A DNA stretch of 64,000 nucleotides from Giardia intestinalis (lineage: Eukaryota), in assembly GCA_000002435.2 (NCBI GenBank), contig CM018793.1. The stretch is one strand, 5' to 3'. The notes beneath the pieces are model-generated. The model was not told the origin of the DNA, searched no databases, and saw only the letters and a program-made list of their open reading frames with translations. Position numbers and translations under genes: made by a program. Below, piece by piece: positions 1-64,000 of this stretch. Numbering within the stretch: the stretch's first letter is position 1; each line of letters starts with the position of its first letter.

Positions 1-1895
1 ATCATATCGCTGCGGTAGAAGCCGTACTCTGTGATGTATTCAGAGATTTTCTGGTTCATGTTGCTAAAGTATGAAAGCCTGTCATCGTGCTCTATGGAGA
101 AGCCTGGCCACACTATTTTATAGTTGTCTATGTTCAAAAGAGTGACCATGTTAGTATTTGAAGAGGTCTCAAGACTCCTAAGGCCAATAACCAAGAACCC
201 CATAAGGCGCTTGCCGTAGAATGGAAATTCCGCGTAGACTGGTGTGGACATTGCTAGCACAGTTTCATTAGTCATCCAACCTGACTTGACGAGGGCAAGC
301 TTTATGCTATAGTGTTCTGGCCGTAGAAACTCTGATCCAATAAGGAGTTTGTGCCGATACCGATTAAGCAGAATGTTCCCTTGTGTGTTTGATCCAAATG
401 GTAAGTCGTAGTCTGGTGCGATAAGAGATGGTGTCACGCAGTTTATAAACTTAGACTTCTCCTCTGGCGGTAACTGGGACTTACAGTTTTCTACAATCTT
501 ACGGCAACGCTTGGAAACATCTCTGTCTGCTCTCCACGATAGTGTATAGTTAGACTCCTTGATGCATTGATAGAATGTAGAGCTACATCGTTCGGATAAA
601 ATCCGGTGTATCGTTATCATATCATCTAAATCAGTAACTTCTTGAAACAACTCTGCAGAGAAGAGCAGGGTTGTAAGATCCATGCACTGGATGTGCCCTC
701 GCATAAAGTTGGTAAAGTCTGTAAGATGCTTCTTAAGGTTTCTTGCAACTTGCTTACCATATGCATTTTCTGCTAGTACATCAGAAATCATTACAGAGTA
801 GTATGACAGATTATTGATCGAGCTAATGGCCGGGGTAGCATCTTCAACGATTCCGTAGCCAATATAGACAACTGATGTTGTTTTGTTCTTTATGTCTGTC
901 CCCACAAAGTCAGTAATAAGTGTAATGAGAGAATGGAGGGATACATAGTATCCTAGGTGTGAGGTTATTGGGTCAAAGTCTTGGATCTTCTTTAGTAGAG
1001 AGTTTAGAGTGGTAACAAGAGGCTCGGAACCTCCATCATTGATGACTTGTATCTCATAAGCTACAAAGGCTATACGTAGATTGACATTTAAGCTTATGGA
1101 GCTGGCATAAATGGAGGCCAAAAGCTTAATTTCGTTAAGCATCTCCACAGAAAGAAGCTCGGACCCGTCTAAGATCATGAGTATAGTATCTGTTTCAAAG
1201 TGTTGCCGTACAGATGAGAGTTGAAGGACATGTTGCTGATAAAGATCTTTTCTATACTGATAATTATCCGAAACGAATGAATTATCAGGACATGGATAGA
1301 TGATAGACATGTCATCTACAAGAGAATGGAAAGCAACAAAATCAGCCGTATTGACCGATTGATAAAGCTCCCTCAATTCGGCATAAAGGTTGTAGTAAGC
1401 GCTGATGTGCTTAGACGTCTCCACATTGGTATTAGTATCAGAAGAGACCAGAGCCACGTTCTGACAAACATCGGTATACTTCTTTTGTAGCTCAGATGGA
1501 ACACTGGTGCTCTCCATATGACAGAGGTTCTTCGGAGTCATTTCAACAAAGTCTTCTGACCGTTGAAGATAGATTCTCTTTTGCCTAGCAGATATTTGTG
1601 CATAGTTGCAGCTCTCTATAAGGTGTGAAACTTTTAGTTGAGCTCTGAGAAGATTGGCTTCAGAGCAATTTAAATTTAGAATATATTGAGTTAGAACGTG
1701 CGCATGAGACGTCTCAACAAGCACAGGAAGAACATCCGAAAGGACCTTGGCTTGGGAGGTCCCAACAATACTCTCCACCAATGTCTTATTGAATATCTTA
1801 TCGCTCATATCTCTTAGAACTTGTGTTTGAAAAAAGACAGCATCTTGATTGGCTGTGGCGTGCATGAGAAGAAACACCGCTGTAAAGAAGAGCAT
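1..1895 (-). CDS. Hypothetical secreted protein, partial (C-terminus lies beyond window start); N-terminal signal peptide MLFFTAVFLLMHATA, several N-glycosylation sequons
   Basis: Manual minus-strand translation from ATG (rc of cat at 1893-1895) reads open to position 1 with no stop. Hydrophobic N-terminus. AT-rich stretch upstream of the ATG. Absent from the ORF track only because it has no stop inside the window. Confidence 0.5.
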   Translation of the reverse strand, partial: MLFFTAVFLLMHATANQDAVFFQTQVLRDMSDKIFNKTLVESIVGTSQAKVLSDVLPVLVETSHAHVLTQYILNLNCSEANLLRAQLKVSHLIESCNYAQISARQKRIYLQRSEDFVEMTPKNLCHMESTSVPSELQKKYTDVCQNVALVSSDTNTNVETSKHISAYYNLYAELRELYQSVNTADFVAFHSLVDDMSIIYPCPDNSFVSDNYQYRKDLYQQHVLQLSSVRQHFETDTILMILDGSELLSVEMLNEIKLLASIYASSISLNVNLRIAFVAYEIQVINDGGSEPLVTTLNSLLKKIQDFDPITSHLGYYVSLHSLITLITDFVGTDIKNKTTSVVYIGYGIVEDATPAISSINNLSYYSVMISDVLAENAYGKQVARNLKKHLTDFTNFMRGHIQCMDLTTLLFSAELFQEVTDLDDMITIHRILSERCSSTFYQCIKESNYTLSWRADRDVSKRCRKIVENCKSQLPPEEKSKFINCVTPSLIAPDYDLPFGSNTQGNILLNRYRHKLLIGSEFLRPEHYSIKLALVKSGWMTNETVLAMSTPVYAEFPFYGKRLMGFLVIGLRSLETSSNTNMVTLLNIDNYKIVWPGFSIEHDDRLSYFSNMNQKISEYITEYGFYRSDM

Positions 1896-2630
1896 GCTCC
1901 GAAAGCTATATGATAACTAATGTAAGAAGCAGAAATGCGTTGGGGCTTTTTGAAAATGGCCCTACCCCGTGCCGGCCACGCGGCCTCTAGACCAGCGAGG
2001 CGAGGAGCTTCTTGATTCCTGGGCGCGCGCGGTAGCCATCAGACAGCTCGCGCAGCGGCGGAAACTGGTCCACGAGCTCCGGACACTCTGCGTCCGCATA
2101 ATACAGGACCTCCAGGACCGCGTAGTTCGAGTCGAGCGGTTCGAACGCCAGGCTCCGAAGGCTCAACACGTCTAGTTAGAATCCTGGTTTGTCGGTAGGC
2201 TGCAATGCACTCCGAGCGCGTCATCTCCACCCCCGTAGCCTGACTGCCTTTGGCAATGCTGCTAAATAGCTGGAAGTTCCTTACTTGATGCAAACATGCA
2301 GAGCGAGCGGTTTACATATCGGGAACTCTAGCTACTGGTTGGCTTTACAATGTGAATCACCTGCCCTGTGCATTTACAACTTCGCTTCTAGATTTTATTG
2401 CCAGAGGTTCAACTCCACAGGGCCCTACCTCCGTGTAAACTAGTGCAATGCTTCGTCGGAGAAGGGTACTTCAAGATATGTGCAAATAGATCCAAAGTTG
2501 TGACGTATTGATGTGAATTTGCTGTACACAATCTTGGGAATAACCTAGGTACGCTCTACTTCCAGTTGTAACTGGTTAACTAGCAGAATTCTCTTTACAT
2601 TTATAACATACTGGTAGCACAATCAACCAC

Positions 2631-2646
2631 TCTTTAAAATCACTGT
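2631..2646 (+). promoter_or_regulatory. AT-rich initiator-like element (tctttaaaatcactgt) immediately upstream of HCMP ATG
   Basis: Giardia promoters are short AT-rich elements within a few tens of bp of the ATG. This one directly abuts the start codon at 2647. Confidence 0.3.
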
Positions 2647-5600
2647 ATGCTGATTCTCCTGTATGCTACTGTATTCTTCGCCAGTGCATGCGGGACAGGA
2701 CCTGCATGTGTTAACGGAGACTGCGCCTACGGGGACGGAGCATACTTCTGCCAGTGCAGGCGGGGCTGGGCGGGGGCTGCGTGCGATGCTCCCCGTGCAG
2801 GGTTCTGCAGGGTAACTACTAATACTGGCAAGGCATCCACAGACAGGGCCGTCAACTACGCCTGCCTCGTTAACGAAACCGAATGCACAGGGTCGAGCAA
2901 GTGCACCTACTACGCGGGGGCGTACTCGTGCGACCCCTGTCCCGATGGCTTCGTGTCCTACGAGGGCGAGTGCCTGCCGAGGGGCTGCTTCAACACCGAC
3001 GACTTCTCAAACCAGGAGGCAACGAAGGCCCCCTGCAACGGCCGCGGCCGCTGCCTCCTGAAGGACCCCGGGCTGGCAGGGATGGATGCTGACGACTACG
3101 CGTGCGACTGCTACCCGATCTACCGCGGGAGCCTCTGCCAGTCGTGCGACGACGCCAACGCGATCGCTGCGGGAAGCTCTTCGTCTGATGCCCTCCCTAC
3201 GTGCAATGCGCGGGCCTGCCAGGACTCGGATGGCATCGTGTGCTCAGGCCAGGGAACGTGCATCCTCGACGTGGGCCTCGACCGCGAATCATATCACTAC
3301 CGCTGCAAGTGCAATGCTGGCTACACACGCGTTGGGCACAAGTGCGTCAGGACAGAGTGCGTGGCCACAATCGACGGGTCCCCGGTCGTCTGCGGGGGCT
3401 TCGGGAACTGCACAGATGAGGGCAATACCGGTACCTTCAAGTGCGTTTGCGATTCTAATGCAGTCCCGGTCGGTCAGTTTTGCACATATCCCGCGTGCAC
3501 AGACAGCGCTGCTACTGAGATCTGTGGTGGAGTGGGCGCCTGTGTGCGCAACGGGGCTGGCTATAAGTGCGATTGCCGAGGGCTTGCCACGGGCGACCTC
3601 TGTGATACTTGCACTCCTGGGAAATCCGCTCAGGTAGGCGACAAGTGCGTTCCAGTGGGGTGCCTCACCTCAAACAACCAGGAATCATGCAAGAACGGAG
3701 GAACATGCGTCAAGTCCGATGGCGAGTACCACTGCCGCTGCCCGGACATGCTCATTGCCGTCAGCGGAGAGTGCACGTCCCCCGCATGCATGGACGAGGA
3801 GCTGGGGAAGGTCTGCTCGGGACACGGTACGTGCAAGACGGACGATCTACGAAATATACAATGCACTTGTGGTCAGGACTATACTTATATCGCCCCGGGG
3901 CGCTGCATCCTAACAGCCTTGATGGACGGCGACCGAATCTGCAGCGGCCACGGCCACGTTAGCATCGACACCTCGGATCCTCCCACGATGACCTGCAGGT
4001 GCTCGTCGATCTACGAGGGGTCCAAGTGCGAGACCTGCAAGGCCTCTGTCGCCCAGGAGATCGAGGGCGAGTGCGTCCCAACCAAGTGCATTGTGGCACC
4101 CCAGCCCGGATCGCGAGCCACCACTCCCAGGGTCTGCGACGACCACGGCCAATACACGAAGTTCGGCGACCCGAGCGACCCGTTTGCCACGTGCACCCCC
4201 AAGGACCCCGACTCCGGGACCGTCTCCGCCTACAATGGCACCTTCCTTGCGAGGCCCGGGTGCGTGCATGTCAGCAAGGTAGACAGGACCAGGAGGTTTT
4301 ACTGCGGATTCCTGCAGGGACTGACAGACAACTTGCAGGAAGGCGTGGTAACGTGCAATACACAGAACGAGGGATCTGTGTCTGTTGAGACGTGCAATGG
4401 TTGCCCAGAGGGCTTTAAGCTTGTCCACTTCGGGGCAGAAGAGGGCTATAGAAAGACATGTATGCACGACAACTGCTACCACGGAACTGGCGCCAGCAGG
4501 ATGTGGTACGACTACTGCGGCGGGACCGGCGACTGCATCAAAGAGGGTGACACGTACAGGTGCGACTGCGGCCCCAGTGCCACTTGGAACGAGGGCCTGA
4601 AGGCGTGCGTCACCGAGGCGTGCAAGCTTGATAAAAAGCTCGCCGGCCCAGGGGCGCCCGAGTACTGCGCAGCGCCATCTAGCCTTACGCTCCACTGCAC
4701 CGTCGGCCGGGACGCGGCCTGGCAGTGCGATTGCCCCCAGGGCGACTACCTCACGTACAACAGGACGTGCATCCTGAGGAGCAAGAGCGCCAGCCCCACG
4801 ACTCATCGAGCAAGGGGGCTTTGCGGCGGCCCCGGGGCGGGCTTCCTGAGCGGCAGCGGGTCCTGCGTCTGCAACCCGGGCTTCCTCAAGATCGACGACA
4901 TGTGCTACAGCTATAACTGCTTGCCAGTTGGCGTGACATCTTCGGCTAGTCTGAAAGTTGATTCTCATGTCTGCTCCGGGAAAGGAATCTGCACGTACAA
5001 CCAGCTGACTGGTCGGTACGGCTGCGAGTGCGAAAGTGGCCTGGAGGCCTTCGGGGGTTACTGCACGCGTCCTGAATGTGTTGGGATAGTGATACATAAT
5101 GGAGAAATCAGGCACGTCGAGTGCAAGGTCTACGACGGGTCCGTGGGCAGCTGTACGCTAGACGCAAATACGAACACATATGCCTGTAGGTGTGGCGTCG
5201 GATACAAGGTTGCGTATGGCATTTGTGTCCACAGAGGGTGCATGCCGGACACCGTCTATTGCGGAGGAGACGCATTGGCTTCGTGTGTGAGAGGAGATGA
5301 TAGTCGCTACAGCTGCATCTGCTCTGAAGGCTACGAGCTGAGCGAGGAGCGAAACGAGCACGGGAACAAGGCCAAGTGTGTCCCAAGCAAATGCATGTAT
5401 AAAGCGTCCACAAGCAGCGCCGCTACCGAATGCAATGGCTTAGGGGCATGTAGCGGTGACGAGGTGCCTTTGTTAAAAAATAAGGAGTGCAGATGCATCG
5501 ATGGTGCAACCGAATATATGCTTAGAGACGCAAGCGGCGAGATGAAGAAAACATGCATGCTAGAAAAGTGCATCTCTCGTATGGATGGAGAGGTGCCAGT

Positions 5601-6012
5601 GATCTGTGGAGGCTCGGGTAGATGTGGACCTGGGGGGTGTATATGCGATCTGGGAACTGAGTTGGTTGGAAATACCTGTGTTGGTCTCAATTGCTTCATT
5701 AATACTAAGGATGCTGATGGACGAGTGACCAAATCGATATGTGGCGGTGACACGATTGGTGTGTGCACAAAGATAGCGTCGCACGGCGATCGTCGAGACT
5801 ACGCTTGTAAGTGCAAGGACCCGAGGCCTGACGGGTATGAAGAACTTGATGGGTTCTGTCTGCCAAAAGCTTGCATATTTGAAATCACAACCTTGACTAA
5901 TCAGCAGGTGAGGACGATGTGCGGTGGAAAGCAGTTTGGAACATGCGTTCTTAATGCTACTCAATCATCCAAGTCATACTGTAAGTGCATAAATCGATAT
6001 GACATTATTTAA
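2647..6012 (+). CDS. High-cysteine membrane protein (HCMP), N-terminal part: signal peptide plus ~1100-aa Cys-rich ectodomain (CxxC/CxC, EGF/furin-like repeats); ends at in-frame TAA
   Basis: ATG at 2647. Signal peptide MLILLYATVFFASACG. Extremely Cys-rich with repeated C-x2-C and G-x-C motifs. No TM and no CRGKA tail, so HCMP rather than VSP. TAA at 6010-6012. Confidence 0.75.
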   Translation: MLILLYATVFFASACGTGPACVNGDCAYGDGAYFCQCRRGWAGAACDAPRAGFCRVTTNTGKASTDRAVNYACLVNETECTGSSKCTYYAGAYSCDPCPDGFVSYEGECLPRGCFNTDDFSNQEATKAPCNGRGRCLLKDPGLAGMDADDYACDCYPIYRGSLCQSCDDANAIAAGSSSSDALPTCNARACQDSDGIVCSGQGTCILDVGLDRESYHYRCKCNAGYTRVGHKCVRTECVATIDGSPVVCGGFGNCTDEGNTGTFKCVCDSNAVPVGQFCTYPACTDSAATEICGGVGACVRNGAGYKCDCRGLATGDLCDTCTPGKSAQVGDKCVPVGCLTSNNQESCKNGGTCVKSDGEYHCRCPDMLIAVSGECTSPACMDEELGKVCSGHGTCKTDDLRNIQCTCGQDYTYIAPGRCILTALMDGDRICSGHGHVSIDTSDPPTMTCRCSSIYEGSKCETCKASVAQEIEGECVPTKCIVAPQPGSRATTPRVCDDHGQYTKFGDPSDPFATCTPKDPDSGTVSAYNGTFLARPGCVHVSKVDRTRRFYCGFLQGLTDNLQEGVVTCNTQNEGSVSVETCNGCPEGFKLVHFGAEEGYRKTCMHDNCYHGTGASRMWYDYCGGTGDCIKEGDTYRCDCGPSATWNEGLKACVTEACKLDKKLAGPGAPEYCAAPSSLTLHCTVGRDAAWQCDCPQGDYLTYNRTCILRSKSASPTTHRARGLCGGPGAGFLSGSGSCVCNPGFLKIDDMCYSYNCLPVGVTSSASLKVDSHVCSGKGICTYNQLTGRYGCECESGLEAFGGYCTRPECVGIVIHNGEIRHVECKVYDGSVGSCTLDANTNTYACRCGVGYKVAYGICVHRGCMPDTVYCGGDALASCVRGDDSRYSCICSEGYELSEERNEHGNKAKCVPSKCMYKASTSSAATECNGLGACSGDEVPLLKNKECRCIDGATEYMLRDASGEMKKTCMLEKCISRMDGEVPVICGGSGRCGPGGCICDLGTELVGNTCVGLNCFINTKDADGRVTKSICGGDTIGVCTKIASHGDRRDYACKCKDPRPDGYEELDGFCLPKACIFEITTLTNQQVRTMCGGKQFGTCVLNATQSSKSYCKCINRYDII

Positions 6013-6030
6013 ATAACAAATGGAAAGTGT

Positions 6031-7701
6031 ATGAAGAAAACCTGTCTTAGCGACTCTCTTTCTGGAGGTCCGGAGGGATACGTTGAATGTTCTGGGCATG
6101 GGAAGTGTATAGGGGATCATATTGTGGGGTACTCGTGCAATTGTGACGAAAATTATCAAACGGTTGCAGACGATCGCCGTTATTTGTGCGTACCGGCTGT
6201 CTGTGTTGTATCAGAGACAAATTCCAGTACTATATGCAACGGAAGAGGGACCTGTCAGTTCAAGACAGACCCAGGAAAGTGCGAGTGTAGGCCTGGGTAT
6301 GATGGTACCAAATGTGAGACGTGTGCAAATGGCTACAAGGAACACACAAATGCGCAATGCTACCTCAATGGCTGTCCGGCAGACAATTGTGGCACGGAGG
6401 AAAATACTAGCGTAGGAGCTTGCCAACTTAGCGGAAACAGTTTTGCTTGCGTCTGCGTCAACTCGAGCTTCGTCGTTGACAGTGCTAGCAAGAAGTGCCG
6501 AAAATCCAGATGCGTTTGGACGGATCCATACGATCAGACAGAAAAAACGTGCTACGGCATGGGTACGTGCAATGATAACGGCGAGGACACTGGGGCGTGT
6601 GTTTGCAACCCCGGGACAACCCTAGTCGGGACAAACATCTGTGTTTATAGCCAGTGCATCTCGGATGAGAACGGCTCTAAAACAGTGTGTAAGGGGCGCG
6701 GAGTATGCATCGCGAGCCTTGTGGCTGGCCAGGGAATGTGCCAGTGCAGTGATCAGTATCGCACAGACAAGAAGACCGGCCAGTGCTTTGTCAAGGAGTG
6801 CTTCGGGGCGCATGCAAGCATCTCTGCAGAGGTATGCGACGGTGGTGGAACGTGTAATGAAAATACTAAGAAGTGCGATTGTAATTCTGGTTTCCAAAAT
6901 CTTCCTGGCCAGAATGGCTGCGTGCACAGCAATTGTATTTCGTCGGACCAGAAGCTCTGCAGCGGCTTCGGCGCCTGCGAGAATAACAATGGCAATTACA
7001 TGTGTCTGTGTGCTAACTATTACACCCTGGTTGGAAGGGACTGCATCCCCACAAGGTGTCTCAAGGACGGGAAAGTCTGCAACGGCGGCGGCACGTGCTC
7101 CGGCGAGGGATTCTCTGCTACCTGCAGCTGCAGCCAGGGCTGGACCCTCCACGGGACCCTCTGCTACCCATCGGCCTGCGTTTCCGGCGGGACACTCTGC
7201 GGGGGGAATGGCAACTGTCCACTTTCCACAGATAGTACATGCGAGTGCAAGTATGGGTATGAAAGTGTTCTTGACCAGCTCTGCATCAGCAGCCAGTGCG
7301 TCCAGCGCGGCACCGACGGCACCGTGACGATCTGCGGGGGCAACGGCAGGTGCGTGTCTGAGAACGGCGTAAAGCCCACTTGCATATGCGATGAAGGCTT
7401 CTCTCTCACAAGCGACTTCGTCTGCGGAGTCCCTGCTCCATCTAACAAATCCTCGGGTGGCACGACGGCTGCGATCGTGGTCGTCGTCCTCCTCGTCCTT
7501 GCTGCGGTGGCCGGCTTCCTTGTCTGGTGGTTCGTGATACGGCCCAGGAGAGGCGGCCCACTGAGGGAGCGCGCCCCGCAGAAAGGCTCCAAGTCTTCCA
7601 GGTCCAAGCTCAAGCGGCAAGCAACTTCTAACGCATCACTCCACGCTGACGTGCCCCTGCTGAGTCAGCTGTCTGGTGCCAACTCCAGCATCCAGCTCTA
7701 G
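6031..7701 (+). CDS. HCMP C-terminal part: Cys-rich repeats, single TM (AAIVVVVLLVLAAVAGFLVWWFVI) and basic cytoplasmic tail; same frame as 2647..6012
   Basis: Starts 18 nt after the TAA and in the same reading frame. No signal peptide of its own. C-terminal TM plus RPRRGG... tail typical of type-I HCMPs. Confidence 0.7.
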   Translation: MKKTCLSDSLSGGPEGYVECSGHGKCIGDHIVGYSCNCDENYQTVADDRRYLCVPAVCVVSETNSSTICNGRGTCQFKTDPGKCECRPGYDGTKCETCANGYKEHTNAQCYLNGCPADNCGTEENTSVGACQLSGNSFACVCVNSSFVVDSASKKCRKSRCVWTDPYDQTEKTCYGMGTCNDNGEDTGACVCNPGTTLVGTNICVYSQCISDENGSKTVCKGRGVCIASLVAGQGMCQCSDQYRTDKKTGQCFVKECFGAHASISAEVCDGGGTCNENTKKCDCNSGFQNLPGQNGCVHSNCISSDQKLCSGFGACENNNGNYMCLCANYYTLVGRDCIPTRCLKDGKVCNGGGTCSGEGFSATCSCSQGWTLHGTLCYPSACVSGGTLCGGNGNCPLSTDSTCECKYGYESVLDQLCISSQCVQRGTDGTVTICGGNGRCVSENGVKPTCICDEGFSLTSDFVCGVPAPSNKSSGGTTAAIVVVVLLVLAAVAGFLVWWFVIRPRRGGPLRERAPQKGSKSSRSKLKRQATSNASLHADVPLLSQLSGANSSIQL

Positions 7702-8780
7702 CCCGCTGCCCGCAAGGTGTCGGTATTGGTAAGTCGACGGCGCGGATCTGCATACGAATGTAAATTGAAACGTAAGAGACGGGCCGGTTAGTGCTTAGAA
7801 CTGTCGGCGTGTTTTGCACGCTTGTCTGGGAACGGGATCGAGAGCGACTACTATAGTCCAGATGCAAGGTATAGGCGGAGGCCTTACTGCAGTACCTGCT
7901 CCCTGTCCTCAGGCAGAGGGACTCCTCGGACCAAGCCCTCCGCCACGTGGTCGTCGCATCCTATGTGTGCGCCTCTGTGCTCCTGTACGAGGGGCTCGTC
8001 CTGGGGAGGCTGCACTATATCGCAAACGAGTGTGCGGGCGGACGGGCGTTCCTGGTGCCTCAGACGACACCCTTCAGAGAGGTGGCCCTGGACCGACGCC
8101 TCGACAGACCGAAGCATCACCCCCAAGTGTGTTGTGCAGATGGACCAGCCCACACGTCACTGAGCCAGACACACTGCACAGAATGAGCGTCGACATGATC
8201 TCGTACTGGCTGACGGACCATCCACAAGAGCGCACTGCGATCATGAGCAGAGGGATGGGCCTCTCCCCTGATACCACCGCATGGGAGTACTCCATCGGCA
8301 TCCACGAACGCGTACTATGACTCCAGGATAGAGGCGCACGGGGAGCGCACCCCCGACAGCAGGGTCGATGGTCCACGTCATGGGGAGACGAAGAGGCACC
8401 CCGAGGAACGGGGTAGACACCCGGGGTCATAGCGTATCCCATCTTCGTCATGGAGCACCAGGGCCCGGGCCACGTGGAGACCAGATCGCCGCAACAGACG
8501 CAAGACCCTGAATAGCAGGTGCCCACCAGTGCCAGACGATAGTTGACTCCGATGGGCCAGAGGAAGGGAGGAACCCTAGAGGTAACGTGAGGAGCAGCGG
8601 CTTCCGGGGGAGCTGGGGCATAGGAGTTCTCCCGCCCGGATCGAGGGCGCCTGATCTTCGGACGCTGGGGCTGGACCCCGGACGGCGAGCGGGAGCCCTG
8701 CCCAGGGCGGTGGCGTTGCAGGGAGATTTACTCGGACAGCAGCTGCAAACTAACCTTGGTAAACAGAGTAAATGAAGCAA

Positions 8781-8800
8781 CTTTAAGAAAAACTCCATTC
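8781..8800 (+). promoter_or_regulatory. AT-rich initiator-like element (ctttaagaaaaactccattc) upstream of dynein ATG
   Basis: A-rich tract directly before the first in-frame ATG at 8801. The track ORF begins at a TTG at 8756. Confidence 0.3.
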
Positions 8801-11800
8801 ATGCAAATGCATCAAGCCCGTCACCCCCCGGCAATTCTCCCTGACATAGCGTGCGTTTCTGACCAAGCGCCCATAGGTGTGTCTTCACAGGCCGCCTACA
8901 ATACTGATTCTATGAACGTCGATATTCCTACTTCATTACAGCCAGGGAAACAGCTCCACATTGCTAAGCACAACAGTGTTCTCCACGCTAATATTGCTTT
9001 AATTACAATGATGCTCCAGGAAGCTGGCGCCAGTCCGGAGTTTATTCAGGAGCTGACAAGGTTGAAGCTTCCCCACGCTCGCAGAGAGCCATTTATCGAA
9101 ACCCACATAGATGGAGCTATGACTTCTATTTCCTCTATACTTCCACGACCCAGTGTTTTCGGATATAGCCTTGAGTTCTATGATAAATACGATGACCTTC
9201 TGCAGTTGTCTAATAGGGTTCTCAGTGGAGAAATCTTACATGCTACTATGTATAAGCGCGACATCAGCTCTGATAGTTCACACATCGATTTATCCAATTA
9301 CGCCGTCTATGAGGACTACTCTTTATTTCTAAAGCACTTAGAAACCACTTATGCTATTGAAAATGTCTGTGTTATTGGTTTTAATGAGTCTGAACGGAAG
9401 TTTCTTGTGGCACCAGAAAGTATTTTTGGTGATGGTTCAAATCCGCCTTCAGGAGAGACATTAAGAGGGTCAAGCTATTTGTGCGCTCGCCTTATGCTAA
9501 AGTTTTCTACTACTGACCATCCTTTAGACAGAGATTCTATCTTTTTTAAGCGACTTTTTGAGGCTCATAGGCTCAAGGCGACCGTCGAGCGCTCTTATAT
9601 TTTGCACACGTTTATTACTGCTCTTATTAAGTCTATCCAATACATCGACTCGTTCAGCAGGGGCGAGCTTGGCAGATCGATTACGAACATTCCTCTCTTA
9701 CCAATTATTAAGGCACTAAGATTGAGCCCTGCTCTTATTGCACGTACGGGTTGCGAGGTACAAATAATTCGTGGGATATCCCCTGGCCCAGAGTTTTTTG
9801 AAGATCTTCTCATTAAGTATTTTGCCAAGAACGTAACCATTCAGCAAATCCTAAAGAATAATGTCTTTTACCCGCTTTTAGACTCTCTTCTCACAGATGC
9901 AGAGGTGGACTACAAGCGTGTGCATATCCTTAATTCACTTGGACGCTGCCGTCTTCAAAATGCAGACCTCGACAGGTTTCTTCTAAAGTATGGTATTGAT
10001 AGGCAACTAACAGACTGCGAGTACTTTTTGAAATGTTACAATCATAAGCATGTGTATCCAGTTCTTCAACATAGTACTTCTCGCGGAGGCGTCATTAATA
10101 TGCGAACTGTGCTTGTTGGAACTTTCCCAATCACTGAGCGACAGGTTCATTATAGTGAGAACCAGTCAGCCCATCAGGAGCTCGCATTTAATAGCACCTC
10201 GGATACCCAAGCAACATTAGAGTCTATTGCTTGCCATAAGGAAGCATTTATGAAGGCACGTCTTCATCTAGAAAAACATCACTACTTTTACTCTACCTCT
10301 CTACAAGGTGCCATGTTTCGTTTCAGACTAGATTGTACAGATTTTTTTGGGAGCAATCTCGTGCTGTTTCATCCAATTGTCTTAGGAAGCTCAGCTTGCG
10401 ACTTTGTACGGCATGTCCTCGCATCTGGTGCCCTTGATTCGACGCAGAAGAGCTCTTTTTACTCAAAGATTCTAGACATTTCCGTATCCGACAAGCACTG
10501 CTTACGTAAACAAGACCATGAGATTGCGGATCTCTACCAAAACTTTCTTGAGGAACAGAAGACATTTCACGAAGATCTTCAAGCTACACATTCTCAAGAA
10601 CATGTCAATTTTCGCCGCTTTGGAGATGGAATCCTGTATTCCGATGGGCGTTACGAGTACTATGTGGGAAGACAGCGTATTTTACTGCCTGAAAGTATAA
10701 CTAGTGGCGATTATGTCAGTTGTATTAGAAACATTGCTGAGCATCAGCAGGCTATTTTTCGTCAGCGGGGAGAGAATGTCCTGTCAATTTCTCTCATACA
10801 TAGCGCCACTGATATAGATACCCATATTTACCGAGGCGAGAGCTTCAGTTTCTTTAGGGGCTGGAAGAGCCAATGTCTCTTTGACTCCTTGAATTCTTTT
10901 GTCACTACTATCTATGAAACCATCGACGCAATTTTTCTGCCCCGACTAGCACAGTATCTTTTTCCATTAATGGCTCTCCAGGAAGTAGAGCGTCGTCATG
11001 CCTCCAGAATCTGTGATGAAATTTTTACACAGGCCTTAACAGAAACAATCGATCACACATATGATTTGTTTCTTGAAGCATTAAAAGATAAGCGAAGAAC
11101 ACCTGACTTGAGCTTCATGAATCCAGATGGGTTTATAAACATAAGCTTAACGCAGCAGAAGCAGCAAGGGGGGTGTGGTAACACTTTGCAGCATGCCAAC
11201 GTTCCCCCAGCAGATACCTTACCTAATACTTATATGGATTCCTCTATTGCGACTAGCAAGCTACAAGCATCAATGCCACCCATACAGCTCAGTGACCTTG
11301 AAGTTGTGGGCAAGGATATTATTATTAGGAAGGGAAATAGAGCCTTTCTAGACCCACGAAATAACACGCTGACGCGGCTAGTTAAGGCTATTTTGTTTGA
11401 AATAGAAAAGCTGGCTAACAGAGGAATGAGTTTGTTGGAATATGGCGTTTTTAACTATGAGAATTGGCCCAAAGATGCACTACTCAAGTCATCTACCCCA
11501 ACGTTCCTTTACAACTCTAAGGAGAAGATCAAAGAGCTTATTCTCAATATGATTCACCTGGGTTTGCACAGCGCCGGTACGCTCCCGAAGTATTTGCTCG
11601 AAGTTCCTGTCACTTATCCCATGGATTCGGTCCCCTTGGTTGAAGTTGTTGTTCAGTTAGCTGTCAACCCTGTATCTTCTGACTACTCCGAGTCTATAGG
11701 GCTTTATGCATGTGCTTATGAGGAGACATCTAAAGCTGTTTCCAAATGGTATCAGCAAAACCTCTATCAGTTGGACCTCCTCTTTGAGCAAGTGGCTATC

Positions 11801-14800
11801 AGCTCATTTTTAAAAGAAAGCGAGATAGAAGATCAGCAGCAAGCATCTCCTACCGAGCTCCCAGAGAAGTACACTGTCTTAGAATGCTATAAGGATAAGT
11901 ACACAACAACAGGATATGGCACTAATAGATACCTCCGCAACGATACTGCCTTCCAAGTTTTCGAAAAGAATCCAGAGCCAGACCACAGTCGTACTGATCT
12001 TTCTGTAACATCAGTGACCCAAACAACCTGTCCCAGCGACAATCTTCAGAGCACAATGGCTGAACTGTTAGAAGAGACCATTATCACTGCTAATGATTGC
12101 TTTGTATCGGTTACTGATAGCACGCTACCACACTTTACTTTGGAGCCATCAAAATCAGAATTTATGACCAAGCTTTCTGGACTATTCGACTGTTACGATA
12201 CTTTTGCTTCGCAGTTTGTGTCATTCTATGATAGCATTTCTGTAGATCCAGAAAGGAAGCGCCTAAAACCGCCAGAGTATGCATATGGGTTTAGATATGT
12301 CAAAGAGAAGCGCCACACATGTCTCGACTATACAGAATATTGCTACCAACTGGCCGAAGTTGTTCTAGAGATTTGCAACATAATTTGCTCCGCTATCTTC
12401 AATCGAACGTTGGATGCTAAATTGAAAATGTGGGCAGACATCATCTCCAATGCCATGGACCTTCCCTACTATAACCTGTATCACTCCACAAGCGAAACCA
12501 GCATTGAAGACTTTGACTATGTTCCGTTGCGACCTGTGGGCGTCACATCTTCTTCATCTAATGTTGTGGATAAGAAGGATCATCAATTTGAGGAAGTTGA
12601 CCTTGATATTATCCGAGAAATAACAAGTCCTCTTCAGATCCAAGAGCTTTCGCGAAAGGTGCGTAAAGGTCAGATAGATGTCACAGATAATTTCTTGCAT
12701 AAAATCAAAGCATACTATTATACATCAGAGTATTGGGCAACAGTGAAAAGCACCTTTGATGATAGAATGAGCATCAATGCGTTTCTGAGTCTTGTTGGAA
12801 AAAAATCTGAGGCAACCATGAAAAGAACGGAAGTGCAGGAGCTTATTTCTACCGAGGTTGTTAAAGCTATTATTTATTACCGCAGCATGCAGATACTGGT
12901 CCAAGAGCATCTTTTCCCAGATACTATACGTTACGGATTTATTTGTATCACAACGACGCCAGCTAAGCAGGCAATGGAGCACCGTATTAGTGCAATCCTA
13001 TGTGCATTAGGATCGATTGTAACTGCTCGTGCATGGACACTAATAGAGTATAGCAATAAGATTCTTCAAGCAATACAGATTCAATGTTCGTATACCCCAT
13101 CTGTACCAGTAGAGTGGTATATGCTTAGAAGGTTTGTTAAGTTCTACATAAAGCCGCTTCAGCACTTGATACATGATTTGAACAACGAGGCAGTATCGTA
13201 CTTGAATAACATTCTTACTGTGCTACCTCTAAAGGAGCTTGCCCATATTAAGCCACAGTTTGATCTCAGAATTCATTTAGAAGACCCAGAAAACTGGGCA
13301 GCGGTCATTAAGCGACTGTCTGATCCCGCAGCTGGGGTGCCAGATGAATCAAGGTATGAGTCAGACGTTATCTCCATGGCTAGGACAACACAGTTTTCAT
13401 GGATATTTAATAGGTTTATTGGGCTACGCATGCACACAGATGCGATCTATCATCCATACAAACTGGCGTCTCATCTTTATTCTAGTAGGTCGCCCTTTGG
13501 TCTGAATAAGCTAATTACACAGTCTCTTATTCCATCTACTGAGGGAATCATATCCCAGAGCAAGTACGATCTTCTTATGAACTTGGAGGCGCATCGTGAG
13601 GATCTTACCAAAAGACAGAGTGATCTCCTTGAGCGAGTCGAGGCATTCAGCAAACGAATCCCCGCTCACTTCAATTTTAATGAGGCGAGCCAAGACGTTA
13701 GCTACAAATTCTTTAAGGACGGAGAGGCCCTGCAAGCTGAGCTAGCAAATCTACAACAAGAATCATTGAACTTTATTAATGACGAAATTAGCCTAGAACT
13801 GGCTCCAGGCACATTTCCAGTTATTGATTTGCTCCAGCCCCGCATAGATATGATCCACAGATTCTGGACAATAACGTATGAGCATTGCACAATTCTTCCA
13901 GTTTGGTTTGACTGCCTTCTCTCTGACCTCGCAGCCAAGTATTCTGGAAGACTAAACGAGTTCAAAGAAACAGTTTTTAACAAATATGTCCAGGTTGCAG
14001 ATGTTTTAAGTCTCATTCAAACTGCAGCCCGCAAGGAAAAGTCTAAGACCATGCTTGCAAGCTTAGCAAATGGTGAGAAAATACTTCTAAAGGTGCAGTC
14101 CCACTTAGCGTGGTTTAAACACTACTCCCCTGTCATCGTCGCCCTTTTATCACCGGCACTAAAACGTCGCCACCTAGACCAACTGCGAACGAAAGGAATC
14201 TTTCTAAATCTAGCAGAGCATACTGTTTCCAAATTAGTAGAGCGCAAAGTCTTTCTGGATCTCTCAGAACCTAGCATTCAAGATAAGGGCTTTTCACACA
14301 GAGCAAAACTTATTCTAGAAGTCATAGAACACGCGCAAAAAGAGCACGATATTGAGCTTTCGTTTGGAAAGATTGAAGCAATCTGGAAGACAGTTTCTTT
14401 TGAATTTAAAGTTTTGTCAGGAGATCGCTACAAAAGCTACTCAGCACTTTATTCCACACACAGAGCAGATGTACACAATGTGCCGGCCGTGCATCCACTT
14501 TCGATTGCAAAGGCCAAGGTTCTGGATGAACATGGCCGCGAGCTTTGCCTGAACTTATCCACCAGTGGCTCTAATGACCGTGTACATTCCCAGTTAGACC
14601 TCGAAAAGCGCCCTTATGTGATATCAAATCTGGGATTTATCTTACAATTATATCAAGATCATTTTCTCTTGACCAACAAGCTTTTGCAATCACAACACGT
14701 CACCCCAATGCAACGCGTGATCCAACAGTTTACTGAGAAGCAGCTTATCGTCAAGGAAATCCTTCTATTGATACAGGACATTCAGGATAGCTGGCTTCGA

Positions 14801-17800
14801 CTGTATCCCATCTACGTTGGCAAGTACACGGAGTTCTTTGGCCACAGAGCCACTGAGTTTATCAATCTTACAATCTGCATGCAAACAGTGTTTTTAGGGT
14901 TTATCAATAATTGCAACGTGCAAGGCAATATAACGATCGCCGGGAATCTCAACCAAGTAGATAAGCAAATCGAATTGGGGTTAAGGGATGGCACAATAAA
15001 GTTTTCAGAGGTGCCGCCCAATCAGCTCCTGACGCCTCTTCTTTTTTACTACAAGGCGTTTCTGGATCACTTGAATGCGCGTATGTACTCTCTTGTGGAC
15101 ACTAAGCGCCAAGGATTTTTTAGGTTCACTTTTATGAATACTAATGAAATTGTCAAAATACTCTCTGCTTTACCTGGAAGCGCAGACGCTGTCCTTACTC
15201 CGCTTCTTCATCTATACAGCCTTTCTGACTATTCAATAGAGAAACACAACGAACAGCTTTTACTAACTACTGTTTTCTCAAAAAGTGGTGAGACCATCCG
15301 ACTAGCGGACCCTGTAGATGTCACAAAAGAAGTAGATGTGTGGCTGACCACCTTTGATGATGTGTTCCGCAAAACTATGCGCAAGCTCTTTTATGACCTG
15401 TATGTCGATGTTTTTGTTGATAAGATGGAGCCCAGTGTGGCCTTTCTCAAGTACCCTTCCTGTACCGTTGGGCTGTTTCTTAGGGTCGAGTTCACGCATC
15501 AAATGGACGCGATCTTTGCACAAACAGTTTCGGAGCTAGACACACATCATATGATACTAAGCCTCCTCGATGACATCAACCATAGAATCGTCTTTTTCAA
15601 GCAGCAATTTCTCGCCTGTTCTAACAAGCTCCTCTATAACAACATTCTTGTTGAATTGATGTACTTCAGTAATATCGTCTCAACTATATGCAAGCATCCT
15701 TTGGCTAGGGATAAGAGATTTATCTATTACAGAATCTATAAGTATCGTATTGTTCCCCTCGCTGATGATGCAATTAGTCTTTTGACCAAGACGCTGAGCG
15801 CACTAGGTGATAGCTCTATCAACTCACTCGGCAGTACGTCTCCAGATCAGGATCTGCTTCTCTCTACCAAGGTCATTCACAGAGATATGAATCCATCAGA
15901 CTTTGATGTCCAGATTTCGTGCCTTGGAAACTCCATGCTTTACCGATTCGACTATATTCCGCCCACCACTAGATCGATAGTGACAGAACCAGTTGACCAA
16001 GCAGCTACGTTTATCTTTTCGGCATTTGCTTCGCGATCTGTTGGGGGTTATATCAAGGGAGAGACTGGGAAGACTGAGGCTGTCAAGCACATCGCCTATT
16101 GCCTCGGCTACAAGCCATATATTATCAATCCGACGTATACTGTCCATTTTTCTGAGACTACACTTCACCATATGATGCTCACAGCATGCGCTTTCGGCCT
16201 TTTGATATGCTTTGAGGATGTAGAGAAATTCACAAGTTCGTTGCTAATTACGCTCTCGCGAAATTTGGGTCAGGTATATGGCATTCTTAATTCGTATACA
16301 TCAATTCAAACACTGGCAAACTGTGCTTCCTTACTCCATGACAGCAGTAACCACATGAAGATAGCATTGCCGGCGGAGAATCCAGTCGGTGAAGTGTTCT
16401 TGCATCCTTCTGCGATCTTCTTCCTGACAACCAACACACCGCTTCCACATAGTTTCAATAGGGTTGTTAAACCCTTTAAGTGTCATCTCACAGAGTCTGC
16501 AATCTATCACATAATCCGAACATACATGGATATCGCAGGCCTTACAGAAATTGAATCCGTAACATCACAACTCATGCACATCATGGGAGCTATTAAGCGT
16601 CTTTTTGCCCCATTTTTCGGCCTTAGACATATCAAAGACATTATCAGCGAGATGCTTCTTCTCTCTCAATATACAGGAAGACCCATCAAGAAGGCATTCG
16701 CTGAGCAACCTGCTGCATCTCATTCTGATAATAGTAATGTCACCAATGAAAGGGCCAACACAGGACGTGCAGAACCTACTCTGGAACAGCGAGAACCTAT
16801 CATCAGTGCATCCAAGTTAGTCAACTTAGCAATCAGAACAGTAGTCAGTCCTCTTTTAGCACCAGCTCATCGTGTGCCTTTTTATAACATGCTTGATGCA
16901 GAGTTTGGGGCGATAGCCCTCCCACCCATTACTGAGACGCTGCTGGATGCCGTGAGAGAGATATACATGGACCCGGCATTTTGTCAATCCGTTTATAGAG
17001 AGACAGGCTTAGTTTGTCCTTGCAGTGATCTGGATATTTATGCACAGTCTATCCTTTATACCAACAGTTCTGTCTATCAGGCAGCTCAGACAGAGTTTAT
17101 AACAGACATTAAGTCCTTCATAGAAGTTATAGACCACAATTACGGAACAGTTGTGGTTGGAAACCATCTTTCCGGCAAGACGAGCTTTATCACAATCTGT
17201 TCACAAGTATACGCAAAGCTTTGCGACTATGTTGTTAACTTGCGATTTATTAACTTTTCAAGCATATCTTATCATGAGTTTTTTGGATACTATTCTTTTA
17301 GTGACTGGATTGATGGGATTATTGCTCGCCTTGTTTCTCGTGCGGAGCTGCACGGTTCAAACGAAGTGTCATGGATTATTTGTGACGGTGTGGGAAAGAT
17401 GGATCACCTGGGAAGTATATTGAATGGCACGATGTTCCTACCAAACGGCGAAATTTTACGTTTACCGTCGAACATGAAGTTCATTTTTGAAGTGACCAAT
17501 CTTATGCTGGTTCCAGAAATATTTAGTGCTAAATGCGGATTGTACCAACTGGGAAGACATGACTACACCGAAGGTTACTTACGAAAGCTCGCTTACTCGC
17601 CCATAGTGACAGGCGAGTCAACCTTGAACCCTCTTGAGATGCGTTTGCATGCTGCCTTGCAAGAATCACTTGGGGAGATACCGCGTCCCCGTGGAATTAC
17701 CCTTTATACAGAGGAATCGCTGGATGGCAGCGAAGAGTTCGATTCCTCTCTTAAGCCCTGTGCATCCGAAATTATACTTACTCGGCTTCGTCAGCTGGTG

Positions 17801-20800
17801 CCTCTAGTTAATCTTATTGGCCAGGCAATCATGTACAATGCAGTGCCAGGAAAGGTTTATCGATTCTATAACATTAATCTTACGCACCAGCATAGTGGAA
17901 ACTGCTTGTTCACATTCACGAGCCTTCCGTGTATCCTTGATATGTATTATAAGGTTTTGATATCATCTCTCGTTACCTGGGCGCGACTCACAACGCAACC
18001 TGAGAGACTGACAGAACTTGTCGATATATGTACGGTCTATTCTATTTATAACTCTTTTGGGCTCGTCCTTGTGACGGTAGAGGCCAGGCAATGGTTTGAC
18101 TGGTTTGTGCGGCTGGTATTTAAGCTTGTCTCCGACCACTCGCGGTCATTAACGGAGAGCGAGGTTATTTTTATCCAGCGACATATAAAGGAGATCTTCT
18201 CGGATGACATTATTTCGACTCTTCGCTCTCTCTCCAAGTCTGACAGCTTCAAGCCGAAACTAACCAGCATAGTATGCAACTCGCTACAACTACCGAGCAC
18301 TATCAATATGCCCACAAGTACTGATGTACTTGAAGAGTACATCTTTCGAATACCTTTGCATCAACTCTTCTTTGAAATGCTTTTTGACCCCAAACAATTC
18401 TGCTTTGTGAGCTCATATGATGTCCTTTCTCTTGGCGCACCAGAGTACCTATCCAAGGTTTACTCTCTGAAGTATAATACATATGAAGTTAAGCCATCGT
18501 CTGGTGCGCTTAGATACTATATTTTGGCAACTATGCTTCTCACGTGCGGATATACACTAACAATTCTCGGTAACACGTGTTCCGGAAAATCGTCCTTTGT
18601 ACGTAATCTGTTTATGATGAATCCTTTTCACTTTAGAAATGACTTCCATATTCTCCACATTTCTTCTCTCTCGGAGCAAAATGACCCTGACGTTGCAACC
18701 GTAAACATAAAGAAGCTTGTTAAGTCTAAGCTAAACATGTACACCTCATCCTTCTATGCCCCGTATCCTGGCGCCTGCACCTACCTGATATTTGAAGACG
18801 CAGAGGTGATGCCCGCTGCCTGGTTGGAGGTTGCTCGTGAATATCAACAAAATCAATCCATCTACGATAATAGGACCTATACCATTCTAAAAGATGTGGT
18901 CTTCCTGTTCGTCACTAAGTTTTCTAATGATTTTAGAATTGATGAGCGTTACCTCAAGACCTCCTTCTTCTTACCGTTCTACGATGTCACGGCAGATGAG
19001 ATGCGGCAGATCATTTCCTTCAAGATGAAACTACCGGATCCGCGGCTCACAGAAAAGCTTGTGCTCTGCTCGTATGATCTTCTCCACGAAGTCAATGCTT
19101 ATTTAATAGGCGGCTATTCTACTACAACCGGTACCACTTGCCTCACTACTACTGCGACATTCGCTCCGTTAGTATCGTCCAGGGGAAGCTGTGATCCGGC
19201 GCCTCTTGTTACACTGGAAGTTCTTCTTAATATATCTGACCAGATTGCCAAGTTCATCAAGCAACTCCCCAAGGATATTGACCAAATGACAATAGTCAAG
19301 CTATGGATTCACGAAACGTTCCGCGAATTCACAGATAGTCGTAGCAGAGTATTCTATCGGACATTTACCAGCATTATTTACACCCTTGTACAAAAGCACT
19401 TTGATAGTGAGGTAGCCTCTCGCCTTATTGTTCCTCTTGATGATCAGCATGCAGAAATCTTCGACATCCTAATGAACAAACTTAAAGCCAAGTCGCGAAC
19501 TTTGAGCACTACAGGTTCTTTTATGCTGAACGATCCTGTGAGCTTAAAGGGCCATAATCCTATAGGCCTTCCTGCTATTCAGGAGATTTCTACATCTGAT
19601 GAAGCTGGTTCCGAAAATGAGCATGATGACTTAGAGCAAACTGACGAGAATAACTCTCACTTTGTGCCATTGAATCCAGATGCTTCAGACTTTAATACCA
19701 ATAATAGACTTCAGCTAGAAAAGCGCCATGTTTCTGCGCTGCCCATGTTTACTTATACATTCAATGCTAGTGCCATAAGGCAAGGCTATCAGGATGAAAG
19801 TATTGAGGACTTTGCGTCACGTGCCAGTCTACTGGACGAGCAACATGCACATGAGGACAGTGGTGACTTACCTGCTCTTGTCTCCCTATTAAGGTACACA
19901 GAAGTGACTATGAATGATATGAGCAAAGCCATAGAAGATGCTGATAACGACGACCATGAAGTTGAGGCTCCTGCAAATGGTAAAGGCGAAATCTTAATTC
20001 ACCACGCCAAGCGCAATAGTTGTTTCGTTACGTCTACACAGACTCTGCTTAGTGTGCAACGCATTTCTAGGATTATTGGAACACGGAGTTGTGCAATTAT
20101 TGGAATGGATGGAACTGGCCGGTCCACGTGCCTCCGTCAAGCGGCAGACAACCTCAGGATGGTTATCATCGAATTCGATCCCTTGGTATCCACGTGGACG
20201 AACTTTATTATCAATGCACTCACAAGATCAGTCTTCATGGAACGACTTGTAATCCAACTAAACCAGGAAGATCTGGATTCGCCCGAGATTCTAGAAGACC
20301 TAGAAATGTATTTTTCGACAGGGCTCGTCCATAGAATAGTTGACACAGATGAAAAGATTACCTCTCTTGCTGACTACATCAAGGAGATGCACATGGACCT
20401 TTACGGAACACTAATTGAAGCAGCTCATACGGGAGCCAATGACCTTTTAATTATGTATCGTCGGATACTTGCAGAACGCGTTCGGTTTTCTCTGATACTG
20501 AAGGAGGACTATTACCATATGCTTGCAACTGCATACCCAGTGTTCTTTAAGAATCTTGGGGTGCTAATGTTTGACTATCTTGATAACTCAACTATGGCAG
20601 TTATTGTAACGAAACTCATTCCAGATCTGAAGCCAGAGAAGTTCCTCTTGGATCACGTGATTTCAAAGCTCCACCATATAGGATACGTGGCAATGCTCGC
20701 CTCTAAGGGCAAAAATCGCGGCTGCAACTTCACTAAGCTCTTTGTTAACTTGACGCTGGCCTATTTCTCCCACCACAACAGCTACAAGGAGAAGCTAGCT

Positions 20801-23800
20801 GAGAAGCGTAACTTGTGCTCTATGTCCCTTGAACTATATAATATCATGGGCGTGATGCTGGATGTAACAAGCAAGAAAGAAGTCGGTACGAAAGAGCAAT
20901 CTAAAGCGCTGGAGCAAAAGATAGAAGAAATTGGAGCCCAGTTGAAGGAGGCTATCCTGCGCCAAGCAGAGGCCTCCCAAATGGTAGCGCAAGCTGCTGA
21001 GAAGGTGGCCTATGCTAACAAGCAGATCCACGACTGTTCTTTAAAAGTTGATAGTATTCTGAAACCCTATATGGGGTCAGTGGAGCTTTCTCATCAATAC
21101 TTGCTGAAGCTATCGGCAAAAGAGCTAGGAGCATTTAAGACCTTGACGAGGCCGAATGAAGTCACACAACTTATCTTCAAGGTCATCTATCTGCTGATGG
21201 AAAATACTATTCCAGAAGGCGCTACACTCTATTCCTATTGGATTCCGTGCAGAAAGATAGTGGCAGCGAACGATTTTATTGATCGTGCGATTAATTTAGA
21301 CACAGCTGCGCTCAAGTCGGACATAGTTGATGAGATTCTTTCTTCTATCACATCATCGTCATTCACAGCAGATGCCGCATCGAAAACAAGTGCAACAATG
21401 GGAAATCTTATGGCGTGGTGCAGCTCTGTATGCAAACTTGTCGCAGCCCAGAAGGAGGCTGCTCCTCTGCAGTCACAACTAGATCAACTTCGACAGAACG
21501 GAGCGGATGCTGTATCGTCACAGCAGGTACTAAAGTCACAGCAGGAGCTTGCTGATAAGACAGTTGTACAATTACGTGACTCTATCACACGATGCAAACT
21601 AGAAATAGAAACATTAGGCAAGACGGGCGAGATAATTAGTGAGCGCACTCGCAGAATCAATCTTTTCCTTGGTGCTTTTGCAGACTTGAAGAAGCACTGG
21701 GAGACGGTGACAGAGGATAAAGACTATATGCGCACCACTATCGGAGACAGCTTACTAATCTGTTCGCTAATTAATTACACTGGTTCAATGTCACTACTCG
21801 CAAAGCTAGACTTTTTACTTAAGTGCAAGCAAATTTTAAGTGCTAATGGAATAGCCTATACAGGAAGTGAAATCGACATCGAAAAGGGACACACATACGA
21901 TATGTCAGATCCAGAGGTAGTTGCGTCCCAAGTCCTCGGACTCAAGAGACTGCTTATTACAGAGGAAGAGGAAATGCAGCTAGTATGCCGGGGGCTCAGA
22001 GCAGATGATAATATGATAATTAGTGCTCAGACGATCGACTTTGTTGTCAATGATTTTCAATGCTATCCACTAATTCACGATCCCCACGAATTTCTGCTTC
22101 CATGGCTGAGTGCATTTTCAACCAATTCTCTTAGGGCAAAGCATCTCCTAGCCGGCTTGGCTTCTGCAGCCATTGATGGAAAAATTGGCGATCAAGAGTC
22201 CATACCGGAAACAGTGTTTCTTAACTCGAGTTCCCGAGACTTCTTCGTTAACCTAAGGGCTCATCTTGTCAAAGGCTCTGTCGTTATAGTCCAACTGGCT
22301 CCTTCGTTCGATCAGGCACGAATATCAGGGATTGCAGAGTTACTTTCTCACATGACAGATACTCATACAAAAATTGTTTTCTACAATACTCAGAAAGCCA
22401 ACGATAGTTTCCAGACTTTGTTCAGTAAAAACAAAGCCATCAGAGATTATATATACACGGTCGACATTACATCCTACGATCAACGAAACTATATATTGCT
22501 ACGCCTATCTTCTATCTGCAACCCAGAGATAGATTCGTCTATGGTGAAGCTCTGTGGGGAGTACCTATCTCTTTACACTTCTCGTGATCAAGTCGTCGCC
22601 CCTCGCTTGTACCAAATGATCAAGCATGTTCATACGTCAATGAAAGATCCAGCGATTGGCGAGCTAATACTCGACGATGTGCAGTACTTCGATAAAATGC
22701 TGAGTAGTCTAGAGCAATATCAGATTCAAAGTAGCAATCTTGCGAAACTGATGCGCAGGGTTCAAGAAAAAGAGGTCCAACGCCAGGAATACAGCATTCT
22801 GGCCAGTTGCGCTAGCCATCTTCGCAATATAACAGATCGTTTGACTGACCGCGCTCTGTTTTATCAATATAACTTTGAGAAGGTATTTGGTTTGATTGAG
22901 TCAACTGCAAATCAGTATATGGAGCAACACAGCACCCAGTTAGTACCGCCAGAGGCTGCAGAAGTGTTGATTTACGAGGCAATTTACCTGCTCATTGCAC
23001 CCAGTCTTCACACGAATGAGAAACTTCTTTTCGAGCTCAATATGGCGCTTGTAAAAGAACTTGAGGGAAAACTTTCTGGTTTGCGGCACGATATTTCATC
23101 CAATGATGTTTTGAAGATAATTATCAAAAGCGGAAGTCTCTTGGATCTGGCATTGGATGCGGGTGAAAATCTTCCGCCGAACAAATCGCTTAAAATTACC
23201 GATAGTGCCCTTCAAGCCATATCACGATTAGAGGATGGCTCTGCTTTTGGCCCATATCTGAGTGGTATCTGCAAACATATTCATGATCACCCAGATGCGT
23301 GGGACAAGGCGCTGGATACGATACGCGCTATCGGCAACACTGATCTAGAAGCATACAATCCAGACGTCATCCGGTGTTTTCCATCCTACAGCGTAACTGC
23401 AAAGACGATGCCACTTGCAATCTGGCTGGTTATAACTTATCACCTAGACAAGAGCAAATTCATTGCCGTCGCGAAGTCGTATATTATCAACGTTTTGCCA
23501 TTTGCAAAGACAAACAGGATAAAAGACCACATTATAGATCTTAGACTCAACGGTGAACGAGACTGGAAGCCGTATTTACTCCTTCAGACAGACCCTCAGA
23601 TGATTTTGGACATAGAGCATTTGGCGCGAGCTAGGAATATACATATAACAATGCTTCTTGAAAAGCAGAAGTTGATCGAGTTATGCACTACTAGGACTTG
23701 GGTCCTGCTTCCAGATATTCAGTTTCATGATGATCATGAGTTGCGCTGCCTTATCCTAATGGAGCTACCAGCCATCCATGCCAGCGGCGGCATGCATAGA

Positions 23801-25519
23801 GATTTTAAGTTATTCTTCACCCTATCAGATAGCAAGGCCAAGTTATCCAATGATCTGTTGTTGAATAGCGTTAAGATATATTGGAGTATGCCTCACAATA
23901 TCAAGCAGAACCTTCTAGCAGTTTATGAGGACCACTTCAAAGACATTTACACCAAGTTTGAAGCTGATGAGATGGTCTACGGATCTATTCTGAACAAGCT
24001 CAGCTACTGGCTCCTCTTTGCATTCTTTGTTCTTAACGAACGCCTGACTGCCTCGTCTAGAATCAATGTACTAAGGTTCTATGATTCATTTCACGAGGTA
24101 AGGAATGTGTTCCTACTTGCAATCCAGTCGCTCAGTCGTCCAAAGGTGGTCACAAAGGGTCCAGGAATCGTTCTCGGCATCCCACTTTTGCGCGCTCTAA
24201 ATGCAAACAAACACTTTCAAGAGCAAGGAGTCAAGCACTATGTTCCCACAGAGATCGAGTGCTGCTCTGTTCTTTCTTTCGAGGGTATATATTACATCTT
24301 TGGAGACCTCTACATGAAATCGGAAATACAAGACCAGTATGATGAGGCGTGCTTCGACGCATTACTACGCAGCATCATTACACCGGAACTCTTTGATTCG
24401 GATAAATACCGAACTCATCCTGTCCATGGGCGATACATGATCAATCTTCAGAGCCTCTTTAATATTTCTCAAAGCTCTAATGCAAACATACTTCGCGATA
24501 TAGAGCACTCGGTCACGTCAATCAACCTTCCAGAATTATGGTCTCTCGATGCGTCCCTCTATGATATACTTGCATACCGAGAACTCTGCCTGTTTCTCCA
24601 ATCCAGTACTTCTTCGCGGCATGCTCCGTTTACAAATACAGGCGGCTATCTGGAAAGCACTCCCCACGGACATCGACTAGTCAGCGCTGTGGTAGAGGAC
24701 CAGTGTACCCAGGTCATTAGCACTGAGGTATACCGCAGGCGACTAGAAAAGGAAGTTCAGGCTAATAGTCCGTTAATGTATATCTATTTGGCAATTGAGC
24801 GAGATGTTGCTATTTTTAATCTTCGCATTCGTGCATTCCTACCAAGCATTCTTCAGCAGTCTAAGAAGTTCAGAACAATTATCAATTACTATACCAGCAT
24901 AGCCACCAAGGGATTTACAACAGCTCTGAATCTTGCGACTTTGCAGTCCCCCGCAACGTTCTTCGATGCACTGCGACTATACTACGGTCACAACCTTAAT
25001 GTGGGCTTTAGTAAGATCATCTTGGATATTGTTCCGAAGGCCTACTATTCTCAGAGTAAGGCAGATGAAGTGCTCATGGCGGAATCTATTGCAGACATGT
25101 CCAGAATAAGACCAGCTCCGTCTCCGCGACGCTATGTGGCAATTGATGAGGAAAATGCAACGCTCAGGATGATCGGCTTAAGTGCCTCTGAAAGTGCTGT
25201 AGATGAGGCCATTAATGCATCGTTGGTTGGGGTAGACAGCACTTTTGTTATCAATGGTGTCTACTTAGGCTGCTTTGGTGAAAGCCCGAGTCCGTATCTG
25301 TCGAGCAGACTCCCAGGTGATCCTTTCTCTGCGTCCCCCCTCTGTCTTTCTGTGCGAGGACGCGCCGTCCAACCGGGTGAGACAGCCCCTCTACTTATGT
25401 TTGCACACTCGTGGCCACGCGGGGACCCTGTTTGCAGTACGGCTGATTTTACAGGAACGTTGGATGAATGTAACAAGCACCTCGGTCTATATATGCGAAA
25501 CTACCAACATGACAAGTGA
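8801..25519 (+). CDS. Dynein heavy chain, highly divergent and unusually long (5572 aa from first ATG)
   Basis: Four AAA P-loops in dynein order and spacing: AAA1 GETGKTE followed by LTACAFGLLICFEDVEKF (cf. GPAGTGKTET...GAWACFDEFNRI), AAA2 GNHLSGKTSF, AAA3 GNTCSGKSSF, AAA4 GMDGTGRSTC. Long heptad coiled coils (stalk CC1/CC2) flank a ~120-aa microtubule-binding-like segment. Conserved post-stalk motif IGDSLLICSLINYTGSMS (cf. LGDVLLASAFVSYLGPF). Single uninterrupted ORF. Confidence 0.85.
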   Translation: MQMHQARHPPAILPDIACVSDQAPIGVSSQAAYNTDSMNVDIPTSLQPGKQLHIAKHNSVLHANIALITMMLQEAGASPEFIQELTRLKLPHARREPFIETHIDGAMTSISSILPRPSVFGYSLEFYDKYDDLLQLSNRVLSGEILHATMYKRDISSDSSHIDLSNYAVYEDYSLFLKHLETTYAIENVCVIGFNESERKFLVAPESIFGDGSNPPSGETLRGSSYLCARLMLKFSTTDHPLDRDSIFFKRLFEAHRLKATVERSYILHTFITALIKSIQYIDSFSRGELGRSITNIPLLPIIKALRLSPALIARTGCEVQIIRGISPGPEFFEDLLIKYFAKNVTIQQILKNNVFYPLLDSLLTDAEVDYKRVHILNSLGRCRLQNADLDRFLLKYGIDRQLTDCEYFLKCYNHKHVYPVLQHSTSRGGVINMRTVLVGTFPITERQVHYSENQSAHQELAFNSTSDTQATLESIACHKEAFMKARLHLEKHHYFYSTSLQGAMFRFRLDCTDFFGSNLVLFHPIVLGSSACDFVRHVLASGALDSTQKSSFYSKILDISVSDKHCLRKQDHEIADLYQNFLEEQKTFHEDLQATHSQEHVNFRRFGDGILYSDGRYEYYVGRQRILLPESITSGDYVSCIRNIAEHQQAIFRQRGENVLSISLIHSATDIDTHIYRGESFSFFRGWKSQCLFDSLNSFVTTIYETIDAIFLPRLAQYLFPLMALQEVERRHASRICDEIFTQALTETIDHTYDLFLEALKDKRRTPDLSFMNPDGFINISLTQQKQQGGCGNTLQHANVPPADTLPNTYMDSSIATSKLQASMPPIQLSDLEVVGKDIIIRKGNRAFLDPRNNTLTRLVKAILFEIEKLANRGMSLLEYGVFNYENWPKDALLKSSTPTFLYNSKEKIKELILNMIHLGLHSAGTLPKYLLEVPVTYPMDSVPLVEVVVQLAVNPVSSDYSESIGLYACAYEETSKAVSKWYQQNLYQLDLLFEQVAISSFLKESEIEDQQQASPTELPEKYTVLECYKDKYTTTGYGTNRYLRNDTAFQVFEKNPEPDHSRTDLSVTSVTQTTCPSDNLQSTMAELLEETIITANDCFVSVTDSTLPHFTLEPSKSEFMTKLSGLFDCYDTFASQFVSFYDSISVDPERKRLKPPEYAYGFRYVKEKRHTCLDYTEYCYQLAEVVLEICNIICSAIFNRTLDAKLKMWADIISNAMDLPYYNLYHSTSETSIEDFDYVPLRPVGVTSSSSNVVDKKDHQFEEVDLDIIREITSPLQIQELSRKVRKGQIDVTDNFLHKIKAYYYTSEYWATVKSTFDDRMSINAFLSLVGKKSEATMKRTEVQELISTEVVKAIIYYRSMQILVQEHLFPDTIRYGFICITTTPAKQAMEHRISAILCALGSIVTARAWTLIEYSNKILQAIQIQCSYTPSVPVEWYMLRRFVKFYIKPLQHLIHDLNNEAVSYLNNILTVLPLKELAHIKPQFDLRIHLEDPENWAAVIKRLSDPAAGVPDESRYESDVISMARTTQFSWIFNRFIGLRMHTDAIYHPYKLASHLYSSRSPFGLNKLITQSLIPSTEGIISQSKYDLLMNLEAHREDLTKRQSDLLERVEAFSKRIPAHFNFNEASQDVSYKFFKDGEALQAELANLQQESLNFINDEISLELAPGTFPVIDLLQPRIDMIHRFWTITYEHCTILPVWFDCLLSDLAAKYSGRLNEFKETVFNKYVQVADVLSLIQTAARKEKSKTMLASLANGEKILLKVQSHLAWFKHYSPVIVALLSPALKRRHLDQLRTKGIFLNLAEHTVSKLVERKVFLDLSEPSIQDKGFSHRAKLILEVIEHAQKEHDIELSFGKIEAIWKTVSFEFKVLSGDRYKSYSALYSTHRADVHNVPAVHPLSIAKAKVLDEHGRELCLNLSTSGSNDRVHSQLDLEKRPYVISNLGFILQLYQDHFLLTNKLLQSQHVTPMQRVIQQFTEKQLIVKEILLLIQDIQDSWLRLYPIYVGKYTEFFGHRATEFINLTICMQTVFLGFINNCNVQGNITIAGNLNQVDKQIELGLRDGTIKFSEVPPNQLLTPLLFYYKAFLDHLNARMYSLVDTKRQGFFRFTFMNTNEIVKILSALPGSADAVLTPLLHLYSLSDYSIEKHNEQLLLTTVFSKSGETIRLADPVDVTKEVDVWLTTFDDVFRKTMRKLFYDLYVDVFVDKMEPSVAFLKYPSCTVGLFLRVEFTHQMDAIFAQTVSELDTHHMILSLLDDINHRIVFFKQQFLACSNKLLYNNILVELMYFSNIVSTICKHPLARDKRFIYYRIYKYRIVPLADDAISLLTKTLSALGDSSINSLGSTSPDQDLLLSTKVIHRDMNPSDFDVQISCLGNSMLYRFDYIPPTTRSIVTEPVDQAATFIFSAFASRSVGGYIKGETGKTEAVKHIAYCLGYKPYIINPTYTVHFSETTLHHMMLTACAFGLLICFEDVEKFTSSLLITLSRNLGQVYGILNSYTSIQTLANCASLLHDSSNHMKIALPAENPVGEVFLHPSAIFFLTTNTPLPHSFNRVVKPFKCHLTESAIYHIIRTYMDIAGLTEIESVTSQLMHIMGAIKRLFAPFFGLRHIKDIISEMLLLSQYTGRPIKKAFAEQPAASHSDNSNVTNERANTGRAEPTLEQREPIISASKLVNLAIRTVVSPLLAPAHRVPFYNMLDAEFGAIALPPITETLLDAVREIYMDPAFCQSVYRETGLVCPCSDLDIYAQSILYTNSSVYQAAQTEFITDIKSFIEVIDHNYGTVVVGNHLSGKTSFITICSQVYAKLCDYVVNLRFINFSSISYHEFFGYYSFSDWIDGIIARLVSRAELHGSNEVSWIICDGVGKMDHLGSILNGTMFLPNGEILRLPSNMKFIFEVTNLMLVPEIFSAKCGLYQLGRHDYTEGYLRKLAYSPIVTGESTLNPLEMRLHAALQESLGEIPRPRGITLYTEESLDGSEEFDSSLKPCASEIILTRLRQLVPLVNLIGQAIMYNAVPGKVYRFYNINLTHQHSGNCLFTFTSLPCILDMYYKVLISSLVTWARLTTQPERLTELVDICTVYSIYNSFGLVLVTVEARQWFDWFVRLVFKLVSDHSRSLTESEVIFIQRHIKEIFSDDIISTLRSLSKSDSFKPKLTSIVCNSLQLPSTINMPTSTDVLEEYIFRIPLHQLFFEMLFDPKQFCFVSSYDVLSLGAPEYLSKVYSLKYNTYEVKPSSGALRYYILATMLLTCGYTLTILGNTCSGKSSFVRNLFMMNPFHFRNDFHILHISSLSEQNDPDVATVNIKKLVKSKLNMYTSSFYAPYPGACTYLIFEDAEVMPAAWLEVAREYQQNQSIYDNRTYTILKDVVFLFVTKFSNDFRIDERYLKTSFFLPFYDVTADEMRQIISFKMKLPDPRLTEKLVLCSYDLLHEVNAYLIGGYSTTTGTTCLTTTATFAPLVSSRGSCDPAPLVTLEVLLNISDQIAKFIKQLPKDIDQMTIVKLWIHETFREFTDSRSRVFYRTFTSIIYTLVQKHFDSEVASRLIVPLDDQHAEIFDILMNKLKAKSRTLSTTGSFMLNDPVSLKGHNPIGLPAIQEISTSDEAGSENEHDDLEQTDENNSHFVPLNPDASDFNTNNRLQLEKRHVSALPMFTYTFNASAIRQGYQDESIEDFASRASLLDEQHAHEDSGDLPALVSLLRYTEVTMNDMSKAIEDADNDDHEVEAPANGKGEILIHHAKRNSCFVTSTQTLLSVQRISRIIGTRSCAIIGMDGTGRSTCLRQAADNLRMVIIEFDPLVSTWTNFIINALTRSVFMERLVIQLNQEDLDSPEILEDLEMYFSTGLVHRIVDTDEKITSLADYIKEMHMDLYGTLIEAAHTGANDLLIMYRRILAERVRFSLILKEDYYHMLATAYPVFFKNLGVLMFDYLDNSTMAVIVTKLIPDLKPEKFLLDHVISKLHHIGYVAMLASKGKNRGCNFTKLFVNLTLAYFSHHNSYKEKLAEKRNLCSMSLELYNIMGVMLDVTSKKEVGTKEQSKALEQKIEEIGAQLKEAILRQAEASQMVAQAAEKVAYANKQIHDCSLKVDSILKPYMGSVELSHQYLLKLSAKELGAFKTLTRPNEVTQLIFKVIYLLMENTIPEGATLYSYWIPCRKIVAANDFIDRAINLDTAALKSDIVDEILSSITSSSFTADAASKTSATMGNLMAWCSSVCKLVAAQKEAAPLQSQLDQLRQNGADAVSSQQVLKSQQELADKTVVQLRDSITRCKLEIETLGKTGEIISERTRRINLFLGAFADLKKHWETVTEDKDYMRTTIGDSLLICSLINYTGSMSLLAKLDFLLKCKQILSANGIAYTGSEIDIEKGHTYDMSDPEVVASQVLGLKRLLITEEEEMQLVCRGLRADDNMIISAQTIDFVVNDFQCYPLIHDPHEFLLPWLSAFSTNSLRAKHLLAGLASAAIDGKIGDQESIPETVFLNSSSRDFFVNLRAHLVKGSVVIVQLAPSFDQARISGIAELLSHMTDTHTKIVFYNTQKANDSFQTLFSKNKAIRDYIYTVDITSYDQRNYILLRLSSICNPEIDSSMVKLCGEYLSLYTSRDQVVAPRLYQMIKHVHTSMKDPAIGELILDDVQYFDKMLSSLEQYQIQSSNLAKLMRRVQEKEVQRQEYSILASCASHLRNITDRLTDRALFYQYNFEKVFGLIESTANQYMEQHSTQLVPPEAAEVLIYEAIYLLIAPSLHTNEKLLFELNMALVKELEGKLSGLRHDISSNDVLKIIIKSGSLLDLALDAGENLPPNKSLKITDSALQAISRLEDGSAFGPYLSGICKHIHDHPDAWDKALDTIRAIGNTDLEAYNPDVIRCFPSYSVTAKTMPLAIWLVITYHLDKSKFIAVAKSYIINVLPFAKTNRIKDHIIDLRLNGERDWKPYLLLQTDPQMILDIEHLARARNIHITMLLEKQKLIELCTTRTWVLLPDIQFHDDHELRCLILMELPAIHASGGMHRDFKLFFTLSDSKAKLSNDLLLNSVKIYWSMPHNIKQNLLAVYEDHFKDIYTKFEADEMVYGSILNKLSYWLLFAFFVLNERLTASSRINVLRFYDSFHEVRNVFLLAIQSLSRPKVVTKGPGIVLGIPLLRALNANKHFQEQGVKHYVPTEIECCSVLSFEGIYYIFGDLYMKSEIQDQYDEACFDALLRSIITPELFDSDKYRTHPVHGRYMINLQSLFNISQSSNANILRDIEHSVTSINLPELWSLDASLYDILAYRELCLFLQSSTSSRHAPFTNTGGYLESTPHGHRLVSAVVEDQCTQVISTEVYRRRLEKEVQANSPLMYIYLAIERDVAIFNLRIRAFLPSILQQSKKFRTIINYYTSIATKGFTTALNLATLQSPATFFDALRLYYGHNLNVGFSKIILDIVPKAYYSQSKADEVLMAESIADMSRIRPAPSPRRYVAIDEENATLRMIGLSASESAVDEAINASLVGVDSTFVINGVYLGCFGESPSPYLSSRLPGDPFSASPLCLSVRGRAVQPGETAPLLMFAHSWPRGDPVCSTADFTGTLDECNKHLGLYMRNYQHDK

Positions 25520-25521
25520 AC
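25515..25521 (+). promoter_or_regulatory. Putative Giardia polyadenylation signal AGTGAAC (AGTRAAY) overlapping dynein stop codon
   Basis: aAGTGAAc, with TGA at 25517-25519 as the stop. Matches the established Giardia poly(A) consensus. Confidence 0.4.
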
Positions 25522-25575
25522 TTGTAGTGTACAGCTGTCCAATCAACCGGGAAGAATTTACCAAAGCATGTTGCA

Positions 25576-26475
25576 CTAGATATCGTCTCCATCCAAACCT
25601 TCTTCGTCACCGTCTTCCTCATCCTCATCATCCACTTTGTAGGCAAGAAGGAACGCAAGGCTTCCGCCTCCTTCATTTCTGATGCGGAAACAGAGACGCA
25701 TGGGCGAGTTATCACTGAGTTCAAGAAGGACCTTATCACTGAGGGGGGCAGCTTTAGCGAAATTAGAAATATACGTGAGCGGATACTTCTTATTGACCTC
25801 ATTTTTCACCCGAATCTCCACCTCTCCATAGCCTTCTCCGTCGCCATCATCAGGATCATCGGCTGCGTCCTCTTCTTTGGTACGAACGTACCCAGACATA
25901 CCCAGCGTAATTACACACTTGGTGTCCTCGCCCATGACCTCAAAGCTGACGGTAGTATCTGCGCTCTTTGTGAATATCCTACACGTCTTTCCGATACCCA
26001 TCAGGTCTCTGACCATTCCTGCAAAGCGTCCACTGTCTATGGATACGGTAGAGTCAAACTCAGGACGGATGACATCTATCTGGTCTGCATCAGAGCGAAA
26101 GAGGCGCAAAGAAAAGTTCATCGTCTGACTATACTTTCGTGACTCCACAAGGATATCGAGCTGATCGGAGCTGTTACTGCGTTGAGAGAGAGTCACTAGG
26201 TCATCGTTGGAGCAAAACTTAATCACCTTCAAGAAGCTTGCTGTACGAACACCCAGCGAGCACGCCCTTTCACAGCGGAAGTTCTTAAAGAACTGGGTAG
26301 GGAGGTGTAGAGATATCAAGGCAATGCGGCCATTGTCAATGGTCTCGATGGAAAGGCCATGGTCTGTAATTGAGACGGGTGTGTCCTTCACAAGGGGAAC
26401 TAGAGTCTCAAAGATCTTCTTGAGGGTTCCGGCGTCACGAAAGGTCAGCTCGAAGTTCAGCGCGTTTGAAGCCAT
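25576..26475 (-). CDS. PCNA: Proliferating cell nuclear antigen (PCNA) with acidic insertion and acidic C-terminal tail
   Basis: MASNALNFELTF... start. LTYISNFAKAAPLSDKVLLELSDNSPMRLCF matches the PCNA C-terminal [31 protein letters not shown] block. Whole-length beta-clamp pattern. ATG preceded by an AT-rich element. Confidence 0.9.
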   Translation of the reverse strand: MASNALNFELTFRDAGTLKKIFETLVPLVKDTPVSITDHGLSIETIDNGRIALISLHLPTQFFKNFRCERACSLGVRTASFLKVIKFCSNDDLVTLSQRSNSSDQLDILVESRKYSQTMNFSLRLFRSDADQIDVIRPEFDSTVSIDSGRFAGMVRDLMGIGKTCRIFTKSADTTVSFEVMGEDTKCVITLGMSGYVRTKEEDAADDPDDGDGEGYGEVEIRVKNEVNKKYPLTYISNFAKAAPLSDKVLLELSDNSPMRLCFRIRNEGGGSLAFLLAYKVDDEDEEDGDEEGLDGDDI

Positions 26476-26612
26476 GGCTTAAAATTCGAATTTTGACCAC
26501 GCTCGATAGCCTTGACGCCCAGATCAACCGACACTGTAGAGACGTAAAAAACAGATATCGACCCCCAGAAATCACAAACCGATATCCACTATTTACATAA
26601 ACCAAAGACCGA

Positions 26613-27248
26613 CTATAAGGTACCAAAGATACGGTCACCGGCATCCCCGAGCCCCGGCACAATGTAGCCCTTCTCGTTGAGGTGGCTATCCTTCTGTGCA
26701 CAAAACACCTCTATGTCTGGATACGCCTTGCGAAGATTGTCGATGCCCTCTGGGGCTGCAATGATGACCATGACCTTAATGGACGAAAGAGGACAGTTGT
26801 ACTTCTTAACAAGGGTATCGATAGTTGCGATGACCGATCCTGCTGTGGCAAGCATAGGATCGACTATGTAGATGGACCTCTCGGCCATGTCAACGGGCAT
26901 CTTGCAGAAGTATGTCACCGGCTGCAGGGTATCGTGGTCCCTGTAAAGCCCCATGTGTCCAACCTTCGCGGCGGGCAGGATCTCCAGAAGCCCATCGACC
27001 ATGCCGAGGCCTGCTCTCAGAATGGGAACGACCGCTGCCTTCTTCCCGCGGAGGCGCTTGCCGACGGTTGTGCAGAGGGGCGTGGCGATCTCGTAGTCCT
27101 CCAGCTCGAGGCTGCGGGTGGCCTCGTACATCATGAGGAGGCCGATCTCCCTGAGGAGCTCCCGGAACTCCTTCGGGCCGGTTGTGACGCTGCGGAGGAG
27201 CCCGACCTTGTGTTGGATGAGCGGGTGGTCGAAGATAGTGAGGCCCAT
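26613..27248 (-). CDS. UPRT: Uracil phosphoribosyltransferase
   Basis: End-to-end similarity to Upp/UPRT: HPLIQHKVGLLR, KKAAVVPILRAGLGM, YIVDPMLATAGSVIATID, IIAAPEG, GYIVPGLGDAGDRIFGT (PRPP- and uracil-binding motifs). Confidence 0.92.
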   Translation of the reverse strand: MGLTIFDHPLIQHKVGLLRSVTTGPKEFRELLREIGLLMMYEATRSLELEDYEIATPLCTTVGKRLRGKKAAVVPILRAGLGMVDGLLEILPAAKVGHMGLYRDHDTLQPVTYFCKMPVDMAERSIYIVDPMLATAGSVIATIDTLVKKYNCPLSSIKVMVIIAAPEGIDNLRKAYPDIEVFCAQKDSHLNEKGYIVPGLGDAGDRIFGTL

Positions 27249-27312
27249 TTTTTCCCCTACAAACTATCAACACACTCTCTCTCGTGCATTCTCTTTCGTG
27301 GTGCCTTGGCGG

Positions 27313-27384
27313 TCCGGTGTGGTATAACGGCTAGCATGACTGGTTTTCACCCAGTAGATCCGGGTTCGATTCCCGGCATCGGAG
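27313..27384 (+). tRNA. tRNA-Glu (anticodon UUC), 72 nt, no encoded CCA
   Basis: Cloverleaf: acceptor tccggtg/catcgga (one G-U), anticodon stem actgg/ccagt with loop ttTTCac, T arm ccggg-ttcgatt-cccgg (B-box GGTTCGATTCC), D-loop aacggcta. Near-identical layout to eukaryotic tRNA-Glu(UUC). Coordinates +/-1. Confidence 0.8.
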
Positions 27385-27388
27385 CTCT

Positions 27389-30300
27389 TTACTTTCCCGC
27401 CCTGCACCGGACCCGCGCAAGCTGCTCCCGGCAGACCGCCCCGCTGAAGAAGATGGCCGGAGGATGGTAGTCCCCAAGGTCTGCCGGGCGGCACGATGGA
27501 ATCCTTGCTCCAGGTCCCAGCTGCCGCGCAGACTTCGCCAGTTCGAGGTCGCGCACGTCGTCCCGCTCCAGAGAAACAATGATCTGCATCTCTATGGCGC
27601 GATTTTGCTCATATCTCTCCTTCTCTTCTTTGGCCCTGAGCTCTGCTAAGCACCATCTTCGTTGTATTTCAAACTTCGGCATTGGTCCAACCAATTGTAA
27701 CGAGAGAAGATGGCTCGGAGGCACTCTGGTCTCTACTCCTGTTTCGAAGGTAACCGTAACAGTCTTTGAATCATAATCACAAATAAGCCCAAATAGACCT
27801 CTACGAAGAGGAGAAAAAGGATCTGCTATTAAATCAAGGTCTTCCGGGGGCCAATAAACACAGGCAGAGCCTATAAGCTGGTCTCTGAGCGCTATTTGTG
27901 AGGCGAACAAACAAGAAAGAGAAGAGCCTGGCAGCGAGGCGATTGACATTTGTTGCTTTGGTAGAACAGTTTGCAGCTCTGAAACGCGAACCGTGATTGT
28001 ACCTTCTACAAATCGTACCGCTGCATAATCAGTACCGATATGATGCAGAGTACTCAGCACTATTCCCATTCCATTTTTGCGAACCTCTGGGCGAATCACA
28101 AACATCCCCTTGTCGATTTGTTCACCATGTAAGTAGCGAGGCACATACGCAGCTGTTTGCTGGAAGGACGAGATATCGAGAAATAGATCGTGAACCGACA
28201 GAACGTTAGTGTCACATACAAGGCACCCCATGCGGCCCACATAATAAGTTACTGCGCATGATCTGCAGACTAAGTGCCCGCATCGTAAGCGACAAGGATG
28301 TCGCACAACCTGACTGCATGCACTGCAGAGGAAATCCCGAGCCCCTGTTCTGAAAAGCACCTTAAGCACTGAGGCAAATGTTGAAATAGTGGCTTCCATC
28401 TGCGGATTGCTTCGCATCAGTTTGATAACTCGCTGCTCCTCCTTTCGTAGCTCTGCCAGTTTATTCTTAGCTGCAGTGTTTGCAAGCAGAGTATCCTTAT
28501 GCTCAATCAGATGCACACTAAATGGATGGGTCAAAGGCTTGATTGGGACGGCTAGCTTTGCACCGTTATTTATTTGGGCTTGGTAGCGTTGTCTTTCAAA
28601 AGCCTGCAGCGGCTTTTTCGTGTGTGATCTCGGCACTATTGATGATGCTCTTACTTTCTTGTTATCTTCATGCTCTATAACCTTCTCGATGTGTGGAGCA
28701 TTTGGTTTGGAGTCCTTCCATGCATTAGCGCAGATACCTTCTGCTGCTTGTCGTCGCTGAACATGAAGATCATCCTTCACAAAACCAATGTGGTTCTCCT
28801 CCATGTAACGCTCACGATATTGCCTAGTTACCAACTCTTTTTCTGTTTTCATCTTAATCTCCTTAATATACCTTAAAAGATAGCTAAATAATGTAATGAT
28901 TCGGGAAAAATCCGGTACAAGACGGATGCTCGTGATAAGAAATGGATTTGTCATGTTTTGGAGAGGAGCGAAGAATGGTCCATTCCGCATAAGAACCATG
29001 GCTCGAGACTTGTTAAATATTTTGACCAATGCATGAGTAAAGAAATTGTTGGGGCATTCATCGAAGAAGTCACAAGGTGGCTCCAAATTATCAGTAAGGT
29101 CTTTGCCAGTTGAAATGTTTGGACTAGTGTATACACCTATATGGCTCTGGAACAGCGTACTCGCCAAAAGCACACCTGAATTACCTCGTAGTGCTGGTCT
29201 AAATTCTCGAAGATCAAGCGGAGTAAGATCTCCCACAGATACTGTAACTATAGTGTCTGGATCTGTCAGGACTCTAACAGTATTGTAAGAAGGATCGTCA
29301 TAGATCATTCCTATAGTATTGACAGCCAAGTTTATGCGCACAGGTTGCCACTTATCTAGGAGAGCCTTGTGTAGGGGAAACAGTGAATTTATCGCATCTA
29401 ATAAGGGGCTATTTATAGGTACAAATCTAGATGTCCTTACGAATGGGTATAGCGTGTTATCTGTGGCCTCATCCGTGGGACAATGTGAAGCAGAGGAAAA
29501 AGAAGTGTCGAGATCCAAATCACAGAGGGAAAGACGCACACCACATCCTAAGCAGGGCCAAGACATCTTCAAACTATCCAGGGCACAATTGTAGCAATAG
29601 AAGTGACCACACTTGAGCTTCACCGGGAGTCTGAGGAGTTGTTTGCATCCTACGCAGCAAAAGTCGCGAAGCTTGTTCCAAAAGGCCAAATTGGTGACGA
29701 TTGATAAGTACGGGCAGATGTTTGTGACCCTTTCTTGACCGTTAGGACCCTGAAGCTCCACAGAGCGTGTAGCAGCATTTTCAGCCATTAAAAGACGATA
29801 GTTTGAAGAGCTTTCCGGGCGCTCGAAATAGTCAGGAAATTCGGACGGTGAAAAGAACTTTGCATGTGACAATGAGCATATATAATCATTCTCATCGAAA
29901 TCCAGATTTTTCCTAGCCTCCTCTGCTAAATCAGTGACAACAACCTGAAGTTGCTGCAGTTCTTCGAAATGCTCTGCATATCTCTCCTGAGAACCTCTGG
30001 AGATCTTGGTTAAAAAATTATCTGCATACGCAAGCGGATCCCTTGCCAGGTGGTTGGTAGTCATGCATAGTTCATAGTTGTATATTTCATTTGCAAACAT
30101 GCACAGCTCGTTCTTCGCAAAAGGTGCTTGGTCTTCTGATGATGCTGCAGCGGATGTAGAGGTGACTTCAGATCTTCGTATAAACCTGGCTTTTTCTAAA
30201 GTACGCTCTAAAGAAAAACACTCTATCTTGTTCTTAGTAGCCTGCTTATCAAATAATTTTAGATTGAGTTTGCGAGAGTCTATAACAATAGACCCTCGCG

Positions 30301-31492
30301 TGGGTCGAGTGCCTAATGGATACAAGTCTGCATTGAATGGGAGGAGATCTGTGAGGCGGCCAAACCACAACCTGCCTCCCACATCTACAGTTGCTATTGC
30401 TGATGGAGTAAATTTTGGTCCGGGATTCAGAGTCGTACTCTGAGCGTCTGATGGGAGAATCACCTGCTGTCGAGACTCGTTAATGTATCCGTCCTGGACT
30501 CTAAGGAGAAACCCAACTTCAAATGCATACACATGGGAACTCGTTGTGAGCACCTGGACCAAGTCGCCTTGCTTTAAGGCGAGAGACAGGTCATACTCCA
30601 GGCGAGTGGTAACCACTGCATCTATAACATCATCTATCTTGGGCACCGATGGCAAATGCTCCATGCAAATTGGACACGTGTGCTGTCGCCAATACAGCGT
30701 GCAAGCGTAGATACATGCAGCGCAAAAGGTATGTCCGCACTTTGTGGTCATAGGCTTAACAAACGGGTCATGACAAACACGGCAGAAATAACGGCGTTCT
30801 AGTCCATACACCTTGACTACTTGCTGCAAAGAAATGGGATCTTTTGTTAAAACCTTAACCGGGATGCACTCATTTTTGTCTATGTTTGTAAAGTAGACTC
30901 CCTTACCTGCTCTGTTACTAACTGAATCATTGACATGAGTAGACTTGGTGTCCATTATAAGTGTTGGTATTCCCGAATTCTCTGATAAGACGTCCTCATC
31001 GTCCGGTGGTGTAGTGTTGAGTTGCAAAGAAACACTATTTAGATCTGTACTGGAGGAAAGTGGCTCCTTAGAATGGCTCCCTCTTCTATGCTTGTCTTCT
31101 CTCGGTTGATCTTCAGACAGCTGTGATTCTGAATGAGATGGGGTCTGGATTGCCTGTAAAGAACTAATGCTTGATTCTAGAAGCAAAGGTTGTAATGGCA
31201 ACAAGGGTCCGACGTCCTCTGCAGGAGAAAGTGAATGTGGCGGACCTTGCTGATGTTGATGAGGCGTGTTCAAGATGTTTGTTGCTTCTTTGCAACGTGG
31301 AGTATAGTCTACTAACGTGACATTTATTGAATCATGATCGAGAGAGAGCAAGGTGTTGCAAAGTCCCTTTTCAACAACCACAAGCATACCCTCTACTTCA
31401 GCATTAATGGCTTCCAGCTCAGCTTCTGCAAAAGAGGACAACGGCTGAGCAAGTGCAAAATTGCGTGCTGACAAATCTGGAGAGAATGGCAT
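27389..31492 (-). CDS. Triple RING-finger (C3HC4) protein, putative E3 ubiquitin ligase, ~1367 aa from first ATG (track ORF starts at TTG 31585)
   Basis: Three complete C3HC4 RING signatures: CRVCHDPF...CGHTFCAACI...CPIC, CVGCKQLL...CGHFYCYNCA...CLGC, CSACSQVV...CGHLVCRSCA...CLVC. Stop TAA at 27389-27391. Confidence 0.8.
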   Translation of the reverse strand: MPFSPDLSARNFALAQPLSSFAEAELEAINAEVEGMLVVVEKGLCNTLLSLDHDSINVTLVDYTPRCKEATNILNTPHQHQQGPPHSLSPAEDVGPLLPLQPLLLESSISSLQAIQTPSHSESQLSEDQPREDKHRRGSHSKEPLSSSTDLNSVSLQLNTTPPDDEDVLSENSGIPTLIMDTKSTHVNDSVSNRAGKGVYFTNIDKNECIPVKVLTKDPISLQQVVKVYGLERRYFCRVCHDPFVKPMTTKCGHTFCAACIYACTLYWRQHTCPICMEHLPSVPKIDDVIDAVVTTRLEYDLSLALKQGDLVQVLTTSSHVYAFEVGFLLRVQDGYINESRQQVILPSDAQSTTLNPGPKFTPSAIATVDVGGRLWFGRLTDLLPFNADLYPLGTRPTRGSIVIDSRKLNLKLFDKQATKNKIECFSLERTLEKARFIRRSEVTSTSAAASSEDQAPFAKNELCMFANEIYNYELCMTTNHLARDPLAYADNFLTKISRGSQERYAEHFEELQQLQVVVTDLAEEARKNLDFDENDYICSLSHAKFFSPSEFPDYFERPESSSNYRLLMAENAATRSVELQGPNGQERVTNICPYLSIVTNLAFWNKLRDFCCVGCKQLLRLPVKLKCGHFYCYNCALDSLKMSWPCLGCGVRLSLCDLDLDTSFSSASHCPTDEATDNTLYPFVRTSRFVPINSPLLDAINSLFPLHKALLDKWQPVRINLAVNTIGMIYDDPSYNTVRVLTDPDTIVTVSVGDLTPLDLREFRPALRGNSGVLLASTLFQSHIGVYTSPNISTGKDLTDNLEPPCDFFDECPNNFFTHALVKIFNKSRAMVLMRNGPFFAPLQNMTNPFLITSIRLVPDFSRIITLFSYLLRYIKEIKMKTEKELVTRQYRERYMEENHIGFVKDDLHVQRRQAAEGICANAWKDSKPNAPHIEKVIEHEDNKKVRASSIVPRSHTKKPLQAFERQRYQAQINNGAKLAVPIKPLTHPFSVHLIEHKDTLLANTAAKNKLAELRKEEQRVIKLMRSNPQMEATISTFASVLKVLFRTGARDFLCSACSQVVRHPCRLRCGHLVCRSCAVTYYVGRMGCLVCDTNVLSVHDLFLDISSFQQTAAYVPRYLHGEQIDKGMFVIRPEVRKNGMGIVLSTLHHIGTDYAAVRFVEGTITVRVSELQTVLPKQQMSIASLPGSSLSCLFASQIALRDQLIGSACVYWPPEDLDLIADPFSPLRRGLFGLICDYDSKTVTVTFETGVETRVPPSHLLSLQLVGPMPKFEIQRRWCLAELRAKEEKERYEQNRAIEMQIIVSLERDDVRDLELAKSARQLGPGARIPSCRPADLGDYHPPAIFFSGAVCREQLARVRCRAGK

Positions 31493-31668
31493 CCGTGTTT
31501 TTGGGTTTAGATTTAGACTAATCGGAAATTGTTGGCTTGAGTGCTTCGACGGCTTAGCAACGTAGTGGACACATCCGGTTACCAAGTGTGTGTAATCGCG
31601 CGTAATTGTGAGAACACTCAGTAGCAGAGAATCGGTGCAGACGAACAGGTTGGGCTTGAATAGCAGCG

Positions 31669-32211
31669 ATGCAATGGCTCAAGTACTTCATTGTTCATAG
31701 AAGATCTAGAGCACAGAGACTTAAAGACTTTAGTTCAAAAAATACAGAGTCGCGGTTCTGTCACCTCTTCCTGAGACGAATGGCAGTGGACAAAAACACT
31801 CTTGTGGCAGTCCATTATATTCTCTCTGATCTGCTTCGGATTCCCATCAACAAGAAGCTCTTCGTGCGTCGCATTGGCCAGGTTGCAGCAGCGGCAACCT
31901 GTCACGAGAATGAGTTGATTCTTGCAATCATCCTCTTGCTGCGCGCTCTGCAAAGCAATGCACACATTACTGAAAAGAATATTTACTACCAATACTTCGT
32001 AGCTATAACGCTCGCTAACTCATACCTCTACGATGCACAGCTAAGCCTCTCGCAGTGGGCCCAGAGCTGCTGGGTTACAGTGGAGCCTAGCAAGATCTTT
32101 GGTGCTCAGCTACTGTTCCTCAGTGATGTTGACTGGGATCTTTGTGTCTCAGAGGCTGACTACATGGAGATAGCTCTATGCATAGATCTTTTATGCGAGG
32201 TATATGCATAG
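31669..32211 (+). CDS. Candidate PHO80-like (Pcl-type) cyclin-fold protein, 180 aa
   Basis: YQYFVAITLANSYLYDAQLSLSQWAQ...IFGAQLLFLSDVDWDLCVSEADY resembles the Pho80-cyclin core (hRlfLtalmLAsKflDD..ysN..Wakv.gis..ELN.LE.eFL.lLdf.L.Vseeey). Recognition by eye only. Confidence 0.45.
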   Translation: MQWLKYFIVHRRSRAQRLKDFSSKNTESRFCHLFLRRMAVDKNTLVAVHYILSDLLRIPINKKLFVRRIGQVAAAATCHENELILAIILLLRALQSNAHITEKNIYYQYFVAITLANSYLYDAQLSLSQWAQSCWVTVEPSKIFGAQLLFLSDVDWDLCVSEADYMEIALCIDLLCEVYA

Positions 32212-32241
32212 GAGTCTTTTGTGATGTAGACTAGTTGAATC

Positions 32242-33192
32242 TCATAATCTTAGCTTCTGATTCACCCAAAGAAACACCCCAGAGCTTCTAGCAGCATCGG
32301 ATGCTGTGGCTGCACGTAGTCTGTATTGCTCTTCTATACTTTCTACGGGGAGAGGGTGAAAACCATAGTAGTAGTATGCGTCACGCAACGGGATGCTTGC
32401 GTCCGTTTGCATGTCCCTGAGTGCCTCCAACTGTCTTGGTATTCGAGTGTCAGCAAACCCATGTATACCCTTGCTTCGTGCCTGCTCCATCCTGGTCAGA
32501 ACATCGCGGTGTTCCGCGTTAACCTGTTCCAGTGCTTTCACTTTTGCCCATTCGTGGCTAAGCAGAGCTTCAGGAGAGATCTTCATGTATCCCATCAATC
32601 TCGCATATTCTCTTGGGAAACAGGCATGGGGAAGATGCTTATTAGAACAGCATAGATCATTCTGCTGCTCCCAATGCCCTATCTGCCGCGTGTGGGCGTT
32701 GTTCTTCACCCAGATATCGAGGCCAGTACTATCAAAAAGAGTACTTCTTGTATCTCCAATGCGCCTCCGTGGATGCTCAGTAACACTCGTTCCCCCTGCA
32801 TTCAGTGAGTGGCTGCGTGTCTGTACCCTCGGAGGTTCGTATATCTCATTCATGGAGCAGCTTTGGTAAACATTCGTGCCCACCATGTCTTCTCCTGATG
32901 TCTTCAGAGATGCGGTGGCTGGAGGGAGTCTCTGGGTCGCCGCGCAAACTTGCTCAGGAATATTTCTGGGTGCATCCCTGAGCTGAGTAGTGCTATCTGT
33001 AGAAAAATAAACTTCGTCTGGCTCTGTTCGCGTGATTGTTCCTATTGATTCCCGCGTGTAAGCAGGTAAGGTGATTAAAGACTTGTTGCGGTTCCTGGCC
33101 CGCTGGCTATCGAAGTGCGTGCCAGGGAACATTCGTTGTTTATTGTACGCAGCTGCTATGGTAGAGGCAACGCGAGGAAGAATCGTGTCCAT
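32242..33192 (-). CDS. Hypothetical protein, 316 aa (no recognisable domain)
   Basis: ATG start. Long ORF. Divergent partner of the kinase gene with a 9-bp AT-only spacer. Confidence 0.6.
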   Translation of the reverse strand: MDTILPRVASTIAAAYNKQRMFPGTHFDSQRARNRNKSLITLPAYTRESIGTITRTEPDEVYFSTDSTTQLRDAPRNIPEQVCAATQRLPPATASLKTSGEDMVGTNVYQSCSMNEIYEPPRVQTRSHSLNAGGTSVTEHPRRRIGDTRSTLFDSTGLDIWVKNNAHTRQIGHWEQQNDLCCSNKHLPHACFPREYARLMGYMKISPEALLSHEWAKVKALEQVNAEHRDVLTRMEQARSKGIHGFADTRIPRQLEALRDMQTDASIPLRDAYYYYGFHPLPVESIEEQYRLRAATASDAARSSGVFLWVNQKLRL

Positions 33193-33201
33193 TTTTAATT
33201 A
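33193..33201. promoter_or_regulatory. 9-bp AT-only bidirectional intergenic element (ttttaatta) between divergent ATGs at 33190-33192 (-) and 33202-33204 (+)
   Basis: cat-ttttaatta-atg. The whole intergenic region is 9 nt of A/T. Fits Giardia minimal AT-rich initiators and bidirectional promoters. Confidence 0.5.
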
Positions 33202-34920
33202 ATGGCGGATTCTCTCATGCTTCAGACAGAGCCACGTGGGATCTCGAATCATCAAACTGACACCTTAACTCATGAGCAGAAGAGATCACTCTCTTGTACT
33301 ATCCCATGTACTACTGTGAGCCAAGTACATAGCAGCCCCAGGAGTCCCCGCATCCACATAAACGATGAGCTACTACGGCTCCTTGTAGCAGCCCCAATAA
33401 TCCAGCATCCTCGCTACATTAAATATATAGCAAAAGGGGCGATAGGGAAGGTGTTTGTGCATGAAGCCAAAGTGGTCAATTTAGTTACCAATGCGCGACC
33501 CTCATGGCTCAAGACGATGAGAACTTTGCTAAATTTAAAACACTGTAATGTATCCTCATATCTTGCGGTAGAAAAGCGTGGCGCATGCATTTATGTAGCA
33601 GAGTGCTGTGCAGAGCTCAAGACTGTCCGCACCTTGATAGAAAGTGCCAGAACCATCAAGCGATACGTCAAAGAAAGTGTTGTCTGGGAAATCTTATATC
33701 ATGTCCTGTCCGGGCTGGCATATCTACATATGTATGCCCGCAACACCATCCCCTGGGCAGAGACAATTGTCCATGGCGCCATTACTCCAGATAACATCTT
33801 GCTATTGGATGATGAGGTCGCAGTGCTGAGCTCGTGTGCTCTTTGGGAACTCTTCCCTGTTACTTGGTTTGACATAAATAATCCAAGTACGTATTTGATG
33901 GCTCCAGAAGTGATTGTAGACCCGATGCATATGACATCTGCAAGCGATATTTGGTCTGTTGGGGCTGTGTTTTATGAACTTCTTACGTTGCATCCCTTTG
34001 CTGGAGATTATCCTGCAACGGATATAGATGGATTACTTCAAAGACTCTACGAAAGATTGGGCGTAATTCCACCTGAACTTCCCGGATATTCTGAGGACAT
34101 TACACACCTGATTCGTTGTATGTTGCATATGGATCCAAGACGGCGGCCCTCCATCGAAGAGCTTCTCACTAATAAGCACATGCTTTATACGAAGTACAGA
34201 GCAACCAGAATACAGGAAAGCGCGAACTACTTGTTAAGTCCTTCGATGAGTCAGATGCATGCGAATACAAGGGAAATATCTAATAGAAAGGATCAGGACT
34301 CCACAGTATTGTACAATAACACACTTTTAACAACTAAATCACAGGGTCTGCATCTTATATTTCTCAACGCCCAGGGAGAAACCCGGCTCATGCAGGCGGC
34401 TCGAGATAAAAAGTATGCTCAACTTATGACACTGATCAAAGAGGAGGCCGGGGTTCAGTCTGCAGATGGAATGACAGCTCTGATGTATGCAGCGTTGTTC
34501 AACAATTCTTTGGCAATCAATTACCTAATTGACAAGGAAGCACGCCTGGTCGATAACGACGGGAATAGTGCGCTTATTTTTGCAATACACTCCAATTTCC
34601 GTTGTTGTGCAGAGCTACTGGCTCCGTACGAAGGGGGAATCGTCAACAATGTAGGTGAGACTGCGCTGATGTATGCTACCCGGCGACGTTATGACAATAT
34701 CATTCGAACCCTTGTCCGGAAGGAAACAGGGATACAGAATAATAGTGGTGACACAGCGCTGATCATCGCTATTAGGGCTAACTATAAAGAGGGCGTGCGT
34801 ATCCTTGCACCGTTAGAAAAACATATTGGACTAATGGATGGGACGATGCCAGAGACTCTGGCTGTCAGGTTGGGCTTCAGCGATCTTGGCGAGCTTATCA
34901 AAGGTTTCGCCAATCAATAG
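33202..34920 (+). CDS. Nek-like protein (pseudo)kinase with C-terminal ankyrin repeats
   Basis: Kinase fold: APE (LMAPEV) and subdomain IX DIWSVGAVFYELLT. Catalytic motifs degenerate: HRDLKPEN->HGAITPDN, no DFG, glycine loop AKGAIGKV. At least 4 ankyrin repeats (DGMTALMYAALFNNSLAINYLI..., DGNSALIFAIHSN..., GETALMYATRR..., GDTALIIAIRANYKEGVRIL). Giardia has a large Nek expansion, many inactive and ankyrin-bearing. Confidence 0.85.
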   Translation: MADSLMLQTEPRGISNHQTDTLTHEQKRSLSCTIPCTTVSQVHSSPRSPRIHINDELLRLLVAAPIIQHPRYIKYIAKGAIGKVFVHEAKVVNLVTNARPSWLKTMRTLLNLKHCNVSSYLAVEKRGACIYVAECCAELKTVRTLIESARTIKRYVKESVVWEILYHVLSGLAYLHMYARNTIPWAETIVHGAITPDNILLLDDEVAVLSSCALWELFPVTWFDINNPSTYLMAPEVIVDPMHMTSASDIWSVGAVFYELLTLHPFAGDYPATDIDGLLQRLYERLGVIPPELPGYSEDITHLIRCMLHMDPRRRPSIEELLTNKHMLYTKYRATRIQESANYLLSPSMSQMHANTREISNRKDQDSTVLYNNTLLTTKSQGLHLIFLNAQGETRLMQAARDKKYAQLMTLIKEEAGVQSADGMTALMYAALFNNSLAINYLIDKEARLVDNDGNSALIFAIHSNFRCCAELLAPYEGGIVNNVGETALMYATRRRYDNIIRTLVRKETGIQNNSGDTALIIAIRANYKEGVRILAPLEKHIGLMDGTMPETLAVRLGFSDLGELIKGFANQ

Positions 34921-37900
34921 CTTTTCCTTAGACAATGAAATAGCAAACAAGCCACTTCCACAAAAGATAAGACTGCTCGTCTCTGGAGTGGTGTGCAGGC
35001 ACAAGACAGAATGGATATTATAAAGGGGCATAGAAGATAATGGCTTGGTCTGGAAGATGGTAGCACCGGTAGATATACTACTTAACTTACAATAGTGTGG
35101 TATTCTGTCCCAGCCCACATAAGCAAACGCTAATTCTTCTTCAAGTGATGGCAAACTTGTTGCATATATTATCCCATTAACACGTCCTCTTTGCAAGATG
35201 CTTTCTCCCACAGACCGTATACCAGTTTGGCATCTTTCGAAAGCGTATATGGTTAAATATCCCATGTCTGATACTGCGAGTATAAAGTGTTTAAATGTTA
35301 AAACACTGATGATGCTTCCCCGCAAGGAGCTTCTCATCTGCCACTTGATAGTTATAATACCATTAACTCCACACGCAAACCCAAGCGGCTTTTGTGATAG
35401 TACATGTTCCATATATCCTATATCCATTTGACCAAAGTCCGACGTCTTTGTTAGAACGGTAGATAGCTTCTCCTTGTCTATGGCAGCAATGATCAGTCCT
35501 TGGGTCATAGCACCAGCTATATAGTCTTCTCCCCCAATATGCATCCATTGCAACTGCATCGGAACGCTGTGGGTTGAACATCTCTCAATAAGATAAATAC
35601 ATCGTGTCTTATGCAAAAAGCACATTAGCCACAGCTCTCCTATACTGACCCCGACAAGAAATAGGACGGACTGCGAAGTAAGAGACACGTCATAGAAAGG
35701 AAGGACAAACGTATATCTGATGTCTAACTCATCCATTTTTGGTTGGACATATCTAGCAGGAAATCTTCCATGACCTATAACGGTGGCAACTTTAACATCC
35801 CAGATAAGGCAAACTAATTGAGAATTTGATGACCCGATTATTATTAGGTCTTCTGCAGCCGAGATCTTGAGTACCGCAATAGAGCGAACAGAGGCATTGC
35901 AATAATGGATAACCCGAACGAGATTCAGGTTAATGTCATGGAGGGTTACCTCTCCTGTCTCTGAACCGCACACTAGCATGTTTTGGATGGGCGCAAATGC
36001 ATTGATTTCGCTTCCAGATGCCCATCCTGGTAGGATAATGCGAGCCGTCAGCATAGGAGATCCAACAGGTTGAATCAACAACTTCGAAGACGACCAATCG
36101 AATAGAACACACTGCCTACTTACCTCATTGTAGCATATCCCTAGAGCAACACTAACTTCTCCGTTATCACTGAGTAAATTGCCAGTAGAGATAGTGCCCT
36201 GAGCGTACGTAAAACGGTTCGGGCACAGAGAGGTGATGAGCCATCCTTTTGCATCGCGCGAAGCTATAGAGATGGACTTGTCCCAGTGCAGAAGAACACT
36301 GTTGCAAGGCATAATTGATCTGGTTGAGTTCTGCTGACAGAAGATGACTTTATTGTTGTGCACAAGAAGATGAACCAACTGTACCTTTCCTGAATGTAAA
36401 ACAAAGAGAACTGAAACATGATGCCCATCAAGGCTGTGAGTGACCTGAGGTGAGGAAGGAAGTGCTCGAGCATATAGTTTTGTCCTGCCAGCATTGTCAG
36501 TACAGAGACTTAAAATAGGGAACAGAAGCTGCAAGTTCTTTGGTGTGTACTTGAAAATCTGGAGCTGCCCATCTCTAGTGTAAATAAAGACAAGGGATGA
36601 TCCATCAGAAAACCTGAGAATGGATGAAGTTAGCGGCCCGAGTGCTTTCAGATCCATTTGATTTGTGCTTTGAACAGAGGTGACACCTGTCTCTATGCTA
36701 GTGAGATATATGTAATTGAGTGATGGAATACGCTGATGTATTAACACAGACAGTACTGTCAACAAGTTTTGCTGGCATGAAACAATAGCAGCGCCAATTC
36801 CGTAAATAAATACAAATAGATCTGTAGTGCTAGTGTTCTGATGCAATAAGTGGCATGAAGAGACTCCCAGATTGTTTGGTATGTTTGAGTCGATCGTCTG
36901 AGCGCATAGTCGAAGGTGGCTGGCAAAGTTTAGTACGTTGACCTTAGACACTTCAAATGGAGATAGTGATACTTGTACATAATATATTAAAGAAATAGTG
37001 TAGCCTACTATTATAATAAGGTCTCCCTTCTTTGTGACAAATTCATCGAAACAATTTGGTTTTTGGCCTGGTAAGGAGATCAACAGAACAGATGAAAAAT
37101 TGGAAACAAGAATCGCGTCACACAAATATATAACTATGCAATACGTGTCGGCAAAATAAACCATAGTACTGTGAAGGCACACAGGATCCCTCTTATGGTG
37201 TATTCCTGCATTTCCAGTGTACGCATGTTCTAGTGGTAGCTCAACTAGTTTGTGGGCAAGGTCTTCTAAGCTATGCGACAGCACTGCGCCGTCTTCTCCA
37301 CATGTGAAAAGCCTCCTCTCGAAGACAACCATGTCTTTCACGATCCCGCCATGTAAACGTGCACGGTAGTCTAAAGTAGACAGCAAGTCAGAGCCATATT
37401 TATATGAGTATGCATACCTGTGAATGTTGCCAGTTTCATCACCCAGGTAGATACTAGTCCTATCTAAATGTCCTGAGTAGAGCCGAGACACGTTGTCTAG
37501 TATGGGCCAATCATTTGTATGTACGGTTATGTTCGTCCTATTATCCCAGGAAAAAGCCAGAGAGAAAATGTGTGCGTGCTTGCAGCTCAGAGCTAAAAGA
37601 AGATAAAGGCAATCAAAAGAATGGCTAGAATTTAACACATGATGAGATGTAAGGCAGAGGACAGGAAATGAGGGTGTACAAATTGTTGCTATGCACTCAT
37701 ACGTCATTTGCTCCACATCAATGAGACAAAGCTCGACCAGAGGCGCTGCAGAGCCCAGAGCGAGAAGAGCCTTCCTGGGAAATAGAAATCCAAGAAACCG
37801 AGAGGAAAAGAAGATACCGGTGCTTCCCTTGTGATAAGACAGGGTCCCAGTGGACACATCCAAACAGCCCCAATCGCCTGTTATGAAGGAAATAAGCCAT

Positions 37901-38178
37901 AGTTTGTTGCTTGGAAGAACGGATAAAGCTACAGATGGACATGATACTAGATGATCAAAGGACAAATTGTCATCTGTGCATTTGTAAATAGAGATCACTC
38001 GTCCGGCACAGACAACAAGATATGGTGACCAAAATGAAGCGCATGAAACCGCTGATTTGATACCATCATGATTCAAGGCGGCGACAGGAGTAGCTCCTCG
38101 GTAGATTGTGCTTCCAGATATTGCATACAGTTGCCCCGTTGAGCCAGCTAAACACAGTGCTGTGACGGGAAGACTCAT
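34831..38178 (-). CDS. Hypothetical large protein (1115 aa), possibly beta-propeller/WD-like N-terminal region; 3' end overlaps kinase gene by 90 nt
   Basis: ATG at 38176-38178. Uninterrupted 3.3-kb ORF. No recognisable catalytic motifs. Confidence 0.65.
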   Translation of the reverse strand: MSLPVTALCLAGSTGQLYAISGSTIYRGATPVAALNHDGIKSAVSCASFWSPYLVVCAGRVISIYKCTDDNLSFDHLVSCPSVALSVLPSNKLWLISFITGDWGCLDVSTGTLSYHKGSTGIFFSSRFLGFLFPRKALLALGSAAPLVELCLIDVEQMTYECIATICTPSFPVLCLTSHHVLNSSHSFDCLYLLLALSCKHAHIFSLAFSWDNRTNITVHTNDWPILDNVSRLYSGHLDRTSIYLGDETGNIHRYAYSYKYGSDLLSTLDYRARLHGGIVKDMVVFERRLFTCGEDGAVLSHSLEDLAHKLVELPLEHAYTGNAGIHHKRDPVCLHSTMVYFADTYCIVIYLCDAILVSNFSSVLLISLPGQKPNCFDEFVTKKGDLIIIVGYTISLIYYVQVSLSPFEVSKVNVLNFASHLRLCAQTIDSNIPNNLGVSSCHLLHQNTSTTDLFVFIYGIGAAIVSCQQNLLTVLSVLIHQRIPSLNYIYLTSIETGVTSVQSTNQMDLKALGPLTSSILRFSDGSSLVFIYTRDGQLQIFKYTPKNLQLLFPILSLCTDNAGRTKLYARALPSSPQVTHSLDGHHVSVLFVLHSGKVQLVHLLVHNNKVIFCQQNSTRSIMPCNSVLLHWDKSISIASRDAKGWLITSLCPNRFTYAQGTISTGNLLSDNGEVSVALGICYNEVSRQCVLFDWSSSKLLIQPVGSPMLTARIILPGWASGSEINAFAPIQNMLVCGSETGEVTLHDINLNLVRVIHYCNASVRSIAVLKISAAEDLIIIGSSNSQLVCLIWDVKVATVIGHGRFPARYVQPKMDELDIRYTFVLPFYDVSLTSQSVLFLVGVSIGELWLMCFLHKTRCIYLIERCSTHSVPMQLQWMHIGGEDYIAGAMTQGLIIAAIDKEKLSTVLTKTSDFGQMDIGYMEHVLSQKPLGFACGVNGIITIKWQMRSSLRGSIISVLTFKHFILAVSDMGYLTIYAFERCQTGIRSVGESILQRGRVNGIIYATSLPSLEEELAFAYVGWDRIPHYCKLSSISTGATIFQTKPLSSMPLYNIHSVLCLHTTPETSSLIFCGSGLFAISLSKEKLLIGETFDKLAKIAEAQPDSQSLWHRPIH

Positions 38179-41100
38179 AAATGGCTGTAATAGGCAATGA
38201 AGACGTAGGCTTCCAACGCTAACTGAAAGGCAGCTCGTAGCGTCAGAAGCAATTTATTAACATCACGTTTCTCTCTCGTACAATTTATTCGTCCAATAAT
38301 CGGCTTTATCGATTTCTACGGTAGAACATTACCGGTGCTATTTTGATGTGTAAGTCGGTTGCAAAGAATATTGAGTTAAGCCAGATAAAGAAGAGATAAC
38401 ACGGAAGTTCAAGAGATAAATATAAGGTCTGTGGGCAATGAAGTCACATAAAGCCCAGGTAGCACAAAGACTGGTCAGTGTATTGATAGACCAAGAACCA
38501 TTATTACGATAAAGAGATCTGTTTAGATAACAAGGACACTCCTCGAGCTAGCAACAGCCCTCATGAAGGAGAGTCCAAGCCGACCCCCTAGCGGACGCGG
38601 GGCCACCTGGCCGAATGGGCCCAGACCCTCCTGGAGCGGGGGCCCGTCCAGGCCTTTGCAGCTGAAGGCAGAAGCGGGCCCGGCAACGTACCCTGCACAC
38701 AGCCGCGGTCCAGCTGTCTTCCGGGGGAGCAGGCGTGCATTTCGTTGGACCAGAAGGAGCGGAAGACGCGGAGTTGGAACAAACAGGCCGCAGGCCAAGC
38801 TCTGATAGGCACCTTTTGTAGTCAGGGATGCTGTTGGTTTCTAGTGGGGTCTGCCACGAAACAGGCAGAATCCGGCTAGACGCTGTACAAACGACGCACA
38901 AACGTCAGAGAAGGACAGCCTATGGAAGGGCGTAGATAAACCGATACCTGCATATCCGGAAAAGACTTGTCAACACACACTGAGTCTGCACCAGATACGC
39001 CCGTACAGCATAAGAAGCAGGTAGCTGCCATGGTCTGTCCATACTGATCAAGATATCTCCTAAAGTGGGATGAACAGCGAGCTCTAGCCATGATGGCCTG
39101 CTCATCTACCCGGACGGCCCCAGTCCAGTCTCTTCTTTGGCGATGTAACCATGAATTCTACAACTATTGTGTCAGGGAAGACATCTAATGAGACATGGCA
39201 AGGCAACACAGCTTGTGCTAATCTGCATGCAATGCATGTCCTGTGCTTCTAGGTCGCTAGATGAGATAAGCTCAAGCATGCATGCTCTAGCTATGTACAG
39301 ACTATGTCAATAACTTTATCGAGCAAACGATGCCAGTCAGCAGCAAATAGATACAGGCGCAGGCTATGATGTCTGGTAGATGCTGCTAATTTATGCAGAA
39401 AGGCGGAGCAAGTCACTGGCTAACAAAGTATCGTAGCACATGTCATGCTGAAAACCCGAATGTCGCTAGTCCAGGGCAGAGACGAGTCACTACAGGAGCA
39501 AGATTAATGAGCAAACATTTACGGTGATACCATTCCTCTAGTAGAATCTGCGATACACCTAACGCTAAACGAGCTAGCCAGAAATCTGATATATTTACCT
39601 TTCTGTGCTCTTCACACCTAGCGTATAACACTTACAGTATATCAGAAGTGGGTCCTATCGAAATCAAGACATTATGCTACTCGCGTACAAAGTAAGCAAC
39701 TGGAGAACTAATTGCATAGAGTATTTACTCTTTTCGATAAAGATTCAAATATGTTGGGATAACTAAGCAGCCTGGTCTATAGTAGCTTTCGCATGTGCAC
39801 GTAGCGTATAGCGTTTGGGAAACAAAGACCCGCACTTCACACGAGGCAAGCTAGAACCCGCGGGCTTAAGGCTCGAAGATGAATAGTTGACAATGCCCAT
39901 AGTCAGGCACAGAAGCTGCTATTTTGCATGTCTGCAACTGACTTCATAGGCGGAGAATGAGATATGACAGCCTAGGTAAGCGTGCCAATAATAAGTACCC
40001 CGGCATACTTTCGATTGCAATAGTCGAAGAACCCATCCAGAATTCCCTGCAACCACCAGATTAGCGTACTGGGTCGATATTATTTCAGGTAGTACTCACT
40101 TGTAAGCTATTCTAGGAAGTGACATAGCATAATAGTCTAAGGTATCCTGGACCGTGCCACGCCTTCTGAAAAACGATACTTGTGCAATTGAGAGACGAAG
40201 TATGCCAGAGGCTTTGTAACAACCCCAGAGGCGATCATCTTAAGCTAGTGCCATAGTACACTAGCATAGTGGCTCACTTGCTTTCATAGATCTTACGGCC
40301 TATAGCAAGGATGTGCAAAGAATCAATAATATTAGAATGGCAGTGCATAAGGCATGTTATATCTTTACAAAAACGTGCACCAATTAGAGAATTGAACCAG
40401 TATTACCTACCCATCATAGAATTGGAAACCGATTTAAGGAAATGCAGAATTACAGAACCATGCAATATCTTTCTCCAGCCGATGGCATAGAGTGAAAAAC
40501 AGCTCTATAGGCCAAGTACAAAATAGTTTGGCTTTATTGGGGGTTTAAAGACCCAGCGGGTCACACCAAAAAGCATAGCCCTTTAGGCCCTACTTTTCAA
40601 GCTGTCTTGGTAGTTGCATCTCTGGAAAGGCCAATTTTCTATCCACTGGTCCAGTACACGGGCGTAGACTAGCTGGCATACCTCATAAGAAAGGACTATA
40701 AAGAAAGTATCAACAGGTCTTACGATCGAAGCGTAGCATTATCTATCTTAAATGAATGTGCACAGTGATTAGCTAACCCTTTGCTGCAGTTTTAAGCCAG
40801 TCGATAGCCTGAATTCCGCTAGTGTTATGTATTATTCTTTGCGGTATGCACCAGGTGCGTTAATGTCATATAAAAGGGCACTGCATAGATTTTCTAGCAC
40901 ACCCTAAAAATGGTAGCTTGCTGGTTTACCATAAGAAGTGCAGCCTTATTGGATTTTCTATCTGAACTGTTCATACACGTTACTGAGATCGAAATCAGCA
41001 CCTTTGTATTAGAAGGGAACTTAGGTCAATAGTTCTCTGGTATCTCTGATTTAGCTACATGGTGTTGTTTCCATAGGATAAAGTATCTATTTCTGGTAGG

Positions 41101-44100
41101 AAGAGTGTGACAACCTTCCTTCTATGCCCTTTATTACCTGTTGCTTTTTGCTTAGTAATAACAGCTCCGTGGCTAGATACCCTGTAGAGTAAGCTGTGCG
41201 TACTTCATCTAGGACTTTAAGAACTAAGCACAGAGTAGTCAGACTGAGATAATATTGCAACTTATGCTATTGCCTACTCATCAGGCATGCATTGTGCACT
41301 CTCAGAACTATACAAAGAGCAGTCCAACGCACATATAAGGTTAACGTAAAAGTGCACCAGGCATGACTAATACCTTTTGAGTTGTAGTTACTCGATTATA
41401 TAGTATAACACATTATAACCAAGCACGATGTAGTAAAATCTACCATATAGAAGGGACCAGGGGCTTTTTTTCGATCTCGTCCCTCCTCTAACATCAACAA
41501 CTCTAAAGATGGGCCCAAAGATAGAGTACGTTGTTAAGCTTGCTGACAACGTGGTGATATGGATGAATACCTAGATTGTCGAACCGATCCAAGTGACTTA
41601 AGGAATAACCTAGACCACAGCTATATCCACACATCCAGAGGGAATTACACCAAACTGGAATAGACATAAGGCAAGCATGTTACTGCTGTGATTGCGAAGG
41701 TCATAAGAGTTGCATCCCTAAGTAATTAGAGAGAGGATCAGTTTTATCTTTTGATTCTTTAGGCTTCAAAGAGACATGGTGGAGTAGCACTATGCTATCT
41801 GCTGTTCTACCGTACATATAAGATGTACACTATATTTGTTACTAGCGATCTTGTTGGAATGCATAACCTTTTTATTGCCTTACATGGGCCTCAGTCTCCA
41901 TTTCCAGGTATTCCCAGGGGTATCTCGTGAGCACATTAGCAGCGATGGATAATCCTTAGCCAGTTTTCGATGTCTGTAATTCTATTATTGCTAGAAGAAA
42001 AAGAGCTATCAGATCCATACATCCACGTTGCTTTACATATTAGATCCCTCGAGCTTTTCATCAGGCTTGTCTTATGGCTCTATCTATGCTGTTTCATCTT
42101 TGAGTCTGGGAAGATCTATCTCAAAATTATCATTCTAACGGTTGCCTATCTTAAGAGGTTTATGTTTACCATATATGTAATATATATTTAGTAGCTCTTA
42201 AGATTACTGAATATCATGTTGCTAACTCTATCATTGGCAGCGATATATGCCCATCAACTAACTCATGTAACAGTAACCAGCTTCCACCATCGCGGTTGAT
42301 CTTGCAGGACTATCTCGAGAGATCACCACATCTAGTGCAAGCTTTATATGCTTCTGTGCACTCCAATGCTATCGTAGTATCTGGGATTTACTGCTAAAAA
42401 CTTCTAGGTCTAACATTGTGATGGCAATCCTGCAGTGCCATATCATAAGTCAGACAACAAGGCACAGGGGCCATGGATAAAAAGAACAAGGGTATTAACG
42501 TGCCGAGATTTATAGCAGTCCAACTCTTGTATGTTTTTGTAATCCTTTGTTAGGATCGAGTGCTTGAATAGTCTCGCAAAATAAGAAAGTGGATCGAGGC
42601 CTATTTTCATCCGTGTTCCTGTGAAGGTCTATTCCGAAGATCTTGGAGGCTTGAACGCTTCTACCACATAAAAATCTATTGTACTTATAGGTGCCTTACT
42701 AGATCACCCCAGCGACCGATACCCTCGCAATGTCCATGACTCCGGGACATACGTCTTGTAGTGATGCTAGTGCTAAGACGTCAAAATGTAAAGTTTGTCT
42801 ATACTAAGCTCTAGAAATTATGCTACCTGGAGATGCTTCCTCAGAAGCATGTTTTTCAATTCAACGTACAATTACCTTGCTTCATAGGAATACCTTACTT
42901 CATATTGGCCTTTCCCCATGGAATCAGCTCTACTAGGAAACTCTGAGCCAATACTGAATTCTGGTTATCACCCCTGCCATCCCAGCCAAATGGGTAGAAG
43001 CCTTGCCCTGATAATCCTCTATTGAGTCTACTACCGAAGTCGATGTAATCATTCATTAGAGCTTTTGAATTGGAGATTAGCTGTAATTCAGCTAACTTCC
43101 AAGGACTTGTCTTTTCTATAGAGTCAGGGATGTCTATCTCTTGTTCTGGTCTGTGAAATGCATTATTGCAGTGATTATATCTTTTTTGAGACACGCCAGG
43201 CTATAACACTTATGTATCACAGATTCTGTTGCCGGCTGATGGTGCACAATTCACGTTTTAGTGACATGTAATTATACCATGACAGGTCTGTGTGGAGCCT
43301 ACGTACTTTCACATAGCTCGCCTCATTGTGTTTACAGAACACAGGCAAGTGTACTCCCAGTGACAAACATCTCTTCCTGCACTAATCTCATCATAAAGCG
43401 ACTTGTACTAAGCTCAAGGATCATGTAAACACCTTTATGGTGTACTTGCTGCACATAATCTTAACAAGCACGTAACTAGAGTTCTTGGCCGGTAGATCTT
43501 GCATCTGCGAATATGGATTGTTTAGATTTGTACCTTTTTTGGCTCAGTACTCATTACAATACTTTACCTACTGCCAGTAATTCTATTAAATAGAACTGAG
43601 TCATGTTCAATTTATAGACAGAAAGCAAAAGCTATGCGTCAGGCGATGCGAATTGTCTGAAGCCTGATCCGCTACCGTAAGGTGATCACAGGCACTAGAC
43701 GCAGTCTTGGCTTATATTTCTTTTTTGACACATCTCTCCTACGGTGAGCAGAGCGTTCTAGCCCATCTTAATCAGGAAGAACGACACTAGAGTACAGCCG
43801 AGAATACCAACTAATCGGATTAAGAGGATGCCAGTCTATGCAGAAAATGCTGAGGAGGAAAAGCCCCCAGTAGGCAAGGGGATTAGTGGATAGTTGATAC
43901 AAGTAAGGTTGCAAGGCCACCCGTGTCGACTGAGAAGCAAAACATGACGGGAACTCGGCGTCGCGTAGTGGCACTCTTAGCTTTCCGTTTCTATTTTCGA
44001 AAGAGGCACGAAATGTTTGCTTGGAGGTTTTTGACTATATTCCACGGGGAAACTGTAAAAATCTACACCTAGCGCTAATGTGCATACTATTGTGTGAGTT

Positions 44101-44412
44101 TTATTCCCTCCCATGATAAGCGAAGCTCAAATACAAGAGCAGTACTGATGAAGCTATATACAAACGACTAGTTAAGGATCCCATAAAATATTATAACTTG
44201 CTTTTAATTTTATGTTAACAACTCTACTCCTTTAGGTCAAAGACAGACCTATGCAGTAGGCCATTCTCGACATAGCATACCTTTGTTTTCACTTTCGTTG
44301 CTTTACCTGACTTATATAAGATCAATAGTTTTATGTTTTCTTCATTGTTACTAGATTGGTTCAGAGATTAGGTTAAAGGAAAATGGCAATTAAACATGAG
44401 TTCTAGACTTTA

Positions 44413-45030
44413 ATGTTATCAGTAATCCCTTTGATATGCACGATAGTGCTAGCAAAGAACATGGCAAAGGCAACGGACTGCAACCCACCGATAGACGGCT
44501 GTAGCACGTGCACCGGCACGGGTGACGGACAGACCTGCACGGGCTGTACGGCGGGCGACCAGAAGGTCCAGCCGAACGGAAAGGGCTGCATAGCGGGATG
44601 TCCCCCCAACTCGGACGACGTAGGAGGGATCTGCACTTGCAAGAGCACGCACAAGCCGTCAGACAATGGGCAGACGTGTGTCCCGAAAACGGACTGCAAC
44701 CCACCGATAGACGGCTGTAGCACGTGCACCGGCACGGGTGACGGACAGACCTGCACGGGCTGTACGGCGGGCGACCAGAAGGTCCAGCCGAACGGAAAGG
44801 GCTGCATAGCGGGATGTCCCCCCAACTCGGACGACGTAGGAGGGATCTGCACTTGCAAGAGCACGCACAAGCCGTCAGACAATGGGCAGACGTGTGTCCC
44901 TTCTAATACCAACAAGAGTAGCGGCCTTTCTACCGGCGCCATCGCGGGCATCGCCGTGGCCGCTGTCATCGTCGTCGGGGGGCTCGTCGGCTTCCTCTGC
45001 TGGTGGTTCCTCTGCCGGGGCAAGGCGTAG
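44413..45030 (+). CDS. Variant-specific surface protein (VSP)-like, 205 aa, with 2 copies of a 72-aa Cys-rich repeat
   Basis: Signal peptide MLSVIPLICTIVLA. CxxC-rich units. Canonical VSP C-terminus ...NKSSGLSTGAIAGIAVAAVIVVGGLVGFLCWWFLCRGKA. AT-rich initiator before the ATG. Confidence 0.85.
   Translation: MLSVIPLICTIVLAKNMAKATDCNPPIDGCSTCTGTGDGQTCTGCTAGDQKVQPNGKGCIAGCPPNSDDVGGICTCKSTHKPSDNGQTCVPKTDCNPPIDGCSTCTGTGDGQTCTGCTAGDQKVQPNGKGCIAGCPPNSDDVGGICTCKSTHKPSDNGQTCVPSNTNKSSGLSTGAIAGIAVAAVIVVGGLVGFLCWWFLCRGKA
44473..44904. repeat. 2 x 216-bp tandem repeat inside left VSP
   Basis: Unit encodes TDCNPPIDGCSTCTGTGDGQTCTGCTAGDQKVQPNGKGCIAGCPPNSDDVGGICTCKSTHKPSDNGQTCVPK. Confidence 0.8.
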
Positions 45031-45044
45031 ATGCGTACTTAGGT

Positions 45045-45051
45045 AGTAAAC
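45045..45051 (+). promoter_or_regulatory. Putative poly(A) signal AGTAAAC 15 nt downstream of left VSP stop
   Basis: Matches AGTRAAY. The mirror copy is expected on the minus strand at 47668-47674. Confidence 0.4.
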
Positions 45052-45512
45052 GCGTCACTGTATATGGTTTATTACACTCTGCTGCTGGGCTAACCTGAGG
45101 ACGTTGTCCAGAGATCGTGCGGGCGATCCTGCTCAAGCTCTGACCAGTCCAGGAACGAGGGCTGGTTGCGAATAACATAACAAGAGAGTCCTCTCCAGTG
45201 ATGCATCTAGAGCCTGGGCATTCCTCGACCGCTCTACGGGGGTGTGCTCAGTCTGGGTGTGCACGTCGGCCCTTTCGGGGTTCAGGCCTTCTCGCAGACT
45301 CTCTGCTCTACCGGCGGTGACTCTCCTTGGTCTTCCTTCGTGGTGGGTGGAGCTCTGGCCGCCGTCTTTTTTAGATGCTCCCGTCTGTCAGGGGCTGCCA
45401 TCGGGGCTCTCCACTGGCCGCCCCTCGGTGTCCGTCCGGCTGTGGTTCTGGGTCAGCGCTCTACAGTCGCGGTTACCTGGGTCTCAGCGGGCCAGCTGGT
45501 GGGGAGGCGGGG

Positions 45513-47206
45513 TATGGGGCGGTGAGGCTGGAGGGGACTGGTGGGGGGTGAGGTGGGGGGTGCTTGTATGTGCCTCTGGAACCGGTGGGTCATTGCGGTG
45601 GTGGGTGATCCCCGTTCTGTTTGCTAAGGTGGCTGTGTCTGATCCCCAGCCTTCGTTGCACTCTCTGAGACAGAGGCACCGACGATCGTGTCGTGTCCCC
45701 CTGACTGAGCGCCTCCCTTGGCCCCTTATCTCAGGCAGTACTGCCTCTCTGTCTGGCTGGTGCGTGAGGGTTGAGGCAGGCCATCGCAGCCCCTCCTGTT
45801 GCTCGCTGATGCTCTGTGCGGGTCTGCTGAGCCCCTGGTATGCCCTGTCCAGTGCCTCGACGGGGGTAGTTCACCTTGGGCCAGCAGGGGCATGGATGAG
45901 CCTGTGGATGGGATGGGGTTCTCTCAGGCCTCTAGTGTGATGTTCATCGAAGACTGGCATGGTGGGGCACTGGTAACTGCACTGTCCCCGTGGCCAGCTG
46001 TGCTGCTCCTGGTGGGTCCTTGTCATGGAGCGATGTGTATCATCCGTAGGCAGGGGTGATCCTCCTTGGTCTCAAGATGCTCTACCAGCAGAGAGAAGCA
46101 CGCTGAGGGTCACCCAACATCACCTGCTGTGCCCTCGGGAGCTCCCGGTGTGATCCACCAGGACCTTGACACCTCTCATGGCTCTGATGACCCCTCGGGG
46201 AGAGTCGGGGCATCCTATACTGAGGGAGGCGTGCACCCTCCTGCATGAGCTGGGACCCACTGCACTGCCCCCAAGGAGGTCTGCTATGAGAGGCAGTGGG
46301 ATGATTGACAGCCTCAGAGTGCGGTGGAGGGTGCTGGTGGTCGTCTCTGTGATCGGGCATCACTCTGATGGTCGGCTCTGTGCCTTATGGTGCTCAGAGG
46401 CCACCTGTGCTCCATCGTCTGCTGGACAGCCGGGCCTCTTGTGTCATCCGAAGGCCTCCTCACTCCTCTGGCTGCTGCCCCCTCGGGTCATTGATAGAGG
46501 CAGTCGAGGCCAGCAGAGTCTTCGGTGAGTCGTGCCTGCCTGGGTGTCATGGAGAGGCTGGCAGCTGTCAGGGCTCTGCCACTGCTCACCTGCCTGGAGC
46601 GTGCCTCCCTTGGGTCTGCTGTAGTGTTTGAGTCCTCTGGCTTCCTATCAGGCCCTGATTGTGAGGGTGACCCCACCTGGCCCTCTGATGCCCCTGTGGA
46701 TGAGCATGGCAGCTGTCTGGCTGGGGATCTCTGGTGCCCGTGTCTGTTGCTGCCTCTCGGGTGCTCGGGTGGTTGCCTGGTACTCTCGTATGGGGGCACA
46801 TAGTCAGCGTGTCCCGAGCAGACTCCAGTCCTCTCTGGGTCCACACAGTCTGTCCGTGTGTGGATGGTCCTCCTGCACTCATGTCCATCTGTATACACTG
46901 TCACTCAGCCTCGAGAGCAGGCCAGTGCAGTCACCAGGGTTACTGTCAGAGGGAGTCGTCTGCCACTACATCGCTCGAGCAGACTCTACAGCCCAGGCTG
47001 GTTGCTGTGCACCCTCATGGCAGGGCTGCTTGACTCCCCTTGGTCATCCTCTCTGTCCCGGTGTGCACGGCTCCTGAGGGTTGTCTGGGTGGAGGCACTC
47101 ACAGACCACGAGCACACAGAGGGGTGAGTCACAAAGGGATAGCCTCCAGTCACCACAGTCACTACTCCACTGGTCCGCCAGATCCAGGGGCACATACAAC
47201 ACCGCC
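45513..47206. other. Unique 1.7-kb GC-rich central spacer of the palindrome; non-coding-looking (stop-poor in all six frames), G-tract rich at its left edge
   Basis: Arms diverge at 45512/47207. Many mutually overlapping ORFs on both strands, typical of GC-rich non-coding sequence. No recognisable protein or rRNA motifs. Confidence 0.55.
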
Positions 47207-47688
47207 CCCCGCCTCCCCACCAGCTGGCCCGCTGAGACCCAGGTAACCGCGACTGTAGAGCGCTGACCCAGAACCACAGCCGGACGGACACCGAGGGGCG
47301 GCCAGTGGAGAGCCCCGATGGCAGCCCCTGACAGACGGGAGCATCTAAAAAAGACGGCGGCCAGAGCTCCACCCACCACGAAGGAAGACCAAGGAGAGTC
47401 ACCGCCGGTAGAGCAGAGAGTCTGCGAGAAGGCCTGAACCCCGAAAGGGCCGACGTGCACACCCAGACTGAGCACACCCCCGTAGAGCGGTCGAGGAATG
47501 CCCAGGCTCTAGATGCATCACTGGAGAGGACTCTCTTGTTATGTTATTCGCAACCAGCCCTCGTTCCTGGACTGGTCAGAGCTTGAGCAGGATCGCCCGC
47601 ACGATCTCTGGACAACGTCCTCAGGTTAGCCCAGCAGCAGAGTGTAATAAACCATATACAGTGACGCGTTTACTACCTAAGTACGCAT

Positions 47689-50600
47689 CTACGCCTTGCC
47701 CCGGCAGAGGAACCACCAGCAGAGGAAGCCGACGAGCCCCCCGACGACGATGACAGCGGCCACGGCGATGCCCGCGATGGCGCCGGTAGAAAGGCCGCTA
47801 CTCTTGTTGGTATTAGAAGGGACACACGTCTGCCCATTGTCTGACGGCTTGTGCGTGCTCTTGCAAGTGCAGATCCCTCCTACGTCGTCCGAGTTGGGGG
47901 GACATCCCGCTATGCAGCCCTTTCCGTTCGGCTGGACCTTCTGGTCGCCCGCCGTACAGCCCGTGCAGGTCTGTCCGTCACCCGTGCCGGTGCACGTGCT
48001 ACAGCCGTCTATCGGTGGGTTGCAGTCCGTTTTCGGGACACACGTCTGCCCATTGTCTGACGGCTTGTGCGTGCTCTTGCAAGTGCAGATCCCTCCTACG
48101 TCGTCCGAGTTGGGGGGACATCCCGCTATGCAGCCCTTTCCGTTCGGCTGGACCTTCTGGTCGCCCGCCGTACAGCCCGTGCAGGTCTGTCCGTCACCCG
48201 TGCCGGTGCACGTGCTACAGCCGTCTATCGGTGGGTTGCAGTCCGTTTTCGGGACACACGTCTGCCCATTGTCTGACGGCTTGTGCGTGCTCTTGCAAGT
48301 GCAGATCCCTCCTACGTCGTCCGAGTTGGGGGGACATCCCGCTATGCAGCCCTTTCCGTTCGGCTGGACCTTCTGGTCGCCCGCCGTACAGCCCGTGCAG
48401 GTCTGTCCGTCACCCGTGCCGGTGCACGTGCTACAGCCGTCTATCGGTGGGTTGCAGTCCGTTTTCGGGACACACGTCTGCCCATTGTCTGACGGCTTGT
48501 GCGTGCTCTTGCAAGTGCAGATCCCTCCTACGTCGTCCGAGTTGGGGGGACATCCCGCTATGCAGCCCTTTCCGTTCGGCTGGACCTTCTGGTCGCCCGC
48601 CGTACAGCCCGTGCAGGTCTGTCCGTCACCCGTGCCGGTGCACGTGCTACAGCCGTCTATCGGTGGGTTGCAGTCCGTTTTCGGGACACACGTCTGCCCA
48701 TTGTCTGACGGCTTGTGCGTGCTCTTGCAAGTGCAGATCCCTCCTACGTCGTCCGAGTTGGGGGGACATCCCGCTATGCAGCCCTTTCCGTTCGGCTGGA
48801 CCTTCTGGTCGCCCGCCGTACAGCCCGTGCAGGTCTGTCCGTCACCCGTGCCGGTGCACGTGCTACAGCCGTCTATCGGTGGGTTGCAGTCCGTTTTCGG
48901 GACACACGTCTGCCCATTGTCTGACGGCTTGTGCGTGCTCTTGCAAGTGCAGATCCCTCCTACGTCGTCCGAGTTGGGGGGACATCCCGCTATGCAGCCC
49001 TTTCCGTTCGGCTGGACCTTCTGGTCGCCCGCCGTACAGCCCGTGCAGGTCTGTCCGTCACCCGTGCCGGTGCACGTGCTACAGCCGTCTATCGGTGGGT
49101 TGCAGTCCGTTTTCGGGACACACGTCTGCCCATTGTCTGACGGCTTGTGCGTGCTCTTGCAAGTGCAGATCCCTCCTACGTCGTCCGAGTTGGGGGGACA
49201 TCCCGCTATGCAGCCCTTTCCGTTCGGCTGGACCTTCTGGTCGCCCGCCGTACAGCCCGTGCAGGTCTGTCCGTCACCCGTGCCGGTGCACGTGCTACAG
49301 CCGTCTATCGGTGGGTTGCAGTCCGTTTTCGGGACACACGTCTGCCCATTGTCTGACGGCTTGTGCGTGCTCTTGCAAGTGCAGATCCCTCCTACGTCGT
49401 CCGAGTTGGGGGGACATCCCGCTATGCAGCCCTTTCCGTTCGGCTGGACCTTCTGGTCGCCCGCCGTACAGCCCGTGCAGGTCTGTCCGTCACCCGTGCC
49501 GGTGCACGTGCTACAGCCGTCTATCGGTGGGTTGCAGTCCGTTTTCGGGACACACGTCTGCCCATTGTCTGACGGCTTGTGCGTGCTCTTGCAAGTGCAG
49601 ATCCCTCCTACGTCGTCCGAGTTGGGGGGACATCCCGCTATGCAGCCCTTTCCGTTCGGCTGGACCTTCTGGTCGCCCGCCGTACAGCCCGTGCAGGTCT
49701 GTCCGTCACCCGTGCCGGTGCACGTGCTACAGCCGTCTATCGGTGGGTTGCAGTCCGTTTTCGGGACACACGTCTGCCCATTGTCTGACGGCTTGTGCGT
49801 GCTCTTGCAAGTGCAGATCCCTCCTACGTCGTCCGAGTTGGGGGGACATCCCGCTATGCAGCCCTTTCCGTTCGGCTGGACCTTCTGGTCGCCCGCCGTA
49901 CAGCCCGTGCAGGTCTGTCCGTCACCCGTGCCGGTGCACGTGCTACAGCCGTCTATCGGTGGGTTGCAGTCCGTTTTCGGGACACACGTCTGCCCATTGT
50001 CTGACGGCTTGTGCGTGCTCTTGCAAGTGCAGATCCCTCCTACGTCGTCCGAGTTGGGGGGACATCCCGCTATGCAGCCCTTTCCGTTCGGCTGGACCTT
50101 CTGGTCGCCCGCCGTACAGCCCGTGCAGGTCTGTCCGTCACCCGTGCCGGTGCACGTGCTACAGCCGTCTATCGGTGGGTTGCAGTCCGTTTTCGGGACA
50201 CACGTCTGCCCATTGTCTGACGGCTTGTGCGTGCTCTTGCAAGTGCAGATCCCTCCTACGTCGTCCGAGTTGGGGGGACATCCCGCTATGCAGCCCTTTC
50301 CGTTCGGCTGGACCTTCTGGTCGCCCGCCGTACAGCCCGTGCAGGTCTGTCCGTCACCCGTGCCGGTGCACGTGCTACAGCCGTCTATCGGTGGGTTGCA
50401 GTCCGTTTTCGGGACACACGTCTGCCCATTGTCTGACGGCTTGTGCGTGCTCTTGCAAGTGCAGATCCCTCCTACGTCGTCCGAGTTGGGGGGACATCCC
50501 GCTATGCAGCCCTTTCCGTTCGGCTGGACCTTCTGGTCGCCCGCCGTACAGCCCGTGCAGGTCTGTCCGTCACCCGTGCCGGTGCACGTGCTACAGCCGT

Positions 50601-64000: not shown

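What the first reader, a model, noticed from the sequence alone, without database searches (positions are those of the whole stretch)
6004..6036. Single in-frame TAA splits a signal-peptide half and a TM-anchor half of one HCMP
Both ORFs are in frame 1. The translated sequence ...CKCINRYDII*ITNGKCMKKTC... keeps the Cys-rich pattern across the stop. Neither half alone is a sensible membrane protein. Possibilities: a very recent pseudogenisation, programmed stop-codon readthrough, or a base-call error (TAA vs e.g. TAC/CAA).
Basis: seen in the sequence. Interest (0 to 1): 0.6.

Follow-up and report, generated by a model that had tools for sequence, protein, structure and literature searches.

The report
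Annotated Giardia surface-protein pseudogene, one stop
A single C-to-T change (CAA to TAA) has cut one large cysteine-rich Giardia surface-protein gene in two; the reference genome already marks this locus as a pseudogene, so the finding is real but ordinary.

Summary
A single in-frame TAA at window 6010-6012 separates a 1121-codon ORF with a signal peptide (2647..6012) from a 556-codon ORF with the only transmembrane segment (6031..7701). There is no other stop in 1685 codons.

The window is Giardia intestinalis WB. The downstream ORF is exactly XP_001706685.1. [quoted passage not shown] A 2022 preprint lists it as a Cys-rich type I pseudogene with an inner stop codon.

All twelve aligned family members from isolates WB, DH, P15 and GS read through this position (Q in 7, K in 4, R in 1). 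The nearest relatives have Gln. The DH gene has CAA, and across 270 nt around the site the C>T is the only nucleotide difference.

dN/dS is as low downstream of the stop as upstream, so the lesion is recent. Nothing supports programmed readthrough: the stop is not conserved, the context is UAA-A, there is no downstream structure, and the window uses the standard code. A base-call error is unlikely, because the split appears in both the 2007 annotation and the Illumina-corrected 2020 assembly.

One by-product: the gene is a patchwork of segments matching different paralogues.

Verdict: already known, low interest.

The parts
2647..7701 (+). [quoted passage not shown] 5055 nt, 1685 codons including the internal TAA and the terminal TAG.
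   Evidence: The 399 nt of the published GL50803_00114161 sequence that the look-up displayed match the window exactly from 2647, and the published length is 5055 nt. Full-length homology to family members of about 1680 aa.
2647..2691 (+). N-terminal signal-peptide-like segment, MLILLYATVFFASAC.
   Evidence: The same N-terminus is scored as a signal peptide for paralogue GL50803_00113213 in Table S1 of bioRxiv 10.1101/2022.03.07.483299.
2647..6009 (+). Upstream half: 1121 codons of Cys-rich EGF-like ectodomain, no TM segment.
   Evidence: Pfam EGF-type hits. No hydrophobic 19-mer in this half.
6010..6012 (+). The lesion: TAA where relatives have a sense codon. The inferred change is CAA to TAA, a single C>T transition at 6010.
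   Evidence: The DH gene (L001) has CAA, and this is the only nt difference within window 5869-6138. The alignment column is Q 7/12, K 4/12, R 1/12. WB paralogues P0004, P0024 and P0025 read ...RYDIIQITNGKC....
6031..7701 (+). Downstream half, formerly annotated as the separate 556-aa 'High cysteine protein' XP_001706685.1. It starts at an internal Met that most of the family shares.
   Evidence: Exact match. Ten of the 12 aligned relatives have M at this position and one has I. Pfam EGF_2 at 1.2e-17.
7468..7536 (+). Single transmembrane segment, AAIVVVVLLVLAAVAGFLVWWFV.
   Evidence: Hydropathy scan and coordinates. A near-identical segment is annotated as the TMD in paralogues.
7537..7698 (+). 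54-aa cytoplasmic tail IRPRRGG...SSIQL. It is not CRGKA, so this is HCMP/CRMP type and not a VSP.
   Evidence: An identical tail is listed for a 1681-aa WB family member in Table S1, and P0007 has the same tail.
3457..4854 (+). Mosaic segment aa 271-736: 86-100% identical per 60-column window to WB paralogue XP_037902125.1 (P0003). Within it, aa 450-620 is 100% identical to P0003, while the other members are 37-82% identical there.
   Evidence: Sliding-window identities.
5740..6615 (+). Mosaic segment aa 1032-1323, which contains the TAA: 91-100% identical to WB paralogue XP_001704496.1 (P0004) and 83-98% to DH ESU36698.1 (P0002).
5212..5736 (+). Mosaic segment aa 856-1030, closest to P15 EFO64062.1 (81-95%). 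WB and DH members are 45-73% identical here.
   Evidence: The P15 locus is also the only one that shares upstream flank with the window.

Best explanation
This is one member of the Giardia intestinalis WB 'HCMP EGF-like' family of type-I membrane proteins, each about 1680 aa. A recent C>T transition turned a Gln codon (CAA) into TAA at codon 1122. Translation from the intact start and signal peptide should stop there. At most it yields a 1121-aa ectodomain fragment with no anchor. The 556-codon remainder has no signal peptide and is not expected to be made. It was called a gene in the 2007 annotation only because an internal Met lies 7 codons after the stop. The locus is therefore a young unitary pseudogene, or a truncation allele, and the current reference annotation already records it as such. 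Shown here: the stop, the ancestral sense codon in relatives, the absence of any other lesion, equal dN/dS on both sides, the existing pseudogene annotation, and low sense transcription. Inferred: that the product is non-functional, and that the base is fixed in all four genome copies.
For: (1) Identity. The downstream ORF is XP_001706685.1. The displayed 399 nt of GL50803_00114161 match the window exactly from 2647, and the published length of 5055 nt equals 2647..7701. [quoted passage not shown] (2) All 12 aligned relatives from WB, DH, P15 and GS are open at this column (Q7/K4/R1). The nearest have Q. P0024 and P0025, seen separately, also read Q. (3) The DH gene has CAA. In the 270 nt spanning codons 1075-1164 the C>T is the only nt difference. 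(4) There is one lesion in 1685 codons. dN/dS downstream versus upstream is 0.22 vs 0.19 (DH P0002), 0.33 vs 0.22 (DH P0008) and 0.145 vs 0.136 (P15). The absence of a second nonsense codon bounds neutral divergence since inactivation at under about 1.4% for the whole gene, or 4.4% for the downstream half alone, at the 95% level. (5) The split appears in two independent sequencing efforts. The 2007 annotation starts a protein at the first ATG after the stop. The 2020 assembly is PacBio plus 100x Illumina SNP correction (PMC7000408). (6) In trophozoite clones, sense TPM is 2.0-5.6 and antisense TPM is 41-95 (Table S9). (7) A second family member in WB is also disrupted, by a frameshift, so gene decay recurs in this family.
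Against: I could not inspect reads, so a minority C allele in the tetraploid genome cannot be excluded, and neither can a polishing artefact. No proteomic or ribosome-profiling data were available for this locus; the peptide table (S13) shows VSP, CRMP and SCRP sheets and no pseudogene sheet. dN/dS shows no relaxation downstream. That fits a recent event, but it would equally fit continued function or ongoing homogenisation by gene conversion. The promoter-like AT-rich element, the signal peptide and weak sense transcripts all persist, so a truncated secreted product may be made.
Confidence: 0.83

Rival explanations
1. Functional truncation. The 1121-aa signal-peptide-bearing fragment is the real product: a secreted cysteine-rich protein of the 'SCRP' type. 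Only the anchor part is dead.
For: The start, the signal peptide and the AT-rich element TTTAAAAT lying 8-15 nt before the ATG are all intact. Sense transcripts are low but not zero. The 2022 preprint recognises 16 signal-peptide-only Cys-rich proteins in WB.
Against: The same preprint argues that such SP-only entries may themselves be pseudogenes. dN/dS is not higher downstream than upstream in any clear way, so nothing shows selection acting on the upstream half alone. Antisense signal exceeds sense signal roughly 10-30-fold. Giardia has a UPF1-dependent decay of reporter mRNAs that carry premature stops (PMC2572189).
Confidence: 0.08
2. Artefact or heterozygosity. The TAA is a base-call or polishing error, or only one of several alleles in the tetraploid cell, and an intact CAA copy exists.
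For: At least three WB paralogues (P0004, P0024, P0025) carry the identical local protein sequence with Gln, so short reads could be mis-assigned among copies. Reads could not be examined here.
Against: The split is already implied by the Sanger-era protein XP_001706685.1, which starts at the first ATG after the stop. It persists in the de novo PacBio assembly after 100x Illumina correction, which required at least 50% read support, and the locus is annotated as pseudo there. By inference, mis-mapped paralogue reads would push the call towards CAA and not towards TAA. No intact version of this particular mosaic gene appeared in the protein search; the best full-length hit is 79% identical.
Confidence: 0.06
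3. Programmed stop-codon readthrough or recoding. UAA is decoded, as Gln, often enough to give a full-length membrane protein.
For: There is a single stop, at a position that is Gln in the nearest relatives. From my own knowledge, near-cognate decoding of UAA usually inserts Gln, Tyr or Lys, and the sister diplomonad lineage (Hexamita, Spironucleus) reads TAA and TAG as Gln. The downstream frame is fully open.
Against: The stop is absent from all 12 aligned relatives. The 270 nt around it are otherwise identical to an intact DH gene, so no dedicated signal has evolved. The context is UAA-A, and the same context terminates the RING-protein ORF 27389..31585 in this window. The 100 nt after the stop fold no better than shuffles, z = +0.31. 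The window's ten long ORFs hold 13,866 sense codons, all Gln codons counted are CAA or CAG, and TAA, TAG and TGA all serve as terminators, so the code is standard. A full-text search found no paper reporting readthrough in Giardia.
Confidence: 0.03

Closest known systems
[quoted passage not shown]
   Same: It is this locus. The 399 nt of published sequence available match exactly at the 5' end, and the length is the same 5055 nt. It is listed as a Cys-rich type I pseudogene with an inner stop codon.
   Different: Nothing differs. What is added here: the ancestral codon (CAA), the single-difference 270-nt block, the dN/dS comparison and the mosaic map.
XP_001704496.1 (P0004, 1685 aa) and XP_001707627.1 (P0025, 1687 aa), WB HCMP EGF-like, 4.02-Mb chromosome
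   Same: Same architecture and almost the same length. P0004 is 91-100% identical over aa 1032-1323, and both carry the identical junction peptide ...CKCINRYDII-Q-ITNGKCMKKTC....
   Different: Both are intact, with Gln at the stop position. P0004 is only 40-68% identical over aa 391-1030.
XP_037902125.1 / XP_001704265.1 (P0003 / P0018, 1691 aa), WB HCMP EGF-like
   Same: P0003 is 86-100% identical over aa 271-736 (95-100% in all but one window) and is the best overall hit at 79%.
   Different: Intact. Only 46-53% identical around the stop (aa 1089-1263).
ESU36698.1 DHA2_153045 (P0002, 1688 aa), G. duodenalis DH (assemblage AII)
   Same: It falls in the same 90% cluster as the downstream ORF. 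It has CAA where the window has TAA, and the surrounding 270 nt are otherwise identical.
   Different: It is not a positional orthologue, because its flanks (Peptidase_C48 and ankyrin genes) do not match the window. Its N-terminus and tail match WB XP_001705950.1 (P0007) instead.
EFO64062.1 (P0005, 1674 aa), G. lamblia P15 (assemblage E)
   Same: It is the only relative that shares upstream flank with the window: L003 9819-10000 aligns to window 2467-2646, and L003 8858-9195 to window 1934-2233. It is also the closest match over aa 856-1030. It is the best candidate for a positional homologue.
   Different: Intact, with AAG (Lys) at the stop column. The downstream flank is not shared.
GL50803_00113268 (420 aa) plus XP_037902367.1 (1238 aa), WB
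   Same: Another member of the same family annotated as two pieces: an SP-bearing N-terminal piece and a TM-bearing C-terminal piece.
   Different: That one is broken by a frameshift, with an out-of-frame tail after ...CRCPDML, and not by a nonsense codon. It is still annotated as two protein-coding genes.

Membership tests
Giardia HCMP / CRMP, 'EGF-like' subgroup | N-terminal signal peptide | tested here: met
   MLILLYATVFFASAC at aa 1-15. The same N-terminus is scored as a signal peptide in paralogue GL50803_00113213. No dedicated predictor was run here.
Giardia HCMP / CRMP, 'EGF-like' subgroup | At least 4% Cys with CXC/CXXC motifs, and EGF-like domains | tested here: met
   11.2% Cys in both halves. 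Pfam EGF, EGF_2, EGF_Teneurin and EGF_laminin hits.
Giardia HCMP / CRMP, 'EGF-like' subgroup | Single C-terminal TM segment followed by a tail that is not CRGKA | tested here: met
   TM at aa 1608-1630, then a 54-aa tail IRPRRGG...SSIQL.
Giardia HCMP / CRMP, 'EGF-like' subgroup | One uninterrupted ORF joining the signal peptide to the TM segment | tested here: not met
   TAA at codon 1122. The locus is therefore a pseudogene of the family and not a functional member.
Unitary pseudogene by nonsense mutation | Homologues are intact at the disabled position, and the ancestral sense codon can be inferred | tested here: met
   12 of 12 aligned relatives are open at this column, and the DH gene has CAA.
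Unitary pseudogene by nonsense mutation | Relaxed constraint or further lesions downstream | tested here: inconclusive
   No further lesion. dN/dS downstream is about equal to upstream. This fits a very young pseudogene, but it does not by itself prove loss of function.
Unitary pseudogene by nonsense mutation | No full-length protein is made | not testable with these tools
   The held data contain no peptide or ribosome-profiling information for this locus. Only RNA levels are available: sense TPM 2.0-5.6.
Programmed stop-codon readthrough | The stop codon is conserved among orthologues or paralogues | tested here: not met
   0 of 12 aligned relatives have a stop here.
Programmed stop-codon readthrough | A leaky context (such as UGA-CUAG or UAG-CARYYA) or a stimulatory 3' structure | tested here: not met
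   The context is UAA-AUAACA. The fold z-score is +0.31. The flanking sequence is identical to that of an intact gene.
Hexamitid-type code (TAA/TAG = Gln) | In-frame TAA or TAG is common inside genes, and TGA is the only terminator | tested here: not met
   The window's long ORFs hold 13,866 sense codons with TAA, TAG and TGA only at their ends, and every Gln codon counted is CAA or CAG.

The most novel reading that the evidence does not exclude
The TAA-bearing copy may not be simply decaying. It is a patchwork of tracts that are 91-100% identical to at least three intact paralogues on two chromosomes. One reading is that it takes part in ongoing segmental gene conversion within the HCMP EGF-like family. 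In that case it would act as a silent donor or acceptor reservoir, as has been proposed for VSP pseudogenes. It could be repaired by conversion from a CAA-bearing paralogue, or it could spread its stop to one. A weaker add-on is that basal near-cognate Gln decoding of UAA would regenerate the exact ancestral protein at trace level.
Probability: 0.15. Interest if true: 0.35.

Novelty: already known. Interest (0 to 1): 0.1.

Why it matters
It matters little beyond annotation hygiene. The old 556-aa 'High cysteine protein' entry (XP_001706685.1, still present in derived sets such as EukProt) is the tail of a broken gene. It should not be counted as a separate family member or used as a 'High cysteine protein' exemplar. 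The case also shows how young some Giardia surface-protein pseudogenes are, here a single C>T. It shows too that one-to-one orthologue comparison is unreliable in this family, because the copies are mosaics and sit in non-syntenic regions.

Tried and rejected
- A 176-aa junction-spanning protein query found nothing. The intact DH protein (P0002) that contains the junction is not a cluster representative, which may be why (inference). The full-length query worked.
- Exact-product look-ups of the WB proteins (P0001, P0003, P0004) returned no contigs. I therefore could not obtain WB paralogue DNA or a second WB assembly, and DH and P15 loci were used instead.
- The upstream 1121-aa ORF is not in the protein collection as an exact sequence.
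- Neither DH relative is syntenic with the window. The 'orthologue comparison' thus became a family-wide comparison plus the P15 locus, which shares only upstream flank.
- Literature searches for XP_001706685 and GL50803_114161 found no paper. No paper on readthrough in Giardia was found. The one Trichomonas readthrough preprint mentions Giardia only in connection with trans-splicing.
- Reinitiation at ATG 6031 was considered and rejected. The Met is an ordinary residue shared by most of the family, the product would lack a signal peptide, and reinitiation after a 1121-codon ORF is not expected in eukaryotes (general knowledge).
- RNA editing was considered and rejected, because none is known in Giardia (own knowledge).
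Full report
**Observation**

Window 6010-6012 is TAA, within ...AAT CGA TAT GAC ATT ATT TAA ATA ACA AAT GGA AAG TGT ATG AAG.... The mechanical ORF list gives 2647..6012 (+, 1121 aa, ATG) and 6031..7701 (+, 556 aa, ATG), both in frame 1.

Translating 2647-7701 gives 1685 codons with a single internal stop...CKCINRYDII*ITNGKCMKKTC.... Both halves are 11.2% cysteine. The N-terminus MLILLYATVFFASAC looks like a signal peptide. The only strongly hydrophobic 19-residue stretch is AAIVVVVLLVLAAVAGFLVWWFV at aa 1608-1630, in the downstream half, followed by a 54-aa tail that is not CRGKA. Pfam finds EGF-type domains in both halves.

**Identity of the locus**

The 556-aa downstream ORF is an exact match to XP_001706685.1, 'High cysteine protein' of Giardia lamblia ATCC 50803 (WB).

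[quoted passage not shown] The 399 nt of that entry shown to me match the window exactly from 2647, and 5055 nt is exactly 2647..7701.

So the current RefSeq annotation (UU_WB_2.1) already treats the two ORFs as one pseudogene. The same preprint argues that most former 'High cysteine proteins' lacking a signal peptide are pseudogene fragments.

**What relatives show**

A search with the read-through translation found nine full-length 'HCMP EGF-like' proteins of 1665-1711 aa, at 63-79% identity and 99-100% coverage. They come from WB, DH (assemblage AII), P15 (E) and GS (B). Two shorter P15 proteins of about 1320 aa were also found.

In a MAFFT alignment of the window protein with twelve of these relatives, the stop column holds Q in seven, K in four and R in one. 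None has a stop. The closest relatives around the site all read ...CKCINRYDII-Q-ITNGKCMKKTC.... These are DH ESU36698.1 and WB XP_001704496.1 from the alignment, plus XP_001707627.1 and XP_037902367.1 inspected separately.

At the DNA level the DH gene has CAA. Between codons 1075 and 1164 (window 5869-6138, 270 nt) the C>T at 6010 is the only difference between the two sequences. The lesion is therefore a single CAA to TAA transition in an otherwise conserved coding context.

The Met that starts the '556-aa ORF' is an ordinary residue: ten of the twelve relatives have M at that position and one has I.

**Age and selection**

There is no second stop and no frameshift in 1685 codons. Nei-Gojobori dN/dS was computed against three relatives whose DNA I could fetch. 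The table gives the upstream half against the downstream half.

| Relative | dN/dS upstream | dN/dS downstream |
|---|---|---|
| DH P0002 | 0.19 | 0.22 |
| DH P0008 | 0.22 | 0.33 |
| P15 P0005 | 0.136 | 0.145 |

The downstream half thus carries the same history of purifying selection as the upstream half.

The gene has 646 possible single-base changes that would create a stop. The absence of a second one bounds neutral divergence since inactivation at about 1.4% at the 95% level, or 4.4% if only the downstream half is free to drift. This fits a very recent event.

**Is it an error?**

I could not see reads. However, the split appears in two generations of data. The Sanger-era protein starts at the first ATG after the stop. 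The 2020 assembly was built de novo from PacBio reads and then corrected with 100x Illumina data, changing a base only where at least 50% of reads supported the change (PMC7000408). That assembly still carries the stop, and the locus is annotated as pseudo there.

By inference, reads mis-mapped from paralogues would push the call towards CAA and not towards TAA, since the paralogues with this local sequence have Gln. I put error or heterozygosity at about 6%.

**Is it recoding?**

Every testable feature of programmed readthrough fails.
- The stop is not conserved in any relative.
- The flanking 270 nt equal those of an intact gene, so no signal has evolved.
- The context is UAA-A. The same context terminates the RING-protein ORF 27389..31585 in this window.
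- The 100 nt after the stop fold no better than shuffled sequence, z = +0.31.
- The window's ten long ORFs hold 13,866 sense codons. TAA, TAG and TGA occur only as terminators, and every Gln codon counted is CAA or CAG. The standard code applies, and not the hexamitid code.
- Full-text search found no report of readthrough in Giardia.

Basal near-cognate decoding would restore Gln, but only at trace level (general knowledge).

**Expression**

In the preprint's stranded RNA-seq of trophozoite clones, the locus has sense TPM of 2.0-5.6 and antisense TPM of 41-95 (Table S9). Giardia has a UPF1 homologue, and reporter mRNAs with premature stops decay in it (PMC2572189). A truncated, secreted 1121-aa fragment remains possible, because the start, the signal peptide and an AT-rich element (TTTAAAAT) just upstream of the ATG are intact. 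Nothing positively supports a function for it.

**Mosaicism and synteny**

Sliding-window identities show the gene is a patchwork.

| Residues | Closest relative | Identity | Notes |
|---|---|---|---|
| aa 271-736 | WB XP_037902125.1 (P0003) | 86-100% | Within it, aa 450-620 is 100% identical to P0003; other members 37-82% there |
| aa 856-1030 | P15 EFO64062.1 | 81-95% | WB and DH members 45-73% |
| aa 1032-1323 (includes the stop) | WB XP_001704496.1 | 91-100% | |
| aa 1325-1437 | DH DHA2_154341 | 95-98% | |
| aa 1499-1673 | WB XP_001705950.1 | 93-97% | |

Neither DH gene is syntenic with the window. Only the P15 gene shares upstream flank, roughly 700 nt in two blocks. This agrees with published statements that HCMP genes sit at synteny breaks and in non-syntenic, fast-evolving regions (PMC3091692). 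It means a strict orthologue test is not available, and the family-wide comparison stands in for it.

A second WB family member is also broken, by a frameshift. It is still annotated as two genes, GL50803_00113268 (420 aa) and XP_037902367.1 (1238 aa).

**Verdict**

The best explanation, at about 0.83, is a recent CAA to TAA nonsense mutation in one member of the HCMP EGF-like family. This is already recorded in the reference annotation as pseudogene GL50803_00114161.

The rivals are a functional secreted truncation (0.08), an error or heterozygosity (0.06), and readthrough (0.03).

Novelty: already known. Interest: low (0.1). The only mildly new material is the ancestral-state reconstruction and the mosaic map. 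These leave open, at about 15%, a reading in which the copy takes part in family-wide gene conversion as a silent reservoir.

Noticed in passing
window 47689..54570 (-) and 44413..45030 (+): A convergent (tail-to-tail) pair of VSP genes about 2.7 kb apart, with identical N- and C-termini (MLSVIPLICTIVLAK... / ...FLCWWFLCRGKA). One is 2293 aa, built from 31 perfectly identical copies (100% matches) of a 216-nt / 72-aa unit. The other is 205 aa with only 2 copies of the same unit. This array explains the GC-rich (0.63), strongly AT-skewed block at 48-54 kb and the long ORFs on both strands there.
   Followed up: partly
window 2647..7701, versus P0003, P0004, P0005, P0007 and P0008: The pseudogene is a segmental mosaic. 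Successive tracts of about 110-470 aa are 91-100% identical to different paralogues (WB, DH, P15) and only 40-70% identical to the others. This points to repeated gene conversion or recombination within the HCMP EGF-like family.
   Followed up: partly
WB proteins P0026 (GL50803_00113268, 420 aa) and P0024 (XP_037902367.1, 1238 aa); not in the window: A second member of the same family in WB looks split by a frameshift. P0026 runs out of frame after ...CRCPDML, and P0024 starts at an internal Met. Their GenBank ids are adjacent (KAE8305956 and KAE8305957). Both are still annotated as separate protein-coding genes, and the preprint counts the 420-aa piece as a secreted Cys-rich protein.
   Followed up: partly
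window 1934..2233; L003 8858..9195: An unannotated segment upstream of the pseudogene is 75% nt identical to the segment upstream of the P15 HCMP EGF-like gene EFO64062.1 (tblastx up to 82% over 67 aa on one strand). It could be a conserved small ORF or a regulatory remnant. No gene is called there in P15.
   Followed up: no
window 8756..25519 (+): A 5587-codon ORF lies directly downstream of the pseudogene. It has no Pfam hit in its first 1415 or last 1505 residues, and its GC content (about 0.43) is much lower than that of the HCMP and VSP genes.
   Followed up: no
window 1..2646: About 2.6 kb upstream of the pseudogene is low in GC (0.42 over 1-2000) and contains only ORFs of 84 aa or fewer. 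That is unusually gene-poor for the compact Giardia genome and fits the non-syntenic, rearranged setting of HCMP genes.
   Followed up: no

What the first reader, a model, noticed from the sequence alone, without database searches (positions are those of the whole stretch)
8801..25519. Oversized, highly diverged dynein heavy chain with degenerate nucleotide-binding motifs
At ~5572 aa it is ~1 kb of protein longer than typical dynein heavy chains. AAA1 lies ~2400 aa from the N-terminus, against the usual ~1900. The motor-defining AAA1 P-loop is GETGKTE rather than GPAGTGKT. Its Walker B reads FEDVEK instead of FDEFNR, so the acidic pair is swapped. AAA4 carries GTGRS, a lysine-to-arginine change. 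Dynein architecture is nonetheless unmistakable (stalk plus LLICSLINYTG motif). This may be a catalytically compromised, structural or regulatory dynein.
Basis: partly seen in the sequence, partly recalled or inferred. Interest (0 to 1): 0.55.

Follow-up and report, generated by a model that had tools for sequence, protein, structure and literature searches.

The report
Giardia orphan dynein, dead main ATPase
This is a real, strongly conserved 5,572-residue Giardia gene (GL50803_14242) that keeps the whole dynein motor architecture and its microtubule-binding tip, but every catalytic element of the main ATP site is altered or deleted, so it is most likely a non-motile dynein-shaped microtubule binder.

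Summary
Window 8801-25519 (+) is one uninterrupted ORF. It is identical to Giardia intestinalis WB GL50803_14242, annotated "putative dynein heavy chain". Profile alignment to 16 canonical dyneins is collinear from linker through AAA6.

All five AAA1 catalytic elements are changed:
- P-loop two residues short (GE--TGKT).
- Walker B DE is ED.
- Sensor-I loop PGYAGR is deleted.
- Sensor-II arginine is not fixed.
- The inferred AAA2 arginine finger is lysine.

AAA4 has K->R. AAA2 and AAA3 keep intact P-loops but lack hydrolysis residues. The stalk, the microtubule-binding domain and the AAA2 region holding the linker-contacting inserts are retained.

The gene is not decaying. It is intact and syntenic in four assemblages, with dN/dS 0.05-0.13 in every window. 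A 31%-identical full-length orthologue keeps the same variant motifs.

The ~1,650-residue tail matches nothing, and no dynein class is clearly closest.

Best reading: an orphan, Giardia-lineage, non-motile or non-canonical dynein that works as a nucleotide-binding microtubule tether or regulator. It parallels animal DNAHX and DNHD1 but arose independently. The function is inferred, not shown. Interest is moderate.

The parts
8801..25519 (+). Complete single-exon CDS of the orphan dynein heavy chain (5572 aa plus stop), GL50803_14242
   Evidence: ORF list and translation. Exact match to XP_001706682. Intact, collinear orthologues in assemblages E and B and in a fourth lineage. dN/dS is 0.078 overall for A vs E and 0.05-0.13 in every 300-codon window.
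8801..13750 (+). Tail, aa 1-1650, with no detectable similarity to any dynein tail or other family
   Evidence: No Pfam hit. Local HHalign against canonical DHCs gives E 0.66. A profile search of PDB sequences finds nothing (aa 1-1200 tested). The AlphaFold model is unusable at pLDDT 30 (aa 1-1200). The tail is nevertheless under purifying selection at omega about 0.1 and is conserved in P0079.
9398..10000 (+). Best-conserved tail block, aa 200-400
   Evidence: 43-49% identity to the distant orthologue P0079, against 31-32% where measured. It ranks with the N-terminal linker as the most conserved part of the protein. A docking or assembly role is inferred, not shown.
13751..15907 (+). Linker, aa about 1651-2369
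   Evidence: Pfam DHC_N2 scores 106 bits at aa 1938-2197. HHalign gives confident blocks Q1608-2241 to template 1299-1807. The segment is 40-48% identical to P0079 at aa 1601-1900.
15908..17095 (+). AAA1 module with a degenerate catalytic site. P-loop GE--TGKT is at nt 16058-16078. Walker B CFED is at nt 16208-16228. The sensor-I Asn is kept but the PGYAGR loop is deleted at nt 16418-16447. The sensor-II Arg is not fixed.
   Evidence: HHalign, MAFFT and HMMER alignments. The variants are invariant in four assemblages. P0079 has GP--SGKT and LED. Against PDB dyneins, AAA1 scores only 7.5-11.5 bits while the AAA2 stretch scores 36-39 bits.
17096..18487 (+). AAA2 module. The P-loop GNHLSGKT is intact at nt 17159-17182. 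The region that in canonical dyneins carries the H2 and PS-I inserts is retained. The residue at the inferred arginine-finger position is Lys (FSAKCG, nt 17522-17539).
   Evidence: Alignment. At that position R is found in 16 of 16 canonical sequences and K in Giardia and P0079. Identifying this position as the finger that enters the AAA1 site is my inference from AAA+ topology and recalled yeast numbering.
18488..19405 (+). AAA3 module. The P-loop GNTCSGKS is intact at nt 18569-18592. Walker B reads LIFEDAE at nt 18785-18805. The sensor-I Asn and the GR loop are lost.
   Evidence: In P0079 AAA_7 scores 38 bits, above the Pfam cut-off.
19406..20044 (+). Acidic, poorly conserved insertion of about 210 aa between AAA3 and AAA4
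   Evidence: The HHalign offset jumps from +672 to +829. D+E is 18%. Within-Giardia conservation is lowest here at 0.39.
20045..20827 (+). AAA4 module. The P-loop GMDGTGRS (K->R) is at nt 20102-20125. Walker B DE is replaced by NQ at nt 20252-20272.
   Evidence: The K->R change is also present in P0079 as GGEGTGRST.
20828..21727 (+). Coiled-coil stalk with the microtubule-binding domain (MTBD at about nt 21098-21475). There is a 7-residue insertion at the H2-H3 'flap' position.
   Evidence: This lies inside the longest confident HHalign block, Q4032-4440, with 319 confident columns. MTBD alignment to 16 canonical dyneins is. YWIPCRKI is invariant in Giardia and P0079. The second-best PDB stretch matches the DYNC1H1 stalk-AAA5 region.
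21728..24712 (+). AAA5 (from the GDSLLICSLINYTG motif) and AAA6 modules
   Evidence: Collinear HHalign blocks Q4477-5301 to template 3620-4336, covering AAA_9, Dynein_heavy and AAA_lid_11 of the template.
24713..25516 (+). C-terminal 268 aa, at the position of the dynein C-sequence but unassignable
   Evidence: Local HHalign gives E 0.48. PDB phmmer finds nothing. The segment is under purifying selection at omega 0.05-0.06.

Best explanation
The ORF is the functional gene for an orphan dynein heavy chain. It was found in four Giardia intestinalis lineages and in one more distant, unidentified Giardia-like organism.

It folds as a complete dynein: linker, six-AAA ring, stalk and microtubule-binding domain. 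Its main ATPase site, AAA1, can no longer run the canonical hydrolysis cycle:
- The P-loop is two residues too short.
- The Walker B acidic pair is inverted.
- The phosphate-release (sensor-I) loop is deleted.
- The sensor-II arginine is not fixed.
- The residue at the inferred trans-acting arginine-finger position is lysine.

AAA2 and AAA3 probably still bind nucleotide but lack the hydrolysis residues. AAA4 is degenerate.

The most likely mode of action is therefore a non-motile (or at best very slow, non-canonical) dynein. It would bind microtubules through its preserved MTBD and attach through its unique 1,650-residue tail to a Giardia-specific partner or structure. In that role it would be a tether, a scaffold, or a regulatory or assembly partner of other dyneins.

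Shown here: gene reality, architecture, motif states and selective constraint. Inferred: loss of motility, microtubule binding, nucleotide binding at AAA2 and AAA3, and the cellular role.
For: Gene reality:
- Uninterrupted 5572-codon ORF identical to GL50803_14242.
- Intact, collinear, syntenic orthologues at 91, 82 and 76% identity.
- dN/dS of 0.03-0.08 pairwise and 0.05-0.13 in every 300-codon window.
- Peptides seen once by mass spectrometry (PMC8552679 supplement).

Architecture:
- HHalign to 16 canonical DHCs gives E 2.6e-58 and is collinear over linker, AAA1-6 and stalk.
- A Foldseek search with the AAA1-AAA2 model hits dynein motor structures at E about 1e-20.

AAA1 decay:
- Residues that are 16/16 invariant in canonical dyneins are changed or deleted. 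These are D and E of Walker B, PGYAGR, the sensor-II HYDFGLR motif and the AAA2 R.
- Among 134 AAA1 P-loops from the exhaustive search, only this family and one unrelated decayed paralogue have a shortened loop.
- Schmidt and Carter 2016 (PMC4879348) state that AAA1 has the complete catalytic set in all dynein isoforms and is the site strictly required for motility.

The variants are selected, not drifting:
- They are identical in four assemblages.
- They are retained in the 31%-identical orthologue P0079 as G-x-x-GKT, ED, finger K and AAA4 GR[ST].

Other support:
- MTBD and stalk are preserved.
- Precedent exists: non-motile DNAHX and AAA1-degenerate DNHD1 (PMC11785096).
- P0081, a DNAH6-class paralogue, shows the same set of losses independently.
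Against: - There are no biochemical data.
- GKT, an acidic pair and (in G. intestinalis) the sensor-I Asn remain. AAA1L is the most invariant 100-residue window among the assemblages at 0.88. The site is therefore clearly still used for something and might bind or slowly hydrolyse nucleotide in a non-canonical way.
- The mechanical elements are conserved: the linker, the AAA2 region that holds the linker-contacting inserts, and the stalk. This is also what one would expect of a protein that still changes conformation.
- The AlphaFold model is only moderately confident (pLDDT 62) and poor around the P-loop.
- The cellular role is pure inference. The only localisation hint is a source label, 'Axonemal / Dynein heavy chain-cytoplasmic', with 2 spectral counts in one replicate.
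- My identification of the AAA2 'SRCG' arginine as the finger rests on AAA+ topology and recalled yeast numbering, not on a tool result.
Confidence: 0.65

Rival explanations
1. It is still a force-producing dynein. Either the shortened P-loop with the ED pair forms a non-canonical but active AAA1 site, or the cycle is driven from another site such as AAA3.
For: - GKT, an acidic pair and the sensor-I Asn persist, and AAA1L is the most invariant window in Giardia.
- The AAA2 and AAA3 P-loops are intact in both lineages.
- The linker, the AAA2 insert-bearing region, the stalk and the MTBD are all conserved.
Against: - All five AAA1 catalytic elements are altered or lost together.
- In P0079 the sensor-I Asn and the sensor-II segment are also gone.
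- AAA3 lacks the Walker B Glu position, the sensor-I Asn and the GR loop, and the AAA4 finger position is not Arg.
- As far as I know, no P-loop NTPase with G-x-x-GK[ST] is active. This rests on general knowledge, not on a test made here.
- The same combination of losses appears in an unrelated decayed paralogue and resembles non-motile DNAHX and DNHD1.
Confidence: 0.2
2. It is the extremely diverged Giardia orthologue of a canonical class, and it still does that class's job. Candidates are cytoplasmic dynein-1, as one source label ('Dynein heavy chain-cytoplasmic') implies, or a two-headed inner-arm dynein.
For: - The source label in the PMC8552679 supplement.
- The best class-profile scores are to IAD1 (567) and DHC1 (535).
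- The stalk-AAA5 stretch matches DYNC1H1 best in PDB.
- Giardia otherwise lacks DHC1 (PMC5100056).
Against: - The scores to all classes are 6-10 times lower than between the most distant canonical classes compared, and IAD1 and DHC1 are about equal, so no class stands out.
- The tail has no DHC_N1 or other dynein-tail similarity.
- Dynactin is absent from diplomonads (PMC3583065).
- The NJ tree keeps it outside the DHC1+DHC2 clade, but distances are saturated.
- Ancestry from some class is certain in principle. Retained canonical function does not fit the AAA1 state.
Confidence: 0.12
3. It is a decaying 'ghost' gene, a pseudogene or an annotation or assembly artefact.
For: - Only weak, partial Pfam hits.
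- It was first annotated as hypothetical.
- It is absent from the Wickstead and Gull 2007 DHC list.
Against: - 5,572 codons without a stop.
- It is intact and syntenic in four lineages with dS up to saturation and dN/dS 0.03-0.08, uniform along the gene.
- A full-length orthologue exists at 31% identity.
- Peptides were detected.
Confidence: 0.01

Closest known systems
DNAHX (non-motile dynein heavy chain of sea-urchin sperm; Chai et al. 2025, PMC11785096)
   Same: It is a complete dynein heavy chain whose AAA1 motifs (Walker A, sensor-I loop, sensor-II Arg->Lys) are non-canonical. It carries multiple insertions along the motor and is interpreted as non-motile.
   Different: - DNAHX derives from outer-arm alpha and is animal-specific ('absent in protists').
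- DNAHX keeps a Walker B, has a normal-length P-loop with T->V, and its stalk-MTBD insertions are reported to disrupt microtubule binding.
- The Giardia protein has a 2-residue P-loop deletion, an ED Walker B, a deleted sensor-I loop, an apparently intact MTBD and an unrelated tail.
- Its lowest class score is to outer-arm beta. No outer-arm alpha/gamma-class profile was available.
- The resemblance is functional, not orthology.
DNHD1 (Kollmar class 11, metazoan 'orphan' DHC)
   Same: It is a highly aberrant DHC with a poorly conserved AAA1 lacking catalytic Walker B residues and with disordered insertions. It is nonetheless biologically required.
   Different: Class 11 is metazoan-specific (PMC5100056). 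No DNHD1 sequence was available here, so no direct comparison was made.
Orphan diplomonad dynein noted by Kollmar 2016 (PMC5100056)
   Same: It is a Giardia/diplomonad DHC that fits none of the classes. It is the single orphan whose N-terminal tail could not be aligned to any of the nine ancient classes. This matches the unalignable tail found here.
   Different: The identity of that sequence with GL50803_14242 could not be checked, because no supplement is held. That paper explicitly did not analyse the ATP sites.
Canonical dynein heavy chains (cytoplasmic 1 and 2, outer- and inner-arm classes)
   Same: The domain order is the same: linker, AAA1-AAA6, and stalk/MTBD between AAA4 and AAA5. AAA2 is nucleotide-binding but non-catalytic.
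   Different: - The AAA1 catalytic set is incomplete.
- AAA1 is less conserved than AAA2, the reverse of the canonical pattern.
- The protein is about 900-1,200 aa longer, through a longer unrelated tail and insertions.
- Profile scores are 6-10 times lower than between canonical classes.

Membership tests
Dynein heavy chain superfamily | Linker domain (DHC_N2) preceding the ring | tested here: met
   Pfam DHC_N2 scores 106 bits against a cut-off of 31.9. HHalign gives confident blocks over the template linker.
Dynein heavy chain superfamily | Six concatenated AAA+ modules in canonical order in one polypeptide | tested here: met
   The HHalign alignment is collinear, Q60-5304 to template 31-4341, E 2.6e-58, with confident blocks in every module. 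A Foldseek search with the AAA1-AAA2 model hits dynein motors at E about 1e-20.
Dynein heavy chain superfamily | Antiparallel coiled-coil stalk with an MTBD inserted between AAA4 and AAA5 | tested here: met
   This lies inside the longest confident block, Q4032-4440. The MTBD aligns to 16 canonical MTBDs.
Dynein heavy chain superfamily (motile isoforms) | AAA1 with the complete catalytic set: GxxxxGKT, hhhhDE, sensor-I Asn and loop, sensor-II Arg, AAA2 Arg finger | tested here: not met
   The states found are GE--TGKT, CFED, PGYAGR deleted, sensor-II R/K variable and deleted in P0079, and Lys at the inferred finger position. The requirement is stated in PMC4879348.
Dynein heavy chain superfamily | [quoted passage not shown] | tested here: not met
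   There is no Pfam hit in aa 1-1900. Local HHalign gives E 0.66. The PDB profile search is empty.
Dynein heavy chain superfamily | C-terminal 'C sequence' domain after AAA6 | tested here: inconclusive
   268 residues follow the AAA6 lid. The only match is collinear but non-significant at E 0.48, and there is no PDB hit.
Cytoplasmic dynein-1 (DHC1) | Groups with DHC1 sequences, and has a DHC1 tail with dimerisation and IC/LIC sites | tested here: not met
   The class-profile score of 535 is no better than IAD1 at 567, against more than 3,300 between classes. The NJ tree excludes it from the DHC1+DHC2 clade at 100% bootstrap, but distances are saturated. The tail is unrelated.
Cytoplasmic dynein-1 (DHC1) | Co-occurrence with dynactin | not testable with these tools
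   The literature reports that diplomonads lack dynactin and DHC1 (PMC3583065; PMC5100056).
DNAHX | Descent from outer-arm alpha, with insertions in the stalk-MTBD and the AAA4 small domain, restricted to animals | tested here: not met
   The outer-arm beta profile gives the weakest match at 171, and only a local one. No outer-arm alpha/gamma-class profile was available. The MTBD is intact apart from a 7-residue flap-site insertion. The organism is Giardia.
DNHD1 / class 11 | Orthology to metazoan DNHD1 | not tested
   No DNHD1 sequence could be obtained. The class is reported as metazoan-specific.

The most novel reading that the evidence does not exclude
The protein is still a working mechano-enzyme. 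Its conformational cycle would be driven either by a non-canonical, two-residue-shortened AAA1 P-loop with an inverted Walker B pair, or by another site such as AAA3. That would make it a dynein that moves or switches without the canonical AAA1 chemistry. The deep conservation of G-x-x-GKT, of ED, of the linker and of the AAA2 region that holds the linker-contacting inserts does not exclude this.
Probability: 0.08. Interest if true: 0.85.

Novelty: new variant of a known kind. Interest (0 to 1): 0.45.

Why it matters
AAA1 is described as the one site that is complete in all dynein isoforms and strictly required for motility. Exceptions (DNAHX, DNHD1) were recognised only recently, and only in animals.

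This gene would be an independent protist example. It retains an apparently competent microtubule-binding domain and carries a novel 1,650-residue tail. It occurs in an organism that lacks cytoplasmic dynein-1 and dynactin and builds unusual, hyperstable microtubule organelles.

- It gives a directly testable candidate for a dynein-derived tether or regulator in Giardia.
- It provides a natural experiment on which dynein elements stay constrained once AAA1 catalysis is gone.
- The recurring set of losses, also seen in an unrelated DNAH6-class paralogue, could serve as a sequence signature for finding non-motile dyneins in other genomes. The set is a short P-loop, sensor-I loop deletion and R->K at the inferred arginine-finger position.

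Tried and rejected
1. AlphaFold of the tail (aa 1-1200, 5-sequence alignment) gave pLDDT 30 and no usable model. No fold search was attempted.
2. Tail and C-terminus were compared with canonical dyneins by local HHalign (E 0.66 and 0.48) and with PDB sequences (no hits). Nothing came of it.
3. An NJ tree on 3,065 columns was tried. Distances from the orphan to canonical DHCs were 3.3 or more, and 22 of 29 sat at the 4.0 cap. The orphan joined the other long branch (DNAH7_Cylas, 71%), which I treat as long-branch attraction, not evidence.
4. The word-indexed protein search cannot see relatives at 31% identity. It missed P0079 from the Giardia side and the Giardia proteins from the P0079 side. 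Its silence on G. muris or Spironucleus is therefore uninformative.
5. P0081 has a short P-loop and was considered as a wider family member. It was rejected because it is a DNAH6-class paralogue (937 bits to DNAH6 against 81 bits to Giardia). The shared losses are convergent.
6. P0229 (Aduncisulcus, a fornicate) was considered as an orthologue. It was rejected because it has the canonical GPAGTGKT and NPGYAGR.
7. Full-text searches for GL50803_14242 found nothing, and '14242' alone returned noise. The Wickstead and Gull supplement does not list the gene.
8. The pseudogene and artefact idea was rejected on selection and synteny.
9. The organism behind P0079 (Logan SRR31929897, GC 44.5%) could not be identified.
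Full report
What is there. Window 8756-25519 (+) is a single open reading frame. From the first ATG at 8801 it encodes 5572 residues without interruption. The protein is letter-for-letter XP_001706682 / GL50803_14242 of Giardia intestinalis WB. It was first deposited as 'hypothetical protein' and is now 'putative dynein heavy chain'. The window is therefore Giardia nuclear DNA, and the gene model is already public.

Pfam recognises only fragments. DHC_N2 scores 106 bits. The first 135 positions of AAA_6 score 41 bits, starting at aa 2381. AAA_7 falls below threshold. A phmmer search of PDB sequences hits dyneins of every class at E 1e-21 or weaker.

Is it really a full dynein? I aligned the four Giardia orthologues as a profile against 16 canonical heavy chains covering cytoplasmic 1, IFT-like, DNAH1, 2, 6 and 9 types. 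HHalign gave one collinear alignment with E 2.6e-58. Confident blocks lie in the linker, in each of AAA1-AAA6 and in the stalk. The block spanning the stalk, MTBD and AAA5 entry is the longest, with 319 confident columns. An AlphaFold model of aa 2340-2960 reached pLDDT 62 and retrieves dynein motor structures at E about 1e-20.

The extra length is spread along the protein, relative to a 4349-residue fungal DHC1:
- The offset is +310 to +480 by AAA1.
- It rises to about +660 by AAA3.
- An acidic, poorly conserved insertion of about 210 residues lies between AAA3 and AAA4. After it, the offset stays at about +800 to +970.
- 268 C-terminal residues cannot be assigned.

The nucleotide sites. At AAA1, residues that are invariant in all 16 canonical sequences are changed as follows:
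- The P-loop GPAGTGKT becomes GE--TGKT, a two-residue deletion, so GxxxxGK[ST] is not satisfied.
- Walker B CFDEFNR becomes CFEDVEK.
- The sensor-I loop PGYAGR is deleted, although the Asn remains. Chai et al. describe this loop as the phosphate 'backdoor'.
- The sensor-II HYDFGLR motif is reduced to Y-TG[R/K].
- The invariant Arg of the AAA2 'SRCG' motif is Lys. I infer from AAA+ topology and recalled yeast numbering that this is the finger that enters the AAA1 site.

The other sites look like this:
- AAA2 keeps GNHLSGKT. Like canonical AAA2, it has no catalytic Glu.
- AAA3 keeps GNTCSGKS but reads FEDAE at Walker B. It lacks the sensor-I Asn and the GR loop, and the AAA4 finger position is Asn.
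- AAA4 is GMDGTGRS with NQ in place of DE.

No site has a full hydrolytic set. Two sites probably still bind nucleotide. Against PDB dyneins the AAA1 stretch scores 7.5-11.5 bits and the AAA2 stretch 36-39 bits. This reverses the usual pattern in which AAA1 is the best-conserved module.

Not decay. Orthologues in assemblage E (P15, 91%), assemblage B (82%) and a fourth lineage (76%) are full-length, almost indel-free and syntenic. PCNA, UPRTase and a RING protein lie downstream in all of them. Nei-Gojobori dN/dS is 0.078 for A vs E at dS 0.56. It stays between 0.05 and 0.13 in every 300-codon window, including the tail and the C-terminus. Every variant motif is identical in all four lineages. 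The gene also appears, weakly, in a proteomic table: 2 counts in one replicate, labelled 'Dynein heavy chain-cytoplasmic' (PMC8552679 supplement).

Relatives. I ran an exhaustive HMMER search of 1.84 billion representatives with aa 1938-2935. It found 502 proteins at E <= 0.001, and only two were specific:
- P0079 has 5306 aa, E 8e-112 and 31% identity. It comes from a 25-kb single-exon contig of an unidentified organism, Logan SRR31929897.
- P0080 is a 149-residue fragment at 64% identity.

Everything else starts at E 1e-22. P0079 aligns over the whole length. The tail block at aa 200-400 (43-49%) and the N-terminal linker (40-48%) are the best-conserved parts. P0079 shares the derived states:
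- GP--SGKT at the AAA1 P-loop.
- LED at Walker B.
- Lys at the inferred finger position.
- GxxGxGRS at AAA4.
- Intact AAA2 and AAA3 P-loops.
- The MTBD signature YWIPCRKI.

P0079 has additionally lost the sensor-I Asn and the sensor-II segment. These are therefore family characters kept across deep divergence.

Class affinity. Profile-profile scores of the orphan family against class profiles were:

| Class profile | Score |
|---|---|
| IAD1 | 567 |
| DHC1 | 535 |
| DNAH1 | 466 |
| DNAH7/12 | 419 |
| DNAH6 | 373 |
| DHC2 | 356 |
| OAD-beta (local match only) | 171 |

Four canonical class pairs scored 3,379-6,297 against each other. An NJ tree is saturated and shows long-branch attraction. No class is clearly closest.

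The tail (aa 1-1650) has no Pfam hit and no significant HHalign match. Over aa 1-1200 there is also no PDB match and no usable AlphaFold model. This fits Kollmar's 2016 remark that one orphan diplomonad dynein is the only one whose tail cannot be aligned to any ancient class. That paper did not examine the ATP sites. Wickstead and Gull 2007 did not include this gene.

How it most likely works. Schmidt and Carter state that AAA1 alone is strictly required for motility and carries the complete catalytic set in all isoforms. Here all five elements are compromised together. The same combination arose independently in P0081, a DNAH6-class paralogue from a metagenome: a short P-loop, the sensor-I loop deleted, sensor-II R->H and finger R->K. 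It also resembles the experimentally non-motile DNAHX and the AAA1-degenerate DNHD1.

I therefore consider it most likely (about 0.65) that this is a non-motile dynein. It would bind microtubules through a preserved MTBD and be anchored through its conserved, novel tail. It would act as a tether, a scaffold, or a regulatory or assembly partner, with nucleotide at AAA2 and AAA3 serving a structural or switching role.

Against a purely static role, several features remain strongly conserved: GKT, the acidic pair, AAA1L as a whole, the linker, and the AAA2 region that in canonical dyneins holds the linker-contacting inserts. A non-canonical active cycle therefore cannot be excluded (about 0.2 for some residual motor activity). 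Loss of activity, microtubule binding and cellular role are all inferences. None was measured.

Novelty and verdict. The gene and its dynein nature are annotated, and its orphan status was probably noted in 2016. The concept of non-motile heavy chains exists. I could not find any description of the systematic loss of the AAA1 catalytic apparatus under strong purifying selection, together with an intact MTBD and a unique tail, in a protist lineage. The DNAHX paper states that its family is absent from protists. I rate this a new variant of a known kind, of moderate interest (0.45).

Noticed in passing
window 38572-60411: A giant perfect inverted duplication. The arms 38572-44900 and 54083-60411 are 6,329 nt and 100% complementary, and 44472-45512 / 47207-48247 are 1,041 nt and 100% complementary. 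The only visible difference between the arms is the copy number of a 216-bp repeat. It may be a real inverted gene pair or an assembly artefact.
   Followed up: partly
window 47819-54511 and 44472-44900: There are 31 perfectly identical tandem copies of a 216-bp (72-codon) unit, with GC 0.63 and AT skew -0.37. They lie inside ORF 47689-54570 (-) of 2293 aa, and equally long ORFs run on the opposite strand. The other arm holds only 2 copies, in ORF 44413-45030 (+). The protein was not characterised.
   Followed up: partly
window 38901-44390 and 54600-60080: Two stretches of about 5.5 kb have no ORF of 100 aa or more, which is unusual in what I know to be a gene-dense genome. Most of each lies inside the two arms of the inverted duplication.
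   Followed up: no
window 2647-7701: Two adjacent plus-strand ORFs (1121 and 556 aa) have EGF-like cysteine-rich repeats and lie directly upstream of the dynein gene.
   Followed up: no
window 25576-34920: The downstream neighbours are PCNA (-), uracil phosphoribosyltransferase (-), a 1398-aa RING-finger protein (-), an unassigned 316-aa ORF (-) and an ankyrin-repeat protein kinase (+). PCNA, UPRTase and the RING protein follow in the same order in all three orthologous loci. The kinase is also visible in the assemblage E locus, the only one long enough.
   Followed up: yes
P0081 (ENA metagenome protein, 2020-aa fragment), aa 1480-1900: This is a DNAH6-class dynein paralogue whose AAA1 has decayed independently. 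It has P-loop TGSEGKSE, Walker B CFAEFDR, the PGYAGR loop deleted, sensor-II R->H and AAA2 finger R->K. These are the same losses as in the Giardia protein.
   Followed up: partly
L004 (Logan SRR31929897 contig, 25,161 nt), gene 2475-18395: This is the only distant full-length orthologue (P0079, 5306 aa, 31% identity). It sits on an intron-free contig of GC 44.5% from an unidentified organism. It is not next to PCNA or UPRTase, so synteny is not shared.
   Followed up: partly
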